Source: Carpediemonas membranifera BICM | Taxonomy: Eukaryota; Protista; Fornicata | Assembly: GCA_019828565.1 (NCBI GenBank) | Contig: JAHDYR010000007.1 | Location: 231,600 to 295,599 of the forward strand | DNA: 64,000 nt | Reading direction: 5' to 3' | Shown here: piece after piece, positions 1 through 64,000 of the stretch | Layout of the letters: every line of letters begins with the position of its first letter | Numbering within the stretch: the stretch's first letter is position 1 | Translations under genes and position numbers: made by a program | The notes under the pieces: generated by a model | Database searches by the model: none | Told to the model about the DNA's origin: nothing | The model's input: the letters and a program-made list of their open reading frames with translations, nothing else

Positions 1-17
1 ATCTAGGCGTAGGCATC

Positions 18-3000
18 ATGCTGAGGAAGGAATTAGCTGAGCTCTGCACATACGTCGAGAACCAACCCCACTCTCCAAGGTTGATTCAAGCTGACCTAGG
101 CTGCGTGTTTGTAACAGCTGGCAAACTGAAGGTCCGTGTCATGTCCATCTATAGTCCATGCACGGGAGCACAAGCCAAGAAAGAGTTCCACACTCTACTG
201 TCCTCCGAGGTGAAGAAAGCTATTGAGCAAGGGCTCCAAGTTCTTGTCATGGGAGACTTCAACACGAACCTACTAGATCCATCGACGCTGTGGGCTACCA
301 CCCTAAAGGAGTGTGGCTTGAGACTGGTAGTGCCCGACGGCCCGACCTTCATGGACAGAGTAATTGATGGCATCGCAGCAACACCTAAGCTGGCTGATCT
401 CATCGAGAAGCCGCTCACAGTATCCCCTTGAACCCAAAGGACACAGAGCGGTTGTAGCAAGATCAGGCATAACGGGTTACTTTCGCACGAGGAGCAAGGC
501 AACAGCAGTCCTCAACGAAAGACATGTGGCTAACGTACTTGAATGCAGCAAGGATCATCGAAAGGCGAGGACTCTCCTGAGGAACATCAGCCACCTTGAT
601 GTCGACCAAGCCTTTCAAAGCCTGACGTCGACTATCAACCGATGGGCGTTGGTGGACACTGCGGCCTCACATGAAGTGAGAGAAGTCGAGAGAGCAGAAG
701 ACTACGACCACTGGTTTGTCGCCGGAGAGCAGATCGGTATTTCCCCTGAACGGCTCTATGAGCTCATCATTGAGGATCATCGCCACCAACATCAGCTCAA
801 GGAGAGGACGAGCAGAGGCCCCAAAGCTCTCGTGTGCTCTGAGCTATCATCAGCAATGCTATCAGTAGCGTTAGCATCCTCGGAGAGCCACGCCCACTCA
901 ACACTCAAAGCCTACCATGCCCGAGCCAAGCGAGTCTCTGAGAGCATGGATGTCATGTCCCCTGAATTCTTTAGATACGTCCATTGGAAGCTTTTTGAAG
1001 GGGCAGGCCAGAGTGTCTGGTCTTCGCAGAGACCTGGAAGGCTTACTCAGAGGACCCGGCCTTCCTGCTACCACCACAGTAGGAGGCAGAGTGATCACCA
1101 ACCGAGAAGAAGTAGCCAAGGCCTTCGAGGAGTGGTATGCGTCAGTATCATATGTGGCAGGAGCAGTAGAACCATCCATCTCTCGCCCCGATATAGAGCT
1201 CGAAATCACGGACACTCTCCTGGAAGGGGCTCTCAAATCTGCCAAGAATAGATCAGCCCCAGGCAGTGATGGACTAACCCCGGCAATTTTCAAATATAGC
1301 CCAGTCCTCAAGGAGGCGCTCAAGACTCTGCTACAGAAGTGCATTGACCAACTCAAGACCCCAGCAGAGTGGCATACCGCCGTGGTAATTCCATTGAAAA
1401 AGCCCGGCTCTACTAGCGATGCTCCTGTGGCGTTCAGACCTATCTCCCTACTTTCCACAGCCCACAAGGTGCTCGGCACAATGATGATCCGCACGATTGA
1501 CCGAGACAACCCTCTTCCCCCCTGAACAATACGGTGCAAGGCCGGGTGTTTCATCGGTTGATGCACTATGGGCTATTGAGCACGCGAGACGTGGGTTCAA
1601 AGCGACCCACATTGGGACTCTGGACGTGGCTAAGGCCTTTGACTGTGTCCCGAGGAGAGATGCATTGGACTCGTTGAGGGGGGAACAGAAGGGCCATTGA
1701 GATGTTGAAGGAGATGCATTTGCACACAAGGATCTCTATGCGAGGTAGCAGCACTAGCGCCGCTACCAACACAGGAGTACGGCAAGGATGCACCACTGCT
1801 CCCTTCATCTTCACAAGATACCTTGCGGAAGTCCCTCACATCATTGCAAGCTTAACCGCTCTAGGGAAGGAAGCAATTGAGAAGCTTCCTCCCGACATAG
1901 AGACCCTGAGACGAGTGGCAGCAAGGCCGTGCGTTCCCTGGATTGTCACAGTCCTGTTCGTTGATGACATTACAATAGTAGCTCCCTCCCTTAAGTGGTT
2001 GGAGGCAGCACTTACGGCGGCATGGACATGCATGCTAGCGCTATCCTTGGAGCCCAACGATAAGACCACCTATGTCTCAGAGGACGACACCCCCTCCCTC
2101 ACCATCCATGGCAATCCAGTCATTAAGAGAGACGCGGTCAAGCTCCTAGGGGTCCTCTTCGATACGTCCCGAGACTTCTCCACCCAGAATAGGACTATGG
2201 GCGAAAGGATAGACAGAGAGCTACGACTACTGAGAGCTAGCGGCGTGATGCACTCCAAGTTCTGTCCTCGCATTGTAGAGGTCTACACCCTCCCCAAGCT
2301 GCTGTACGGGTGGAGCGTCTGGGCTAATCATAAGGCTGTCTCCCAGGTAGGCAAGCTTGCATCGGCAGCCCTAAGGATCAGCCCAACTGCATCGGAGGCG
2401 AAGTACCTGGAGCTAGGCTGGCTGCATCCAGAGGCAATGCTCCTGCTGGACAGATTCAAGCAAGGGGTGAGATGGGCGAGAATCCATCCGGGCAAGGATC
2501 TCCCAGACTGCATTGCTGAGGCACAAGGCAGCCTTGGCCTGTCCCACTCCGACAGCCTTGACCTAGCAGCCTGTCGAGCAGCCCAGCTCTCTCACGACAT
2601 AATCTGCCGTGGTAACAAAGTGGCTGTCAGGAGATACGTCACGGAGTCGGCACTCACCCGCCCTTTTACCCGCTCTAACTACCCGGCCAGGCAGCCATAC
2701 CTCGACCATCTAACGGCTGGGCCAGCGAAGCGCCTCGCGATGCTACGGCTATCGTGTCTACCAATGCCAACGAGAGGGGCTCTTCCTGACGCGTGGCAGC
2801 CGGTCAGGGGAATCCTACAGGACCTGAAGGATGAACCGGAAGCCGCCGCAGCTCTTGAGGCATGTCCTCTCTGTCAGGGTGAGGCCATCGCCGCGGCTGT
2901 GATTGAGATCCTGACGTCCCCTACCAAGACCTTAGCAGTGCTGAGATCCAGGACGTGGGTTGTCCTGAACCAGACCCACTTGGCTAAGTGCGACCACTTC

Positions 3001-3099
3001 AAGATTAACCCCATCCTCCTTTTCAAGGACCCCCTGACCCTGAGCAGGCGTGACGACGCCAAGCTCACACATATGTTGAGTGTACTTTGTGACGCGTGA
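18..3099 (+). pseudogene. APE endonuclease-reverse transcriptase ORF2 of LINE 1, broken by about 4 frameshifts
   Basis: ORFs 18-431, 364-~900, 917-1525, 1497-1700 and 1702-3099 join into one APE-RT-CCHC polyprotein. Shifts at ~1520 (C run) and ~1680 (G run) are in homopolymers. Confidence 0.85.
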
Positions 3100-3441
3100 C
3101 TGGTAGGTTCCCTCGCTTACATAGGAAAACGCCACCGTCCTCCCCCGGTCTCAGGACCTCCTCGATCATCGTCCTGAGGGAGCCCCATCGGGCTCGGAGC
3201 ACAGAGTCCCGCAGCGCCAAGAGCTGGAAGTTGTGAGCTGGCCGACCCGCGTGGGTCATCTTTTTACCCTTCTTCGAAGGGGTTTTAGGCCCTCCTCTCC
3301 CTGCAGCTTCAGAACAGTACTCTTGGGCGCCGCAGCTCTGGCTTCCAATGTTATGAGAACCGTTGCCCTCCTGCGGCTGATCACCGCTCGTCTGGCTCGG
3401 GTTGTGGCCAGTGCCTGGAGGTGGACACCCCGGCACTGTAT

Positions 3442-3473
3442 CAAAAAATAAACTCAAAAACTCAAAAACTCAA
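3442..3473 (+). repeat. 3' tail of LINE 1, A-rich (AAAAACTC)n
   Basis: caaaaaataaactcaaaaactcaaaaactcaa directly before target DNA. Confidence 0.75.
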
Positions 3474-4688
3474 GTGTTGGGGTAGTGACTTAGTGACCTT
3501 TGCAAGCGTCTTTGTGCGACCAAGGAGCAGCTGGGCGTCCCCGTTTGCCTTGAACACGATGTCAGCGCTCGTCAGGTTGAAGATTTCAGCTCCGCGGCTC
3601 ACGGTCAGGTAAGCAATCGCGGCGAATAGTGTCGCTTGGTACGTCGCGATGTCGCTGTTCCTGGACTTGATGGCCCTGATCATGTCCTCCCTTGTGACTG
3701 GGGCTGACCCGCCTGTCATGCCGGTGGTGTTGGCGTTGTCTGCTATGCCTCTTCTGATTTGTGGACAGTAGGTGCTGGGGGTCCAGTCGGAAAAGAGTGG
3801 GGCGGCCTTCTCGATCCAGTATCCCTTTCGATCGACCGTGGCTGGTGCATTATACTCGGCCTCGTCCTCCAGGAAGGCTCGGTACTCATCGGTGTCGTCC
3901 TCGTGTGGGTCGCGGTACTCAAGGAATGCTGTAATCCATCCGGCTACTGAGCGCTTGGACTCGTCTCGGCGCATGTGAGACAGTATTGGGTGCTGCAGGA
4001 TTCTGGAGAACGTGTCCTGAAGGCGAGAGCTATGAAGCGGATGGTCCCGTTTGGCCTGGAGAGACGGTCTAGGAGTTGTTGGTCCTCTGATGCGAAGTCG
4101 TCTTTCGGTACTGAGAAGGGAATCTTGCATGTCGCGTGCGCCTTGAGTTGTTGGAGTTCGGGGCTCGTAATGTCTGGCACGACGAGGAAGCATGCTGAGG
4201 TCCACGAGTTCGGAGGGGATGTAGTCGGGGTCGTTAAGATCGGTAGGAGGGTCTGCCATGTCCGTCCCAAGGTCATCGGGGACGGGTGTGGCGCGGCATA
4301 AACGCGGTGTCCGCGCCAGTCCCTGAACAGGCCGTCCGGCCAGTGTTCGATGGTAAACCCTGGGAGGCGTAGAGTGCGGTCTGGGTGTGCTGTAGCGTCC
4401 ACGTCGACGGGGCCCCAAGTCTCGAGAATTGTCTCCAGCACGTGGGGTGGGGTGGACAACCCGCGTGACAGTCGGTCTGCGGCGAGATTGAGGTGGCCTG
4501 GGGTGTGTCGAGCGTGTATGAGGAGCTTCTTGCGTTCCATCTCCTTGTAGAGTATCCTGAGTGTCTGTAGCGCCATCGGGGGGCCTTTGAGCTGCCCTCC
4601 TTGTTGATCCAGGCGACGCACGAGCTGTTGTCTGAGAAGACCGTGAGATTGCGCTCTGAGTCCTGTGCTGGTATGATGCGTGAGCCAA
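3474..4688 (-). pseudogene. DIRS-a tyrosine recombinase, N-terminal part, interrupted by LINE 1
   Basis: GGSAPVT...AYLTVSRGAEI...LGRTKT; the missing C-terminus (HSFRKG...GTW...PY) is present in the second copy at 24155-24588. Confidence 0.85.
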
Positions 4689-5860
4689 AGAGGACTGCGG
4701 CGAGCTCCTTCACGTTGATAGATTGTTCCGCCAGTGCGCCCTTGAAAGAACCGTGGGAGTTCGCGGACGTGTTGGTCCACTGGGCTCCCCAGCCTGTGCC
4801 CGACGCATCTGTGGAAATAATCAGCTCTAGTTGCTGGTCCTGAGACCATAGGTTCTTCAACTCGGCGAAGGAGCGGGTTGGTCGGACGGCCAGGAGCTGC
4901 AGCCACTCCTTGAGGTCTGCTGTGTAGGGGTGGATGTCGACCCAGTTCTCCGTGGCAGAGGGGAGCGTGCGGAGCTTCAGGGTAGCCCGTCTTGCAGAGG
5001 TGGCGAAGAAGGAGAGCTTGCCTACGATCTTCGCCCAGTCTTTCGCGCGGATGCGCTTCTTGACGAGTGCTTCTGATAGGGCCTCTGCGTACCTCTTGGC
5101 CTTGTCGGCGGGGAGACGGATGGTGTTGGACGTGGTGTTCAGGAGCAGGCCAAGGAATTCTATGCACTGGCACGGTGTTAAGATGCACTTCTCCAGCGAC
5201 GGGATGAGGCCCAGTGCCTCCATCGTCTTGATGATCTTGGGTATTTCCTTGCTGAGGTGGTCTCTGCTGTCGGCTGACAGTAAGAAGTCGTCGAGGTAGA
5301 CGTTGACGATTACCTTGTGGCGGAGGGCGATGACCTTTGCTACCTGGACCATAGCGGACTGGAAGAAATAAGGCGCGGCGGTCCAACCGAAGCCTAGCGT
5401 GCGGTATTGGAACGCCCGACCGTCGGGCAGAGCGATGCCCAGGAGCGGTTTGTCCGAGTCTCTGATGGCCAGCTGTGAGTAGCCGGATCTTAGGTCTATC
5501 TTGGCCATCCAGGCCTGGCTGGAGAGTGTGTTGATGGCACGACGTATGCCGAACAGACGGAAGGAGCGGCGTTCGCGTGTGACCGTGTTCAGCCGCCTCA
5601 GGTCGTGGATCACTCTTATGTCTTCCCCCTTGGGGACAGCAAACAGCGGGGCGCTGTGCTTGAGCTGACTGAGGGGCGTCGGCTCGATGATTCCTTGTTG
5701 TGTCATTGATTCGAGCTTCGGAAGTATCCTCGGGTCGATGGTCCTCTGTGGGGCTGCCGGTGGTGGAGGCGCTGTGATCTCGACGGGGATTCCGTCTCGT
5801 ACCCGCGCTACTACTGCTGGAGCTACCCTGAATTGTTCCCACACCCGCCATCGCGAACGG
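3944..5860 (-). pseudogene. DIRS-a RT-RNase H-methyltransferase-like ORF, one frameshift at ~4580
   Basis: ORF 4273-5844 (RT and RH N-part) continues in the frame of ORF 3944-6028 after a G/C run; WGPVDVDA...DW...VYAAP MT-like tail. Confidence 0.85.
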
Positions 5861-5873
5861 GTTGATGGGAATA

Positions 5874-6446
5874 TTAGGAGCGGGCCCGGCGGCCGACGCT
5901 GCTGGAGCCCTGCTCCTGAAAATTCCGACGCTTACGCTTGCCCTTAGTCTTGGCCTTAGCGAGGATCGTCTCGATCTCCATCTCAGACTTCGGGGGCGTG
6001 GCTCGCAGGGCTGCAGTGGCGTAGTCACAGACGTTGTCGTCGTAGTCGTCCTTGAGGAGAAGGACCTTGAACCGGCTCAGGAGACGGAGCAGTAGATCGT
6101 TCACGTCGAGTGAGTGCGGGTCCGCGGTCGTCAGGAGACGCATGATCTCGCGTAGGAACTTGGCTTCGTCGCGGGGCCCGTACCTCTTGGGGAGCTCCAA
6201 ATCGAACAAGAAGGACGGAAAGCCTTGGAAGGTTCCCTGGGTTGCTTGCTCATCGGTTTCTAGCTCGTACTCTTCTTGTTCTACCTCCCTCTGGATGGAT
6301 CTTTCCTCGATGTTCTCCATCTTCGTTTTCATGAACTCCAATGTGGCAGTTACGTTGTTGGTAAACTTTCGGAACTCTTCCTGGGATACAGGAGGTTCTG
6401 CGGACGTGCCCGATGTGCCTTCGGGCATTCGAAATTCTGATGCCAT
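5874..6446 (-). CDS. DIRS-a gag-like ORF1
   Basis: LP...G.RDEAKFLRE motif shared with the ORF1s at 9851, 20997 and 23334; basic C-terminus; lies upstream of RT. Confidence 0.75.
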   Translation of the reverse strand: MASEFRMPEGTSGTSAEPPVSQEEFRKFTNNVTATLEFMKTKMENIEERSIQREVEQEEYELETDEQATQGTFQGFPSFLFDLELPKRYGPRDEAKFLREIMRLLTTADPHSLDVNDLLLRLLSRFKVLLLKDDYDDNVCDYATAALRATPPKSEMEIETILAKAKTKGKRKRRNFQEQGSSSVGRRARS

Positions 6447-7044
6447 AAACTGCACGTTTCCGTGCGCCCTCTCGGGCGTCTCAGCACCCCGGGTGCCAAT
6501 GGGCTCGAGTGGTGCTCCTTCATCAGCTCGACGATGGCCGCTTCGGAGCACAGCGTATCAAACACTGTCTCTACATTGCACCAACGTGCGTCAATGAACT
6601 CAGCATTGACGAATTTCGCGTAGTCGGTACGAACAGTCTGCAGCAGAAGCTGTACGTCCCGAGCAAGTTTTCGCGCCAATCGGACGTTATGGAAACTCTC
6701 ATCGCCATCTGGCCTCCAGGATCAGCCTGGGGCGCAGAAAATGACGACATTTCCATTTTCGGGAGGGAGCAAACTTTTATGTAATCAACGACAAACTGTC
6801 TAGCGAGCGGCGAGGCGCAGCCGCTAGCTGTCCTAGCCTCTAGACATACTTGCTCTACCCAACGGGGATATCCCACCGGCAACGAGCATAGTGGAATGGC
6901 TTGCAGGCACGCTTGCGAGCCCAAACCGACCGTCTCCTCGAGAGACCGCGTCAAAGAATGTCTGTTGTGGCTTACATCTGCCGTTGTAACGCGTGTCAGC
7001 CCCACCCTACCTAGCTCTCCCAGCCACTAGCTCCCGTCAGAGAT

Positions 7045-7950
7045 TTAAAGTGGTGGTTGGAGAAGGATGGAGGCCAGGTGTCCCTGGACCCCCGGGTGTG
7101 TGCGGACCCCGTCGCCCATATATCTCAGCATGCTTTTCGTGGAGGCCCACGTCCCCATGGACAGGAGGACTTCGGTACTCGTGTGGGCTACCGCCAACTC
7201 CGTGGTGGCGCCCTTGCGGAATGAGTGCCACGAAATGTCGGTGCCGTACGCCTGGTGGATCCAGTGGCGGAGGGTTGACGCCGGTAGCGGATTCGATAGT
7301 GAAATACCACCGGTTGAGGTGATCGCCCGCCAGATGAGGTCGTCGTCGCGGCGCGTTGCCGTGGGGACCCATGCCTTCAGGGCCCTTGCTGGGTTAAAGC
7401 GGGCCCACGATTGGTTTGGTACCAGCTTGCGGACGCCTGTGGCAGTCTTAGTTCTCGCGAACAGAAGGAGGGCATTGCCATCAGCGTCGAACTCGACGTC
7501 TCTTCGTCTGAGCCCAAAGATCTCTGCGCCTCTACTCACGGTGATAAAGCAGAGAGCAGAAAAAGAGGGCGGCCTGGAAGGCTTGGGGTGACTTCCGACG
7601 TCTGTCTATGACCCTGCGGACTCTCGCGGACGTGACAGGCTTCGCACCCCCGGTCAGGCCTTCTACAGAGGCGACGTTCCGGGCGGCGGCGATTATCTGC
7701 TTGGCAGCGGTCGGGGGGCGCCAGTCAGACACGAGTGGGGCGGCCTCGCAAATCCAGTAGCCTTTCCTGTGTATCGACTGTGGGCCCGACGTGGTACCCT
7801 CGGTCAGAAGGAACTCTTTGAGCTGTTGCGCGTGTGAGTGGCTCGCGTTGCGGGATTGGAGGAATTTGGCGACCCAGCCCGCTGCTGTGCGGCGCGACGA
7901 TTCGTTTCTGAAATGTGATAGTCGGTCGTCAGCGAGGAGGGCTTGGAACG
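7045..7950 (-). pseudogene. DIRS-b tyrosine recombinase (frameshift ~7540)
   Basis: Catalytic set SRGAE, TKT, HSFRKG, GTW, RY; N-part in ORF 7532-9427. Confidence 0.88.
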
Positions 7951-9821
7951 GGTCCTCAGGATAAGCGCCACGAAGCGGATCTTGCCCTTGTCTGTCGCTG
8001 TCCAGGCTAGCTCGGACTGCAGGAGGTGTTTCGCCTGGACTCTGAGGTACAACTTGAGGGGTGTCAAACGTTTGATGGCTCGGACCTCGGGCGAGTTGAG
8101 GTCCGGGCACAGGAATATCGCCGCTGATCTCCAGTGTCGAGGGTTCCCAGTCTGGGTCGAGGCGCGTATTGTCTGGAGGCGACGACACGTCACTCCAAGA
8201 AGGGCTATAGGAGGAGCTATATAAATCCTGACTCCCCTCCAGTCCATCTGGAAGCCGTTGTCGTGGATTGACCAGGCTATTTCTGCAAAGCCTGGTAAGG
8301 CCAGAACCTTGTCGGGGCGTGTTGTGACGTCGATCTCGACCGGCCCCCACTTGCGCATGATGGTTTCCAAGACTTCTCGGGGTGACGACCAGTCGAGCTT
8401 GGCGAACCTGGAGAGCCTGTCCGCCTGGACGTTCAGGTGTCCGGCAATATGGAAGCAGTGGACGTCGAGGCGCTTGGTTTCTGCCGTGTTGTAGATGTCC
8501 TGTAGGATCTGGTGTGCGGCTGGGGGGAGGTTCGGCGATCCCCGTCTGTTTACCCAGCTGATGGCAGCTGAGTTGTCGGCAAAGACTGTGAGAGAGGAGC
8601 GTGACTCCTGCTGGGGCACGAGATTGATCGCCTGAGCGATCGCGAAGAGCTCCTTGACGCCAATGTGTTCCCCCTTGAGATGAGGGGGGAAGGCACCCTG
8701 TGATGCCGCTCCCTTCTCCCCATTGAACAGGCATGCTCCCCAGCCGGACGTTGATGCGTCTGAGGTGACAGAAATCTGGAGCGTATCGCGTATTTCCCAG
8801 TCCGCTCTTGCTTCGGCGAACCTCTTGGGTGGGCGATCGCGGAGGAGGACTTGCCACGCCGCCAGCTGCCTGCGGATTTGGCTGGAGAGGTGGACGGTCT
8901 CCGTTGTAGGGGTGGCCTGCAGTGGTCTGAGTGCGAGGCGGGCGAACTGTGTGGTCCCTGCGAAGAATGACAGACGGCCTAGGAGCTTCTGCCAGTCTGA
9001 AGCTGTGATGGACCCGACCCGGAGGGCCTTGGAGATCGTGGCCGTGTAGGCCTCGGCCTTGTCTTTTGAGATTCTTAGGGACTCGCTTGCGGTGTCTATG
9101 TGGACACCTAGGTAGTCTACCTGCTGGGTCGGCGTGAGGACGCACTTGTTGAGGCCCGGTATCGCCCCCAGCGATAGCATGAGGTCGATGATCTGCGGGG
9201 TGACCGAAGCTAGGTACGATGGGGAGGCATGGGACACTAAGAAGTCGTCGAGATAGACCGCGATGGTCACCCCGAACCTGTGTGCGATGATCTTTGCAAG
9301 CTGTATGGTCGTGCTCTGGAACACGTACGGCGCCGCTGTCCATCCGAAGCCGAGTGTGTTGTACCTGAATGCGCGGCCGTCCGGTAGGACCACGCCTAGG
9401 AGGGGGAGTCTCGCGAGGCGACGCCAAGTTGGTGGTATCCCGATGCTAGGTCTATCTTGATCATGTAGTCGTTCTTGTGCAGATTGCGGACCGCCCGTCT
9501 GATGCCGAACAGACGAAACACCCTCAGCTCTGCTGTCAACTCGTTCAGGGCTCGGAGGTCGTGCACGGGGCGGACATCGTCTTTGCCCTTCGACACCGCG
9601 AACAGGGGTGCGCTGTGACGCAGTTCGTCTATCGGGCACGGGGAGAGGACGCCCTTGGCGACTAGCTCTTCGATCTTCGGGAGTAGGCGGGGGTCCACTC
9701 GCCTTTGCGGTTCTGGTGGAGGGGGCGCAGAGGTGAGGTGGATAGGGACGCCATCCCGCAGCCAGCTTACTACCTCGGGGGAGGCACCGAGTCTTGCCCA
9801 CACCGGCCACTTTTTGTTCAT
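7804..9821 (-). pseudogene. DIRS-b RT-RNase H-MT-like ORF (frameshift ~9420)
   Basis: VHDLR, KIDLASGY, VYLDDF, SDASTSGWG, ADNSAA, ADRLSR, WGPVEID...GFQMDW...YIAPP. Confidence 0.88.
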
Positions 9822-9850
9822 TGACGGGAACTGAACATCTGTGGCAAGGG

Positions 9851-10378
9851 CTACTTCTTGTGCTTCTTGTGAAACCCCCCTTTGTTCTGGGGCTGGTCCT
9901 TTCTCTTACCCTTGGCTCTGGCTTTGGCTGCGCAGTAGGAGATGGCACGGGGGGTTTTGGTCTGGGACGTGTTGAACAAGTCGAGAAACAGTTCGCAGGT
10001 TGCGTCCGACCAGTTGTCGTCCTTGAGGTCCAGAAGGGTACGGCGTGCTTGGAGTTCCACCAGGAGTCTTGCTTTGAGCGGCTCGTCGTCGAGGGCGTTG
10101 ACGATCACCATCACGCGGCGAAGCCACTTTGCTTCCGCCTTAAGTGGTCTCTTTGTCGGAAGCTCGCCGTATGCATCCATCTCTGCCAGTGTTTGGTCAA
10201 TATCCGCTTCATCTTGTTCAGGGAAGAAATCAATTTGGGATTCCTTCGGCGGCTCGGTCTCGGGCGGCGGAGGAGGCGGATTAAGCTTTGCAAGCTGTTG
10301 CGAGATGGTAGCGATTGAGGCTTCTAGGTTATTGAGCCTCGTTGCCGTCGGATCTGGATGTTCCGAATTTTCTACCAT
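9851..10378 (-). CDS. DIRS-b gag-like ORF1
   Basis: LPTKRPLKAEAKWL...LKDDNW; similar to the other DIRS ORF1s in the window. Confidence 0.75.
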   Translation of the reverse strand: MVENSEHPDPTATRLNNLEASIATISQQLAKLNPPPPPPETEPPKESQIDFFPEQDEADIDQTLAEMDAYGELPTKRPLKAEAKWLRRVMVIVNALDDEPLKARLLVELQARRTLLDLKDDNWSDATCELFLDLFNTSQTKTPRAISYCAAKARAKGKRKDQPQNKGGFHKKHKK

Positions 10379-10758
10379 TCTACCCGCATAAACTGCGCGG
10401 CTCGCCTGGTCGGCGCATCACCATGCCGGAGCGAGGCGATCTCATTGCCCTCCGCTCACGGCCCGTTACCCGAGGTAACCTGTCAGCGCGATGTAACGCC
10501 AGCGCGATGTCTGACACATCCGCACTAGCTCATCCGCTGTGCAAACCAATGGGGAGGTCCCGCCCGTCACGAGCGACTCGAGGCTATCTCCACCCGAGAT
10601 TGAAAGAAAATGAAAGAGACAAAAGAATGAGCATGGGCGTCCTAACATAGCCGATGTAGCGGTTGTGGCTGATCTAGGCACCGCTTTGTGTGTTATCGCA
10701 GTTTCGCAGGATATGCTCAATGACGATGCGCGAATGGGGAAACTGCGGTTCTTCGCAG

Positions 10759-10943
10759 TGTTCTCGCGAACGGAGACAACAAAGGCAAAGCTGGCGAAGA
10801 GTGATTTAAAATTCGACACAAGGGTGTCGAATTTGACCGGGCGAGACCAAATCACAGGAGCGAATCAACCCCGGGGAATTACATATTGCATATGTAACAC
10901 GTAAACACCCCGGGCAACAGCTCGATACTCCTCGCTTATAACA
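10759..10943 (-). repeat. Gypsy A 3' LTR
   Basis: Direct repeat of 18875-19059. Confidence 0.95.
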
Positions 10944-10951
10944 CTACTCGC

Positions 10952-11772
10952 TTAGAGCTGGAGACCGGGATGGTCCGCCAGGTAGGCGTCGAGCGCGGCG
11001 AGGTCGCGGACCTCGGCATACGGGAGCCATTCATCAAAGTCGGCGGAATACCCTGCCCAGCGGACGAGGAACCGGTGTTGGCGGCGGCGACGGCCGAGAC
11101 GGTGGTCGACAATGGCCTCAACGGTGTACTCCTGGGGGTCGCGTGCGGCGATGTCGCGGAGGTCGGCGTTGGAGTATTGGCCGTTAAAGGGGAAGACCCT
11201 GGACAGATGGAATGTCTCCAACTTGTCTTGTGAGTTGCTTGGTGAGCTTGGCCGTGAAGTGTGATCCCTGGTCAGAGCGGAGGTGGACTGGGCAACCGTA
11301 CCGTCCGGCCAGGGCGATGATGCCGTCTGCGGCAGACTCGGCGGTGCAGTTTGGTGTGGCGTATAGCTCGACGAAGCGGCTGAAGCAATCGATCATGACG
11401 AGCACGTACCGAGCACCGTGGTCTCCCTCGGGCAAGGGCCCGAGGAAATCGATGGCCCAGGTATGCATCGGGTGAGGCGCGATGGTGACCTGCGGCTTAA
11501 AGGCGTATCCTCTCTTATGAGTGTCGCGAGTGGTCTGGCAGGTTGCGCATGTACGGACGGCGCTGCGGCAGAAGTTCATGACCTCCCGGTCCGACACAAG
11601 CGAAGGGACGAGGGGGCGCATGCGCTCATACGTCTGCGTTACGCCACTGTGTCCAACCACGATGTTGTGGGCGCGGTCAAACGCAGCCCTGAGGTCCGGA
11701 TCCGTTGATTGGGAGCGAAGGCAGCGTGACAGGCAGTCGGCAACAACATTCTGCACCCCAGGGATGTGGGTC
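10952..11772 (-). pseudogene. Gypsy A integrase (internally deleted) and chromodomain
   Basis: HHCC, WAIDF and SDQG are present, but the NG.VER segment is missing (junction ~11222); then YTVEAIVDHR...FLVRWAGY. Confidence 0.85.
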
Positions 11773-11825
11773 TGTGGTATGGATAGAACAGCTAGCGAAA
11801 GAGGTTTAATCAATTGATTGGGACA
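11773..11825 (-). repeat. Gypsy B 3' LTR (53 bp)
   Basis: TGT...ACA, identical to 16244-16296, preceded by PPT. Confidence 0.95.
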
Positions 11826-14800
11826 CTACCCCTCTCCTCGAGGTGACGGCGCACGACGGACGTGCGGGCGGCGTCAGAGTTGGGACCCTCCCACGTGGCC
11901 TTAGCCTCAGGGAAGCCGAGCCACTTAATGAGGAGGTCGCCAGTCTCGTCGTCGACCTCTAGGACTTTCTCGACGTAATACTTCTCGTCGTCGGTAGCCG
12001 CGATGCGCAACAGTTCGGCGTCGCTGAGGGGGCCTTGGCAGATGCGGATTAACTGGCTCAGGTGGACCCGGCGGCTCTTGCCGCCAGTGAGCGGCGTGAT
12101 CTCCGCTGCGTAACCGTCGGCGGCTGTGATGCGGAATGGGCCGCGGTGGCCGTGTAGCTTCGTGGGGCTCTCGTTCTTACGAAGGACCAGAGTGCCCGGC
12201 TCGATCGGGGGCGTCGGCTCTGCGGTCCTTGTCATTGCCTGCTGGCGGTTGAGGGCCTGGTCGGCGAGGATCTGGAGGTGCTCGGTGAGCGCGTCGATGT
12301 AGGAGGCTATGTCGTCCAGGGGAGTATGAACTCTACCCTCCTCCTTGGGTGCGATCGTGAAGTCGCGAGCGGAGGCATGCTTGCCCATCAAGAGAGCAAT
12401 GGGTTCGACGCCGGTGACGGAGTGGACCGTAGTGTTCAGGATGTACTGGACGTATGGGACCACGGAGGCCCAGGCGTCGTAACGGTCAAACATCAGACAG
12501 AGCACACGTAAGTGTCGCTTGACTTCCTGGTTGCGTCTCTCGGCCAGGCCGTTTGACTGAGGGTGGAAAGGGATTGTCCGGTGGTACGTGACCTGCAAGC
12601 GATCAAGGAAAGCTTCTATCATCCGATTGCGGTACTCGGGGCCGTTGTCCGAAAGGAACTCGCGAGGCACACCGTAGCGTCCGATGATGGACCAAAGTGC
12701 CAGCCCGACCGTCGTCGCGTTGTTGGAAGCTGTGGGGATGAGCTCCGTGAAGCGGGTAAACATGTCGGTTGCCACCACGATGTATCTGAAACCCTCGGAG
12801 TCGACAGGGAAAGGACCCATGGTGTCTACAGCGATGGTCTGGAAGGGTCGGTCGCGCAGAGAAGACTGCGTTGTGATCTTAATGAAAGCGGAGAGGCGTG
12901 CCTTAGCGCAGTACACGCAGGTTGACACGACTGCGTGCACGTCGGAGTGGAGGCCTGGCCAATCGTGCCCAAGCTGGCGGACGTTCCTGATGGTGGCCTG
13001 CTCGCCCTCGTGGTATCGGTGAGCTTCTTGCACGATCTTGCGCTTGGCGTCTTCGTCGAGCTCGGCCTCTGAGACGTTGTTGACCTGCGTGACTGTGGCC
13101 TGCGGGTTGTATCGACTGAGTGCGTCGGCCAGTGTGTTCTGCGCGCCTGCGATGTGTCTGATGACGAACTCGAACTCTTGGATCATAAGCAGCCAGCGGA
13201 GGTGCTTACGGTTTTCCTGGCCAGCCTTGGAGTGCAGGTAGACCAAGTTGCGGTGGTCCGTCCAGATCGTCAGGTCCTGGTGGACTCTAAAGATGGGCGA
13301 GAGGTCAGGCCGAGTGAGGCAGTAGATGATCGCGAACAGCTCCTGGTCGTACGTGCACCAACGCGACTGTGTGTCGTTGAAGACCTTTGAGAAGAATGAC
13401 ACGACGCGCCATGTGTTGTCCGAGTCAAGCTGCAGTAAGACACCGCCGATGCCTTCGAGAGAGGCGTCGGTCTCGAGGCGCCAGGGCCTGCTCTGGTCCG
13501 GATGGGCGAGGACCTCTTCGTCTGTCACGGCCTGCTTGAGCTGATCAAACAGAGCCTGAAGCGTGTCGTCCCAGTCGTTGAAGGTGTAGGGTGGGACCTT
13601 GCTGACCAAGGCCTGGAGCGGCTTGAGGCGTGTCTGGCAGTCGGGGATATAGTCACTGAGGTATGTGAACATACCGATGATCATGCGTAGGTCCTTGACC
13701 GAGTGAGGTGCGGCGAGGTCCTGCATGGATCTGACACGAGTAGGGCTCATGCGGCGGCCCTTGCCATCGACGATATCGCCGAGGATCTCGATAGACGTCG
13801 CCCCGAAGACACACTTGTCGCCGCGGAGGCGGACGTTGCGTTCCTCTGCGATACAGAGTAGGCGGTCGACGTGGTCTAGAAGCTCCTGAGGTGTCTTGGC
13901 TCGACCAAAGATGTCGTCGATGTAGTTCTTCGTACCGTCGGCGCGCACAGGGGCAAGGATTGCCTGGATGGCCCGCTGGAACTGTGACGGTAGGTTACGA
14001 AGACCAAAGGGTGCAAAGTTGTACTCTTTGAACCGGCCTGGCAGCGTTATAGCGGTGAGGTACTTGTGGTCTTCGCGTACTGGCATTTGATGAAAACCTG
14101 ACCGGAGGTCACAAGCGAAGAAGTACTTGGCACCGATGAAGTCGTTGGTGAAGGTGCGGATATCTGCGAGGGGGAACCTGTCTGGTGTAGTTACCGAGTT
14201 AAGCTCGCGGTAGTCGGCGCAAAGTCGTAACTCGCTTGACTTCTTCACTACGATGACGGCTGCGGATGCCACGTGGCTGTAGGAATCGCGTACGATGCCC
14301 TGTCTGTCCATGTCGTCGATAATCTCGTGCACTCTTTCGGCGGTGGATGCCGTGAGCGGTCGAGGGGCATGGTTGGGTAGGGGTGCGCCTGGCACGATGT
14401 CAATCGTTGCGGCGGCGATATGGGCGCCGTCAGGGTGCAGCTCGCCGAATACCGGTGCGTGCCGGCGGATGACATCAGCCATCTCGGCTTTGAGCGGGAA
14501 GTCGCTTGCGATGCGTGTGCCAAGTGGGCCCGCGTCGTCGCTGACGATGTTGTTGACTGCGTGGAAGTCATCGGTCTGGTCGTCGGGGAGGCCTTCGTCC
14601 TCGCCGTCGTGAACTTGCGGGCGGAGGCGAAGCATGATGCCCTCGTCGGACATGAGGCCTAAGAACCACAATATATCCGAGCCGATGAGGACCTTATCGG
14701 CCCTGCCGCTGATGACGTGCAGGGGCCAATCGATGATCGTTCGGCGGTCGCCCAAGCGGTCCGCGACCAGCGTTGTCTCGAAGGTGCCGTGTTGCTGGAG

Positions 14801-16231
14801 ACCTTGGTCGTCAGGGCCCGTCAGCTGGACCATGTCGGGGCCCCTCCTGCCAAACTGGGCGAGTGCGTTGGCGAGGTCCAGCGAGATGGTGGACACTACG
14901 GAGCCAGGGTCGACCGTCGCTGAGATAAGCGTGTCACCTATCGTCACTGGAATCCGGAGAAGCCGGCCCGGCGAGTAAGCGTGCTCGGCATGCTCTACGT
15001 TCTGAACGCTGCCTTGTTGGGGCTTGTTGGGGGGTGTCGGTGTGAATGGTGTGGCCTGCTTGGGGTTCTGCCTGAACTGCCAAGGACCCTTCGACGTCGA
15101 TGGTTGCTGGGGCTGCTGTGGTTGTCCAGCGGCCTGTCGTTGGGGACCAACTGCCTGCGGCTGGCGTAACTGGTTCTGCTGGGCGGCTGAGGCTTGGTGT
15201 GGTGTGCGTTGAGAGGCCTGGCCCTGGCGGGGATCTTGAGGTTGGCGGCCCGCCGGTGTGGCTCTGTTAGCCTGACTCTGGCGCTTCAGCAGCCGGCACT
15301 CTTCAGTAGAGTGGCCGCCGGGACCGTGGACGCGGCAGGTCTTGCGGCCGTTGCCCGGTGTAGCGGGGACCTTGGCGCCTGCCATGGGACCGGAGGTCCT
15401 CTGGCAGAAGGACCAAGGCGTGACGATCGTCCCATCGGAGTTAGTTGGCAAAGCCAGGATGCGGTGCTGGACGTCATCGATGGTGGTGGCGCCGTCGGCG
15501 AAATCCTCGAAGGCGAGGGCGGCTTCGGTGACGTCAAAACCGCGGGTCAGCACGCGGAAAAGCGTGGATATCAGCCTCTTCTCGGTGAGGGGCGTGTAAC
15601 CGTTTTCTTCTGTCGGGAACTTGGGGTTCAGCTGGCGACAGTGCTTGCCGAAAGCTAGGAACATCTTCTGCATAGAGGTGATGTCTCCACCTGTGAGCGT
15701 GGTCCTTTCCAGGATCGCCGCCGCGCGAGCGGCTGGGTTGGCCCGCTGGGCGGGTGTCAGCTCGAAGTACGCGGTGTAGGTGAGCAAGAGGTCCGCCCGC
15801 TCGCGGAGCTCCTCCCTCGAGAGGCGCTCTGAGGCGTTGGTCGAGGTGTCTGGGGCCGTCGGTGGCGGACTGACCGCCTTGAGGGCTGCGGTGATGAAGG
15901 CCTGCTTCAGCTCGTCTGAAGCGATCGAGGCCGCTTGGGTGTCTATATCCTTGAGCTTGGCCAGGAGAGCGCTGAGCTCCTCGGCCGATTTGTCGTCGTC
16001 GTTCTTCTCGGGTTCATTCTGCTCGGAAGGCTTATGAATGGGAGGACGGATCTCTGTCTCAAAGAAGCATTGGAAATCCTCGAATGTTGGGAATCTCGTT
16101 GTCGGGATGAACGCCGCGCGGATTTCGGCTAGTTTCTCGCTCCCGAGGAAAAAGAGGATGCTAGACGGCTGCTTTTTGCTTGCAACGTGAAGACGATACT
16201 CGTCTAAACGGCTGTTGCTGACTAAAACCAT
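11810..16231 (-). CDS. Gypsy B gag-pol polyprotein (CHHC-type knuckle, PR, RT, RH, IN, chromodomain)
   Basis: CRVHGPGGHSTEEC, VDPGS, CDLRSGF, YIDD, TDAS, VDTMG, SDNG, SNGLAER, YYVEKVL...IKWLGF; stop codon lies inside the 3' LTR. Confidence 0.95.
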   Translation of the reverse strand: MVLVSNSRLDEYRLHVASKKQPSSILFFLGSEKLAEIRAAFIPTTRFPTFEDFQCFFETEIRPPIHKPSEQNEPEKNDDDKSAEELSALLAKLKDIDTQAASIASDELKQAFITAALKAVSPPPTAPDTSTNASERLSREELRERADLLLTYTAYFELTPAQRANPAARAAAILERTTLTGGDITSMQKMFLAFGKHCRQLNPKFPTEENGYTPLTEKRLISTLFRVLTRGFDVTEAALAFEDFADGATTIDDVQHRILALPTNSDGTIVTPWSFCQRTSGPMAGAKVPATPGNGRKTCRVHGPGGHSTEECRLLKRQSQANRATPAGRQPQDPRQGQASQRTPHQASAAQQNQLRQPQAVGPQRQAAGQPQQPQQPSTSKGPWQFRQNPKQATPFTPTPPNKPQQGSVQNVEHAEHAYSPGRLLRIPVTIGDTLISATVDPGSVVSTISLDLANALAQFGRRGPDMVQLTGPDDQGLQQHGTFETTLVADRLGDRRTIIDWPLHVISGRADKVLIGSDILWFLGLMSDEGIMLRLRPQVHDGEDEGLPDDQTDDFHAVNNIVSDDAGPLGTRIASDFPLKAEMADVIRRHAPVFGELHPDGAHIAAATIDIVPGAPLPNHAPRPLTASTAERVHEIIDDMDRQGIVRDSYSHVASAAVIVVKKSSELRLCADYRELNSVTTPDRFPLADIRTFTNDFIGAKYFFACDLRSGFHQMPVREDHKYLTAITLPGRFKEYNFAPFGLRNLPSQFQRAIQAILAPVRADGTKNYIDDIFGRAKTPQELLDHVDRLLCIAEERNVRLRGDKCVFGATSIEILGDIVDGKGRRMSPTRVRSMQDLAAPHSVKDLRMIIGMFTYLSDYIPDCQTRLKPLQALVSKVPPYTFNDWDDTLQALFDQLKQAVTDEEVLAHPDQSRPWRLETDASLEGIGGVLLQLDSDNTWRVVSFFSKVFNDTQSRWCTYDQELFAIIYCLTRPDLSPIFRVHQDLTIWTDHRNLVYLHSKAGQENRKHLRWLLMIQEFEFVIRHIAGAQNTLADALSRYNPQATVTQVNNVSEAELDEDAKRKIVQEAHRYHEGEQATIRNVRQLGHDWPGLHSDVHAVVSTCVYCAKARLSAFIKITTQSSLRDRPFQTIAVDTMGPFPVDSEGFRYIVVATDMFTRFTELIPTASNNATTVGLALWSIIGRYGVPREFLSDNGPEYRNRMIEAFLDRLQVTYHRTIPFHPQSNGLAERRNQEVKRHLRVLCLMFDRYDAWASVVPYVQYILNTTVHSVTGVEPIALLMGKHASARDFTIAPKEEGRVHTPLDDIASYIDALTEHLQILADQALNRQQAMTRTAEPTPPIEPGTLVLRKNESPTKLHGHRGPFRITAADGYAAEITPLTGGKSRRVHLSQLIRICQGPLSDAELLRIAATDDEKYYVEKVLEVDDETGDLLIKWLGFPEAKATWEGPNSDAARTSVVRRHLEERGSVPIN

Positions 16232-16243
16232 GACAGTGATCAC

Positions 16244-16296
16244 TGTGGTATGGATAGAACAGCTAGCGAAAGAGGTTTAATCAATTGATTGGGACA
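16244..16296 (-). repeat. Gypsy B 5' LTR (53 bp)
   Basis: Identical to 11773-11825. Confidence 0.95.
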
Positions 16297-18856
16297 GGGT
16301 CACCTCGTAATCGTACTCCGCGAGGCGAAGGCGCCAGCGGAAGATCTTTGCAGATGTCGAGGTGCGTAGGTAGACCAGATTCCGGTGATCGGTCTCGACA
16401 CGGAACCTGTGTCCTAGGATGAAGTGCTCGAACGACGTGATTGTGTGGTAGATGCCGTATAGCTCTTGCTCTATCGTTGACCAGCGCGACTCGGTGTCCG
16501 TAAACCGGCGGCTGCAGAACGCCACGATCTGCTCCTGACCGTCGTTATCGGCCTGGACGAGGACCCCGCCGCACCCTGCATTCGAAGCGTCGGTGCGTAC
16601 TATGAGCTGCTTCGTATAGTCGGGCGTTGCCAGGAGAGGCAAGTGAAGAAGGTCCTCTTTGATCTTCTGGAAAGCCGCTTGTCGGTCGTCGGTCCACTCC
16701 CACGGCGTGTTCTTCTTAGTCAGGTCTGTGAGCGGTGCGACCGTGATCGAATAGTTCTTGATGAACTCCCTCAGGTAGTTTGTCATTCCGAGGAAGCTGC
16801 GGAGTTGACCAACATCCTTAGGCGGGGCTAGCTGAAGGAGGGCCTGGACTCGGCCGGACGAGACGCTGACACCGGCAGCTGACAGGATGTGGCCCACGTA
16901 TTCCACGCTAGGCCGTAAGAAGACGCACTTGGAGACCTTGAGACGGAGGCGGTGCTCGTCTAGGCGCGCGAGGACGGTGCGCAGGTTGTCCAGGCCTCCT
17001 GCTCCGTGTCACCATAAACGATGATATCATCCAGGTAAACCTCGCAGATGCGTCCTACGAGACCGTTCAGGATGATGGTCATGGCCCGCTGGAAGTGTGC
17101 AGGCGGGTTGCGGAGCCCAAATGGGATGCGGATGAACTCGAATAGGCCAGCTGGGGTTGCGAAGGCCGTGTAGGGGATGGACTCCTCTGCGATTGGGAGC
17201 TGATGGTACCCTTGGGTGAGGTCTAGGGTGCTATAGTAGCGGTGTCCGGCTAGGCGACGGTGCAGCTCAGCTGGGTTGCTGAGGGGGAATGCCAGTGGAA
17301 TGGTGGCCTCATTGATTCTGCGGTAATCAATAACCATACGTCTCTGGCCGCCCTTCTTGGGTACCGTGAAGGCGGGGCTAGCGTAAGGCGATGAGGAAGG
17401 TCGGATGACGCCTTGGTCGAGGAGGCTCTCGACTTCACGCTGGATTACCTCTGCGAGGGCGGGTGAGAGACGGCGAGGAGGGAAAGGGGCGATATCTCGG
17501 CCCTCCATCAGCTCGATCTTGAATTCGTCGACGTCGATGGCACCGGGAGGTCGTCCCTGAAGAGTTCAGGGAACGCGTTGACGACATTGGCCACGGCGCG
17601 AGGAAGCAGAGGCGTATCCTCGGGGTCGTCATGGAGGGGTGACGCGTTGTCGCCCACCTCCTCGGGGGCGGGCTTGAGGTTGCCCAGCATGTTGATGAGG
17701 CCCGTCTCATGAAGGGTCTGCACGCCCAAAATAGCTTCCTCGCCGGTGGCGTGCACCAAGAAGTCCGCTGTAATCGTCAGCGGGCTGTCGAGGAACAGTG
17801 TCAGTGTGACGTTGCGAGCGACACGAGTGCATCGGGCGGGACCTCCTGCGGTGTCTAGATCGACATCCATGGGGACCGTTTTGAGTCCTAGGTCCTCGAC
17901 CGTCGTTGGGTCGACGAAGTTGTGCGTAGCGCCTGTGTCGAGCAGGACTGTGGAGATCGGGTTGTCATCACCGATAGTCGCTTCGACGCGTGGGGGTGCG
18001 ATGGCATCGGTAGTGTCAGAGTGGACTGTGTCAGAGTGGGGCTCGACCAAATCTGGAGATACGATATCGCGAGATACGATATCGCGAGATTCGATATCGC
18101 GGGATCCGATCTTCTTTGCCTCAGCCTTGATCGGCGTAAGACGGATGGGGTTGCGGCGCATCCCCGTAGGGAAGAAATGGGGATGGCGGCTGTTCGGGCA
18201 GTTCGGGCGCATGTGGCCTCGTGGCCGCATCCGTGGCACTTGACGGGTCCATGGTGCGGTGCGGTAGGGCGCTCGCGTCGGGCGGCGGGCGCCGCCGTGG
18301 CGCGTTCGGCGGAGGTAGCATGGTTGTCCTGCAAGCCGAGCTGTTCGCGGGCGGCGATAAGCTCGTCGAGCTCAGTGATGGCATGGTTGCAGGCGTCATC
18401 GAAGCTGCCGGGCTCCATGAGCTTAACGCGGCTCTGTAGAAGCGGAGGCAGCGAGCGCACGAATAGCTTGCGCTGTTGAGCGGCGGATGGACGGGTGTCG
18501 TCGTCGCACAGCTCGAGGTTACGTTGGAAAGCGGCGATGTGCTGAAGAAGCGCTATGGGCGTCTTGGTGTGGAGATGGAGGCGCTCTAGGGCGCGGTGGG
18601 CTTCGATTTGCGTGTTGAATCGGAAGAACTCGTCCGTAATACGGCCGAAGATGTCGGCGTCGTCGAGTTCATTGAGATCGACGCGGATGCCGATGATGCG
18701 GGCTACAGTGGGGCTGATGAAGGTAATACGCGGTGGAATGGCTAGATTAAGGGCGGTGGCTTGTGCGACATAGAGGTCGTAAGCATCGAGGAAGCGGAAA
18801 AAGGAAATCCTGTCCAAAGAGGACAAGAAAGGGACTTGCAAGTGTGCGTTGTTCAT
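16297..18856 (-). pseudogene. Gypsy A gag-PR-RT-RNase H (several frameshifts)
   Basis: ORFs 17888-18937, 17508-18239, 16960-17508 and 16277-16906 with CHGCGH, DTGA, LDLTQGY, YLDD, TDAS, TDHRNL. Confidence 0.9.
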
Positions 18857-18874
18857 TTGAGAGAGTATTAATAC

Positions 18875-19059
18875 TGTTCTCGCGAACGAAGACAACAAAG
18901 GCAAAGCTGGCGAAGAGTGATTTAAAATTCGACACAAGGGTGTCGAATTTGACCGGGCGAGACCAAAACACAGGAGCGAATCAACCCCAGGGAATTACAT
19001 ATTGCATATGTAACACGTAAACACCCCGGGCAACAGCTCGATACTCCTCGCTTATAACA
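18875..19059 (-). repeat. Gypsy A 5' LTR
   Basis: Direct repeat of 10759-10943; followed by palindrome AGTATTAATACT. Confidence 0.95.
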
Positions 19060-19365
19060 GCAGCAAAGGGACAAACCGATGCGAATGTCGCAACAATAAT
19101 CGTTTGCGATGGCAATTCCACTAGTTCTGTACAACTTCCGCCTCTTCTGGAAGGATGGAGAACGTTTCGCTTAGCGAAACCTTAATCTTGCCACCAACCA
19201 GTGACAGAACCATCCTAGTGGATCCTCTTGCTCTATAAAGCGACTATCTGCTGATCATCTCTAGTACCGAGACTGGCATCAGCCTCGGACAACTAGCCCT
19301 TCCTTGAGGGGATGACGGGGCTCCCGTACCCGTCGTGGCTTCTAATGCCTATTTTCATGGGAGCT

Positions 19366-19956
19366 TTACTTGCTGGGTTCTGTACCCATAGTTAGTCGTT
19401 TCAGTCTGTCTGCGGCCAACTGGCGGTCCTTGCGCACAGCCTGGGCAATGTAGGGTCTAAGGCTAGCCGCCGAGGCCCATCCTCCGAGGAAGGCAATGCT
19501 CTCAAGCGGCGTGCCGTGTAGAGCCTCAGAAGAGGCTCCGCCCTTACGGAATGAGTGGAAAGTGACACCTGGCCCAAAGGCCGACGTGATGTATCGTCTC
19601 ATCTCTCTCTCGGAACACTCGTGCTTAAGGCTTAGACCCTTAGGTGTGACTCGGCGCCACAGCCGATCACTGGGGCTCTTCAGGCGCGCTGCGAGCCACT
19701 TCAAAGCCGTTGCGACGTCAAAGTGGTCTGATGCCAGCTCCGAAAAGGCTATGAACCTGTCGAAGTTGATCTGGCCGACCTTAGTTGTCTTAGCGCGCAC
19801 AGTCACTCCAGAGTCATTTGCAGAGATGTCCTCCTTTGTCAGAGAGAGTACTTCGATGCCTCTGGCAACACATAAGAAGCAAGTGGAACCAAAGACAACC
19901 GCCTGCCAGTTCTCTACTGATCTTGCATCATAAACAGATGCAATTGCCGCCCGCAT
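19366..19956 (-). CDS. DIRS-c tyrosine recombinase catalytic domain
   Basis: R-K-H-R-W-Y catalytic residues recognisable. Confidence 0.85.
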   Translation of the reverse strand: MRAAIASVYDARSVENWQAVVFGSTCFLCVARGIEVLSLTKEDISANDSGVTVRAKTTKVGQINFDRFIAFSELASDHFDVATALKWLAARLKSPSDRLWRRVTPKGLSLKHECSEREMRRYITSAFGPGVTFHSFRKGGASSEALHGTPLESIAFLGGWASAASLRPYIAQAVRKDRQLAADRLKRLTMGTEPSK

Positions 19957-21600
19957 CTCCTCAGAAGATATTGGTCTTGCCCCACCGGTAGCCCGCGTGT
20001 TGTTAGAGACCTTCTTTGCCGCTCTTCAGGAGAAGCTCGGTGAGCTCGGGGTTCAGCGGAATCATGGGATTCTGAGGGCTCAACTGCTGCTGTAGTCGTC
20101 TGAGGGCCAACCTTCCTCCCTCGCAGGTGTCGGAGAAGTACTGGAGCTGGCCTAGGATCCTTAGTGCTTCGTCGGCATCGACTGAGCCTCTTTGCAGAGC
20201 CTGTACTATCTTTGCCTCGTACTTCTCCGCCTTCGTAACGTCCAGTGAGATGAGGTTGGCTGTCGCAGAGCGTCTATGATGAGACCGAGGTACGATAGGC
20301 GAGTTGTTGGGCTGAGGACAGACTTCTCCATGTTGACGATTATGCCCATTCTCCGGAGGAGGAGCAGCATGGGCCTGACCTGGCTCTGAAGGTGATACCG
20401 ACTCTGGCAGTGAATGAGGAGGTCGTCGAGATATACGACCACCATCACATTGAACTGCGAGGCAATCACCTTCGCCACCTGCACCATCGTTGTCTGGAAG
20501 ACGAAAGGGGCGGGGCGCCACCCAAAGGGCAGGGCGCGAAACATGTAAGCGGCGCCTGGGACAACGATGCCCAGCAGTTTCTGGTCTGCCTCCCGTATCG
20601 GCAACTGATGGCAACCGGACTTGAGATCTAGCTTGATCATCCAGCTGTCGGGGGCAAGTGATGATACGGCCCTCCGCACTCCGTAGAGGCGGAATGTCCT
20701 GTTCTCCTGTGAGACTGTATTGAGGCGCCTGAGATCGTGGATGGGGCGAACATCCTCCAGCCCCTTCGGCACGACAAAGAGGGGTGCGGCATGCTGTAGA
20801 GTCTCCCTCGACACACGTTGGAGTACCCCGGATTGCTGAAGCTTGTGGATCTGCTCCATCACATGTGGACCGACCCGGGTCTTGATGATCGGCAGAGACT
20901 GGCGGTCTGACGCACGTACGTCTATCGGAACTCCGTGTCTCACCCACTCCACGACTTCTGATGAGACACCCAGCTGCTCCCATAGCTGGGCGTCTCCTAT
21001 TGTTGGGAATTGTTGTTGCCGCTGGGGCGGCGAAACCCCCGGCCCGACTGGCTGCCTTGACTGTTCTGGCTCTGAATGCTGTGGTGCACTCTCTTGAGTT
21101 TCTTCTTAGCCTGCCCCCTCATGTCCACCTCGACCTGCAACGACTTGGCCCGGATGTCTTCGAGGTTTGAGAAGTTCGCCATATTTCTCTTGAGAGCCGC
21201 CTCCATGTAAGTGGCAGTGGAGTGCTCGTATACATCCTTGCAGCGTAGGACTTCGAAGCGTGTAGCCACAGCAATCATGATCTCGTCCACGTCTGTAAGA
21301 GCACCGAGCGCCATCTTCTGGTACAGCTCACGAAGGAACTTAGCTTCATCAGCGAGACCATGACCCTTGGGCATGTCCCAATAGCCGTCGAACGTAGCGT
21401 CGCGCATCACATCTAGCTCCTCCTGGAGCTCGGCGTTCTTCTCTTCCGCCTGCTTGAGTGAGAGGCGCATAGCACTGAGCTCCTTGCTCAGATCAGCCTT
21501 AAATGCCTCGAGTTGTTCGGCCACGGCCTCGTTCATGAGCACTGACGTCTCGACACCATTGTGTCGAATTTGGACGGATACATAGCCTAAATAAAATCTG
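19366..21600 (-). mobile_element. DIRS-like retrotransposon, family c, internally deleted (RH/MT and YR N-terminus missing)
   Basis: gag 20997-21536 (DEAKFLRE) and RT 20003-20990 (IHDLR, YLDD) jump at ~20010 into YR 19366-20000 (ARGIE, HSFRKG, GGW, PY). Confidence 0.85.
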
Positions 21601-21639
21601 GTCGGTTGCTTCCGACACACGCCGGAACCTGCCAGCTGC

Positions 21640-23900
21640 GCTCCCTAGCGCCACTTAACTTCGAGCACGAAGCTAGGTACACTAGGACATGATGTGGGGT
21701 ACGAGCACGAAGATCCCCGAGATCCAAGTCCTCGGATGGGCAGTAGGTTGCGTCGGAGTCACAGCTCTGAGGACTATCGGGACTATCTGGCGAATAGTAG
21801 CAGGATCCATCGTCAGTACTCGTCGACCCATCCAGTCCTTGGGCCCCGCTCCCTGCCACACCGAAGTGACGGGACCCCACTCCTGAAGGAGTTGCTCTGT
21901 GATCTGGGAGCTGTCCTCCACGGCAGGTATGCCACGAGAGAGACGATCGGCGGTGATGTTCGTCTCTCCTGGGGTATGCTCCGCCTTGATAACGAGATTT
22001 CTTGTCTTGGCGAGACACTCGAGCTCCTGAAGGAGCCTCATTGCCGCGCCTGGAGCCCGAGCGGAACCATGCTTGTTGATCCATCCTTTTGCAGAAGTAT
22101 TGTCTGTGAAGAGGGTCAAGACCCTGCAGGTGTCGGAAGGCGGAAGGTGCTCGACGGCTCTGACCAGGGCGTACAACTCTCGGACATTGATGGACTCGGC
22201 AGAGATGTCGGGTGGGAATGAGCCTTCCAAGAGCTTGTCCACTGGGGACCCATAGATGATAGCACCCCACCCCCAGTCGGAGGCGTCGGTTGCTACGCAC
22301 AGATCGAGGCTCCAAAAGAAAGAGGGCTGCGAATGGTCGAGTCGGTGAAGAGTCGAGCAGAGTGAGCCAGTCCTCCAACTCGCTTTGGGAATCGTCGTCC
22401 AGCTTGATGGCATGGCCGGGGTTGAAGGTTTGTAGCTTTCGCAGCTTCAGCATGGTGTTGAAGGTGTAAGCGAAGAACCCCAGACGACCGATGATGCTTG
22501 CCCAGTCCTTGGCAGTGACAACCTTCGTGGCTAAGGCATTGGTGATTATCTCTCGATACTTGACTGCCTTGTCCTCTGGGAGACTGTGTCGAGAATCACA
22601 CCGAGGTACTGCATTGACTGCACGGGAGTAAGGCAGGACTTTTCCAAGTTTGGGATGATGCCTAATAGCTGTAGTGTACGTATGATCTCGGGGCCGACTT
22701 GACTCAGGTGAGCAGCGCTGGCGTGGGCAAAGATGAAGTCGTCTAGGTAGACAGACACTTTGACGCTGAACCTTAGTGCTAAGATCCTTGCAGCCTGGAT
22801 CATGACGAGCTGGAAATAGTAAGGCGCGGCTGTCCAACCGAACGAGAGACCTGTGTAGTGGTAATCCTGGCCATTGGGTAGCACGACCCCCAGCAGCGGA
22901 GCATCGGATGGTCGAACACCGAGCTGGTGATAGCCGTCGCTTAGGTCGACCTTGATCATGTAGTCTCCATGCTCGAGCAGTCCAACTGCACGCCGCACTC
23001 CGAACAGGCGGAAGACCGAGCGGTTTCTGGTCTTGGCGTTGAGGCACCTGAGGTCGTGGATAACCCGAATGTCTTCCGGACCTTTTGGCACAGAGAACAA
23101 TGGCGCTGAGTGACAGAGCTGACCTATGGAGGACTTGACGAGAGCGCCGGATGCGAGCTGGAGCTTGATCTTGGCTAAGATCTTGCGATCGATGCGAGCT
23201 TGCGGACGTGGAGGAGGTGGCTTGCCAGTGAGATGTATCGGCACGCCGTGACGGAGGAGAGCAACAACCTCTGCAGAGGCCTTGAAACTTTTCCAGACAT
23301 ACCACCTTGCGTTCATAGATGGGAGCCTGTGAGTTACTGGTTGAGACGACGGCGCTCTCTCTGGCCCCCACGCTGGTAGTTTGGGCGGCGCATAGTACCC
23401 TTGACCTTGGCTTTTGCGACCAGGCGATCGACTGAGGCACGGCTCTTGGGCGGTGAGGAGTTGAAGAGGTTCTTACAACGCTCGGCTGTGGCGTCATCCC
23501 AAGAGTCCTTGAGCTGTAGGAGCTGTTGGCGCGCATAGATCTTGATTCGTATGGCTGGTATTGAGGACAAACGGCCAGCAACGAGGTCTCTTTCGAGCGT
23601 ATATAGCCAGCGAGCCTCATCGCGGAGACCGAAGCGTGACGGGAGGCTTGTGAGAGCTTCGAATGGGTTGAAGAAGTCGATGTCGTCTTCAAGGTGGTCG
23701 TTGTCCTGAGATTGGGGTTCCTCTTCGCTCTCTTGCGGGTTGTCGTCTTCTTCGCCTTCGTCGCAGGCGATCTGGCCGTTGAGGCGATCAGTAAGTGCCT
23801 GCACTTGTTCTTGGAGTGTCTTGAGTGCTTCTGGAGTGACCGCGGCTGCATCTGCCTGCGGATCACTCATTCTCTCTACTCTGCAATAGTCCTGATTTGT
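21640..23900 (-). mobile_element. DIRS-like retrotransposon, family d, 3'-truncated (no YR)
   Basis: gag 23334-23870 (RDEARWL), RT 22546-23316, RH 21682-22413 (TDASDWGWG, ADRLSRG), frameshifted. Confidence 0.85.
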
Positions 23901-24154
23901 CTGAGATCTAAATTCCGAATCACCCTGACCATATCAAATCCAATCAACTCGCCACGCCTAGGTGGCACTGGAAGACCAATGTGGTCCCCAACTCATACTC
24001 TCAAAGGGGAACACCGTCCGCAGATCTGAGGTAAGTAGAGTAATTACAGTAGCGTATGGCGGCTCCATGCCTGCCTCAAGTGCCAGCAGCTCCTTGCTGC
24101 TTTCGGCTGGACCGGGCGTCTCCTTGACGGCCTCCGGTGCGATGGTTTATGGTG

Positions 24155-24588
24155 TTAGAATGGGAACAGGGTGTTTGCAGTTTGTCGGGTTTGACGAGGG
24201 TGGTTGCGGATAGCCTCCCCGATGTAAGGCCGGAGAGAGTTGCCGTTAGCCCAGGTTCCGAGTTGGAGTAAGGTCTCTATCGGTGTGCCTGCTAGTGCCA
24301 GTTCAGAAGCCGCTCCCTTGCGGAAGCTGTGTAGGCCAATCCTGTTGTCGTGGAAGACTGTGCGTAGCTCCTCTCGCATACGTCGCATTGTGCACGGGGT
24401 CTTACGGCTGACCTTCGATGAGGATGTGATCGCGCGCCAGATGCAGGCGTCCGGTGGAAGGTTCAAGCCTCGTACCCATCTCTTCAGGGCCAGCGCTGGG
24501 TTGAATGGGCCTAGTAGGGTGTTGGGGTAGTGACTTAGTGACCTTTGCAAGCGTCTTTGTGCGACCAAGGAGCAGCTGGGCGTCCCCG
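24155..24588 (-). pseudogene. DIRS-a copy 2: YR C-terminal part (continues beyond Gypsy C at 39220)
   Basis: 24520-24588 matches 3474-3542; HSFRKG, GTW, PY. Confidence 0.88.
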
Positions 24589-24690
24589 TGTTGGTTCATC
24601 AATAGATTATTTAATAGTCTTGAGTCGTCCAGCTCGACACATGGGTGTCGAGCTCTATTCTTTGTAAAGCTTTGTTCTCACGAACCCACA
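24589..24690 (+). repeat. Gypsy C 5' LTR
   Basis: Direct repeat of 39118-39219. Confidence 0.95.
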
Positions 24691-24705
24691 GTAACGTTAC
24701 TTACA

Positions 24706-27700
24706 ATGACTGAGGACAAGGGTCCGTTATGTACTCAACCAGAGATTAATGCTCTGCTTTCGTTTAAGGAGAAACTCGATCGCCATGTCCGAACGGGCGG
24801 AAAACGCCGACTTATCAAGCGTTTGGGTCCGGCTGTCACCTCATACTGTGCAGCAGTTGGTGTAGACGTAGCCAAGACGTACAAGAGCGCGAAGCACAAC
24901 ACAGTGACGGGCGAGAAGCGTAAGAAACATGAGAGAGAGGACCTCGTTTTTCAGAGCGATTGCTAACGCAATTAAGCCCACTGATCCGATCCTAGAGCGC
25001 CGTCTTTTCCAGCTAACGACCCAGGGTATTGACGTGGGACGTCTCTCACTCTATGCCGACAGATTCATCAGCCGCAAGGCCGTCTTGGCTCCCTCTTTCT
25101 CCGACGCCGTGATGCGCAGCATGTTCGTGAAGGGAATCCAGGACGAGGACCTCCGTAGGGAGGTCAAGGAGGCGGCTACAGGGCTTGACCTTAACAGCAC
25201 CATCCAGGTCGCTCTCCAGACGTGCAAGCGTCTCCAAGAGGCTGCGATGATTACTTCCAGGACCATCAAGTCCGATTCTCAGCCTCGAAACCGCCCTCCT
25301 AAGGACCAGCGCGCAAGCCATTCTCGAGGTCTGCGCCGACAGGGCGGCCCGCCTCACCCGGGTGAGCACCAGTCTCATGGCAAGCACCAGTACCGGGGAG
25401 CCCAGTCTGAAATGCAGAGAAGTCAGCAGACCGGCTCAAGCACCGATCATCAGAGCACCAGCCGTACCATCGTGTGCTACAACTGCGGCAAGTCCGGTCA
25501 CACATCGCGCCAGTGTCGGAACCCGAAGACTGTCTGCAGCAAGTGCGGTAAGCAGGGACATCAAGACAAGTTCTGTCGGGGTACTTCAGTAAACCCCCAG
25601 GCTTGTTCATCCTTTTCTCGTGCACCCGCTCATGTCCTGACATCGTTGAGTCAGACACACAGCAACGCGCTCCCGATAGTAACAGCAGAGGTTCCGGTCG
25701 GTAATGATCACAGTGTGCAATGGGAGCGTGTACTTTTCGACTGCGGGGCGGATATTTGCTTGGTGAACCCCCAGTCGGCAACCGCTGCTGAACTTATTCC
25801 GACGAAGCTCAGTCAACCTATCGTCATCAAGACTCCAGGGGGATCTATTGAGTCCGACGTTTGCTATGAGATTCCCCTTCTCATGCATAAGTCACCTTTC
25901 ACTCCAAAGGCACTGTCGACTACTGTCGCCGCATACGGAGTTGAATGCATCTACGACCTTCTATTGTCGTACCCAACGATGGTTGAGTGGGGCATACTGC
26001 CCAGTGTCGCGGAATCTCAAGCGAGCCGGGACTCTGACGATATGGAACCGTCCGTCCCCCCAATGGACGCGATGCAGTCCTACATTATTCAACAGATTTT
26101 ACAGCGATGCATGCGCGAATCATCGCCAAGTTCAGCCGTTGCTTCGAGGAGCGTGAGGGGTTTTCTGCCTTAGAGCCTTATGACCTGATCTTGAAGGAGG
26201 ACCGAGTAGTAGCGTCCAGGTCAAATTACATCCCTCACCAGAAGCAGGGTCTGTTTGATGAGCACGTCCGGGAGCTGTTAGCCAAGAAGTATATTGAGGC
26301 GAGTTTCTCTCCGTACTCGTCTCCAGCTCTCCTCGTCCCGAAGGGCCGAGACAGAACTCGTATGGTTGTCGATTTCAGAAGGATCAACGACCTTACTGAG
26401 CCGTTTGATTACCCGATCCCAGAGGTTCAAGCGTGCCTCGCACGGTTGGCAGGAGCTAAGATCTTCGCCACGATTGACCTTTCGAAGGGTTATCATCAAG
26501 TCAAGTTGTCCGAAAGGTCGAGACAATACACTGCGTTCCAGACCCCACGAGGCAAGTTCCAGTATACGGGCATGCCGTTTGGATTGAAAAACGCTGGGGC
26601 GCATTTCCAGTTTGCAATTGAACGGGGATTCCACGATCTACTTGGTACCGCGTGTATCATATATATTGACGACATTATAATTTTCGGCCGCACAGAGCAA
26701 GAGTACTTGTCCAACTTGAACAAGGTGTTGGCGAGGGCCGAAGAGTTGAAACTCAGCCTCAACAAGGAGAAGTCACACTTTGGACTCGCAGAAGTCGAGT
26801 TCTTAGGCTGGGTGGTGTCGGGTACAGGATTTAGAATTGCGCCAGACCGCATTCGGGATGTTGAGACGCTGCGTGTCCCGAAGACGAAGAAGGCCGCTCA
26901 AGCCCTAATGGGATTCTTGAACTTCATGAGAGATTTTGTGCCAGGTTTTTCGAGGATCGTGCACCCTTTAGCTCAAGCCGCGTGTGGCAAGGCACCTCCC
27001 GACGGCAGCGATCAGGTCGAGGCTTTGGCGCAGGTCAAAGATCTGCTGTGACAGGCTCCCGCCCTCGAACACTTCGATGTTACCCGTGAGCACGTCGTCA
27101 TGACTGACGCGTCAGACCTTGGAATTGGCGGAGTGTTGCTACAAGACGGTAAGCCGGTGTCATACATGTCCAAGTCTTTCAACGATGTACAGACGAGATG
27201 GAGCACAATTGAACAGGAGGCGTATGCAATCGTTTCCGCGTTGCAGAGGTGGCGCAGGTTCTTGTGTTGGACACCATTCACATTGCTGACTGACCATCGC
27301 AATCTTGTGTTTATGTCGCGTTCTTCCAACTCCAAGGTTCAACGGTGGTACGAATCAATATCTGATCTTGATTTCACGATCAAACATGTGGCCGGAGTGG
27401 ATAACAGTGCAGCCGATGGTCTCAGTCGCGTGTTTGCGGCATCGGCAGATCGGTTGCCAGTGGCGTCTGAGACGGAGATAGCTGAGGCACACAGACACGG
27501 GCAAGCTCACCTGCCACTGCATACCACGATACAATTCTTGAGGACACATGGCAAGAGGGCGCCCGTGGATCAGGTGGCGAGGGTGATCGACAGATGTCCG
27601 GTATGTCAACTCACAGCAAAACCAGCTGAAGCCGCCAGGGCATACTTACATACAGCCGGACTCAGGCCGTTCATGAAGGTAGCAATGGACACTATCGGTC

Positions 27701-28642
27701 CGTTGCCCGAGTCGCTCGGATACAAGTTCATTTTAGTAGTAGTCGATATGGCTTCGAGGTGGACCGAGCTCATTCCGCTGAAGACAACGAGAGCCGACGA
27801 AGCTGTCAGAGCATTTGCTGACCAGTGGATACTCAGGTATGGAGTCCCTCGAGTCCTCCAAACAGACGGAGGCAAGCAGTTTGTCAACAAGCTGTTCAAG
27901 GACTTGTCCGTCCGAGTTGGCTTTTTCAATCCATACAACCACTCCATATCATCCACAGTCAAATGGAGTGGTCGAACGAGCGAACAGCAGAGTCGAGCGT
28001 ATTCTGAGGGCGCGGCAGTACGAGCTGAGGTCGGAGCTGTGGTCGGAGTCGTTGCCAGTTGCACAGTACATTGTCAACGCGACACCACACTCAGCAACGC
28101 GTTTAACCCCAGCAGAGGTGATTTTTGGTAGTGATCTGCGCGTACCGGCCGACATGCTAATCGTCAAAGAACTGGGTGAGAAGGCGGTCAGCCAACCAGC
28201 GAGCAACGTAGCTGCTGCCAAACTCGCTCGAGAGCTCGCTGAAGCACGTATTAAGGCAATGCACGCTGACGCTCTCAGCAAGCTGCCCCCTCCTGAACCA
28301 ATTACGTCTGAGTTTGTATTGGTCAAATACCCGAATGGGCCACCATCAAAGTTGGCTGCAGGGTGGCGAGGCCCCATGCAACTGATCCAGCCTATCATGA
28401 GGAATGACTTTCCTGTTGGTTACTGGGTTAGAGATGTCAATACGAGGACCGAATTCCAGGTCGCGTCCGAGAGGGTCAGACCATTTTCAGGCGAACTGTC
28501 CATGCAACATGCCCAAGAGCTAGCAGCAATGACGATCGGCGAGTATGTCGTGGAGTCGATATACGAAGCAACGCATGAGCGCAGACTCAGCGATCGGCAG
28601 TTCCACGTCCGATGGGCAGGGTACGAGCCTTCGGAAGATACG
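24706..28642 (+). pseudogene. Gypsy C gag-pol (2x CCHC, PR, RT, RH, IN, chromodomain); last codons at 37140-37205
   Basis: CYNCGKSGH, FDCGA, IDLSKGY, YIDD, TDAS, MDTIG, TDGG, SNGVVER; VRWAGYEPSEDT rejoins WEPYQNV across LINE 2. Confidence 0.9.
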
Positions 28643-29207
28643 CAAGTCCACCAATGTTTTCAGCTAAGTGTTCTCACTTACAACAGGGGTGGATGAAGAC
28701 CAACAGGCCTGTACTAGAATAGATAGAACAGTGCCCCATCGAGCTCAAAAGGAGCGACTATGGCCCCTGTCCAACGAACCAGAAGGTTACATTCAGGGTG
28801 CACCGCCGGTTATGAGTGGGAGCTCCATAGCCACAGGGACTAGAGAACGAACAATATGGAGCTTAGATTTACAGGGAAAGAGACGGAGAGCGCAGGGAAG
28901 GATGTCGGAGCATCGATGGAATGGAATTTTCGCCAGCTCAGAGGGAAGGAAGGATCACCGGCGAACAACAGCAGGGGGCCCAGATAGAGGCCGCGAACAC
29001 ACTACGAATGGCGTAACAACGGCCAAAATCCAGGGACGGTGTGGCATGAAAATGGCGATGCATTTTTAGAACCGCGCCATTTCGCCGCGAGCCCCAAAAC
29101 AAACGATCAGGGAAAAATGAGAAAACAGGGAGGTCCGTGCGGGGACAGTACCTGCGCAGGGCCATGCTGACCGATTTTCGCGTCGATGCATTTGCCAAGC
29201 TTTTTTC

Positions 29208-32200
29208 ATGCAGGGAAAAGAGAACAACCAGATGAGAGTGGAGATACCAGATAAGATCAGGGAATCCGCTCAAAAAGAGTGGGACACGATTAGAGAGCTA
29301 CTAACGGACTACTTGATGGAAGAGAAGGGCACCAGAACGCTACTACTGCGTCGCGCAGAAGATTTTTCAGGGAGATCGTTCGGAGCTAGCTCCAGAGCAC
29401 GAAAAGAGGTGATACTGAATGCGAGGAGAGTGCTACGTGCCGCAGGGATCACCAACAACAGAGACGAGATCCTCCGTAACCCCAACGGAATCCTAGGGCT
29501 TCGAGACATCTTCTACGCAATGACAGAGGCCTTAGACCCGAGAGAGGACGAAGAACGGCGCCTAGCAGAGGCCAAGGAGAACGTCACCATCCAACCAGGG
29601 CACAGGGACATGAGCAAGTGGCCTTCCGACCACAAGATCGAAGAGGCCATCCTCCAACCGAGAGAACAGAGCAACATCGAGTGGGACAGTGAGAGAGACA
29701 GCATTGAGGGCAGAGAGACGGGCACATTCACGCTCACATCAGGGTATGGAGATGAGAAAGCCGTCGAGGCCATCGCAGGAGAGGAGGTGTGGGACCCCAC
29801 TAACCAGGGCCTGGTCACCAGGATCGCTATGGAGCAGGACGATGGCACCTACAAGGTCCTCATCGACATCAGAGATTGCAGAGCATGGCAGATCACCAGA
29901 TTCATGGAGGAAGGCAGGGACATCCTCAGGTTGCAGGCCCCGGAGGCGCCGGCGGTCTGGCAGGCAGCTTGGTGCAAGACAGGAGTCAACACGGAGGGCA
30001 GAGGCGCAATAAGGGCACAAGGACAGGAGACGCCGCTCAGCAACAAGCTCGTCTTCTCTGACGTCAGGGCCAGGGTGATCAATGCCACCAGCCGCCGCCA
30101 AAAGAGGGACAGGGAAGAAGAGTCAGACAACGAGAGCGGCGCACAGACCAGCCAAGAGGAAGACCCCAAACCCAAGGTCGTGTTGACACAAGCGGAAGGA
30201 GTGAGCGCCAGAAGGGGCCTTGGAGCCGAGCTTGATCAGCAGGAAGAAGAGAGCATACCCCGAGCATCAGAGGGAAGTGCATCAGCAGGGAGCCTACCGG
30301 AGGCATTGCAGAGTCAGGGTCAGAAGAAGCTCATCCTCGGTTCTATCGACTTCGAGTGTGGAGATCCTGGGAGTGAGAGGGCAGGGATCAGTGCGGTGCC
30401 GACAGAGGGGGGCTCGTGCTAGTGGACGTCGAGACGGGGGAGGTCGTTGGCCATGGCCACGGCCTCTTCTATGAGCCCAACCTGCCGGCCAACAAGGTGG
30501 ACCAGAGCAGATACGCGACGTGGGCAGTGACGGGGATTCCCCCAGCGACGTTCGTGGAAGTGGACACAGGGGAGGTGCCGATGGACTATCAGCAGCACTT
30601 CAGCAGATTTAGAGAGTGGGCCACGCGGCTCGCAGCCAAGCTGAGAGACAGAGAGACCAGGGAGAACTGGAAGCTAGTCCTTCATGCCAAGGGCGTCCAC
30701 ATGGAGAAGTTCCTCCCTGACGAACGAGGTCAACGGGCTCAACAGGGACACCAGGGACTTCTTTAGAATGAGGCTGGTGGACGATAGCGAGCTGGCCGAC
30801 GCCATCGAGGAGCTCGCCCCGGATAAGGCAAGAGAGTACAGGGCAAACTACGAGATCAAGAACTACAGGGAGATGGCAGATATATGGGCCAGCCAATGGC
30901 AGCGCAGGGAGCTCCCGAAGGGGGCCTGTCCGTACCACAGGCACACTGCAGGGTGCTACCATTGTGCGCTGGCAGATGCAACGTTGTTCGCGGCGAAGGT
31001 GTGGGGCATGATGCTGAAGAAGATGAGCACGCCGGATCTGGAGAGTGCGATGGGTAACGCTTTCAACAGCATGCATGACACGGTCAGGGACGCAGGGATC
31101 AGAGACGACCTCTGCGGAGGCAACGGAGTAGCGTACAGGCGTGAGACCTTCAACATCTTCGGAGGGCACCCGTACGGCAACAGCAGGGACCTAAGCAGGG
31201 AAGAGGGCGACCGCATCCTAGTGGTCCCGGACAACGATCACTGCTATGGGATCGGCTTCGGATTCAGCGAGGTCATTAAGGGTATGAAGGGCATCTATTG
31301 GCCCCAACCACGGTCATGGAGAGAGGAGTCATCACGAGAGTCCCCATATGGTCGATCCATGAGAACACGACCCACATTCAGAGACTGATGTTGCAGGGAA
31401 GAGCTGGCAGGGCAGTTACTAGGGACGAGGACATCGTCACCATCGCGATGGTCTACAGCTGGTGGCCCTCAAGGGAGGATACTGCTCATCAGGGTCAGCC
31501 GGGAGTCCACGACCTGGCAGAGAGCGTCAGACGCGAGGAGAAAGCCATAGCGAACGTCAGGGCACCCCCAGGGTATAGCGCAACCATCAGAGCGGCCTTC
31601 ATCCCGAGAGACTGGGGCTGTATCAGGGTCAGAGAGGCAGGGACGACACTGGGACGGATGAAGAAGGTGGGGACCCGTATGGTGTCCACGACCATCCCGC
31701 CAGAGGATAACTGCAAGATCACCCAGAGGCCGACGGTTAAGTACATCCCGTCAAGAGATGGAAAGGAGGAGAGACCCTACACGGTCGATTACTCAGACAT
31801 GGGCATAGAGGGATCTATCAGACGGCTCACCGAGATGATTGGCACGCCGGTCGGGCCAGTAGGCCGAGATGACCTCTATACCAACAACCGCCGAGCCGAC
31901 GGAACCCTCAGAGACGAGAGAGAGCCCAGAAACAACGGCGTCCATCGGTGCGACAGAGAGCGCAGGGACGTCAGGCCTCATCATGAGGACAGAGAGCGCA
32001 GGGACGACGGGCCTCGCCGCGAGGTCAGAGGACGCTGGGAAGACGGGCCTCACCATGAGGACAGAGAGCGCAGGGACGATCAGGGCAGAGACTCCGGAGA
32101 GAGCAGACGCCGCTCACCCCCTCATGGGACCGGCAAGAGGAGTGGCAAGGACAGGGCGGTGAGCTACACAGGGGCTGGAAAGAGGGGCAAGCTCGACGGC

Positions 32201-32584
32201 GACGCCCGTTACGAGGCTGGAAGCAGACAGTCGAGTGACAGCGACGCGGAGAGGGACGAACTCAGGAAGGAACTTGATGAAGCCAAGAAGCTGATTCTCG
32301 CACTCAGGGCCAGGGACAGCAGGGGAGGAGGAGCAGGCGACGCCAACCCCAGCACCGGCTGACACCCAGGGAAACCAGGGTACCGGCAAGGAGCACAGGG
32401 TAGTCCGCCACAAGAAGAGGACTCGGACAAAGAGGTCTCGCAAGCCGAGACAGCTAAACCAGATGGAGCTAGTGGCCCAGATCGTGTCAACGGTGATGAA
32501 GACCATGCAGCAACAACAGGGGATGGCAACCGAGAACCAGAGCGATGATGGCAGTGACAGTGGCAACTCAACGGAGACCGATTA
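29208..32584 (+). pseudogene. LINE 2 ORF1 (~1100 aa when frameshifts are joined) with a Maelstrom-like DEDDh/Zn nuclease domain, R/D/E-rich repeats and a short coiled coil
   Basis: ORFs 29208-30422, 30416-30766, 30684-31388, 31298-32362 and a final frame ending TAA at 32584; motifs IDFE, PTEG, TGIP, AKG..ME, CPYH....HCALAD. Confidence 0.75.
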
Positions 32585-32649
32585 AGCAGGGTAAAGTGGT
32601 ATTCTTTGAGAGTGATAGTGACAGTTGTGAGTTCTTTTCTTTTAATCCA

Positions 32650-32750
32650 ACCCTGGCTCCCACCCAGGGTCCGGCATTAGCTGAAATGCACTGCCGGTGG
32701 GCTGTGGCGGCAGCCAAAGGGGGGTCACGCCAATGCGCCCCCTCCTAAGT
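32650..32750 (+). ncRNA. Conserved structured RNA element in the LINE 2 inter-ORF region
   Basis: Aligns with 50563-50666 (minus strand) with compensatory base changes in two stems. Confidence 0.7.
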
Positions 32751-32902
32751 ATCCCTGCCCGAAGGTAAGGATGGTCACCAGGGTAACCCATAGTTGGCCC
32801 GCCATGGGTAACCGGAGCCGGCACGAAGGCCCCGTGACGGGACAAGGGCAGATTGCAGGGAATTTCCGAAAATTCGCAGGATAGGAAAGACGGAGTACAA
32901 GA

Positions 32903-35900
32903 ATGGAAACGATCAAGATAGCGAGCCTGAACACTGAGGGACACATCGGGAAGGGAAAGGACTTCACGGCCTCAATGGCAACGGCTATAAGGATGAAACT
33001 GAGCGACACAGATGCAGTATGCATCCAAGAAACGTGGAGGACGGCGAATACGAGGGTACACAACTTCATAGACTTCGACTACGCAATGGCAGGGAAGGAA
33101 ACAGAGGAGGAGCTAGCTATGGACAACGAGAGGAGGAAGAAAGAAGCCCAAAGCCAGCGCCGAATAGATGCCCAGCTGGGCATAGCAGGGAGCAGTAGCC
33201 GGACGCCCAGGACGAGGGGTACTAGAGAAGGAGTGGGCACAATCATCAACCCAAGAGCAAGAGGGAGCTGGGACGTAGGCATCACAGATAGCTTATCAGG
33301 GAGGATACAGGTGAGCATACTCAGAACCCATAGGGACATCCTGGTGATCAACGTGTATGGCCCACCGGTCGGCCACGGAAGGGAGGAGAAGGACGAGTTC
33401 AGGGACGGAATAAGGAGCATTATGGAGATGAAAGGAGAGATGGAAACAATCATCATAGGGGACTGGAACCTCGACCCCAAAAGGATAGCCACAATGGCAA
33501 GATGGAAGGACCTGATCAGGGACTATAAGCTGGGAGCAGTGATCCCCATGGAAGGTACCCTCACCAAGGGAACTACCACTCCGGACTTCGCGCTGGTATC
33601 ATCAGGGATCAGAGGAGCAAGGATAGAAGTACTGGATGCTAGTCGACTCGGAGTCTGGGGGTCAGCCCACAACATGATAAGACTGGAATGGAGGGAACAA
33701 CGGATCCAACGGACTACAAAGAGAGAGGAAGTCCTAGACATACCGGGCGTCAGAGTGTGGAACATGAGGAAGAAGGCTGAACGCACATCAGTCAGAAGAC
33801 TGCACCGTTTTAAGAGCCTGGATGAGTGGGAGGAGGATATCAGGAAGGATATGGGCGAGCCGTCAGGTCACCCAGGCAGTGGAGACAGGGAAGAGGTCAT
33901 CAAAGAAAAGGTGTGGTCGGAACTCCGGCACACACCATGGACAGAAGAGGGAAACAAGACCAGAAGTGAGATCATGAAGCGTGAGCTACAGGCCTTCTGG
34001 GGAAAACGCAGGGAAGAGTGGATCCAGGACCTCAGCCGGAGCGCGAAGGAAGGATACAAAGCATCCAGGTCCATGGTGGAAGCAGCGGTAAGAAGATGGT
34101 GGTGTGAAAACCAGTTCAAGGGCATGCCAGAGAGCATACTGAAGGACGGGAAGATTACCACCAACAAGGAAGAAATAGGTAAGATCCTCCTACAACAGTA
34201 TGCAGGAGTGAGCAGGGGCAGGGAACCGGAGTGGAAGGATAGAGGCAATGGAAAGAGGGAGGACGAATTTAAGGAGAGAGAAATACGAGAAGCGATCAGA
34301 AGGACAAAGAGGGACACTGCACCGGGACCGGACCACACTACAGGGGACATGCTCAGGGACACAGATGACCAGGGGATCGCTCAGATAACTAGGCTCATGA
34401 ACAGGGTATACAGGGAGGGCAAGATCCCGACAACATGGAAGTATGCTACAGTCTCGGCCATCCACAAGACAGGGAAGCCCAGAGTGAAGCCGGAGTCGTA
34501 CAGACCCATCTCGCTAACACCACTACTGTATAGGGTGTATGGTAGGCTCCTGAAGAGAAGATTAGAAGCAGCCACATGGCACCTCATCCCAAGAGAGCAA
34601 GCAGGGTTCCAATCGGATAAGGACGTAATACAACAGATACAATACATCGTGCAGAGACACCAGGAAGGGGGGGAGACCACGTCGATCTTCCTAGACATAG
34701 AGAAAGCCTATGACACCGTCCCGAGGGACATCCTCATGGATAAGCTGCAGGGAATGGGGGTCGAAGACCACCTCATCAGGGCAATACAGAGTACACTAGA
34801 AGAGACATGGATCTCGGTGAAGGGGGCAGGGTCATGGGAGAGAACAAACAGGGGAGTGAAGCAAGGATGTGTCCTAGCGCCGACCCTGTTCGTTTTGTTC
34901 ATGGCAAACTGGCCTCACCTGGTCAGGAAGAAGCATCAGGGACAAGAGTACGATATCAGGGAACCACCAACGGAGTTACCAAGAGTCCGGGACACGCTGC
35001 CGGCCACCCTAACCATGTTCGTGGACGATACAGCGGTCACAGGGGAGAACACCGGAAAAGAGTAAGATAGTGGCGAACCTAGTCATAGAAGTTATCAAGG
35101 AGCACCTCATGAGGGCAAATGCACAAAAGAGTGAGATGATCAGTGTAGACAGGGCAGCAGTGGCGAGAGTGGGGGAGTTACCCTAATGGCAAAAGAGGAA
35201 GCTAAGTACCTAGGTCTCTGGATAGCCAGCGGAAAAGACCCACTGGCAGCCTGTATCAGAAAGAAGCGGGAGCAGAGCGAAAGGTACAAGAAGCTAGTGA
35301 GAAGAGTGGGATGGACCAGAGGCAACATGCCGGCGCTAGCCAGCAGGCTCCTCCTCGAAGTTTACATATGGCCGAGGATAATGTTTGGAGTGGAGGTGTG
35401 GGGCTACGCAGCAGGGGGGAACAAGATATGGACGGATTGGCAGGGCATCATGGCCGGAACAGGCCCAGGTGGGGGCTCGGTCATGCGCATCTTGAACGGA
35501 TGGATGGACCTGCAAGCCCACCTGGAGATGCTAGCAGTCAAGAGGATCGTGACAAGCAGGGGCCAGGATATACCAATCAGAGACAGGGTCTGGAAGGAGG
35601 GATCGATTATGTGGAAAGCCAGGGACTCAGTGAACGCACTCCTCAGAGGAACAAGAGAGGGAGCAACGAATGCAGGGAAGATAGACTTTGGTAGGGAGAT
35701 GGTAAGAATGAACTGGACCAGGAGGTGCAAGAGCAAGACAGCGGTGGGGCTCATGGAAGTCCTAGGACCCAAACGTATGGGAAAGTGCATGGCGGGGAAA
35801 CCGGCCATAAGTAGGAAGACAGGGAAGTGGCAGTCAAGGGCAGAGTGGAAAAGGATAGTGTCGGTGGCAGCGAATGTCAGCCCGTCTCCATCATCAGCGG

Positions 35901-36353
35901 AAAGGGGAGAAGGCCCAGAGCGAGCGCTGGCGGACCTGGCGATGGGTGAGGAACTCAAACACAAGATACAAAGGAGGTGCCCCCTGTGCACAAAGGAGAG
36001 CGAGATAGAGTTACTGTGGCAAATAGCGAGAGAGCAGCCAAACCAAGCCAGGAAGCAGGCACTAATCAGGGGAGTGGGTAAGGGGTCAGCCGCTGGGATC
36101 GGCGGCCCACATTATGTGTGAGTGCCCAGAGGTTGAAAGAGGAGATGACTGGGAAAAGATATGGAAGACAGCTAAGGAGAGGACCAGGGAATTGCAAGTC
36201 AGAAGAGGCCCGAATGGGAGGTGGTATGAGAAGAGGCCAATCTTAGAGGTGCAACAACTAGTGTTAACAGGGTCGGAAGAGATATGGGAAGGACTGCGAG
36301 CTGGGCTGAGAGCCCTGGCAAAGGTCTATGATAGCTATAGAATAGATGGATAG
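32903..36353 (+). pseudogene. LINE 2 ORF2: APE endonuclease-RT-Zn finger (frameshifts ~35060 and ~36110)
   Basis: SLNTEG, CIQET, NVYGP, GDWN, PDF, SAH; APGPD, YRPISL, LDIEKAYD, GVKQG, FVDD; CPLC...H..C. Confidence 0.92.
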
Positions 36354-37230
36354 ATAAGGAACACCACATCCAGAAAGGGGGCAGGGAAGCATAGACTCTG
36401 GGATCAAGGGGAGACCCCCATGTTTCCCAGGGAGAGGGCAGGGCCAGGGACAGAGGAAATCCATCAATTGGATGGTTGCACCACTCGCGGTGAACCTAAG
36501 GAAACTGCAGGGACTGAGCATGGGATACGGGGGGACATGACGTCCCCGCCGCCCTTGTGAACGATAGAGGGACGCTGGGAAGTGTAGCACAAGAGAACTA
36601 TCATAAGGGGTACTAGGCCTTGCAGATCTAGAGTCTGTGTTAGCCCTAGCCCACGCCGCCTAACAGGGGTAGATGAGAGGGACTTAGTTGCTTTCCCCGC
36701 CCACGGGTAGGCCACTTAACAGGGTCGTGGGGGCACTGAACAGGGAATCTGGAAAGAGGAGAGGGTGCCATGCTTGAACGACCCCGTAGGGACTGCAGGG
36801 AATCAGGGAGTGCTATAGAGAAGGTCTTGCAGGACAAACCTGCCTGTGGAAGCACCGAGGACAGACCCCCAGGCTCCCTGGAAGCTGCCGGGTTTACAGG
36901 GAGACAGGAAAGCGCTCAGCGCACGGAGATGGCGAAGGCCTATGGGGGGAAGTGAAATCGGGAGTGAGCGGAAGCAGTAGCACCGAATCGCTCGTTGGAC
37001 GCAGCTGACAAGTTCAATCGCAGGGAGGAGGCAGCGCCCCGGGGAACTCGGCTCCAGTAATAAGGGAGATCAGCCTAAGTAACCGGGGCCCGATACCAGG
37101 CACCATAAATTTTCTTTCTTTCTTTCTTCGGAAGATACGTGGGAGCCGTACCAGAACGTTAAGGGATGCGAAGCGTTGGATATATATCTGGGGAAGGCCG
37201 AATAAATGGCCCCCAAGCATCAGAAACTGT

Positions 37231-38352
37231 TTATTCGCAAGTGTCACAACGGACGTTACCATCGAGGGCAACGTCGTCGGCGAGGTAAGACTCGTAAGAC
37301 GGATGCTCAGTGAGGAACTGGGCAACGGCAGGGTGAGTCTGCATGCGCCGAGTAGCGATGGCAATGCTGCTCACATTGGGGCATTCCTCATAACTGACAT
37401 GCAGGCGCAGAAGACCAGGGGCGTCAAAACGATAATGCCAAACACGCGAGACCGTGAAGGCTGCAGAAGTCATGTCTTGCAGAGTCAGCGACGGGGCGCG
37501 GTCAGCAGTAACCGGCATGAAGCCTGACAGAAGACTGAACTCCGCGTCGTCGAAGGAAGCGCCGCTACGCATGCGAGCGAAGTACTGACGAGCGAACTCA
37601 GCGCAATCAGCGCGGGTGAGGATACCGAGGGCCTCTCCCATGTGCAGCACAAAATATAGGTTGACATCGTGGCCGAGCATGACAGCACGGAAGACATGAG
37701 GACGCATGGTGACGATGCTGAGGCCAGAGCGATTCTCGATCTCTTGCTTGAGCGCGTTCGGCACATACGCGCGTTTGTCTCGAACAGCAGTGAGGTAGGC
37801 TGAAACGATGGCAGCATCAGTCGAATCGCGACGTATGGAGAGGTAAGCCGACATCGCCTGGAGTACGATAGCGTCACGGCAGAGATCAGCGCCGGCGTCA
37901 TGCGAGTGCACTGCAGCGGAAGCGCGGGTGTAAGAGTGCAGCCGGTTGTCGGTGAGCAGCAGTAACTCAGTCCGGGGAGAGTTCCAGTTGTAGCTGACTG
38001 CCTGCCGGGTGACGAGTTCCACGTAGCCAGAGAGGGATGGCGGGGTGTCGTCCGACTCGGAGTCAGACTCACTGTCGGTTGGGTCAGGAGAAGCCGGAAG
38101 GTAGCGTAGGTCGACGGCGTTAACGCTCTCGCTGTCAGATGCAGAACTGGTTACGGCGCCAGCAAGTTCCTCTGGGACATTAGGGACGTTTTGGCGCCTA
38201 GGAGCACGTCGCGGCTGGTAAGGGGTGAACAACTCGAGGTAGGAACCAGTTTCAGAGATATGGCGACGGAGGAGACGGCAAAATTGCATTCTCGAAGTGT
38301 TAGTCGTAAGACGATTTAGAATAGTTTCCACAGCGGCGTCGAAATCCCCCAT
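37231..38352 (-). CDS. Antisense accessory gene of Gypsy C, 373 aa, C-terminal chromo-like domain
   Basis: Uninterrupted ORF convergent with pol. N-terminus DAAVETIL resembles D/E (NAAVEAIL, NTAVEAVL); C-terminus FTVSRVWHYR...LHVSYEE...AVAQFL. Confidence 0.75.
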   Translation of the reverse strand: MGDFDAAVETILNRLTTNTSRMQFCRLLRRHISETGSYLELFTPYQPRRAPRRQNVPNVPEELAGAVTSSASDSESVNAVDLRYLPASPDPTDSESDSESDDTPPSLSGYVELVTRQAVSYNWNSPRTELLLLTDNRLHSYTRASAAVHSHDAGADLCRDAIVLQAMSAYLSIRRDSTDAAIVSAYLTAVRDKRAYVPNALKQEIENRSGLSIVTMRPHVFRAVMLGHDVNLYFVLHMGEALGILTRADCAEFARQYFARMRSGASFDDAEFSLLSGFMPVTADRAPSLTLQDMTSAAFTVSRVWHYRFDAPGLLRLHVSYEECPNVSSIAIATRRMQTHPAVAQFLTEHPSYESYLADDVALDGNVRCDTCE

Positions 38353-39117
38353 GAGCTGTGATCGTCTAGAAAGTCGACTTTCCAGAAAGCAAAAAATGCG
38401 AAATCGATGAAACGCAATGGTTACGCAACAATGCTGTTCAGAAGTGGAACATAGAGTTGTTTACATGGTGGAACTGATGTTGTTATTCAATATAGCCGCG
38501 TTTTCGGGATCCAAAAAGTGTTTCCGGCGGTGCAAAACGAAAAAGTGCCATATCTCGCGAACGAAAAGGAATTGGAGCCTCTTAACCCGTTTTTTGAACG
38601 CCGTGTAAGATTAGGCGGAATGTAACCAACCTTTGGTAAGAATTGACATGGGGACATCGATGGCACCTAAAAGTGCGCCATTTGACCCTTTCAGAATCGT
38701 CGGGTATGTTTCAAAGACTTTCAAGAGGGGCAGGACCCCAGGTAAGGATACCCATAACATAGCGCGCTAATACAGTGGTACCACGCAAGATTTGATCAGA
38801 TAATATTAGGTAATTTAGATTTGGTAGTGAGGTAAGCATATCTCAGAAACGTGACTGGACATCACGCCGGGCATAAGACTCAGGGTTTTTATAGCCAGTC
38901 TGGTCAACGGGTATCCGGTGAACTCGAAAGTCCCGAGCTCACAACGGTTCAGGCAATAGGGCTTAGTCCATTGCCAACTCCGGCTCCATGGCGAGTCCCC
39001 ATGGAAGCGACGGTTACTGGAGCTTGTATCTGGGCAATTCACCCGGACCAAGCACCTAGCACACCCTTCATAATAGTGTTGAGTTTTTTGATGCTCTACC
39101 GGAGCATGGGAGGGAAG

Positions 39118-39219
39118 TGTTGGTTCATCAATAGATTATTTAATAGTCTTGAGTCGTCCAGCTCGACACATGGGTGTCGAGCTCTATTCTTTGTAAAGCT
39201 TTGTTCTCACGAACCCACA
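39118..39219 (+). repeat. Gypsy C 3' LTR
   Basis: Direct repeat of 24589-24690. Confidence 0.95.
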
Positions 39220-39874
39220 CCCGTTTGCCTTGAACACGATGTCAGCGCTCGTCAGGTTGAGGATTTCAGCTCCGCGGCTCACGGTCAGGTAAGCAATCGC
39301 GGCGAATAGTGTCGCTTGGTACGTCGCGATGTCGCTGTTCCTGGACTTGATGGCCCTGATCATGTCCTCCCTTGTGACTGGGGCTGACCCGCCTGTCATG
39401 CCGGTGGTGTTGGCGTTGTCTGCTATGCCTCTTCTGATTTGTGGACAGTAGGTGCTGGGGGTCCAGTCGGAAAAGAGTGGGGCGGCCCTCTCGATCCAGT
39501 ATCCCTTTCGATCGACCGTGGCTGGTGCATTATGCTCGGCCTCGTCCTCCAGGAAGGCTCGGTACTCATCGGTGTCGTCCTCGTGTGGGTCGCGGTACTC
39601 AAGGAATGCTGTAATCCATCCGGCTACTGAGCGCTTGGACTCGTCTCGGCGCATGTGAGACAGTATTTGGTGCTGCAGGATTCTGGAGAACGTGTCCTGA
39701 AGGCGAGAGCTATGAAGCGGATGGTCCCGTTTGGCCTGGAGAGACGGTCTAGGAGTTGCTGTTCCTCTGATGCGAAGTCGTCTTTCGGTACTGAGAAGGG
39801 AATCTTGCATGTCGCGCGGGCCTTGAGTTGTTGGAGTTCGGGGCTCGTAATGTCTGGCACGACGAGGAGGCATG
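39220..39874 (-). pseudogene. DIRS-a copy 2: YR N-part/MT end, truncated by a deletion joining it to Gypsy F
   Basis: Near-identical to 3540-4194. Confidence 0.9.
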
Positions 39875-41778
39875 GCGCGTTGGAATCTCGCCGGGGCGTT
39901 CATCAGGCCGAATGGACATCTGGTGAACTCGCAGTATGCGTCTGGAGTGACAAAAGCGGTTTTGGGGATATCTTCCTCGTGCATCCGCATCTGGTAGTAG
40001 CCTTGTCTGAGGTCTAGGCCTGCAAAGTATTTGCAGCCTGATGCTCGGTCTACAAACTCGCGCGCGTTAGGCAGGGGGAAGTTATCCCTCACTGTCTTGG
40101 AGTTTAACTCCTTGTAGTCAATGCAAAGACGGATCTTGGTCGATCCTTTGTGGCCCTGCCTGACTACTACGATCGGCGAGCTGTACGGCCCAGTCGAGTC
40201 CTGGATTATCCCGTCTCGCCTGAGTTGTTCTAGCTCTGTCGACACCAGGCCTTGGGTCACTGGGTCGAGTCTGCGAGCGCGGCATTGTACAATTGACCAC
40301 TCGTCTATCAGTTCAATCGACATGGGTTCCAGTCGAGACCCTTCCTTGGGTAGTTCTTCCTCGAAGATATCGTCAAATGAGTTGATTATCTCGAGAATCT
40401 CGGGTCGGATCTTCGACTCCGGGACGTTGACACCACAGGAGTCGTCGGTTGTCGCCATGTTTGCGTCCTCCGTGAGATATTCATGGTAGAACGGCAGCCA
40501 GTCCTCGTCCTCCTCAATTGAGGAGAGCTTGTGCAGGTTAAGGTTGAGTGTGCCATCGCCAATGAGTGCGAGTGACCTCAGCAAGTCACACCCGATGAGA
40601 ACCTTGAAGAACTCACCGGGGAGTACGTAGTACTTCCATGTAACCTCCAACGGTGTGATACCTAGTGCTGGGAATGCTGCCTTAAATGTGACTGCTTGAT
40701 CTGTCACGAGGGAGCGTCCGTCTCCTAGCGTGACCTTGATCTTTTCCTCGAGAGAGGTCTGCACTGCGTCCTTGGGTAGGGTACGTAGTGCCTTCGAACT
40801 AATGAAGCTTCGGCTTGCACCAGTGTCTACAACGAACGAGTAAGTTTTGCCTTTTACAGTAGCGGGGGTCGTCAGTGGACCCTTCCCGCCCTTCTCGTTA
40901 GTCGACGCGCTGTCGGCGTTGTTGTTCTCGCTGTAGCGGGGGTGCTTATCGCATCTGAAGTCCGTGTGGGGACCGCCACAGGGGCGCGACGGCTTCTTGG
41001 GTTCGTCGGCCGGCAGGCGCTTGGCCGCGTCCGGGCGGTACTGGGCCTTCCTGGCCTGGGCCGGGGCCTTGGGTCCGCCGGCCGGGGTTTGCGAGAGGGG
41101 TTGATCATGGTCATACGCCCTAGCAGCCTGTCCTCGAAGGTCTTGACGTTGTGGAGAGCAAGCAAGGTCTGTGCCTTCTTGCGGAATGCTGTCGGGTTCA
41201 GGGACTCCCTGAAGAGCCGTGCAGCCAGCTTATCAAAGCTTGCGAGCAGTTCGTCGGCATTGGGGTTGTCGTCGATGGGGTCCAAGAACCCTTCTGGGTC
41301 TGGCGTCTTGGAGTAGAGCTCGATGCGCTTGCGGAATGCTGCCGCTTGTAGTCTCGTGCCAGCTTCGAAGTTGCGTGCGGTGCTCGGCACCATGGGGAAA
41401 CGAAGGTCTTGGAGCTCTTCGACGAGTGCTAGGATGGAGTGGGGAAGGAGCCGCTGGCGACACCATTCGGTGAAGTTCTTGAGAGTGTAGTTCTTGTCGG
41501 ATGTGTCTATGCCTTCGGCCTTGAGTTCGAGGGCAAATGACTCCTCAATGAGGACGGACAGTGGGATGCTTGGGTTTTGTATAGTAAAAATCGTTGCTCG
41601 GCGCTCAAACTCCTCAAGAGTCTCTAGTGTTAGATTTGAAGGAGAAAGCTCAGGAATTTGAACAGTTACCGACATCAGCACAGCTAATACTAGTATTGTC
41701 GGTTGAAATTATTTACAGTAAACCGCAGCGCGGTAAAAGTGGTCAAAACTGGACGGAGCAGTTTATAGACCGGTGACA
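39871..41778 (-). mobile_element. Gypsy F, 3'-truncated: 82-bp 5' LTR, gag, PR, RT N-half
   Basis: Putative LTR 41697-41778 (TGTC...GACA), palindrome AATACTAGTATT, gag ATG at 41675, VDTGASRSF, LDLRQGY, PFGLMNAP. Confidence 0.8.
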
Positions 41779-44512
41779 GGGGGACGTCCTCCAAGTCTTC
41801 GTTACACGCTGTACCTCGGCCGAGGCATTGACCCGGACAGGATCGCTGCCCTTGAGGAGCTCACGGTCCCCCAGACCGTCACGGAGTTGCGCCGGATCGT
41901 CGGGAAATTCAACTACCTGCGGTCATTCATCCCCTTTAGCGCAACGCTGATGGAGCCCCTCACCCGACTCATGACCGGTGCGAAAAACGCCCGTCTCACG
42001 TGGACCGCCGAGCAAGACGCCGCGCTGGAGGCCCTGAAAGCCACCGTTGCCAAGCACATCGAACTCACACACCCCGACACGTCACTCCCCTGGGAGGTCT
42101 ACACCGACGCGAGTGACTACGGCATTGGTGGCGTTATTTTCCAACTCAAGGACAGCAAGCGCCAGATCCTCACGTTTGTCAGCAAGAAGCTGACCGGACC
42201 GCAGACCCGATGGACGAAGTACGAGAAGGAGCTCTACGCTATCCTTTATACACTCACGCGGCCGGAGTTCTCCGCCATCTTGCGATTGAAGCAGGACTGG
42301 AAGGTCTTCACAGATCACCGGAACCTCACCTACTTGTTCCGCAAGTCAGCCTCGAATGCGAAGATCGCGCGATGGAAGATGATCCTGAGCGACTACAACC
42401 CCACGATCGTCCACGTCGAAGGCGCCTCGAACGTCATCGCAGACACCCTCTCCCGCGCCCTCCCTCAGACTAGCGCAGAGGTCTCCGCCCTGGACGACAG
42501 TCACCAGCAGGTCCTACAAGATGCCCATAATGACGCCGTCGGCCACCATGGCATCCGGCGAACCGTGCAGGCCATCCGTGCTGGTGGACACAGCTGGACG
42601 GGCATGCAGCCGGACGTCAAGGCGTTCATCCGAGCGTGCCCCACATGCCAGCTGAGACACACCGCTGATACAGACGTCCCATACCATAGCACTCAGCCCA
42701 CCAACCCGTTCGAGGTCGTCTTTATCGACACACTCGGGCCGCTTCCTGAGTCGGCCGACGGGTTAAAATACATCATCGCAGCAGTAGATGGCTTCAGCAA
42801 GCACGTCTCACTATTTCCGGCACACACTACGAATGCTGCGAGCGCCGCGAAGAGCATTTACCAGTTCTGCGGCCGTTTTGGCGTCCCGAGCTCCATCCAG
42901 ACCGACCACGGCCCACAATACGACAACAAGCTCGTTGCCGAGCTGACGAAGAGGCTCACGCTTAACCACCGCCTCTCAGTTCCATACAGGCCGCAAGCCA
43001 ATGGCATAGTAGAGCGAATGAACGCAGAGATCGCTAAGCATCTCACACCCCTGCTCAACCACGGCGACTGGGTCGAACTACTTCCCCAAGTCGAGCTCAT
43101 CATCAACAACACCGCATCATCGACGACGGGACGCACTCCACTCAATATCCTCTTCCCTCACCTCGAGCACACGCACTACGAGGCCAGAAAGGGGGACTTG
43201 ACGGGCATACTGCACGCGGTGCGCGACAACATCGCTCAATACACCACAGCAGCCAAGCGCAAAGCGCCCCAGGACTACTGGGCACCCCAGGCTGGCTCCC
43301 TCGTCCTACTCAAGCGAACAAAGTACAGCAAACTCCAACGGCCTTACCGCGGGCCCTTCAAGGTCCGCGGCCCAGGCGCTGTCTCGAACACCACGACGAT
43401 TGAGGCCTTAGCTGACCCCGAGGCCGCCATGACAGTCGCCACCCATCGCCTGAAGCCATTCATCCGCGGCACGCTCAGCGACGCCGAACTACTCCAACTC
43501 CAAGCCGAGGGCGAGGACGAGTACGTCGTCGAAAATATTGTGGACGTGTTCAAGACACGCCGCGGGTTCAAAATGAAAGTCCATTGGCTCGGCTATGAGA
43601 GCGCAGAAGACAGCGACATCCTGCTCAACAAGGCTAATTCACGTCTCGAGGCCCTTGACTCATACCTCGAGTCGCATCCGTCAGAAGCTTCACAGACACT
43701 CACATACATCAAGAACAAAGCTGGCAGTAGAATGCATATAAAGCCGCCTAAAACTCACTAATCAACACACCATAGGCCCCAAAGGCACCTCAATTCAACT
43801 CCCCAACAAGCATCACACCAAAACCTCACTTACCCTCTTCACAAACACCCCCGCGAAGACAAGAAAGCAAATGCAATCGACGCGAACCATCTCCACACTC
43901 ACTTATTTACGACAATAGTACAAGTCGCAGCAACAAGGAAGCCGCGCAAGGCTCATCTCCACATTTTCGGCAGATTTCTACCGAAAAGCCGAATATTTCG
44001 GCCCCCACAGGCCATGACAGGCGCAGAATGCAGAGACTTACTCATCAACCCATGGCCCAACTCCAGCAGAAGACTCATCCGAAACTATGATCAAGACCCC
44101 CTCATCACTTGAGCCCCCGCGCAACAGCACACCACTGGGACGCAGCTGGAGCCAACCACTCCTACCACAGGTCCTACCCACTACAGCAAGTCATATGCCC
44201 CGACCTTCAAATTTCCGAGCGTCATCGCCCTTCATCCCGTTCTCATCAACTGATCATACCTTAACCTGCATCGGACTTCTGACATCACATCAAGCGCTGA
44301 CGCACTGGGAGGGGTAGTGTCAGGACCTGACGGCCCTGGTGACCACTCCGGGCTCGGCCTTTCATTTACATGTTACATATCATGATGTTAACACATATCA
44401 TGATATATTTAGCCGATCCGATTTGGTCTCCCCCGGCCCGCGGCAGGGCCGTATCGTATCGTAAATACTTTCACCTCACTTTTTTCTAGCACCGCCCCAA
44501 AGGCCCGGCACA
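41779..44512 (+). mobile_element. Gypsy G, 5'-truncated: RT end-RH-IN-chromodomain, PPT and putative 3' LTR 44318-44512
   Basis: ORF to 43761 with TDAS, HHCC, IDTLG, TDHG, ANGIVER, YVVENIV...VHWLGY; PPT gggaggggtag followed by TG. Confidence 0.85.
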
Positions 44513-44645
44513 CTGTGGTGGTCATAGACCACACTAATCATTTATACAGTTTAAGCCATTTATTGGCACAAGGGTTTTCTCTTCTTCTTTCCCTGTAAAA
44601 GCATTCTCCGCATTAGCGAGGCACATTAACGTTAATTCCCCTCAA

Positions 44646-47600
44646 ATGCTGAAGAAATCCGATCCCCCGTTGCTGAAGTCGCCAGATCTGAACGAACTGT
44701 TCATCTTTGTGGACAAGTTCAACGATTACCGCGCCTTAGGGGGCAAGCGAGACATTGAGAAGCTAATCGACAGCGAGGTTCGGGAGATGGTGACAGCAAT
44801 CCTACCAGCGGACGATCTTGACGACGCGGAGGAAGAGATCTCTCTCCTCCTTAATCAACATCATCGTGCCGCTCGCTCCAGAGCCCAGAAGGACCTCAAG
44901 ATCATCAAGCGCCTAGGACGCGCTCTCAGACCTACTCAAGAAGTCAACAAGCTCCGTCTCTTTAGAATCACCGCCAAGGACTTCTCCCCTATCGAAGTTG
45001 CTCGAGTCAACAAGAAGTTCCGTATTACCATGGCAGTCGTCCAACCCGAGTTCCCCCTCGAGACACTACGCGACATATACGTTCGTTGTTTCAAGTTCGG
45101 ATCCAACCAGACGATGTACCGCATCAAGGAGGTGATCCAGGACATGTCGCTAGAAGATGCCATGCCGCGCGTTCTAGCCCTATCCAGAACAGTCCAAGAG
45201 AGCACCGCGATCGCCAACGCGTTCCAGGACAAGCCGTCCAACGCCGAGCACCACCACACGAGCCGTAACTCCCACCGACGCAACGATCGCAAGCCTCAGT
45301 CACGTCCCACCGAAGACCGTTCGCATGCTATCAGACCTGAACACGCGTCGACTAAGCCTATCGACAAGAAGGGCAGACGTGATCATTCACAGTTCACTTG
45401 CTATAACTGTGGTGGTAAGGGTCACGCCGTCTACGAGTGTAAGAAGCCCAAGAACAAGTGTCAGAAGTGCGGGAAGAGCGGACACCTTGACAGGTTCTGT
45501 AAATCCCCACAGTACTTGTCCTTGTTCTCGATGACTTCACACAAACGCAAAGATAGCCTACCTCTGTGCAAAGTTAAGGTCGAGGGTCGAGACGTCGTTG
45601 CCTTGATTGATTCGGGAGCCAACTGCTCCACTATATCCCCCAAGCTGACCAAGGGTATGACGCGTATATCAGATGAAGAGCGAAGCGTGCGTACAGCCAA
45701 GGGAACTATACAGTCCCAAGGTTCCGTGCAAGGGAACATCAAACTCATGCCGTCAGCCTTTACACCTAAGGCAGTGTCCTTCAAGCCGGAGTTGATTGTG
45801 CTAGATACTGAGTTCGACGTCGTCCTGGGGTACCCCCACCTTGTCGAGCTGGGAATCCTCCCCGACGTGAACGTAGAGTCAGGGGAATACTCGGACGAAG
45901 TCCAGGTCCCCGAAGCTTTCAAGCACAACGCTGCCATTTTTAGTCTATCCGACCAGTCGACCAAGAGTCAAGCCGAACTGATCAAGAGGTTCTCCGATCT
46001 ATTCCAAGACCGGGACGAACCTAGCAGGCTAGAGCCGTACGACCTCGTTCTGAAGGACGATCGGGTCGTGAACGCCAGACCTTACTATGTACCCCCAGCG
46101 AAGATACACGTCGTGAGAGAGCACATCGACACGCTGCTAGCCAAGAAATATATCGAGGCCTGCCAGTCACAATACGCTTCCCCAGCTATGACTGTGCCTA
46201 AGAAGGGAGGCAAGTCGCGTTTCGTAGTCGATTTCCGCCGTATTAACGAGCTTACTGAGCCGTTCGACTACCCCATCCCTCGTATCGACGAGGTGCTGTC
46301 ACAGCTCGCAGGACAGAAGATCTTCGCGACTCTAGACCTGTCGTCCGGGTACCACCAGATCCCTTTGACAGAACGATCAAGACCCCTGACTGCATTTACC
46401 ACCGTACTAGGGCAGTATCAATACCGACGGATGCCTTTCGGGCTGCGCAACGCAGGAGCTCACTTCCAGAAGGCCATGGAGCGCGCCTTCGCCGGGCTCG
46501 TGGGCAGCTCATGTTACATTTACATCGACGATATTATTGTCTTCGGCAGCGACGAGGCCGAATATCTCGCGAACCTCGAAAGAGTCCTGGACCGTGCGCG
46601 TAAGGTCAAGCTCCAGCTCAATCGCGAGAAATGCCAATTCGGCAGGCAGGAGGTCGAGTTCTTAGGTTGGGTTGTCAATGATGGGCAGGTGAGCATCGCA
46701 CCCAGCCGTGTAGACGACATCGCAAATCTCCAGATGCCGACATCCATCAAGGGCATGCAGGGCCTAGTAGGATTCCTCAACTATTTCCGGGATCACATCC
46801 CCCATTTTGCGGAAATCGGACACCCGTTAATCAAAGCTATGTCCGGTCACACAAGTCTCGGCCTGACCGCCCAGCAGGAGGCCCTCGATAAGCTCAAGCA
46901 GAGCCTTACCTCCGCTGACGCCCTAGCAATTTTCGACGCCACGAAGGAGCATTCTATAATGACCGACGCCTCGGGAGTGGGGTACGGCGCAGTCCTATTG
47001 CAAGAGGGCAAGCCTGTCTGTTACATGTCGAAGGCCTTCAACGCCACACAGTCTCGTTGGTCAACGATTGAGAAGGAGGCGTACGCCATTGTGGCGGCCT
47101 TGCAGCGCTGGCGCAAGTTCCTTGCCTGGGGACCTTTCTCCATACTCACTGACCACCGAAACCTTACCTTCATGTACCGTAGCATCAACCCGAAAGTCAG
47201 GAGGTGGGCCGATGCCATTTCCGACTTGGACTTTGAGATTAAGCACGTCGCCGGCCTGGACAATGGAGCCGCAGATGGTCTGTCCCGTGTGTTTACTATG
47301 TTCACTCGCAAAGCTACGACCGATGAGATTGAAGAAGCACACACCACCGCCGGCGCCCATCTATCTCGACGACTAACGACCGAGAAGCTTAGAGCCGAAG
47401 GGTTGTCGGTGTCGAGAGCCGCAGTCGACCAGGTGATTGCAGCTTGCCCGGTGTGCCAAGTCCTCGAGAGACCCCACGTCGATACACCGGATGGTCTGCA
47501 TACCGCCGTTGATGAACCGTTTAAGCGAGTAGCCATCGACACCTTAGGTCCGTTCCCCAAGTCGCAGGGGTTCACGCACATCTCCGTCATCATAGATATG

Positions 47601-48581
47601 TGTAGTAGGTGGACCGAGTTGGTTCCAGTTACAGGTACGACTGCGCAAGCCGCAGTTACGGCGTTCGTTAATAACTGGGTCTTACGCTATGGCTGCCCCG
47701 AGGTCTTACAGACTGACGGCGGGCCCGAGTTTAACAATCAGCTCATGAAGTCCCTGGCCGACGAGATGGGTTTCCACACCCATGTTACGACTCCACATCA
47801 CCCGCAATCTAATGGCATCGTCGAACGGGCCAACAGTGGAGTTCTCAAAATCTTGAAGGCCAGAAAGTTCCATTTCCGGGACGCGGACTGGGTCAAGCAC
47901 TTACCTGTCGCACAATTTATCGTCAATTCGACGCCCAGGATACCCACTCACCTCTCACCATCCGAGATCATACTAGGTGTCAACATCAGGATCTCGAACG
48001 AGATCATCATCTGCACCCACTCGACTAGCGCCAGAATACAGGACAGACGCGCGGCGGCTGGCCAAGCCATCCAGCTAGCGAAGGCTAGAATTCAGGCAAT
48101 GAGAGAGGACGCTCTCGCAAACGCCGCATCGTCACGTCAGGAGTTACTGTGCCGGTTCGTGTTGGTCAAGTACCCAGCCAGACCTCCCAACAAGCTGATG
48201 CCAGGATGGCGAGGGCCCATGCGACGGGTCAGTGCGGTTAAGCAAGATGGCGTGACGGTCGCCTATGAAGTTCAGGACCTCAACCAGGGAAGCCAAGGCA
48301 AGATATTGAAGGTCGACGCCTCGCGCGTACGCAGATTTAACCCTGGCAATCTATCCGAGCGAGAGATCAAGGACTTGGCCGCCACGGCGAACGATGAGTG
48401 GGAAGTGGACCGTATTTCCAAATCGCGAGGGAACGGAACACGAACCAAACGCGAATACCGCGTTCACTGGTCTGGTTTCGAGGACGAGGAGGCGACATGG
48501 CAGGATTGGGACTCCGTCAAGGACCTGGAAGCATTAGATATATATTTGAAGTCTGACCAAGCCAAACTGGACGGTCTATAA
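44646..48581 (+). CDS. Gypsy D gag-pol polyprotein (2x CCHC, PR, RT, RH, IN, chromodomain)
   Basis: CYNCGGKGH, IDSGA, LDLSSGY, YIDD, TDAS, IDTLG, TDGG, SNGIVER, WEVDRI...VHWSGF. Confidence 0.96.
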   Translation: MLKKSDPPLLKSPDLNELFIFVDKFNDYRALGGKRDIEKLIDSEVREMVTAILPADDLDDAEEEISLLLNQHHRAARSRAQKDLKIIKRLGRALRPTQEVNKLRLFRITAKDFSPIEVARVNKKFRITMAVVQPEFPLETLRDIYVRCFKFGSNQTMYRIKEVIQDMSLEDAMPRVLALSRTVQESTAIANAFQDKPSNAEHHHTSRNSHRRNDRKPQSRPTEDRSHAIRPEHASTKPIDKKGRRDHSQFTCYNCGGKGHAVYECKKPKNKCQKCGKSGHLDRFCKSPQYLSLFSMTSHKRKDSLPLCKVKVEGRDVVALIDSGANCSTISPKLTKGMTRISDEERSVRTAKGTIQSQGSVQGNIKLMPSAFTPKAVSFKPELIVLDTEFDVVLGYPHLVELGILPDVNVESGEYSDEVQVPEAFKHNAAIFSLSDQSTKSQAELIKRFSDLFQDRDEPSRLEPYDLVLKDDRVVNARPYYVPPAKIHVVREHIDTLLAKKYIEACQSQYASPAMTVPKKGGKSRFVVDFRRINELTEPFDYPIPRIDEVLSQLAGQKIFATLDLSSGYHQIPLTERSRPLTAFTTVLGQYQYRRMPFGLRNAGAHFQKAMERAFAGLVGSSCYIYIDDIIVFGSDEAEYLANLERVLDRARKVKLQLNREKCQFGRQEVEFLGWVVNDGQVSIAPSRVDDIANLQMPTSIKGMQGLVGFLNYFRDHIPHFAEIGHPLIKAMSGHTSLGLTAQQEALDKLKQSLTSADALAIFDATKEHSIMTDASGVGYGAVLLQEGKPVCYMSKAFNATQSRWSTIEKEAYAIVAALQRWRKFLAWGPFSILTDHRNLTFMYRSINPKVRRWADAISDLDFEIKHVAGLDNGAADGLSRVFTMFTRKATTDEIEEAHTTAGAHLSRRLTTEKLRAEGLSVSRAAVDQVIAACPVCQVLERPHVDTPDGLHTAVDEPFKRVAIDTLGPFPKSQGFTHISVIIDMCSRWTELVPVTGTTAQAAVTAFVNNWVLRYGCPEVLQTDGGPEFNNQLMKSLADEMGFHTHVTTPHHPQSNGIVERANSGVLKILKARKFHFRDADWVKHLPVAQFIVNSTPRIPTHLSPSEIILGVNIRISNEIIICTHSTSARIQDRRAAAGQAIQLAKARIQAMREDALANAASSRQELLCRFVLVKYPARPPNKLMPGWRGPMRRVSAVKQDGVTVAYEVQDLNQGSQGKILKVDASRVRRFNPGNLSEREIKDLAATANDEWEVDRISKSRGNGTRTKREYRVHWSGFEDEEATWQDWDSVKDLEALDIYLKSDQAKLDGL

Positions 48582-48623
48582 ATCTTCACCACATCTAATC
48601 GCTCCAGCGTCAAGTCATCAGAT

Positions 48624-49704
48624 TTATTCGTCGTCCGACTCCTCGGTATCGGTCAGCTCGACCAACCAAGACGCGTCAGCGTGGCGCTCAAGATCGTGCT
48701 CAGCAAGATAGTCGCGCACACAACGGACGAGACAGAGATCGGCGTTCAGCCAGACGATGCTGAGGCCAGAGTAACCCTCATACTGGAGTATGAGAGCGAA
48801 GGTCCCAGGTCCACGAGTCGTTTTGAGGAATTCATGACGGACAACACACGTCACGGTGTAGTAACGGTCCGGGTCCGAGACCTGAATAGGCTCCCAGTGG
48901 ACCTCGTCACCGATCGCAGGCAGGTGACCCTCGCGACACAGCTCGTCGACCAGGGTCGCCCAGAAGGCGCTGGGAGCTGAGATGCAGCGGCTGATCCCGA
49001 AGAGTGCCACTCGGAAGTAATCGGGCGAGAGGACGAGGATCAGCAGGCGGTTGAGGTATCCGCGAGCCGTGGTATCCGACGTGACACCGGCAGCAGCGCG
49101 AACTGCGGCCACGAGCCCGGCAGAGTAGCGCCCACTACCGGTCAGGCTGATGTCGCCACTCCGGAGGGCTGCTGAGACGATATCGCCATCAGTGAGCGTC
49201 GGGCACAGCTTGATCTTGAGGTGGGTCACCACCCCAGCGAGAGCGAACTGGCAGTAAGCCACGAGGTTAAGAATCTGGCGAGACTTCTTAACATCGGTGA
49301 CTACCGCGGCGTCGTGGAGGCGACCCTGCTCAATGGCGTCGAAGATACGCTGAAGAGGCATTTCAATCGAGTTGCTGTAGCCATTCAGGCGCCGGGAGAC
49401 CTCAGCTCTGATGTCGCGGGGAAGATTCATAGATGCCGTCACGGGTCGAGTAACACGCTCTGCGGCTTGTACACGGTGCCTGGATGAGTGGTTGATTGAT
49501 ATTTGTTACTTACAGGTTACCGGAGGCCAAGCGCTTGCGCTGAGTACGTGTTTGAGCACGAAGAGAACGACAGACGGCGGAATGAGCGGAAACAAGAGGC
49601 TTAGTGAGTTCCTCGTCACCAATTTCGGCGATTTTAGCGCGAATAGTATCCAGAATTGCTTCTACGGCGGCGTTGTCCGACATCAACTGAGTTGACGGCG
49701 ACAT
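48624..49704 (-). CDS. Antisense two-exon gene of Gypsy D (exons 49704-49514 and 49479-48624; 348 aa), C-terminal chromo-like domain
   Basis: A 34-nt GTAAGT...CAG intron at 49480-49513 joins the two ORFs in frame (GNL^HRVQA); homologous to 53937-55041. Confidence 0.85.
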
Positions 49705-50553
49705 ATTCTGCACTTTTGGAACAATCGGTTTCAGGACGAAACCTAGAGCAGTAATAGGACGCCAAATCAAGCTAATTCATCTATTTACTAAGCGCTGTAG
49801 CCTATTAGCTCCATCGGAAGCCGATTGATGTTGTTAATGAAGTACGAGCGCGCCAGGAAAAATGAAAGGCCCAAAACTCGCCAACGAAGGCCTTTTGGAG
49901 CCTCTTTATGCCTTTTTCGGCGTCTGCGTAAGTTTCAGCGCAAATGGTACAGTACTTCTTCTTATTCTTCTAGACGCCGAGATCAACCCTCGAATTACTT
50001 AGAAGCATGCGTAACACGTAATATTTTTCGAGACACGGCCATATGAGGCCGTGGAGGGGCAGGGATAAGCCTCTATGAATACGGGTGAACCCTAGCCGTC
50101 CGTTTGACTGTCATTGACGTTGGTAAGTTCGGACCCTATATGCGGTTCATGAGGGCGGTGAAGCCCTGGTAAGACTATCTTAACACGTAACATAGCAATT
50201 GCTTACACAGTGGATCCACGTTATCATACACAGCTGTCGGGTTTTATTCCCATGTCACCGTTGGTGATACCATAATTCCGTATCGGAAGACCGCGGGTCG
50301 GGCGTTGCCCACTCCACTGCCAATGGAGTAGACCGTTGCATAGCTTGGGTGGCACCAAACTATAACACGGATGACCCTAGGCCAACCTAACCCCCGTAAC
50401 TCGTTGAGTGTCATGCCTATTACCCAGGCATGGAGGGGCAGTGTGGTGGTCATAGACCACACTAATCATTTATACAGTTTAAGCCATTTATTGGCACAAG
50501 GGTTTTCTCTTCTTCTTTCCCTGTAAAAGCATTCTCCGCATTAGCGAGGCACA

Positions 50554-50816
50554 GTTTGATTGACTTAGGAGGGGGCGCTTTGGCGTGACCCCCCCTTTGG
50601 CTGTCGCTGCAGCCCACTGGCAGTGCCCTTCTTGGCTAATGCCAGGTCCTGGGTGGGAGCCAGGATTGTGTTTGTAAAAGAATCTGATAATTTTCTGTTG
50701 TTGAAGAAGAATCTGTTTACCTGCTTACCCCACTCAGTCCTCCTCCTTGTCCTCCACATCCTCATCGCTGTCCTCTGAGTCCAGTAGCTTGATCAGCTTC
50801 TTGATCCTCTTGAGAG
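50554..50816 (-). mobile_element. Remnant of a third LINE (acidic ORF1 C-terminus plus inter-ORF RNA structure)
   Basis: ...LLDSEDSDEDVEDKEED* followed by a close homologue of 32650-32750. Confidence 0.6.
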
Positions 50817-53800
50817 TGTTTACGATAGGGTTCAAACCACCAATATACTAAAATGGTGGAAACTAAATATATCATATCTGGCGATATTGCTGGCATGGTG
50901 ATGCATGGTGGCAACAGTGCCTCCCTCTTATTTACTTTTTGAACGTTTTGGAGCTTTTCTTGCAATTATACATTTGTGTAAATGCGGAGCGTACGTTTTG
51001 GGGCGTCCGAGGGTTGGAATCTGTAATGACGCTATGAAAGCTACATTAAGCGATACTTGATGCATTGTCTTCGAAAAACGTATTATTAGGGCTCAACAAC
51101 GCTTCATTGGCGAGTTTCAGACAAGTTCTTCTTTGGCTGGTGAAAAATGGCGGGCGATGCTGCTAATCCTTGTCCTTTCATGCAAATAACAACATCAATG
51201 TCTTATAGAAGCTAGGTCTGTGTTGCTGCTGTGCTGTTAACGTTTAACTTCGTGTTCAAGCTCAGGATGCTGAGCGAAGTACTTATCGATGGCTTCAAGG
51301 GACCGAACGTCAGCCCACTGGAGCCACGAGGCTTCTTCAGGCTCAAAGCCCGCCCATTGTACCTCGAACTCATAGCCAGTTCTGGTCTTTCTGTGTGCTG
51401 AGACCTCTGAAACTATGTACTCGTCGCTGTCGGTGGCGGCTAGAGCCTTCAACTCCCTGAGCGTTAATTTGCCTTGCTCGAAGGGGTGGCATCTTGAAAT
51501 GTGGACTCGTAGTGACTTGTGAGTGTTGAGGTCCTCTACGATGAGGGTGGCAGGGGTGTTGAACTCATTGCACTCGTACCCCGTGACTCGTAGGGGACCG
51601 CGGTAGCGTGCCACTGTAATCGTTGGTCTGAACGATGGGTAGCTCAGTAGGATAAACTCTGGTAGAGCTGGAGTGACGCGTCAGTGGCCTGGGACAACAC
51701 AGCTTGTACGCGTTCAGCTTGTTTCGACTTAGCGGTGGCTATGGCGGCTTCGGCTGCTCGTCTTAGGTTGAGCGGGGTATCAGAAGCAGGGTTTCCCATG
51801 ATGAGTTCGCGGCCAAACACGATTTCGTTGGGGGAGACGCCAAGTGATGAATGCCTCGCTGAATTGAGGATGGCTTGAATGAAGGGGATGTGTTGCGACC
51901 AGCGATCGAGGTGCTTGATCTCTAATCTCGCCATCATGTGGGCGTTGATTTCACGATTAACTCTCTCAACTATCCCATTGCTCTGGTGATAAAAACCAGT
52001 TGTTAAACCAGTTGTTGACTACACACAAGGCTGCTTCTTCTGCCGTCGTTGACTTGATCGGGGTTATCTCAACATATCTTGAGAATAAGTCCACCATGAC
52101 CAGGACGTGTTGGAACTCACCATCGACAGGGTAGGGGCCCATCGTGTCAATGCACAGTGTGTCCATAGGGAATGGGGCCTGGAGGTTCAGGTCAAATGAC
52201 GACATCGGTCTGGTCGGTACTGTCTTCTGGCAGACAGGGCAGTGTGAGATGACGTCTGCGACAGATTGTCTCATGCTGGGCCATGCATGTCCGTCGGCGC
52301 GCAGCTGCTGTACTGTTCTGTTCACGGAGAGGTGCAGGCCGCCGAGGGTGTGATGTTCCTTGATGATGGCCGCATGGGGGTTAACTTCGGCGTTCGTTAA
52401 GGCTGTGTACACACGAGATAGGCCATCAGCGGCGCCATTTGCAACACCAGGCACATGGATCACGTCGTAGCTGAACTGTTCGAGGAGGAGGCTCCATCTG
52501 GCGACTTTGGCGTTAGCACTTTGGTGCATCCGAGTGAGATTGTGGTGGTCGGTGGCAATTGTGAAGAATGCCCATCGGAGATAGCGTTCGGCCTTTGACA
52601 GACAATATACTACCGCATACATCTCTTTCTCGATAGTTGGCCAGCGCTTTTGGGGGCCGGTGAGCGCCTTCGACAGATACATTAAAGGCTTGTTGTCCTG
52701 AAGTAGAACTCCTCCCACGCCATAGTCGGAGGCGTCAGTGATGAGTTTCAGCTTTGCTCTCGGGTTATAGTGTACAAGAGTTGGAGCTGATGTGAGGCGG
52801 GCTATAATGATATCGAATGCCGACTGGGACTCGGGTGTCCACGAGAACTGCTTGTGTTTTGTGATCTCGTATAGTGGAGCTGATATGGTGGCGAAGTCGC
52901 TCCCGAGGTAGTCATGGAAGAAGTTGACGAGACCAAGGAAGGAGCGAACTCCGGATACCGTTGACGGGGGTTTCATCTTCGTGAGGGCATCAATACAGGC
53001 TGGGTCGATCTGTTTCCCCTCTGGTGTGATGAGCCACCCTAAATGTTCAAACTTCCTGAGTCCAAACTGAGACTTGTCGAGGTTGACACGGAGATTCAGC
53101 TCTCGGCAGCGTTATAGTACCTCCTTGAGATTGGCAATGAGGTCATCCTCACACTCTGCGAAGATTACAACGTCATCTTGGTAAACTAGGCACTTGGAGT
53201 AGAGGAGGTTATCCAAAGCTGTGGTTCAATGGGTGTTGAACTTTTACAGAGGAGAAGACTCGACACGAGGGTGTCGAGGAGAAACTCCTTGACTATTAAA
53301 TATAACGTAAATCTGTGTAACTTTGGGTAGGACCCACAACACTGCCCCTCCATGCCTGGTATAGGCATGACAGAGAGACTTGACGTCAGCATTTCACCAA
53401 AGGCCTGGACGGTGCCACCCGACCGCCAACGGTGACTCATAGGGCTGGCAACCCCATGGCCTGAGTGCTTTCGCATCTAGCTGAACGAAATCAAAATGAT
53501 GGTATCATGATCTAACTGCGGTACCGCTATGTGAGCTCTGTTTCAAAAATGGTGAAACGTGACGGAGAGGCTTACCACTGCCCCTCCACGGCCTTCCTAG
53601 GCCGTCTTCACAAACCATATACGTGTTATATGCCATGCCATGTAATTCGAAGGCCAAGAACGATTGCTCTAGCAAACACTGCCAATGCTGAGCCCTTATC
53701 GCTCATGATCACACAGACGCCGAAAAACGTACTTAGAAGCTCCAATTCGGCTCCGTTGAGGAGTTCTGAGGCTTCTAATTTTCTGCGTCCAACTGTACTT

Positions 53801-53936
53801 GAATAACAACATCAAACTGACCGGAAGGAGCACTAGGAAGCTCCTAATGCCTTATTACCGACAATAAATGCATGCTTGAAGACCAAGATGACCTTGTTAG
53901 TTGTTCCTTCGACCGTTTCCGAGAAAAGTGCAGGAT

Positions 53937-55041
53937 ATGTCGCCGTCAACTCATTTGATGTCGGACAACACAGCCGTAGAGGCTGTTCTGAAGGAAATTC
54001 GTGCCAAAATCACCGAACTTGGTGATGACGATCTGGCTAGGCCACTTATTGTTGCCCATACGTCCGTTTGTCGTTCCCTTCGCGCTCAGAAGTATCGTGG
54101 ACGCAAGCGCATGATCACCGACAATCTGTAAGTAACAAACATCAACCGTGAGGTTATATAGTCACCGCGTGCAAGCCTCAGAACGCATCACTCGCACCCT
54201 GACGATGACGACTCTGATGCCCCACGACATCAAGGCCGAGGTTGCCCGACGCCTGGAAGGTTACACCAACTCCATCGAGCTGCCGCTCCAGCGAATCTTT
54301 GACGCTATTGAGCAAGGTCGTCTGAACGACGCAGCCGTAGTGCAGGACGTGAAGCTGACCCAGCAGGTCTTGGCTCTCGTGGCTCACTGCCAGGTCGCGC
54401 TTGCCGGTGTGAGGGCCCACCTCAAGCTCGGCAGGAAGCGCTTGACCGATGGCGACATCGTGTCGGCCGCGATCCGGGGCCGCGACATCACGCTGGGTGG
54501 GTCTTCACCCGGTAATGGTCACTACTCTGCAGCTCTCGTGGCGGCTGTGCGGACTGCCGGCGGGGTCAAGTCGGACACTACAGCGCGCGGATATCTTAAC
54601 CGCCTGTTGGTCCTCGTCCTCGCACCGGACTACTTCCGTGTCGCTGTCTACGGCATCAGCCGGCGCATCCCGGCTCCCAACGACTTCTGGGCAACCCTGG
54701 TCAGCCGCTTGTGCCACGACGGCTACCTGCCCGCCATTGGCGATGAGGCTCACTGGGAGCCGCTTCAGGTCTCTGATCCGGACCGCTACTACACTGTCAC
54801 GTGCGTAGTCCGTCACGAGTATCTGAAGACGACTTGTGGTCCCGGGTCTTTTGTGTTGATCCTGCAGTATGACGGATACTCGGGACTCAGCATCGTGTCC
54901 CTCAACGCTGATCTCTGCCTTGTCCGGTGTGTGCGAGAGTACTTGGCTGAGAACGCCCTTGAGCGCCACGCTGACCCGACTTGGTTGGTCGAGCTGACGG
55001 ACACGGAGGAGACGGAAGACGAGGAATCTAGCTCTGAATAA
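53937..55041 (+). CDS. Antisense two-exon gene of Gypsy E (exons 53937-54127 and 54162-55041; 356 aa), C-terminal chromo-like domain
   Basis: 34-nt GTAAGT...TAG intron at 54128-54161, same position and phase as in D; in-frame junction DNL^HRVQA. Confidence 0.85.
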
Positions 55042-55083
55042 ATCGTTTGTTCCTCGAGGAGACAGCTTCGATGTTGAGAAGTT

Positions 55084-58000
55084 TTACAGACCGTCTCGCT
55101 TGGCTTGGTCAGACTTCAAATATGTATCGAGGGCTTCCAAATCTTTGACGTGCGAATAAGGTTCGAATGAAGCCTCTGAATCCTCGAATCCGACCCAGTG
55201 TACGAGGTACTCGCGCCTTGACTTGGGGCCCGAGCCTCTAGAGCGTGAGATGCGCTCGACATGCCACTCATCGACGGAAGCGGCTGCGAGGTCATAGATC
55301 TGTTGCTCCGAGAGCTTGCCTGGGTCAAATCTTCGCACACGTGCCGCGTCTACCTTGATAGTTGGACCGTCCGCTGACTGACTGAGGTCTTGGACCTCAT
55401 ATGCGACGACAACACCATTACGTTTGACGGCTGCGACACGCCTCATGGGGCCGCGCCAGCCCGGGGCTAGCTTGCTCGGTGGTCTTGGGTAGTATTTGAC
55501 CAGCACGAAACGGCTCAATATCTCGCTTCTCGATGAGGTTGCCTTTGCGAGAGCGTCTTCGCGCATGGCTCTAATCCTTGCTTTGGCGAGTTGGATGGCG
55601 GCATCGGCTGCGGCTAGCTTCGACTGTGGCGGACCAGCCGAGGCGGCATCCGTGATATAGATCGATGACGGTATTGATAAGTTGGCGCCAAACATGATCT
55701 CGGCCGGAGTCAACCGGGTCGGGATCCTGGGCATTGAGTTGACCAAGAATTGGGCGACTGGTAGGTGTGCTACCCAATCGTTATTCCTTAACTCCAGCTT
55801 CCTGGCTCTGAGGATGCGTTCGACCTCCTTGTTCGCGCGTTCGACGACACCGTTGCTCTGGGGATGGTATGCTGTCGTTATGTGGACGTCGAACCCCATC
55901 TCTTCGGAGAGGCGTTTGAACAGAGCGTTTTTGAACTCTGAGCCCCCATCCGATTGGACGACTTCGGGGCATCCGTATCGTAGAATCCAGGTGTTGACCA
56001 ATGCGTTGGCTGCGTCTTTGGCTGAGGTGCTGTTGACCGGGACTAGCTCTGTCCAGCGGGAGCACATGTCGATCATTACTGTCACGTAGGACAGGCCGTT
56101 GACCGTCGGTAGCGGACCCATGGTGTCAATGGCCACACGCCGGAACGGGAGGTCTACAGCTGTATGCAGGCCGTCGGGCGTATCAACAGGAGGGCGGGCC
56201 AAGACTTGGCACTCTGGACACGCGGTAATCACGTCGTCTACGACTTGACGGGAGACAGACAAACCGTCGGCCCTAAGTTGCTCGGTTGTCATCCGGCGAG
56301 ACAGATGAGCTCCTGCTGTGAGATGAGCGCGGGATACCTGATCCCTCGACGCCTGTTGCATGGAGAATACTCGAGAGACCGTCGGCTCCACCGTTGTCCA
56401 GACCGGCGATGTGCTGTAGGGTGAAATCTAAATCGGCGATCGAATCAGCCCACCGGCGGACCTTGGCGTTGGTGGACCGGTACATATAGAGTAGGTTCCG
56501 GTGATCCGTGGGAATAGTAAAGCTCTCCCAGCACAGGAACTTGCGCCATCGTTGTAACGCTGCCACGATAGCGTAGGCTTCTTTCTCACCGGTGCACCAG
56601 CGTGACTGGACGTCGTTGAACGCACGCGACATATAGCAAACTGGTCGGCCCTCTTGGAGTAAGACTGCTCCGTACCCGACATCGGATGCGTCAGTCATGA
56701 CGGTGTGAGGCTTAGTCGCGTCGAACATGGCTAGAGCGTCGGCCGAATATAAAGCTTGTTTCAGATCGTCCAGCGACTTCTGAAGAACGTCTCGAGGGGG
56801 TCTGCCGACCGGACATGGCGTCTAGCAGAGGCTTAGCTCGGACCGCGAAGTTGGGTATGTAATCGCGGAAATAGTTGAGGAATCCGTTGAGACCCTGCAT
56901 GCCCTTCGTGGATGAAGACAGCTTGAGGTTCGCGATATCTTCGGTCCGCTGGGGTGAGATCTTCACGCTGCCTTGGGATATGATCCACCCGAGGAACTCG
57001 ACCTCTTGCCGACCGAACTGGCACTTATCTCGGCCGAGCTGAAGGTTAAGCTTGTCAACGCGTTGCATGACTTTTTCGAGGTTTCCCAGGTACTCGTCCT
57101 CATCCGCACCCATGACGATGATGTCATCAATATATATGACACAGGCGGAGCCCACCAGACCCTTGAACCCGTCTTCCATCGCCCTCTGGAAGTACGCTCC
57201 GGCGTTACGTAAGCCGAAGGGCATCCGTGTATATTGGTATTGACCAAAAACAGTACGGAAGGCGGTTAGGTGACGGCACCGTTCAGTAAGAGGGATCTGA
57301 TGGTATCCTGCTGACAAGTCTAGGGTAGCGAACACAGACTTTCCGGACAGTTGAGTGAGAACTTCGTCTATGCGAGGGATGGGGTAGTCGAATGGTTCCG
57401 TTAGTTGATTGATCTCGCGGAAGTCGACGACAAAACGCGTCTTTCCCCCCTTCTTTGGGACTATGATGGTAGGGCTCGCGTATTGAGACTGGCATGCCTC
57501 GATGTAGCGCTTTGCCAGGAGCGTATTAATGTGCTCTTGAATGATCGGGACTTTCGGCGGGGGAACATAGTACGGCCGAATGTGTACGACTCTGTCGCCC
57601 TTGAGGACCAAATCATACGGTTCGAGCCGGCTTGGCTCGGTACGGTCCACGAATGTCCGGGCGTAACGCTTGAGGATGTCGGCCTGCCTCTGAGAAAAGG
57701 AATAGGACATGGCTCTGGCTTGCGCGACGTACTTCTCGAATGTAGGTGGTTCGTCGCTGGCTGCGAGCTCGCTGGTAGGCTCAGACAACGAAGGGAGAAG
57801 GCCGATCTCCACCATCTGAGGGTAACCCAGGCATACGTCGAAAGCAGTCGACAGGACGTAGGCCTTAATAGTGATAGAGCATCCGCGCGGAGTGAATGGC
57901 GAGGGCGCTAAGACGAGGCGGAAGGATACCTGACCCTCGGCCTCTCTGACGCCGCCCACTGTCTCGATAAGTGTCTTCTCGTGTGAGATCCACTTCACTG

Positions 58001-59018
58001 CCTTGCCGTGGCAGAGCTTGGGGTCAATGGTTGCGCAGTCAGCGCCCGAGTCGAACAGGACGGACACGACTTGCTTAAGAATGCTAGCCTTGACGGAGGG
58101 GAGGACACTCTGACGGGAACCGAGAGAAAACACACAACGAGCTGAATTTACCTCAGAACGGCAGAATTCAGCTCGGTGGCCCGGCTTCTGGCACTTGGAA
58201 CAGGTTGTCTTCGGAGCAGGGCATCGGCGAGCGGAGTGACCGACCTTACCGCAGTTGAAGCACACGAATGGCTTCTTCTCGTGCTTGGGCTTGTCGATCG
58301 GCTTGCCTTTTGAGGGGGCTACGTTCGTGCGGTCAGGCTCGCGTCGATGAGGGTTCTTCGGACCGCTCCCCGTGTGCCGTGTATGGGAGGGCGTGGTGTT
58401 GGTACGCTGTGAGTCGGAGACCCCCGCAGCGCCGAAGGAAGCGATCATCTCATTGGACTCCTTGAGGTCGCGTGACATGACGAGGACATCAGCCATTGCG
58501 TCCTTGAGATCCTTGCGCTCCGTTGATTCTCTGACTCGATACATGATGCGACTGTTGTTGGGGAACTTGAAGCAGCGGCTGTACGTCTCCTTCAAGACGT
58601 CCTCGGGATCTTCGGGTTGAACGAGCTTCAAGAGCAGATTGAATCGGCGGTTCACTCGAGCAACCTCATCAGGCTCGAAGGACTTGGCGGGGACTCGGAA
58701 GAGCTGTAGACGCATGCTCGGGCGAGAAGGTCGAAGGGCAGCACCGAGGCGCTTGAGGACTCGTTCATCTTGGGCTGCGACACGACGTTTCTTACGGAGC
58801 TTCGCGGAGAGCAGGAGAGGAGTGTCTTCAACCTCTTCGTCGTCGTTAAGGCCTGCTAGCTCTGCTATGCTAGGCTCGATGAGGTCAATAACATCATCGC
58901 GGCCGCCTAAGGCGCGATGATCGTGGAGGTTATCCGCAAAGTCCAAAAGAGCGTCCATGGAGGACTTCTTCAGGAGAGGCGGATTCTTCTTCAGGCTTCT
59001 GTAAGTTTCCGTACCCAT
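55084..59018 (-). pseudogene. Gypsy E gag-pol (two frameshifts, ~56790 and ~56385)
   Basis: ORFs 56712-59018, 56273-56728 and 55084-56391, colinear with the D polyprotein. Confidence 0.92.
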
Positions 59019-61399
59019 ATGTTTTGGTAGTACTAGTACTGTGGTTCAATGGGTGTTGAACTTTTACAGAGGAGAAGACTCGACACGAGGGTGTCGAGGA
59101 GAAACTCCTTGACTATTAAATATAACGTAAATCTGTGTAACTTTGGGTAGGACCCACAACAAAGCTGTCTCCATGGCATATTGGAAGTGGCTGCCAGCCT
59201 GCTTTAGGCCGAAGGGGAGCCGAGAATAGCGGAATCTACCAAGATGTGTGGTGAAGGTGGTGAAGTCGCGTGAGGAAGGGTCGACAGCGATCTGGTGATG
59301 GCCGGATGAGAGATCAATGGTGGCGAAGAAGCGCTTCCCAGCTAGATGATCGAGTGTTTCATCGATCCTAGGTAGAGGGAAGTCGAAGTCCACGGTCTCT
59401 GCGTTCAGGCGATGGTAGTCTACGCACATGCGTGTCTTGGCTGTGTCCTTCTTGCTGACTATGACAACGGGGGATCCCCATGGGCTGGAGCAGCGTTCAA
59501 TGATGCCTAGGGCAAGGAGCTTGGTGACGTGTGCTTCATTCTCCTGCTGCTTCCACGTAGGGGCCGGATATGGACGTGAAGAGCATAACTTGTAGCCATC
59601 TTTGAGCTGTAGGGAAAATGGCTTCAGTTTTGACGGCTCAAGGGCTAGGTCGCCAAAAACATCGTTAAACTCCTCGATAATTGATGTGTATCGATCAGGT
59701 ACCACACCAGCGCATGATATAGACCGGTCTAACGAATCAACTGAGGCTTCGATGTGTTCACGAGGTAAAGTCGGGTTAATAAGGAGATCGATGAGGCCGA
59801 GCCTGCACATTGCTGGGAAGCCAATAATGACATCGAATGGGGATTCCTCTGGGACATAACCATCGAACTTAGTGGACAGGGAGTAGTGGAATATCTCATT
59901 AGGTGGGAGTGTAAGGTCAACCGACGCAGACCCCAACGTCTCCACCCACTGGTTGTTGGCCAGTTGCAGACGATGGCTGTGGAATGAGATCTTACTGACA
60001 ACGTGGCGGGCCAGTAGGTTGTGTGACGATCCTGTGTCAAGGAGTACGGTCACCTTGGTATTTCCTATCACACCGGCGCATGAAAGGACAGAGGAATTGA
60101 GAAGGGCAGAACAGCAACACGTCGCAGGATTTATACGATCCTTTGAAGTTTCGTCTGCGCGCTTCTTACGGCAATCGGTGTGTGTGTGGCCGACCTTCTT
60201 GCAGTATGCACACAAGGGGAGGCCTTTTTTCTTTGCGAAGCACTCGTCCTCGGTATGGCCCTTCTTCTGGCAGTAGGTGCATTTGGGCTGAGGCTTCGGG
60301 TCGGACTGGGTGTTGGACCTCTTAGCAGGCAGGGACTCGGCTGGGCGGGCGGATCTCATTACAGGGGCTCTCTGGGTGAAGGGAAGGGCTATCTTCAAGG
60401 CACGCTCCACGGCATGTGCGTGTTGCACCGCGAGTGCAAAGGTGTCGTTAAGAGACTTGTCCTTTGTGATGCCAGCCAGTTGGTCGTGGAAGGCGTGGAT
60501 GTGGGAGAAACCACGGATGAACGCTTCGCGAACTGTGTCGGTGCCGACATCGGCCTCAGGTATGATCTCCAAGAGTGTTCTGAACAGTTGGACGAAGCTG
60601 ACGACGTTGGCGGGGCTGCGGCCCTTCGCCTTACGGCTGAAGGCATCTGCCTTCGAGAACTGGTCCTCGGGGGTTACATGGGAAAAGACGGCCTCGCGAG
60701 CGGCCTTGTCCTTGTTCTTCTTGCGGAGCTTGTTTCTTGACTTTTCATCGGCGTCATCAGGGAAGTCGGGATCGGGGACCGAGGAGAGTCGGAAAGGGTT
60801 GCCTGACATTTTGAGTTCGCGGAGGACGTTCTTAGAAAGTAACTTATGAAAGTGTACTTTCGAATGACGAAGGGAATAGTCCGCGAGCTCCATCATGAAC
60901 GACAGGACTGCGGTAAGCGATAGGATGCTTAAAACAGGGCCACCAGCGCTAGGAGGAGCGTTTTTGCGACCTTTCCCGTCCGGGTAGTGAAGTCCGTTGT
61001 GTCATCTCTGGTGAAGATCATGGCAACGTCCCTTGTGGGAATAACCGCATCTGCTGTGGCTCTGATGCAGTCACATTCGTCCGGTGTGGCCATTTGCTTG
61101 CCCAGTGGCGTTAACGACTCCTTGATCCCATTTGGGGTGGTGTTTGCGCAATCCAAGGCGTCTGGGACGCTTTGGGAGCTGTTCGAGGTCATTGTGTGGC
61201 GTGGTCTCGAAAAGTCCCGGTTATTGATTCGGCCGAGATCAAGGCCCTCCTTCATGGGGGGAGGTGATGGGGTGTGTTGCTCGCTAGCTGGTGCCGTCTG
61301 GCTCGTTCGGTGGGGATGTGCTACGTACTTGGAATAGTTCGCCTGGACTCTGGGGTAGAACACAAATTTGGGGGGCCCTGGGCGGAGAACCCTCCACCC

Positions 61400-61722
61400 T
61401 CCGCCCTTGCCAGAACCGTTCTACCAAAATCGACTCGCTCGTCTCCATGTTCCAACAGCGCGCTGAGATCATCGATGACGTCCTCACGGATGCCGTCAAA
61501 GTGAGCGCGCTGTAGAAGCTCCTCCCTCGACGGTTCCGCAACCGCGTTGCCAACCTAGAGCACAAAGAAGTTTTCGATGACTTTATTGACGGCGTCTACG
61601 ATGGCATTGAAGAACTGCAAGACTTTGAAGCCGAGCAACGCGCCGAGGGCGCGGATCCCACTCCTTTTCTCGTTACAACACGCATCGCCCAAATGATCGC
61701 GTCAAAACCGAGACTCCCCTAA
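61400..61722 (+). pseudogene. Gag-like fragment of an LTR element
   Basis: FQQRAEIIDDVLTDAVKVSAL*KLLPRRFRNRV resembles the gag core of Gypsy A; premature stop. Confidence 0.4.
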
Positions 61723-61805
61723 GCCAGACCAATCCGTCAAAAAATTAACTGATCACGGCCGCGCAGTCGCGCAAGACGTCCGACGCTCCGCCCGACTCTT
61801 ACCCG

Positions 61806-62190
61806 GTGTCCCGGGCACAGGTGGTGGGCTCGATGAGGCGCGCATGGAGGGAGTGGGAGACCTTATGGGCCAGAAAAGAGGTCGTGAACACAGTGAGAGA
61901 CAGGGTGAAGGTATCCCCGGCAACAACCACTGCCCCGAGAGCGGACGGGAGGGAGGGGCCAATCAGCGATATGCTGAAAGAACTAGTGAGCATACAAGCA
62001 CTGAAGGTAGCAGAGGCGACCAACCTATCGCCGATATTCCTCATCCCGAAGAAGCTGTCGGACTGGAGGCTGATACACGATCTCCGCCCGTCAACTTCTA
62101 CCAGCAGATCCGCCAGTTCCGGCTGAAAGGACTGACGGAGGTGGTGGCGAGCCTGGCCCATGGCGCTTGGATGACGTCGGTCGACCTCAC
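61806..62190 (+). pseudogene. DIRS-type RT N-terminal fragment
   Basis: SPIFLIPKK..WRLIHDLR, then QFRLKGL...AWMTSVDL. Confidence 0.7.
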
Positions 62191-62199
62191 GTACTGGAG

Positions 62200-62637
62200 G
62201 CCCTCGGCAGTCGTGCCCAGCTGTAAGGTAAGGTACCCAGCATCGGCGAGGGCCCCCACGCGGTCGAGTCAGCCACAAGACAATTCGGCGCAGCCTTCAG
62301 AAAGCGCCTGGCCTTGGTCACCGAGATTTCCGATTCGCCCGAGCTGTTCTCTGGTATCTCCAAGGAGGACAAGGCCATCAGATTCAAGGCCCAGATGGCA
62401 CAGACCTTCCTCACGGGTCTTAAGCCGAAAAAGCTGAGGACCAACACCGCCTTAATGGCAAAGCTCTACAAGGCCGAAAGCTTCGACGACATCCACACTT
62501 TGGCCCTCAAGGCCGCAAAGCAATTAGACCGTATCGGCAAGCCCGTCGTTAAGCGCCTTAACAACAACATCCAACAGAGCCGTACTGGCCACAACGGTCG
62601 CGATTTCCGCCGTTCTGCATACTGTGAAAGTCGGTAG
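62200..62637 (+). pseudogene. Gag-like fragment
   Basis: QTFLTGLKP...SFDDIHTLAL resembles the LTR gags in the window. Confidence 0.4.
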
Positions 62638-63223
62638 ATAATCTAGGCCCTAAAAATCTTAGATTATCGATTTCTTCCGGACCGAAAATGAAGTATTCAT
62701 TGAATTTAAACAATTTACGGGAAAATGAATACCTTCATTGCATACTAAAGCGCGTATGCAGAGAGCCTGTAAGAGGTCCAGTGCGGTCTAAGCGCTGATT
62801 TCGACTTCTTTGCGACGCAGGTTAAGGCAAAACGATGAAACGAGCAATATCTCAAAATTGACACGTTGGAATCGGTACGAGAGTGATTTTGCAGACTGCT
62901 GACGGGATTTACATATGCGCACCTGCTCCTTCAGAATAGTGCTCTCAAGAACCGTCTGGTTCTGACGCAATCGCACTCGACTCTCCTGATTCCCAATGAA
63001 ATCACGTTCAAAGCACTCTTCGATGACTCGACCAAAGGAAGCCCGAGTCTTCGCTTGTATATCCGGCAGAGCGGCAACTGGCGAGGGGTAATTGCCTCCA
63101 ATGAGTGCCCCTGTCAGGGTCTTATCCAGACTTACACAGGATATTAATAATATTTACGCCAGTCAAAGGTTTTCCAGACGACACCCATATGTCGACTTCT
63201 TTCCTTGTAAAACTTGCTAGCTC

Positions 63224-63646
63224 CTAAGACCACACCCCGCAAACCTTGGACATGGCTGGATGGTCAGCGATAATAAAGACACGCGTTACTCGGCAGAGGA
63301 GACCCGTGTTCCTGACTTCCAGCACCTCGCGGTGTGTGCTCTCGATGGATTGTTCAATGAAGGCAAAGTGCTCAGTGATGAGACTTTCTGGGCCGTTGTA
63401 TTCAAGAATCCGGAAAGGAGGAGTCGCACCAGACGGAAAGACTTTGTGGGAGTCGTCGAGGAAACGAATCTTAACAGCGGTTGTCAGCCCTCTCCACGCA
63501 TCGACCCACACCTCTAACACGAGTGGGATCGTCCCCGTCTCAGCGGAATGACTCTGTCGTCTTAATGTCCGAGCTGCACTCTTGTGCCCGGATCGTGACG
63601 TCTCCAGCGATACAGGGAATGCAACCGCATGGCGACAATACTCCAT
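63224..63646 (-). pseudogene. Possible DDE transposase fragment (CMC/EnSpm-like)
   Basis: LEVWVDAW and FIIADHPAMSKVCG resemble the D and D.PA....G motifs; only short motifs support this. Confidence 0.3.
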
Positions 63647-64000
63647 GATATCGAATGATGCATGATATATCGTGCGTTTAATCTAAAATAAGCTTAAATT
63701 AAGGCTTATTGGTTTGTTTGAGTAATTCAGAGAGGCGCTCAGGATTCATAATGGTTTATCCGCCACAGATGCTGAGCTTGATAGCTTCTATGAGCTCCGA
63801 AGGCCAAGGTCCTTCTGAAATCACCAGAACCTGCCGCCGTGTGTTCGGCCAAGGCAGCGTTTCCAATGTGCGCAAGCGTTTGTCCTTCATGGACGGCGAT
63901 GAGAAGAAGGAGGAGAGGAAGAAGCGCCCACAGGAGTTCCGTGCGGCAGAGGTGAGGGAGTTTTTGCAAAGAGCAGTCCCTCAGAGAGACTACATCCTTG

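Follow-up and report, generated by a model that had tools for sequence, protein, structure and literature searches.

Palindromes at the 5' LTR end in place of a tRNA primer-binding site in chromodomain Gypsy elements of Carpediemonas membranifera, and their possible role in self-priming

How reverse transcription starts in LTR elements without a tRNA site is an open question for GalEa CHS, SM-Tcn1 and Tcn2-5, and it is raised again by a 64,000-nt stretch of the Carpediemonas membranifera BICM genome (contig JAHDYR010000007.1, positions 231,600 to 295,599; hereafter the window). Six elements in the window (A to F) carry a palindrome of 12–14 nt in the usual position of the host tRNA site, on the minus strand in A, B, E and F and on the plus strand in C and D. 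[quoted passage not shown]

Positions within elements are counted from the last base of the 5' LTR, taken as 0. Element A (minus strand) has a 185 bp 5' LTR (18875..19059), a 3' LTR with 3 mismatches to the 5' copy (10759..10943, TSD CTGC), and the palindrome AGTATTAATACT (18864..18875), which runs from the last LTR base to +11. Element B (minus strand) is inserted in the pol gene of A and is bounded by a 53 bp 5' LTR (16244..16296) and an identical 3' LTR (11773..11825, TSD GACCC); its palindrome ACAGTGATCACTGT (16233..16246) spans -2 to +11, the centre being 1 nt nearer the LTR than in the other five, which span 0 to +11. B has a single intact gag-pol ORF of 1473 aa (11810..16231, minus strand; RT, RH, IN). 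Element C (plus strand) has a 102 bp 5' LTR (24589..24690), the palindrome AGTAACGTTACT (24690..24701) and an identical 3' LTR (39118..39219, TSD CCCG); an empty target site was found near 3540, and the gag frame closes after 87 codons. Element D (plus strand) has a 112 bp 5' LTR (44514..44625), the palindrome ATTAACGTTAAT (44625..44636), a single intact gag-pol ORF of 1311 aa (44646..48581; CCHC, PR, RT, RH, IN, chromodomain) and an identical 3' LTR (50442..50553) with no TSD seen. Element E (minus strand) is inserted in the RT region of a further Gypsy copy, G, and has a 122 bp 5' LTR (59040..59161), the palindrome AGTACTAGTACT (59029..59040) and an identical 3' LTR (53220..53341, TSD GCTT). 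Element F (minus strand) is truncated near 39875 and carries the palindrome AATACTAGTATT (41686..41697); no second LTR was found for it within the window, and its LTR end was therefore placed from CA, palindrome and gag ATG. LTR pairs are thus present in five of the six elements, all with TG..CA ends and a purine tract preceding the 3' copy, and four of the five pairs have a TSD. Each of B and D has an intact single ORF and two identical LTRs, so the palindrome is carried by recently mobile copies. Two further Gypsy copies, G and H, could not be scored for the palindrome, their 5' LTRs being absent from the window. In X1 and X2, apparently a single data set whose run type is guessed, one contig starts at 44630, inside the D palindrome, and by calculation from bin depths the last part of the D LTR is covered by no contig; this edge was not used as evidence because contigs cannot show transcript starts.

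By LTRs, TSDs, purine tract and domain order, the palindrome elements are Ty3/Gypsy LTR retrotransposons. The order gag-PR-RT-RH-IN was read with Pfam, which found all of these domains in D and RT, RH and IN in B. Pfam Chromo was matched at the integrase C-terminus of D and E; a chromodomain profile built for the clade also matched A, B (weak by Pfam, clear by this profile), C, G, H and the outside locus L071, F being truncated. The C-terminal integrase chromodomain that marks chromoviruses is present, and the palindrome group sits in an open 88-row fork of a tree that has no named reference chromoviruses and among whose proteins no Tf1, sushi or Tcn1 sequence was identified. A likeness to chromodomains seen by eye in antisense ORFs of C, D and E was discarded after 0 matches with a 116-sequence profile, none in Pfam and no usable Atlas match.

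The palindrome had been said to include the terminal A of the LTR and to end at +11; this stands for the five elements whose LTR ends are fixed by a partner copy, and for F it depends on the end placed as above. A TGG site is absent after all six 5' LTR ends (again with the F end so placed), and the gag ATG follows the palindrome within 1–10 nt in all six, at +19 (A), +13 (B), +16 (C), +21 (D), +22 (E) and +22 (F). Perfect palindromes of at least 12 nt number 22 in the whole window. When the 40 nt after each LTR end were permuted (40,000 trials per site), a palindrome arose in 61–146 trials per site, and multiplication of the probabilities gave a joint chance of about 1e-16.

Relatives were found by alignment scans, and eight loci from other assemblies carry the same feature, making 14 sites with the six of the window. 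The LTR end is fixed by a partner LTR at 7 of the 14, and the perfection of six of the eight outside sites is partly due to selection, because a scan for perfect palindromes had supplied them, the exceptions being L079 and L123. The earlier reading that symmetry rather than sequence is conserved was extended to the whole clade: all 84 palindrome pair cells are Watson-Crick with no G-U, while the 12-mers share from 2 to 12 of their 12 bases (mean 6.3). All five inner pairs vary yet stay paired (9 distinct 12-mers among 10), and the central four bases are self-complementary at every site (7 kinds). The edge of the symmetry is sharp, the pair 0/+11 being A-T in 10 of 10 and the pair -1/+12 Watson-Crick in 2 of 10, and +11 is where the palindrome stops in each of the two centre classes (10 of the 14 sites). 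The sites are A+T-rich and lie just before gag. At 12 of the 14, +1..+11 has its exact complement in an 11-mer whose first base is an A at the LTR end (0..+10 at 10 sites, -2..+8 at B and L091); L093 and L209 are off this pattern, with the complement at +2..+12 and LTR ends that are not independently fixed. No other exact complement of the site was found anywhere in the six window elements.

This geometry resembles that of Tf1, in which the primer is the RNA's initial 11 bases, cut by RNase H between 11 and 12 (PMC7175516, in the part consulted). Like Tf1/Tf2/Tj1 and the Tf1/sushi/Tcn1 chromoviruses, as far as the excerpts used describe them (PMC7175516, PMC4600332, PMC6317226, bioRxiv 10.1101/2022.12.06.519325), the elements here are chromodomain Gypsy elements without a tRNA site, and at 12 of the 14 sites their sequence geometry would fit an 11-nt PBS immediately behind the LTR, for which the element's own RNA contains an exactly complementary 11-mer. 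The Tf1 site is described as not palindromic (PMC5445492, in part), and the Tf1 primer is, in the same excerpts, the 5' end of the same transcript, lies inside the LTR and pairs in cis within a three-duplex structure. The only exact complement here overlaps the site itself, so that, unlike in Tf1, full pairing in cis is not available. That no complement lies in the element's own LTR was borne out in the six window elements (best Watson-Crick match 2–4 nt), and a Tf1-type LTR partner was likewise absent at all 14 sites, where the best Watson-Crick run was 2–5 nt, or up to 9 nt with G-U (L091).

A palindromic site that includes the LTR terminal A is not wholly new, since the same kind has been published for Copia, and the view that nothing of the sort had been described holds only in part: for the fungal GalEa Copia elements, the sections consulted of Donnart et al. 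2017 (PMC5445492) report a palindrome (CHSeq1) that takes in the 5' LTR's final A and stands where the PBS would be, mention its likeness to a DIS and propose a PBS role, but give no priming mechanism. The elements here agree with GalEa CHS, as presented in those sections, in having no PBS, a palindrome with the LTR final A right after the 5' LTR, and no complement in the LTR, and in B and L091 the palindrome shares its centre with that of GalEa (10 nt). GalEa is, however, Ty1/copia, whereas the elements here have Gypsy domain order; its palindrome measures 9+1 nt and its sequence is mostly kept (85% of families have one of two forms, by the same sections), whereas those here are 12–20 nt and covary freely. 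Additional file 4 of the same paper (PMC5445492) lists GalEa variants and may bear on the extent of covariation. The second GalEa arm, CHSeq2, which has one mismatch and lies 12–41 nt downstream in those sections, is absent here: the best matches within +12..+90 had 2–4 mismatches of 9 at all 14 sites. In Kojima 2024 (PMC10886601), the portion consulted has no occurrence of 'palindrom'. A literature search, with most subscription papers and Repbase outside its reach, found no paper that describes a Gypsy PBS as palindromic. For diatom Gypsy elements, Repbase entries are said to note the lack of a tRNA-like site and the use for self-priming of a 12-bp palindrome with which the internal part begins, in remarks that reportedly carry neither test nor mechanism.

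RNA folding predictions gave 0 to -4.0 kcal/mol for the isolated hairpin and -10.1 to -22.2 kcal/mol for the duplex over the 14 sites, a predicted dimer gain of -7.6 to -16.6 kcal/mol. Scrambling of the centre weakened the predicted dimer by at least 2.6 kcal/mol at 10 of the 14 sites and shifted it by about 1 kcal/mol or less at the other four (F, L074, L093, L209). In monomers with 80 nt of context, the outer palindrome pairs were predicted as a hairpin at 13 of the 14 sites (probability 0.34–0.99; none in F), often atop a longer U5-leader stem.

Judged from sequence and predicted energies, there is about an even chance that the palindrome elements start reverse transcription with an approximately 11-nt piece of their own RNA taken from a second RNA molecule. 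Two element RNAs would pair through the palindrome inside the particle, and the RNase H of the RT would cut the RNA duplex, as in Tf1, giving a 3'-OH opposite +1. The 5' end of the primer would lie at the LTR-end A, set either by a short gag transcript starting there or by two-sided trimming; a transcription start downstream of the LTR does exist in Tf2 (PMC5341516, in part). Plus-strand synthesis would then copy the primer and minus-strand synthesis the template. A site inherited from both primer and template would need to be identical to its complement, and a mutation arising in one half could be mirrored in the other within one cycle. The 11-mer geometry, symmetry edge, covariation, self-complementary centre, predicted energies, mobile copies and tree (below) would all favour such priming in trans; against it were counted the in-context monomer hairpin at 13 of 14 sites, which suits priming in cis equally, the weak effect of centre scrambling at 4 of 14 sites, and the off-pattern L093 and L209. 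The intermolecular self-priming put forward in the preliminary description gains from predicted energies that favour the duplex over the isolated hairpin, but its single cut near +10/+11 would leave plus-strand copying of the primer without a stop, and the sharp symmetry edge at the LTR terminal A better fits a primer with its 5' end there.

It is rather unlikely that priming occurs by fold-back in cis, in which the RNA would be cut just after +11, the last U of the palindrome hairpin would pair with the LTR terminal A, and the RT would extend into U5 of the same molecule, a second packaged RNA supplying the missing PBS later. Such a scheme accounts for the included terminal A and the common end at +11, and an apical palindrome hairpin is predicted in the monomer at 13 of the 14 sites; Repbase notes reportedly label such 12-bp palindromes 'self-priming'. 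The cut hairpin, however, has 4–5 pairs, most of them A-U; its predicted stability is nil at 7 of the 14 sites and -4.0 kcal/mol at best, and folding of the monomer scores weakly (z from -0.2 to -2.8 against 100 mononucleotide shuffles). Self-complementarity of the loop at 14 of 14 sites also speaks against fold-back, although a perfect centre would be expected in cis as well if second-strand transfer needs one.

A retroviral DIS palindrome lies at a stem tip near the 5' end and joins two RNAs; it is set apart from the LTR edge, and a tRNA PBS is present as well. The Ty1 PAL, in the portion consulted of PMC4974528, is likewise a self-complementary sequence predicted at a stem tip near the 5' end, is able to join two RNAs and has been proposed to mediate Ty1 dimers; unlike the site here, it does not adjoin the LTR edge and comes in addition to a tRNA PBS. 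That the palindromes serve only dimerisation or packaging in this manner, while a protein, an unrelated RNA end or the like acts as the primer, agrees with the predicted dimer gain and yet is improbable: the abutment on the LTR, the +11 end in both centre classes and the absence of G-U would go unexplained, and no other primer site is visible in the 1–10 nt before gag in the window elements.

There is very little probability that the pairing partner of each site is a fragment of a host tRNA or some other small RNA, in the manner of the half-tRNAs of some Copia lineages. Anticodon-loop priming is known (PMC6317226, PMC10886601, both in part), and yeast tRNA-iMet contains a 12-nt palindrome (PMC4974528, in the portion consulted), but a different self-complementary host fragment would be needed for nearly every element (the six window sites all differ), and half-tRNA priming is reported only for Copia lineages in what was seen of a plant survey. 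No tRNA genes were found in the window. Equally slight is the chance that the palindrome acts as DNA (a dimeric-protein site or initiator element) or arises, without harm, as a by-product when cDNA ends are copied by snap-back, for although the absence of G-U and the A+T-rich sites directly ahead of gag fit a DNA-level role, a protein site would keep its letters, yet all five inner pairs change, and a by-product would still leave the elements without any primer site.

The palindromic site is restricted to one lineage. In a tree of RT-RH-IN, palindrome and TGG elements (13 and 24 rows) separate with 1 change and a support of 100, and none of 500 shuffles of the labels gave as few changes. A TGG-starting PBS is present at 0 of the 14 palindrome sites as against 31 of 40 two-LTR comparison loci by rule, with 5 more by eye. 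The clade also contains proteins of Carpediemonas, Andalucia, Dysnectes and Aduncisulcus; when viral and prokaryote-genome contigs were scanned with single proteins, no relative was returned. Palindromes at L163, L165, L095, L078 and L108 are not LTR junctions, lying inside coding sequence by context, and those at L003, L001, L109, L169 and L182 were rejected as LTR junctions with no LTR end or adjacent gag support.

There is somewhat less than an even chance that a deep protist lineage of chromodomain Gypsy elements uses a third priming route, neither tRNA nor Tf1-type cis, in which a second element RNA, possibly a short gag transcript from the LTR terminal A, would be cut to give an 11-nt primer, dimerisation and priming would be one step, and replication would rewrite both halves of the site together, the same solution having arisen independently in Copia (GalEa). 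If priming is intermolecular, genome dimerisation would be tied to the start of cDNA synthesis and the element freed from host tRNA. The intact, young B and D elements (very short LTRs of 53 and 112 bp), the free covariation and the Tf1-like 11-nt geometry make priming directly testable with a few point mutants. LTR finders that need a tRNA PBS will miss this lineage. Beside the palindrome group, the long-branched L047 has neither a palindrome nor a clear TGG site, and L082 is ambiguous, with two A+T-rich palindromes in the gap before gag.

The palindromes of the six Gypsy elements A–F (A, B, E and F on the minus strand, C and D on the plus strand) were all exact, as the preliminary description had them, and lie at 18864-18875 (A), 16233-16246 (B), 24690-24701 (C), 44625-44636 (D), 59029-59040 (E) and 41686-41697 (F). 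With the last LTR base numbered 0 and the first base past the LTR +1, the palindrome spans 0 to +11 in A, C, D, E and F and -2 to +11 in B; the end 11 nt past the LTR was thus recovered in every element, and the gag ATG, described as close behind, follows the palindrome at 1–10 nt. Both LTRs are present in five elements (A–E; 53–185 bp, 0–3 mismatches within pairs), with target site duplications (TSDs) in four of these; F is without a partner LTR. B and D carry intact single ORFs (1473 and 1311 aa) and identical LTR pairs, so copies that are young and apparently competent have the palindrome. The whole window contains 22 perfect palindromes at least 12 nt long. Shuffling of the 40 nt past the LTR end yielded palindromes in 61–146 of 40,000 trials per site, a joint chance of ~1e-16. 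The B LTR (16244-16296 and 11773-11825) is 53 bp, very short for an autonomous element, and contains another 12-bp palindrome, AATCAATTGATT; the TSD is 5 bp in B and 4 bp in A, C and E.

A 26-sequence alignment was used as query and 216 loci were fetched from other assemblies; 62 viral records were left out as caulimovirus-like (the author's label, from size and absence of integrase) and 154 loci were scanned. The palindrome recurred at eight of these relatives. Among the 40 non-circular loci having a flanking repeat pair, a palindrome stood at the LTR end in two (L079, L123), and TGG, the start of a tRNA-type primer-binding site (PBS), lay within 8 nt in 31 by rule and five more by eye, many of these TGG loci sharing one assembly and not being independent; the remaining two were assigned to neither class. 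No palindrome longer than 6 nt was found at the LTR end of the other 38. A perfect-palindrome scan upstream of RT added six loci (L071, L072, L074, L091, L093, L209), with CA or TA ahead of the palindrome and the gag ATG 12–34 nt from an LTR end that was itself deduced; the LTR start was confirmed via a partial 3' copy for L074, L091 and L209. The LTR end was set independently of the palindrome at only seven of the 14 sites (A–E, L079, L123), and all seven are perfect palindromes. The LTRs of L123 (277-479) and L209 (5262-5332) seem to end in TA, not CA (TGATG..CATTA and TAATG..CATTA), and their palindromes are longer, at 18 and 20 nt.

The idea that symmetry and not sequence is conserved was borne out. 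The ten sites sharing a common centre comprise nine distinct 12-mers with 2–12 bases in common (mean 6.3); two or three Watson-Crick forms are represented at every one of the five inner pairs. Across all 14 sites, 84/84 pair cells are Watson-Crick with no G-U, and the four bases at the centre form a self-complementary unit in each case. The pol sequences of D and E are 71% identical, and their palindromes differ in three of six pairs; L071 is the nearest relative of C, yet its 12-mer is identical to that of the distant element A. In an RT-RH-IN tree of 112 rows, a quick build with no bootstrap and no named Tf1, Tcn1 or algal references, all 14 palindrome elements fell inside a single 62-row group (SH-aLRT 83) that also includes proteins of Carpediemonas, Dysnectes, Aduncisulcus and Andalucia and in which no TGG element was found. 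Its 12 fetched loci comprise the eight with a palindrome, three without a 5' junction (L073, L101, L194) and one ambiguous (L082). After three short or long rows were dropped (F, L047 and the 5' piece of G, a further Gypsy copy in the window), palindrome (13 rows) and TGG (24 rows, a subset of the TGG loci, seven being circular contigs labelled by eye) were separated by one change with support 100, and 0/500 shuffles were as low. Judged from sequence, a covarying, lineage-wide palindrome in place of the primer site is real.

The known priming routes were compared with these sites. No TGG-starting PBS was found at them, as had been reported for the six, and the search for Tf1-type pairing gave a best Watson-Crick run in the LTR of 2–5 nt, in line with the earlier failure to see a complement there. 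The Tf1 primer is described as the first 11 RNA bases, released by an RNase H cut between bases 11 and 12 (PMC7175516); the proposed self-priming makes Tf1 the closest working likeness, but the palindrome elements lack the LTR complement that marks the Tf1 group. PMC6317226, PMC4600332 and bioRxiv 10.1101/2022.12.06.519325 deal with self-priming by Tf1/sushi/Tcn1 and TAR, and unexplained priming is mentioned for SM-Tcn1 (PMC2864245), Tcn2-5 (PMC7175516) and bivalve TRIMs (PMC6934838). The same kind of site occurs in another superfamily: fungal GalEa Copia elements are described as having no PBS and a 9-nt sequence palindromic together with the LTR final A (Donnart et al. 2017, PMC5445492). The authors report no Tf1-type partner, remark on the likeness to a DIS and judge no model fitting. 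The palindrome elements are not GalEa, however, and GalEa has a second arm, whereas the best candidates for one here had 2–4 mismatches of 9 at every site. No paper describing a palindromic PBS for Gypsy elements came up in the literature search. For diatom Gypsy elements, Repbase entries reportedly give self-priming through a 12-bp palindrome.

An exact complement of +1 to +11 lies at 0 to +10 at ten sites and at -2 to +8 in B and L091, in each case beginning at an A of the LTR end; in L093 and L209 it lies at +2 to +12. No other exact 11-nt complement was found on the sense strand of the six window elements, the next best having 2–4 mismatches. In both centre classes the primer and the site would each be 11 nt long, which explains their common end at +11, and since primer and site overlap, full pairing needs a second molecule. 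The primer would be a copy of the palindrome site, paired from a second RNA molecule. During replication of LTR elements, the plus-strand PBS is copied off the primer and the minus-strand PBS off the template. A single-stranded PBS at the cDNA end has been described for Tf1 (PMC11042837). With a primer copied from the site, the sequence would have to be its own complement and G-U would not be tolerated; a single mutation would give mismatches at two mirror positions, and repair could fix a compensated pair, so that fast letter turnover with strict symmetry would be accounted for. If a full partner genome were cut only once, plus-strand copying would lack a stop. Symmetry ends abruptly at the LTR terminal A (pair 0/+11 is A-T in 10/10, pair -1/+12 complementary in 2/10), suggesting that the primer begins there, which could come about through a short gag transcript starting at the LTR end or a duplex cut out on both sides; a transcription start beyond the LTR, on its downstream side, is described for Tf2 (PMC5341516).

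By predicted energy, the duplex (-10.1 to -22.2 kcal/mol) is more stable than the isolated hairpin (0 to -4.0 kcal/mol). Against a duplex in trans, the monomer in 80-nt context was predicted to fold the palindrome as a hairpin at 13/14 sites, and scrambling of the centre barely altered the predicted dimer at 4/14. Priming of reverse transcription in trans by a second RNA is accordingly given about an even chance. The 13 predicted hairpins would suit self-priming by fold-back in cis, which the low stability of the hairpin in isolation argues against and which is considered unlikely. That the palindrome is a dimer signal and nothing else appears more doubtful still, and pairing of the site with a host RNA, or a role of the palindrome at the DNA level, is very improbable.

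Several other features of these elements were recorded. In D (48624-49505, minus strand) and E (54136-55041, plus strand), an antisense ORF without Pfam or Atlas match lies in the interval separating pol from the 3' LTR; the two ORFs share 74% identity across 279 aa. Sequencing contigs, of presumed run type, omit a 34-nt GT..AG stretch just upstream of both (near 49479-49512 and 54128-54161), which looks like splicing. Minus-strand antisense ORFs also precede the 3' LTR of C (37231-38460) and of its relative L071 (L071:278-952); that of C showed no significant likeness to that of D. The LTRs of A, C and E, which do not otherwise align, share the inverted repeat TCGACAC-N4-GTGTCGA (10813, 18929, 24634, 39163, 53260, 59080), with a sole copy elsewhere at 21550; absent from every fetched locus, the repeat is possibly a host promoter element. 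The 66 loci L151-L216, from prokaryote genome bins, code eukaryotic-type Gypsy polyproteins and are most likely contaminating host contigs; one of them, L209, falls in the palindrome clade.

The window as a whole is a retroelement nest with at least eight Gypsy copies, LINE-like ORFs and several elements combining RT with tyrosine-recombinase-like frames. Among named proteins, the one closest to element D comes from Carpediemonas membranifera (54% identity), making a free-living protist of that sort the probable host. Overlapping RT/RNase H and tyrosine-recombinase-like frames at 3462-6076, 7532-10104 and 19366-23866 (minus strand; Phage_integrase match at 19369-20025) probably mark DIRS/Ngaro-type retrotransposons, a 655-bp piece of which is duplicated at 39220-39874. 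An unexplained dispersed repeat of 114–120 bp occurs as inverted copies, 83% identical, at 32637-32750 and 50563-50682, adjoining the D 3' LTR and directly preceding a LINE-like ORF.

Follow-up and report, generated by a model that had tools for sequence, protein, structure and literature searches.

The locus

The window (the whole 64,000-nt stretch of DNA that we analysed, with positions counted from its first nucleotide) is a nest of retrotransposons, and its protein matches name Carpediemonas membranifera, a fornicate. One of the retrotransposons, which we call LINE A, is an APE-type two-ORF LINE with an ORF1, an endonuclease-reverse transcriptase ORF2, and a simple-repeat 3' end (Table 1). 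ORF2 is broken, as it has a stop at 35063 and a frame change further on; it matches P0001, which is named as an endonuclease/exonuclease/phosphatase protein, at 58%. The ORF1 gene models of other copies of this element (P0019 and P0020) finish in the same acidic tail, and the end of the paralogue P0032 is alike. The ORF2 gene models of other copies begin at the same methionine as the ATG at 32903. P0020 and a model of the ORF2 start (P0002) are consecutive gene models on one contig.

The spacer between ORF1 and ORF2 is 317 nt long and contains a structured RNA motif (copy A), which ends 153 nt before the AUG of ORF2. Four other AUGs precede that of ORF2, two within the fold (32686 and 32733) and two after it (32771 and 32804), and a TAG at 32882 is in frame with the ATG at 32903. 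The linker between a GTAAA box and the fold is 44% T, as compared to 9-13% for the flanking ORFs. A first-pass annotation of this DNA had described an AAGCAGG(G)TAAA box, acidic ORF ends, a U-rich linker, and the ATG of ORF2, and all of these are present.

Table 1. Features of the two loci that carry the fold, and candidate poly(A) sites, by position in the window
Feature	Position	Strand	Comment
LINE ORF1	29121..32585	+	several frame breaks; helix and acidic tail at end; TAA at 32583-32585
DEDDh/Maelstrom-like nuclease domain (predicted)	30333..31025	+	approximate limits, mapped from P0032
GTAAA box	32591..32595	+	likely poly(A) signal; doubles as 5' splice site; 6 nt past ORF1 stop
U-rich linker	32596..32650	+	unstructured; predicted cleavage zone
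H1	32651..32669	+	6-bp stem; invariant 7-nt loop CUCCCAC; one double change
H2	32671..32697	+	6-bp stem with one double change; invariant 3x2 internal loop
H3	32700..32715	+	5-bp stem; 6-nt variable loop
H4	32719..32750	+	G-run/C-run stem, UCA bulge, 3-bp hairpin, invariant tail UCCUAAGU
Remaining spacer	32751..32902	+	more hairpins; single copy, comparison with copy B impossible
LINE ORF2	32903..36353	+	endonuclease-like N-terminus, reverse transcriptase
Likely LINE 3' end	37105..37128	+	ATAAA, then short (CTTT)n run
gypsy 3' LTR	50439..50553	+	starts 10 nt past the fold, cutting copy B off
Copy B of fold	50563..50666	-	aligns with copy A
Copy B box and linker	50667..50727	-	TAAGCAGGTAAA, GTAAA at 50720; pyrimidine-rich linker
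Residual acidic ORF end	50734..50814	-	precedes copy B; 5' part may be LTR
RTAAA sites in LTRs	44514-44625, 53220-53341, 24589-24690, 50790-50916, 44318-44510
RTAAA sites outside LTRs	37105; 48624, 55041

The region of LINE A after ORF2 is unusually long (36354-37128 (+), about 770 nt, ending in (CTTT)n). Near each end of LINE A (at 28868-28881 and 36893-36897) lies the word TTTACAGGGA, which on the minus strand reads CCCTGTAAA, as it does in an LTR. A search for a target-site duplication of LINE A found none. A second LINE ORF2, at 1-3099 (+), is very divergent (27-35% to that of LINE A), and its upstream spacer lies beyond the window. P0018 and P0019 are fragments of LINE ORF1, and their public annotations are "Splicing factor U2AF" and "transcription coactivator CAPER". 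Elsewhere in the window, several related RT-bearing elements (3462-10104 (-) and 20003-23866 (-)) have no integrase match, and the LTRs at 53220-53341, 10759-10943, and 24589-24690 are very short (100-185 nt), with a perfect hairpin whose arms are TCGACAC and GTGTCGA.

A predicted nuclease domain in ORF1

ORF1 has 13 relatives at an E threshold of 0.001, of which 7 are C. membranifera gene models and 6 are from other contigs. The motif D-x-E...E...C-P-x-H...H-C-x-L-x-D is conserved among these relatives, and the domain is borne by the ORF1 proteins P0020, P0021, P0023, P0025, P0029, P0030, and P0032. The domain had no match in Pfam; a search of the ESM Atlas with ORF1 gave no usable match; and a sequence comparison to the PDB gave coiled-coil noise only. 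The structural model of P0032 has a mean pLDDT of 52.7, with mostly 70-94 in the domain. This model resembles the domains of MAEL (Z = 11.0, 10.3, and 10.2; best rmsd 4.0 with 190 residues aligned), and Foldseek gave matches to the DnaQ family (E of about 0.003). The model indicates a DnaQ-like fold for ORF1, of a DEDDh/Maelstrom-like kind, in which D-x-E and the zinc residues (Cys-His-Cys) are present. We leave the subfamily there because 3'hExo (Z = 10.2) ties with MAEL to within 1 Z unit. Maelstrom is a protein of the piRNA pathway. DEDDy nucleases are described in rotifer LTR and Penelope-like elements (PMC5408684; here and below, papers are cited for those portions of their text that were available to us). 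A limited survey of the literature found no DEDD-type nuclease as the ORF1 of a LINE.

Two copies of an RNA fold

We confirmed the positions of the two copies, 32650-32750 (+) for copy A and 50563-50666 (-) for copy B. In a self-blastn of the window, they are 83% identical over 120 nt (E = 9e-27), and blastn found no other non-LTR pair of this kind in the stretch. The first-pass annotation held that the copies align closely while their flanks mostly do not, and we agree: in a register-preserving alignment the motif is 86% identical, versus about 54% for the flanks. Specifically, the final 80 nt of the ORFs ahead of the box are 54% identical (54 of 500 shuffles were equally high), and the linkers are also 54% identical (0 of 500 shuffles, which is partly due to composition). 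H1 lies 68 nt from the TAA of the box in copy A and 62 nt from it in copy B. The block that is common to both copies is 165 nt long and has TAAG at both ends.

The fold comprises four helices in series, H1 to H4, followed by the tail UCCUAAGU, and all 27 predicted pairs are kept in both copies. H2 is topped by an upper stem of 2-3 bp and an apical loop that varies between the copies. H3 and H4 correspond to a stem closing a variable loop and a G-run/C-run stem before UCCUAAGU, both of which had been noticed at first pass. The register of the G-run/C-run stem is ambiguous, and in both copies the G-run could instead form an 8-bp helix with H1.

The fold is real and conserved, and it belongs to no catalogued family. 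None of the 4,227 Rfam families reached its gathering score in the window. Even with E values up to 10, our two runs gave just 1 and 4 weak and unrelated matches (best E = 1.4), so no family matched. Nor is the motif a known SINE or ncRNA that was inserted at both sites, as we found no tRNA or Rfam head and no A-tail after the fold.

Covariation and stability

Within the fold, copies A and B differ by 12 substitutions. Eight of these are at unpaired positions, and the other four form two double changes from C-G to U-A, one in H1 and one in H2, in keeping with the compensatory changes that the first-pass annotation saw in its stems 1 and 2. Such a pattern arose in 0.08% of 200,000 trials with randomly scattered substitutions (P = 0.0008), which is a post hoc value as the two sequences tested had also served to derive the structure. 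A shuffle control has no power in an alignment of two sequences (136 of 500). One of the double changes amounts to CpG decay, to TpG/CpA, on each of the strands, and LINE A is CpG-poor (observed/expected 0.63), so that change could be mutational. The covariation is that of n = 2 sequences. The fold is not conserved because of coding, since indels of 2 nt and 1 nt separate the copies.

When the motif is folded alone, the pair probabilities of H1-H4 are 0.88-0.99; that of H2 falls to 0.14 once the entire spacer of copy A is folded. The folding energy is unremarkable for copy A (z = -1.43), moderate for copy B (z = -2.68), and z = 0.24 for the entire spacer.

The first-pass annotation also suggested that the loop CTCCCAC of H1 forms a pseudoknot with a downstream GTGGG (32697-32701). 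This pairing (CCCAC/GUGGG) is possible, but it is invariant and so shows no covariation, it overlaps and competes with H2 and H3 (the first two G's of H3 lie within GUGGG), and a 5-bp partner for the H1 loop arises in 27-30% of shuffles. A second candidate, UUAG/CUAA, is also invariant and has a chance level of 14-17%.

Searches for further copies

We sought genomic homologues for a larger alignment, as had been suggested at first pass, and found no third copy. A covariance model built from the two copies found only A and B in the window (the next best hit was at 9.7 bits, E = 0.37) and nothing in 33 further loci (best E = 0.11). Pattern scans of metagenome, prokaryote, and viral sequences, which allowed a gap of 8-24 nt, gave no genuine copy; because copy A has a gap of 7 nt and copies of its type were undetectable with the metagenome and prokaryote pattern, this result says nothing about A-type copies elsewhere. 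Twelve metagenome matches to the pattern lacked the H1 stem, and these and 7 genome matches scored at chance. On viral contigs, corrected and alternative patterns gave 0 matches, 14 chance matches, and 0 matches, and protein-led scans gave no copy. With blastn, phages gave 2 records with a 24-nt chance match and plasmids gave none. Reads over the spacer, from a small share of one sequencing run, had some depth and no usable variants.

The context of copy B

Copy B lies in an island of about 250 nt between gypsy LTRs, with no ORF2. The LTR upstream of it spans 50916 to about 50790-50817. The ORF remnant of 26 amino acids that precedes copy B had no match among the ORF1 proteins that we compared, and tblastn found neither a LINE ORF1 nor a LINE ORF2 near copy B. 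The acidic C-terminus of the remnant is not diagnostic, as gypsy elements here have two antisense ORFs with acidic ends as well. Thus, the data bear out a LINE context, of the two that the first-pass annotation described, for copy A only, and we infer a LINE origin for copy B solely from the shared order of stop codon, box, linker, and fold.

The flanks of the LTR pair at 44511-44625 and 50439-50553 carry no target duplication, so the original DNA downstream of copy B is absent from the window. Copy B does not continue past the gypsy element at 44511-50553: the DNA there is another LTR, and no target duplication joins the flanks. These two LTRs are nearly identical, and the lack of a target-site duplication, unlike in other pairs, suggests recombination or a misjoin.

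The antisense ORFs mentioned above are about 295 amino acids long and lie at 48624-49505 (-) and 54136-55041 (+), in two related gypsy elements that are 68% identical. Both are located between pol and the 3' LTR, match no Pfam family, and have an AATAAA over the stop codon.

A candidate poly(A) signal ahead of the fold

What is new here is that the box shared by both copies, just ahead of the fold, is most likely a poly(A) signal of the host, judging from where similar sequences lie. GTAAA is found in 5 of the 6 LTRs that we examined, in the sense orientation and 27-50 nt from the 3' end; the sixth LTR has TAAA. No other 5-mer is shared by as many of the six LTRs within their final 60 nt (5 of 6, while the next best is in 3; the shuffle mean was 0.27 and 0 of 20,000 shuffles were equally high); these LTRs are partly related (for 5 of 15 pairs, at most 2 of 300 shuffles were as high), and the motif was chosen after the box had been seen. 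In the 8,031 nt of the sense strand of LINE A, TAAA occurs three times: within ORF1, in the GTAAA after its stop (the single GTAAA), and in the ATAAA before the 3' tail. Copy B has GTAAA at the equivalent position. GTAAA is insufficient as a signal by itself because the sense coding DNA of the window has it about six times as well, without depletion (7 observed versus 8.9 expected).

Carpediemonas, which is free-living, belongs to the same phylum as Giardia, whose poly(A) signal is WGURAA, with cleavage mostly 13-15 nt downstream and a U bias beyond (PMC9014877, PMC11529991). The putative signal shares with that of Giardia a GUAAA core near stop codons and a U-rich downstream region. In contrast to Giardia, position 1 is T or C in the LTRs and G in both copies of the fold, so that GGTAAA departs from the exact WGURAA, and cleavage is here a prediction. 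The portions of PMC11529991 available to us make no mention of a poly(A) signal in Carpediemonas. More broadly, RTAAA (GTAAA or ATAAA; Table 1) resembles a poly(A) signal of this protist that would bridge WGURAA of Giardia and AAUAAA.

How the fold might serve ORF2

The most likely class of function is that of a putative cis-acting RNA fold that serves the expression of ORF2. The first-pass annotation had proposed an IRES or reinitiation element, or else a ribozyme; a cis-acting role in ORF2 expression remains likely, but because the box is likely a poly(A) signal, the reading moves from an IRES on intact RNA to the protection or launching of a cleaved ORF2 RNA. By analogy, the fold may act like xrRNAs, translation-promoting ribozymes, the giardiavirus IRES, or the RNA structure of SART1, and by its layout it belongs to none of these classes as described.

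We tentatively propose that the fold is a putative barrier that shields the ORF2 RNA from 5'-to-3' exonucleases after a cut behind ORF1. The GTAAA would be recognized, and some transcripts would be cleaved about 13-30 nt past it and receive a poly(A) tail, yielding an mRNA for ORF1 alone. There are 55 nt between the GTAAA box and the fold in copy A, so if the box is used, cleavage would fall in the U-rich linker and the fold would lie 30-45 nt into the downstream piece, which is the position expected of a barrier. That piece would begin with 30-45 nt of U-rich single strand, onto which Xrn2/Xrn1 would load before stalling at H1; the stall would let the polymerase continue, and the uncapped ORF2 RNA would survive and be translated by some cap-independent route. 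A leaky signal (with G at the first position, unlike the T or C of the LTRs) would spare full-length RNA for retrotransposition. What we observed is a conserved fold, where it lies in copy A, and an excess of GTAAA near the 3' ends of LTRs; the steps themselves are inferred. Plain scanning or reinitiation, as other ways to reach ORF2, are improbable given the four upstream AUGs and a spacer of 317 nt behind an ORF1 of about 3.4 kb (PMC3894237).

Viral xrRNAs are intergenic and lie at the 5' ends of coding subgenomic RNAs (PMC6299227). Like those of Tombusviridae and poleroviruses, which are found up to about 135 nt before the start codon (PMC6299227), the fold is compact, intergenic, and, if the transcript is cut, near the 5' end of a coding RNA. 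Class 3 xrRNAs have a coaxial P1/P2 hairpin, a contact between J1/2 and L2B, and an apical loop that pairs with the 3' end (PMC12397905). The fold does not have this layout: H1 has no J1/2, and the apical loop of H2 differs between the copies without a partner that changes along with it. Also unlike class 3 xrRNAs, it is about 100 nt of four serial helices in a nuclear retrotransposon, and its resistance is a prediction. Other points against a barrier are that cutting the transcript costs full-length template, that the model does not explain how ORF2 would be translated from an RNA that lacks a cap and has two AUGs past the fold (32771 and 32804), that the pseudoknot is unsupported, and that GGTAAA could equally be a 5' splice site.

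Alternatively, the fold might draw or hold ribosomes on an intact two-gene RNA, as an IRES or a reinitiation element for ORF2, which we consider unlikely. It does sit between the ORFs, with four AUGs ahead of that of ORF2. How ORF2 is initiated in LINEs is an open question for which IRESs have been proposed (PMC3894237), and the multi-stem IRES of giardiavirus functions in Giardia, another fornicate (PMC2757703). In SART1, a two-ORF APE LINE, UAAUG coupling acts with a downstream RNA structure (PMC3894237). What SART1 and the proposed inter-ORF IRESs of LINEs share with our fold is RNA structure tied to the expression of ORF2; unlike in SART1, the spacer here is 317 nt, the stop and start do not overlap, and the fold follows a likely poly(A) signal. 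Type 6 IGR IRESs have 2-3 pseudoknots and a PKI domain directly before an in-frame, non-AUG first codon (PMC12221177). Our fold shares with these and the giardiavirus IRES several helices and an intergenic or internal position ahead of a second ORF, but it has no supported pseudoknots and no PKI beside a non-AUG start. ORF2 instead starts at an AUG 153 nt downstream with the in-frame TAG between, which argues against a type 6 IRES. Against any IRES, the sequence between the fold and the AUG has no counterpart for comparison, no Rfam family matched, and the conserved GTAAA box is left unexplained.

It is less probable still that the fold is a putative self-cleaving ribozyme of an undescribed class that frees an ORF2 RNA with an Xrn-resistant, translation-competent 5'-OH end. 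The bases of the junctions and internal loops are invariant while the apical loops vary (28 chosen positions are untouched, P = 0.015, post hoc). HDV-like ribozymes are found at the 5' ends of R2, L1Tc, and related non-LTR elements, and small ribozymes in viral UTRs, and self-cleavage at such sites can promote translation (PMC13725137); our fold would likewise be a structured RNA at the head of the RT-coding RNA and may aid its translation. Our fold differs from the HDV-like ribozymes of retrotransposons in being internal, after ORF1, and it has neither their topology nor their core.

HDV-like ribozymes form a nested double pseudoknot, P1-P2-P3-L3(UYC)-P1.1-P4-J4/2 C. Our HDV descriptor had 0 matches on the sense strand of either copy, and its 4 loose matches are on the antisense strand of copy A only and use sequence from outside the shared fold. 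In twister ribozymes, the L4 loop UCCYAAGY is closed by P4, along with P1/P2 and T1/T2; UCCUAAGU at the 3' end of our fold is not closed by a stem, even if circular permutation is considered. The hammerhead core (CUGANGA) and the cores of the hairpin ribozyme (AGAA plus AGAAACA) are absent from both copies. These sense-strand results, obtained with descriptors of the known cores, bear out the first-pass opinion that the fold does not fit the HDV, hammerhead, or twister consensus. No Rfam ribozyme matched at E = 10 (twister included), and the candidate tertiary pairings do not covary.

More doubtful again is that the fold controls processing of the spacer, by tuning the poly(A) site or by hiding the 3' splice site of an intron of 77 nt (A) or 72 nt (B) that would run from the GTAAA to a CAG within H1. 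Both copies can be read as AG/GTAAA ... pyrimidine tract ... CCCAG/G (slashes mark the splice sites), and either copy could form the alternative helix between H1 and the G-run. But splicing would not join ORF1 to ORF2, as the stop codon is upstream; the intron would be lost upon retrotransposition; and H2-H4 would be superfluous. The portions of PMC8516963 and PMC1201135 available to us gave no usable intron consensus for the host.

Least probable is that proteins of the element bind the fold or use it for packaging, or that it is a small element or ncRNA in its own right, which sits within a LINE in the case of copy A and somewhere else in that of copy B. In favor of these readings, the Maelstrom-like domain predicted in ORF1 could bind structured RNA, no LINE ORF was found near copy B, and TAAG is repeated around the shared block. 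Against them, the order and spacing of stop, box, linker, and fold are the same at both loci, the linkers differ far more than the folds do, which a recent insertion would not show, and there is no tRNA or Rfam match and no A-tail.

Implications

The means by which two-ORF LINEs produce their ORF2 protein have long been in question (PMC3894237). A narrow survey of the literature, which took xrRNAs and retrotransposons separately, found no description of an exonuclease-blocking or self-cleaving fold in the spacer of a LINE, and the available portions of PMC12397905 (on xrRNAs) and PMC12221177 (on type 6 IRESs) mention retrotransposons 0 times. The spacer of LINE A, with a likely poly(A) signal and then an unclassified fold of about 100 nt, is a compact candidate answer from an unexplored lineage. 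If the fold blocks exonucleases, as in the barrier that we tentatively favor, or if it self-cleaves, then it would be a new class of RNA. We rate as somewhat unlikely a scenario in which a lineage of LINEs carries its own poly(A) site for dividing its transcript, with a structured RNA of a new class, be it barrier or ribozyme, saving the part that encodes ORF2. If true, this would be a third route to ORF2, besides reinitiation and IRESs, in the same lineage whose ORF1 has a predicted Maelstrom-like nuclease domain.
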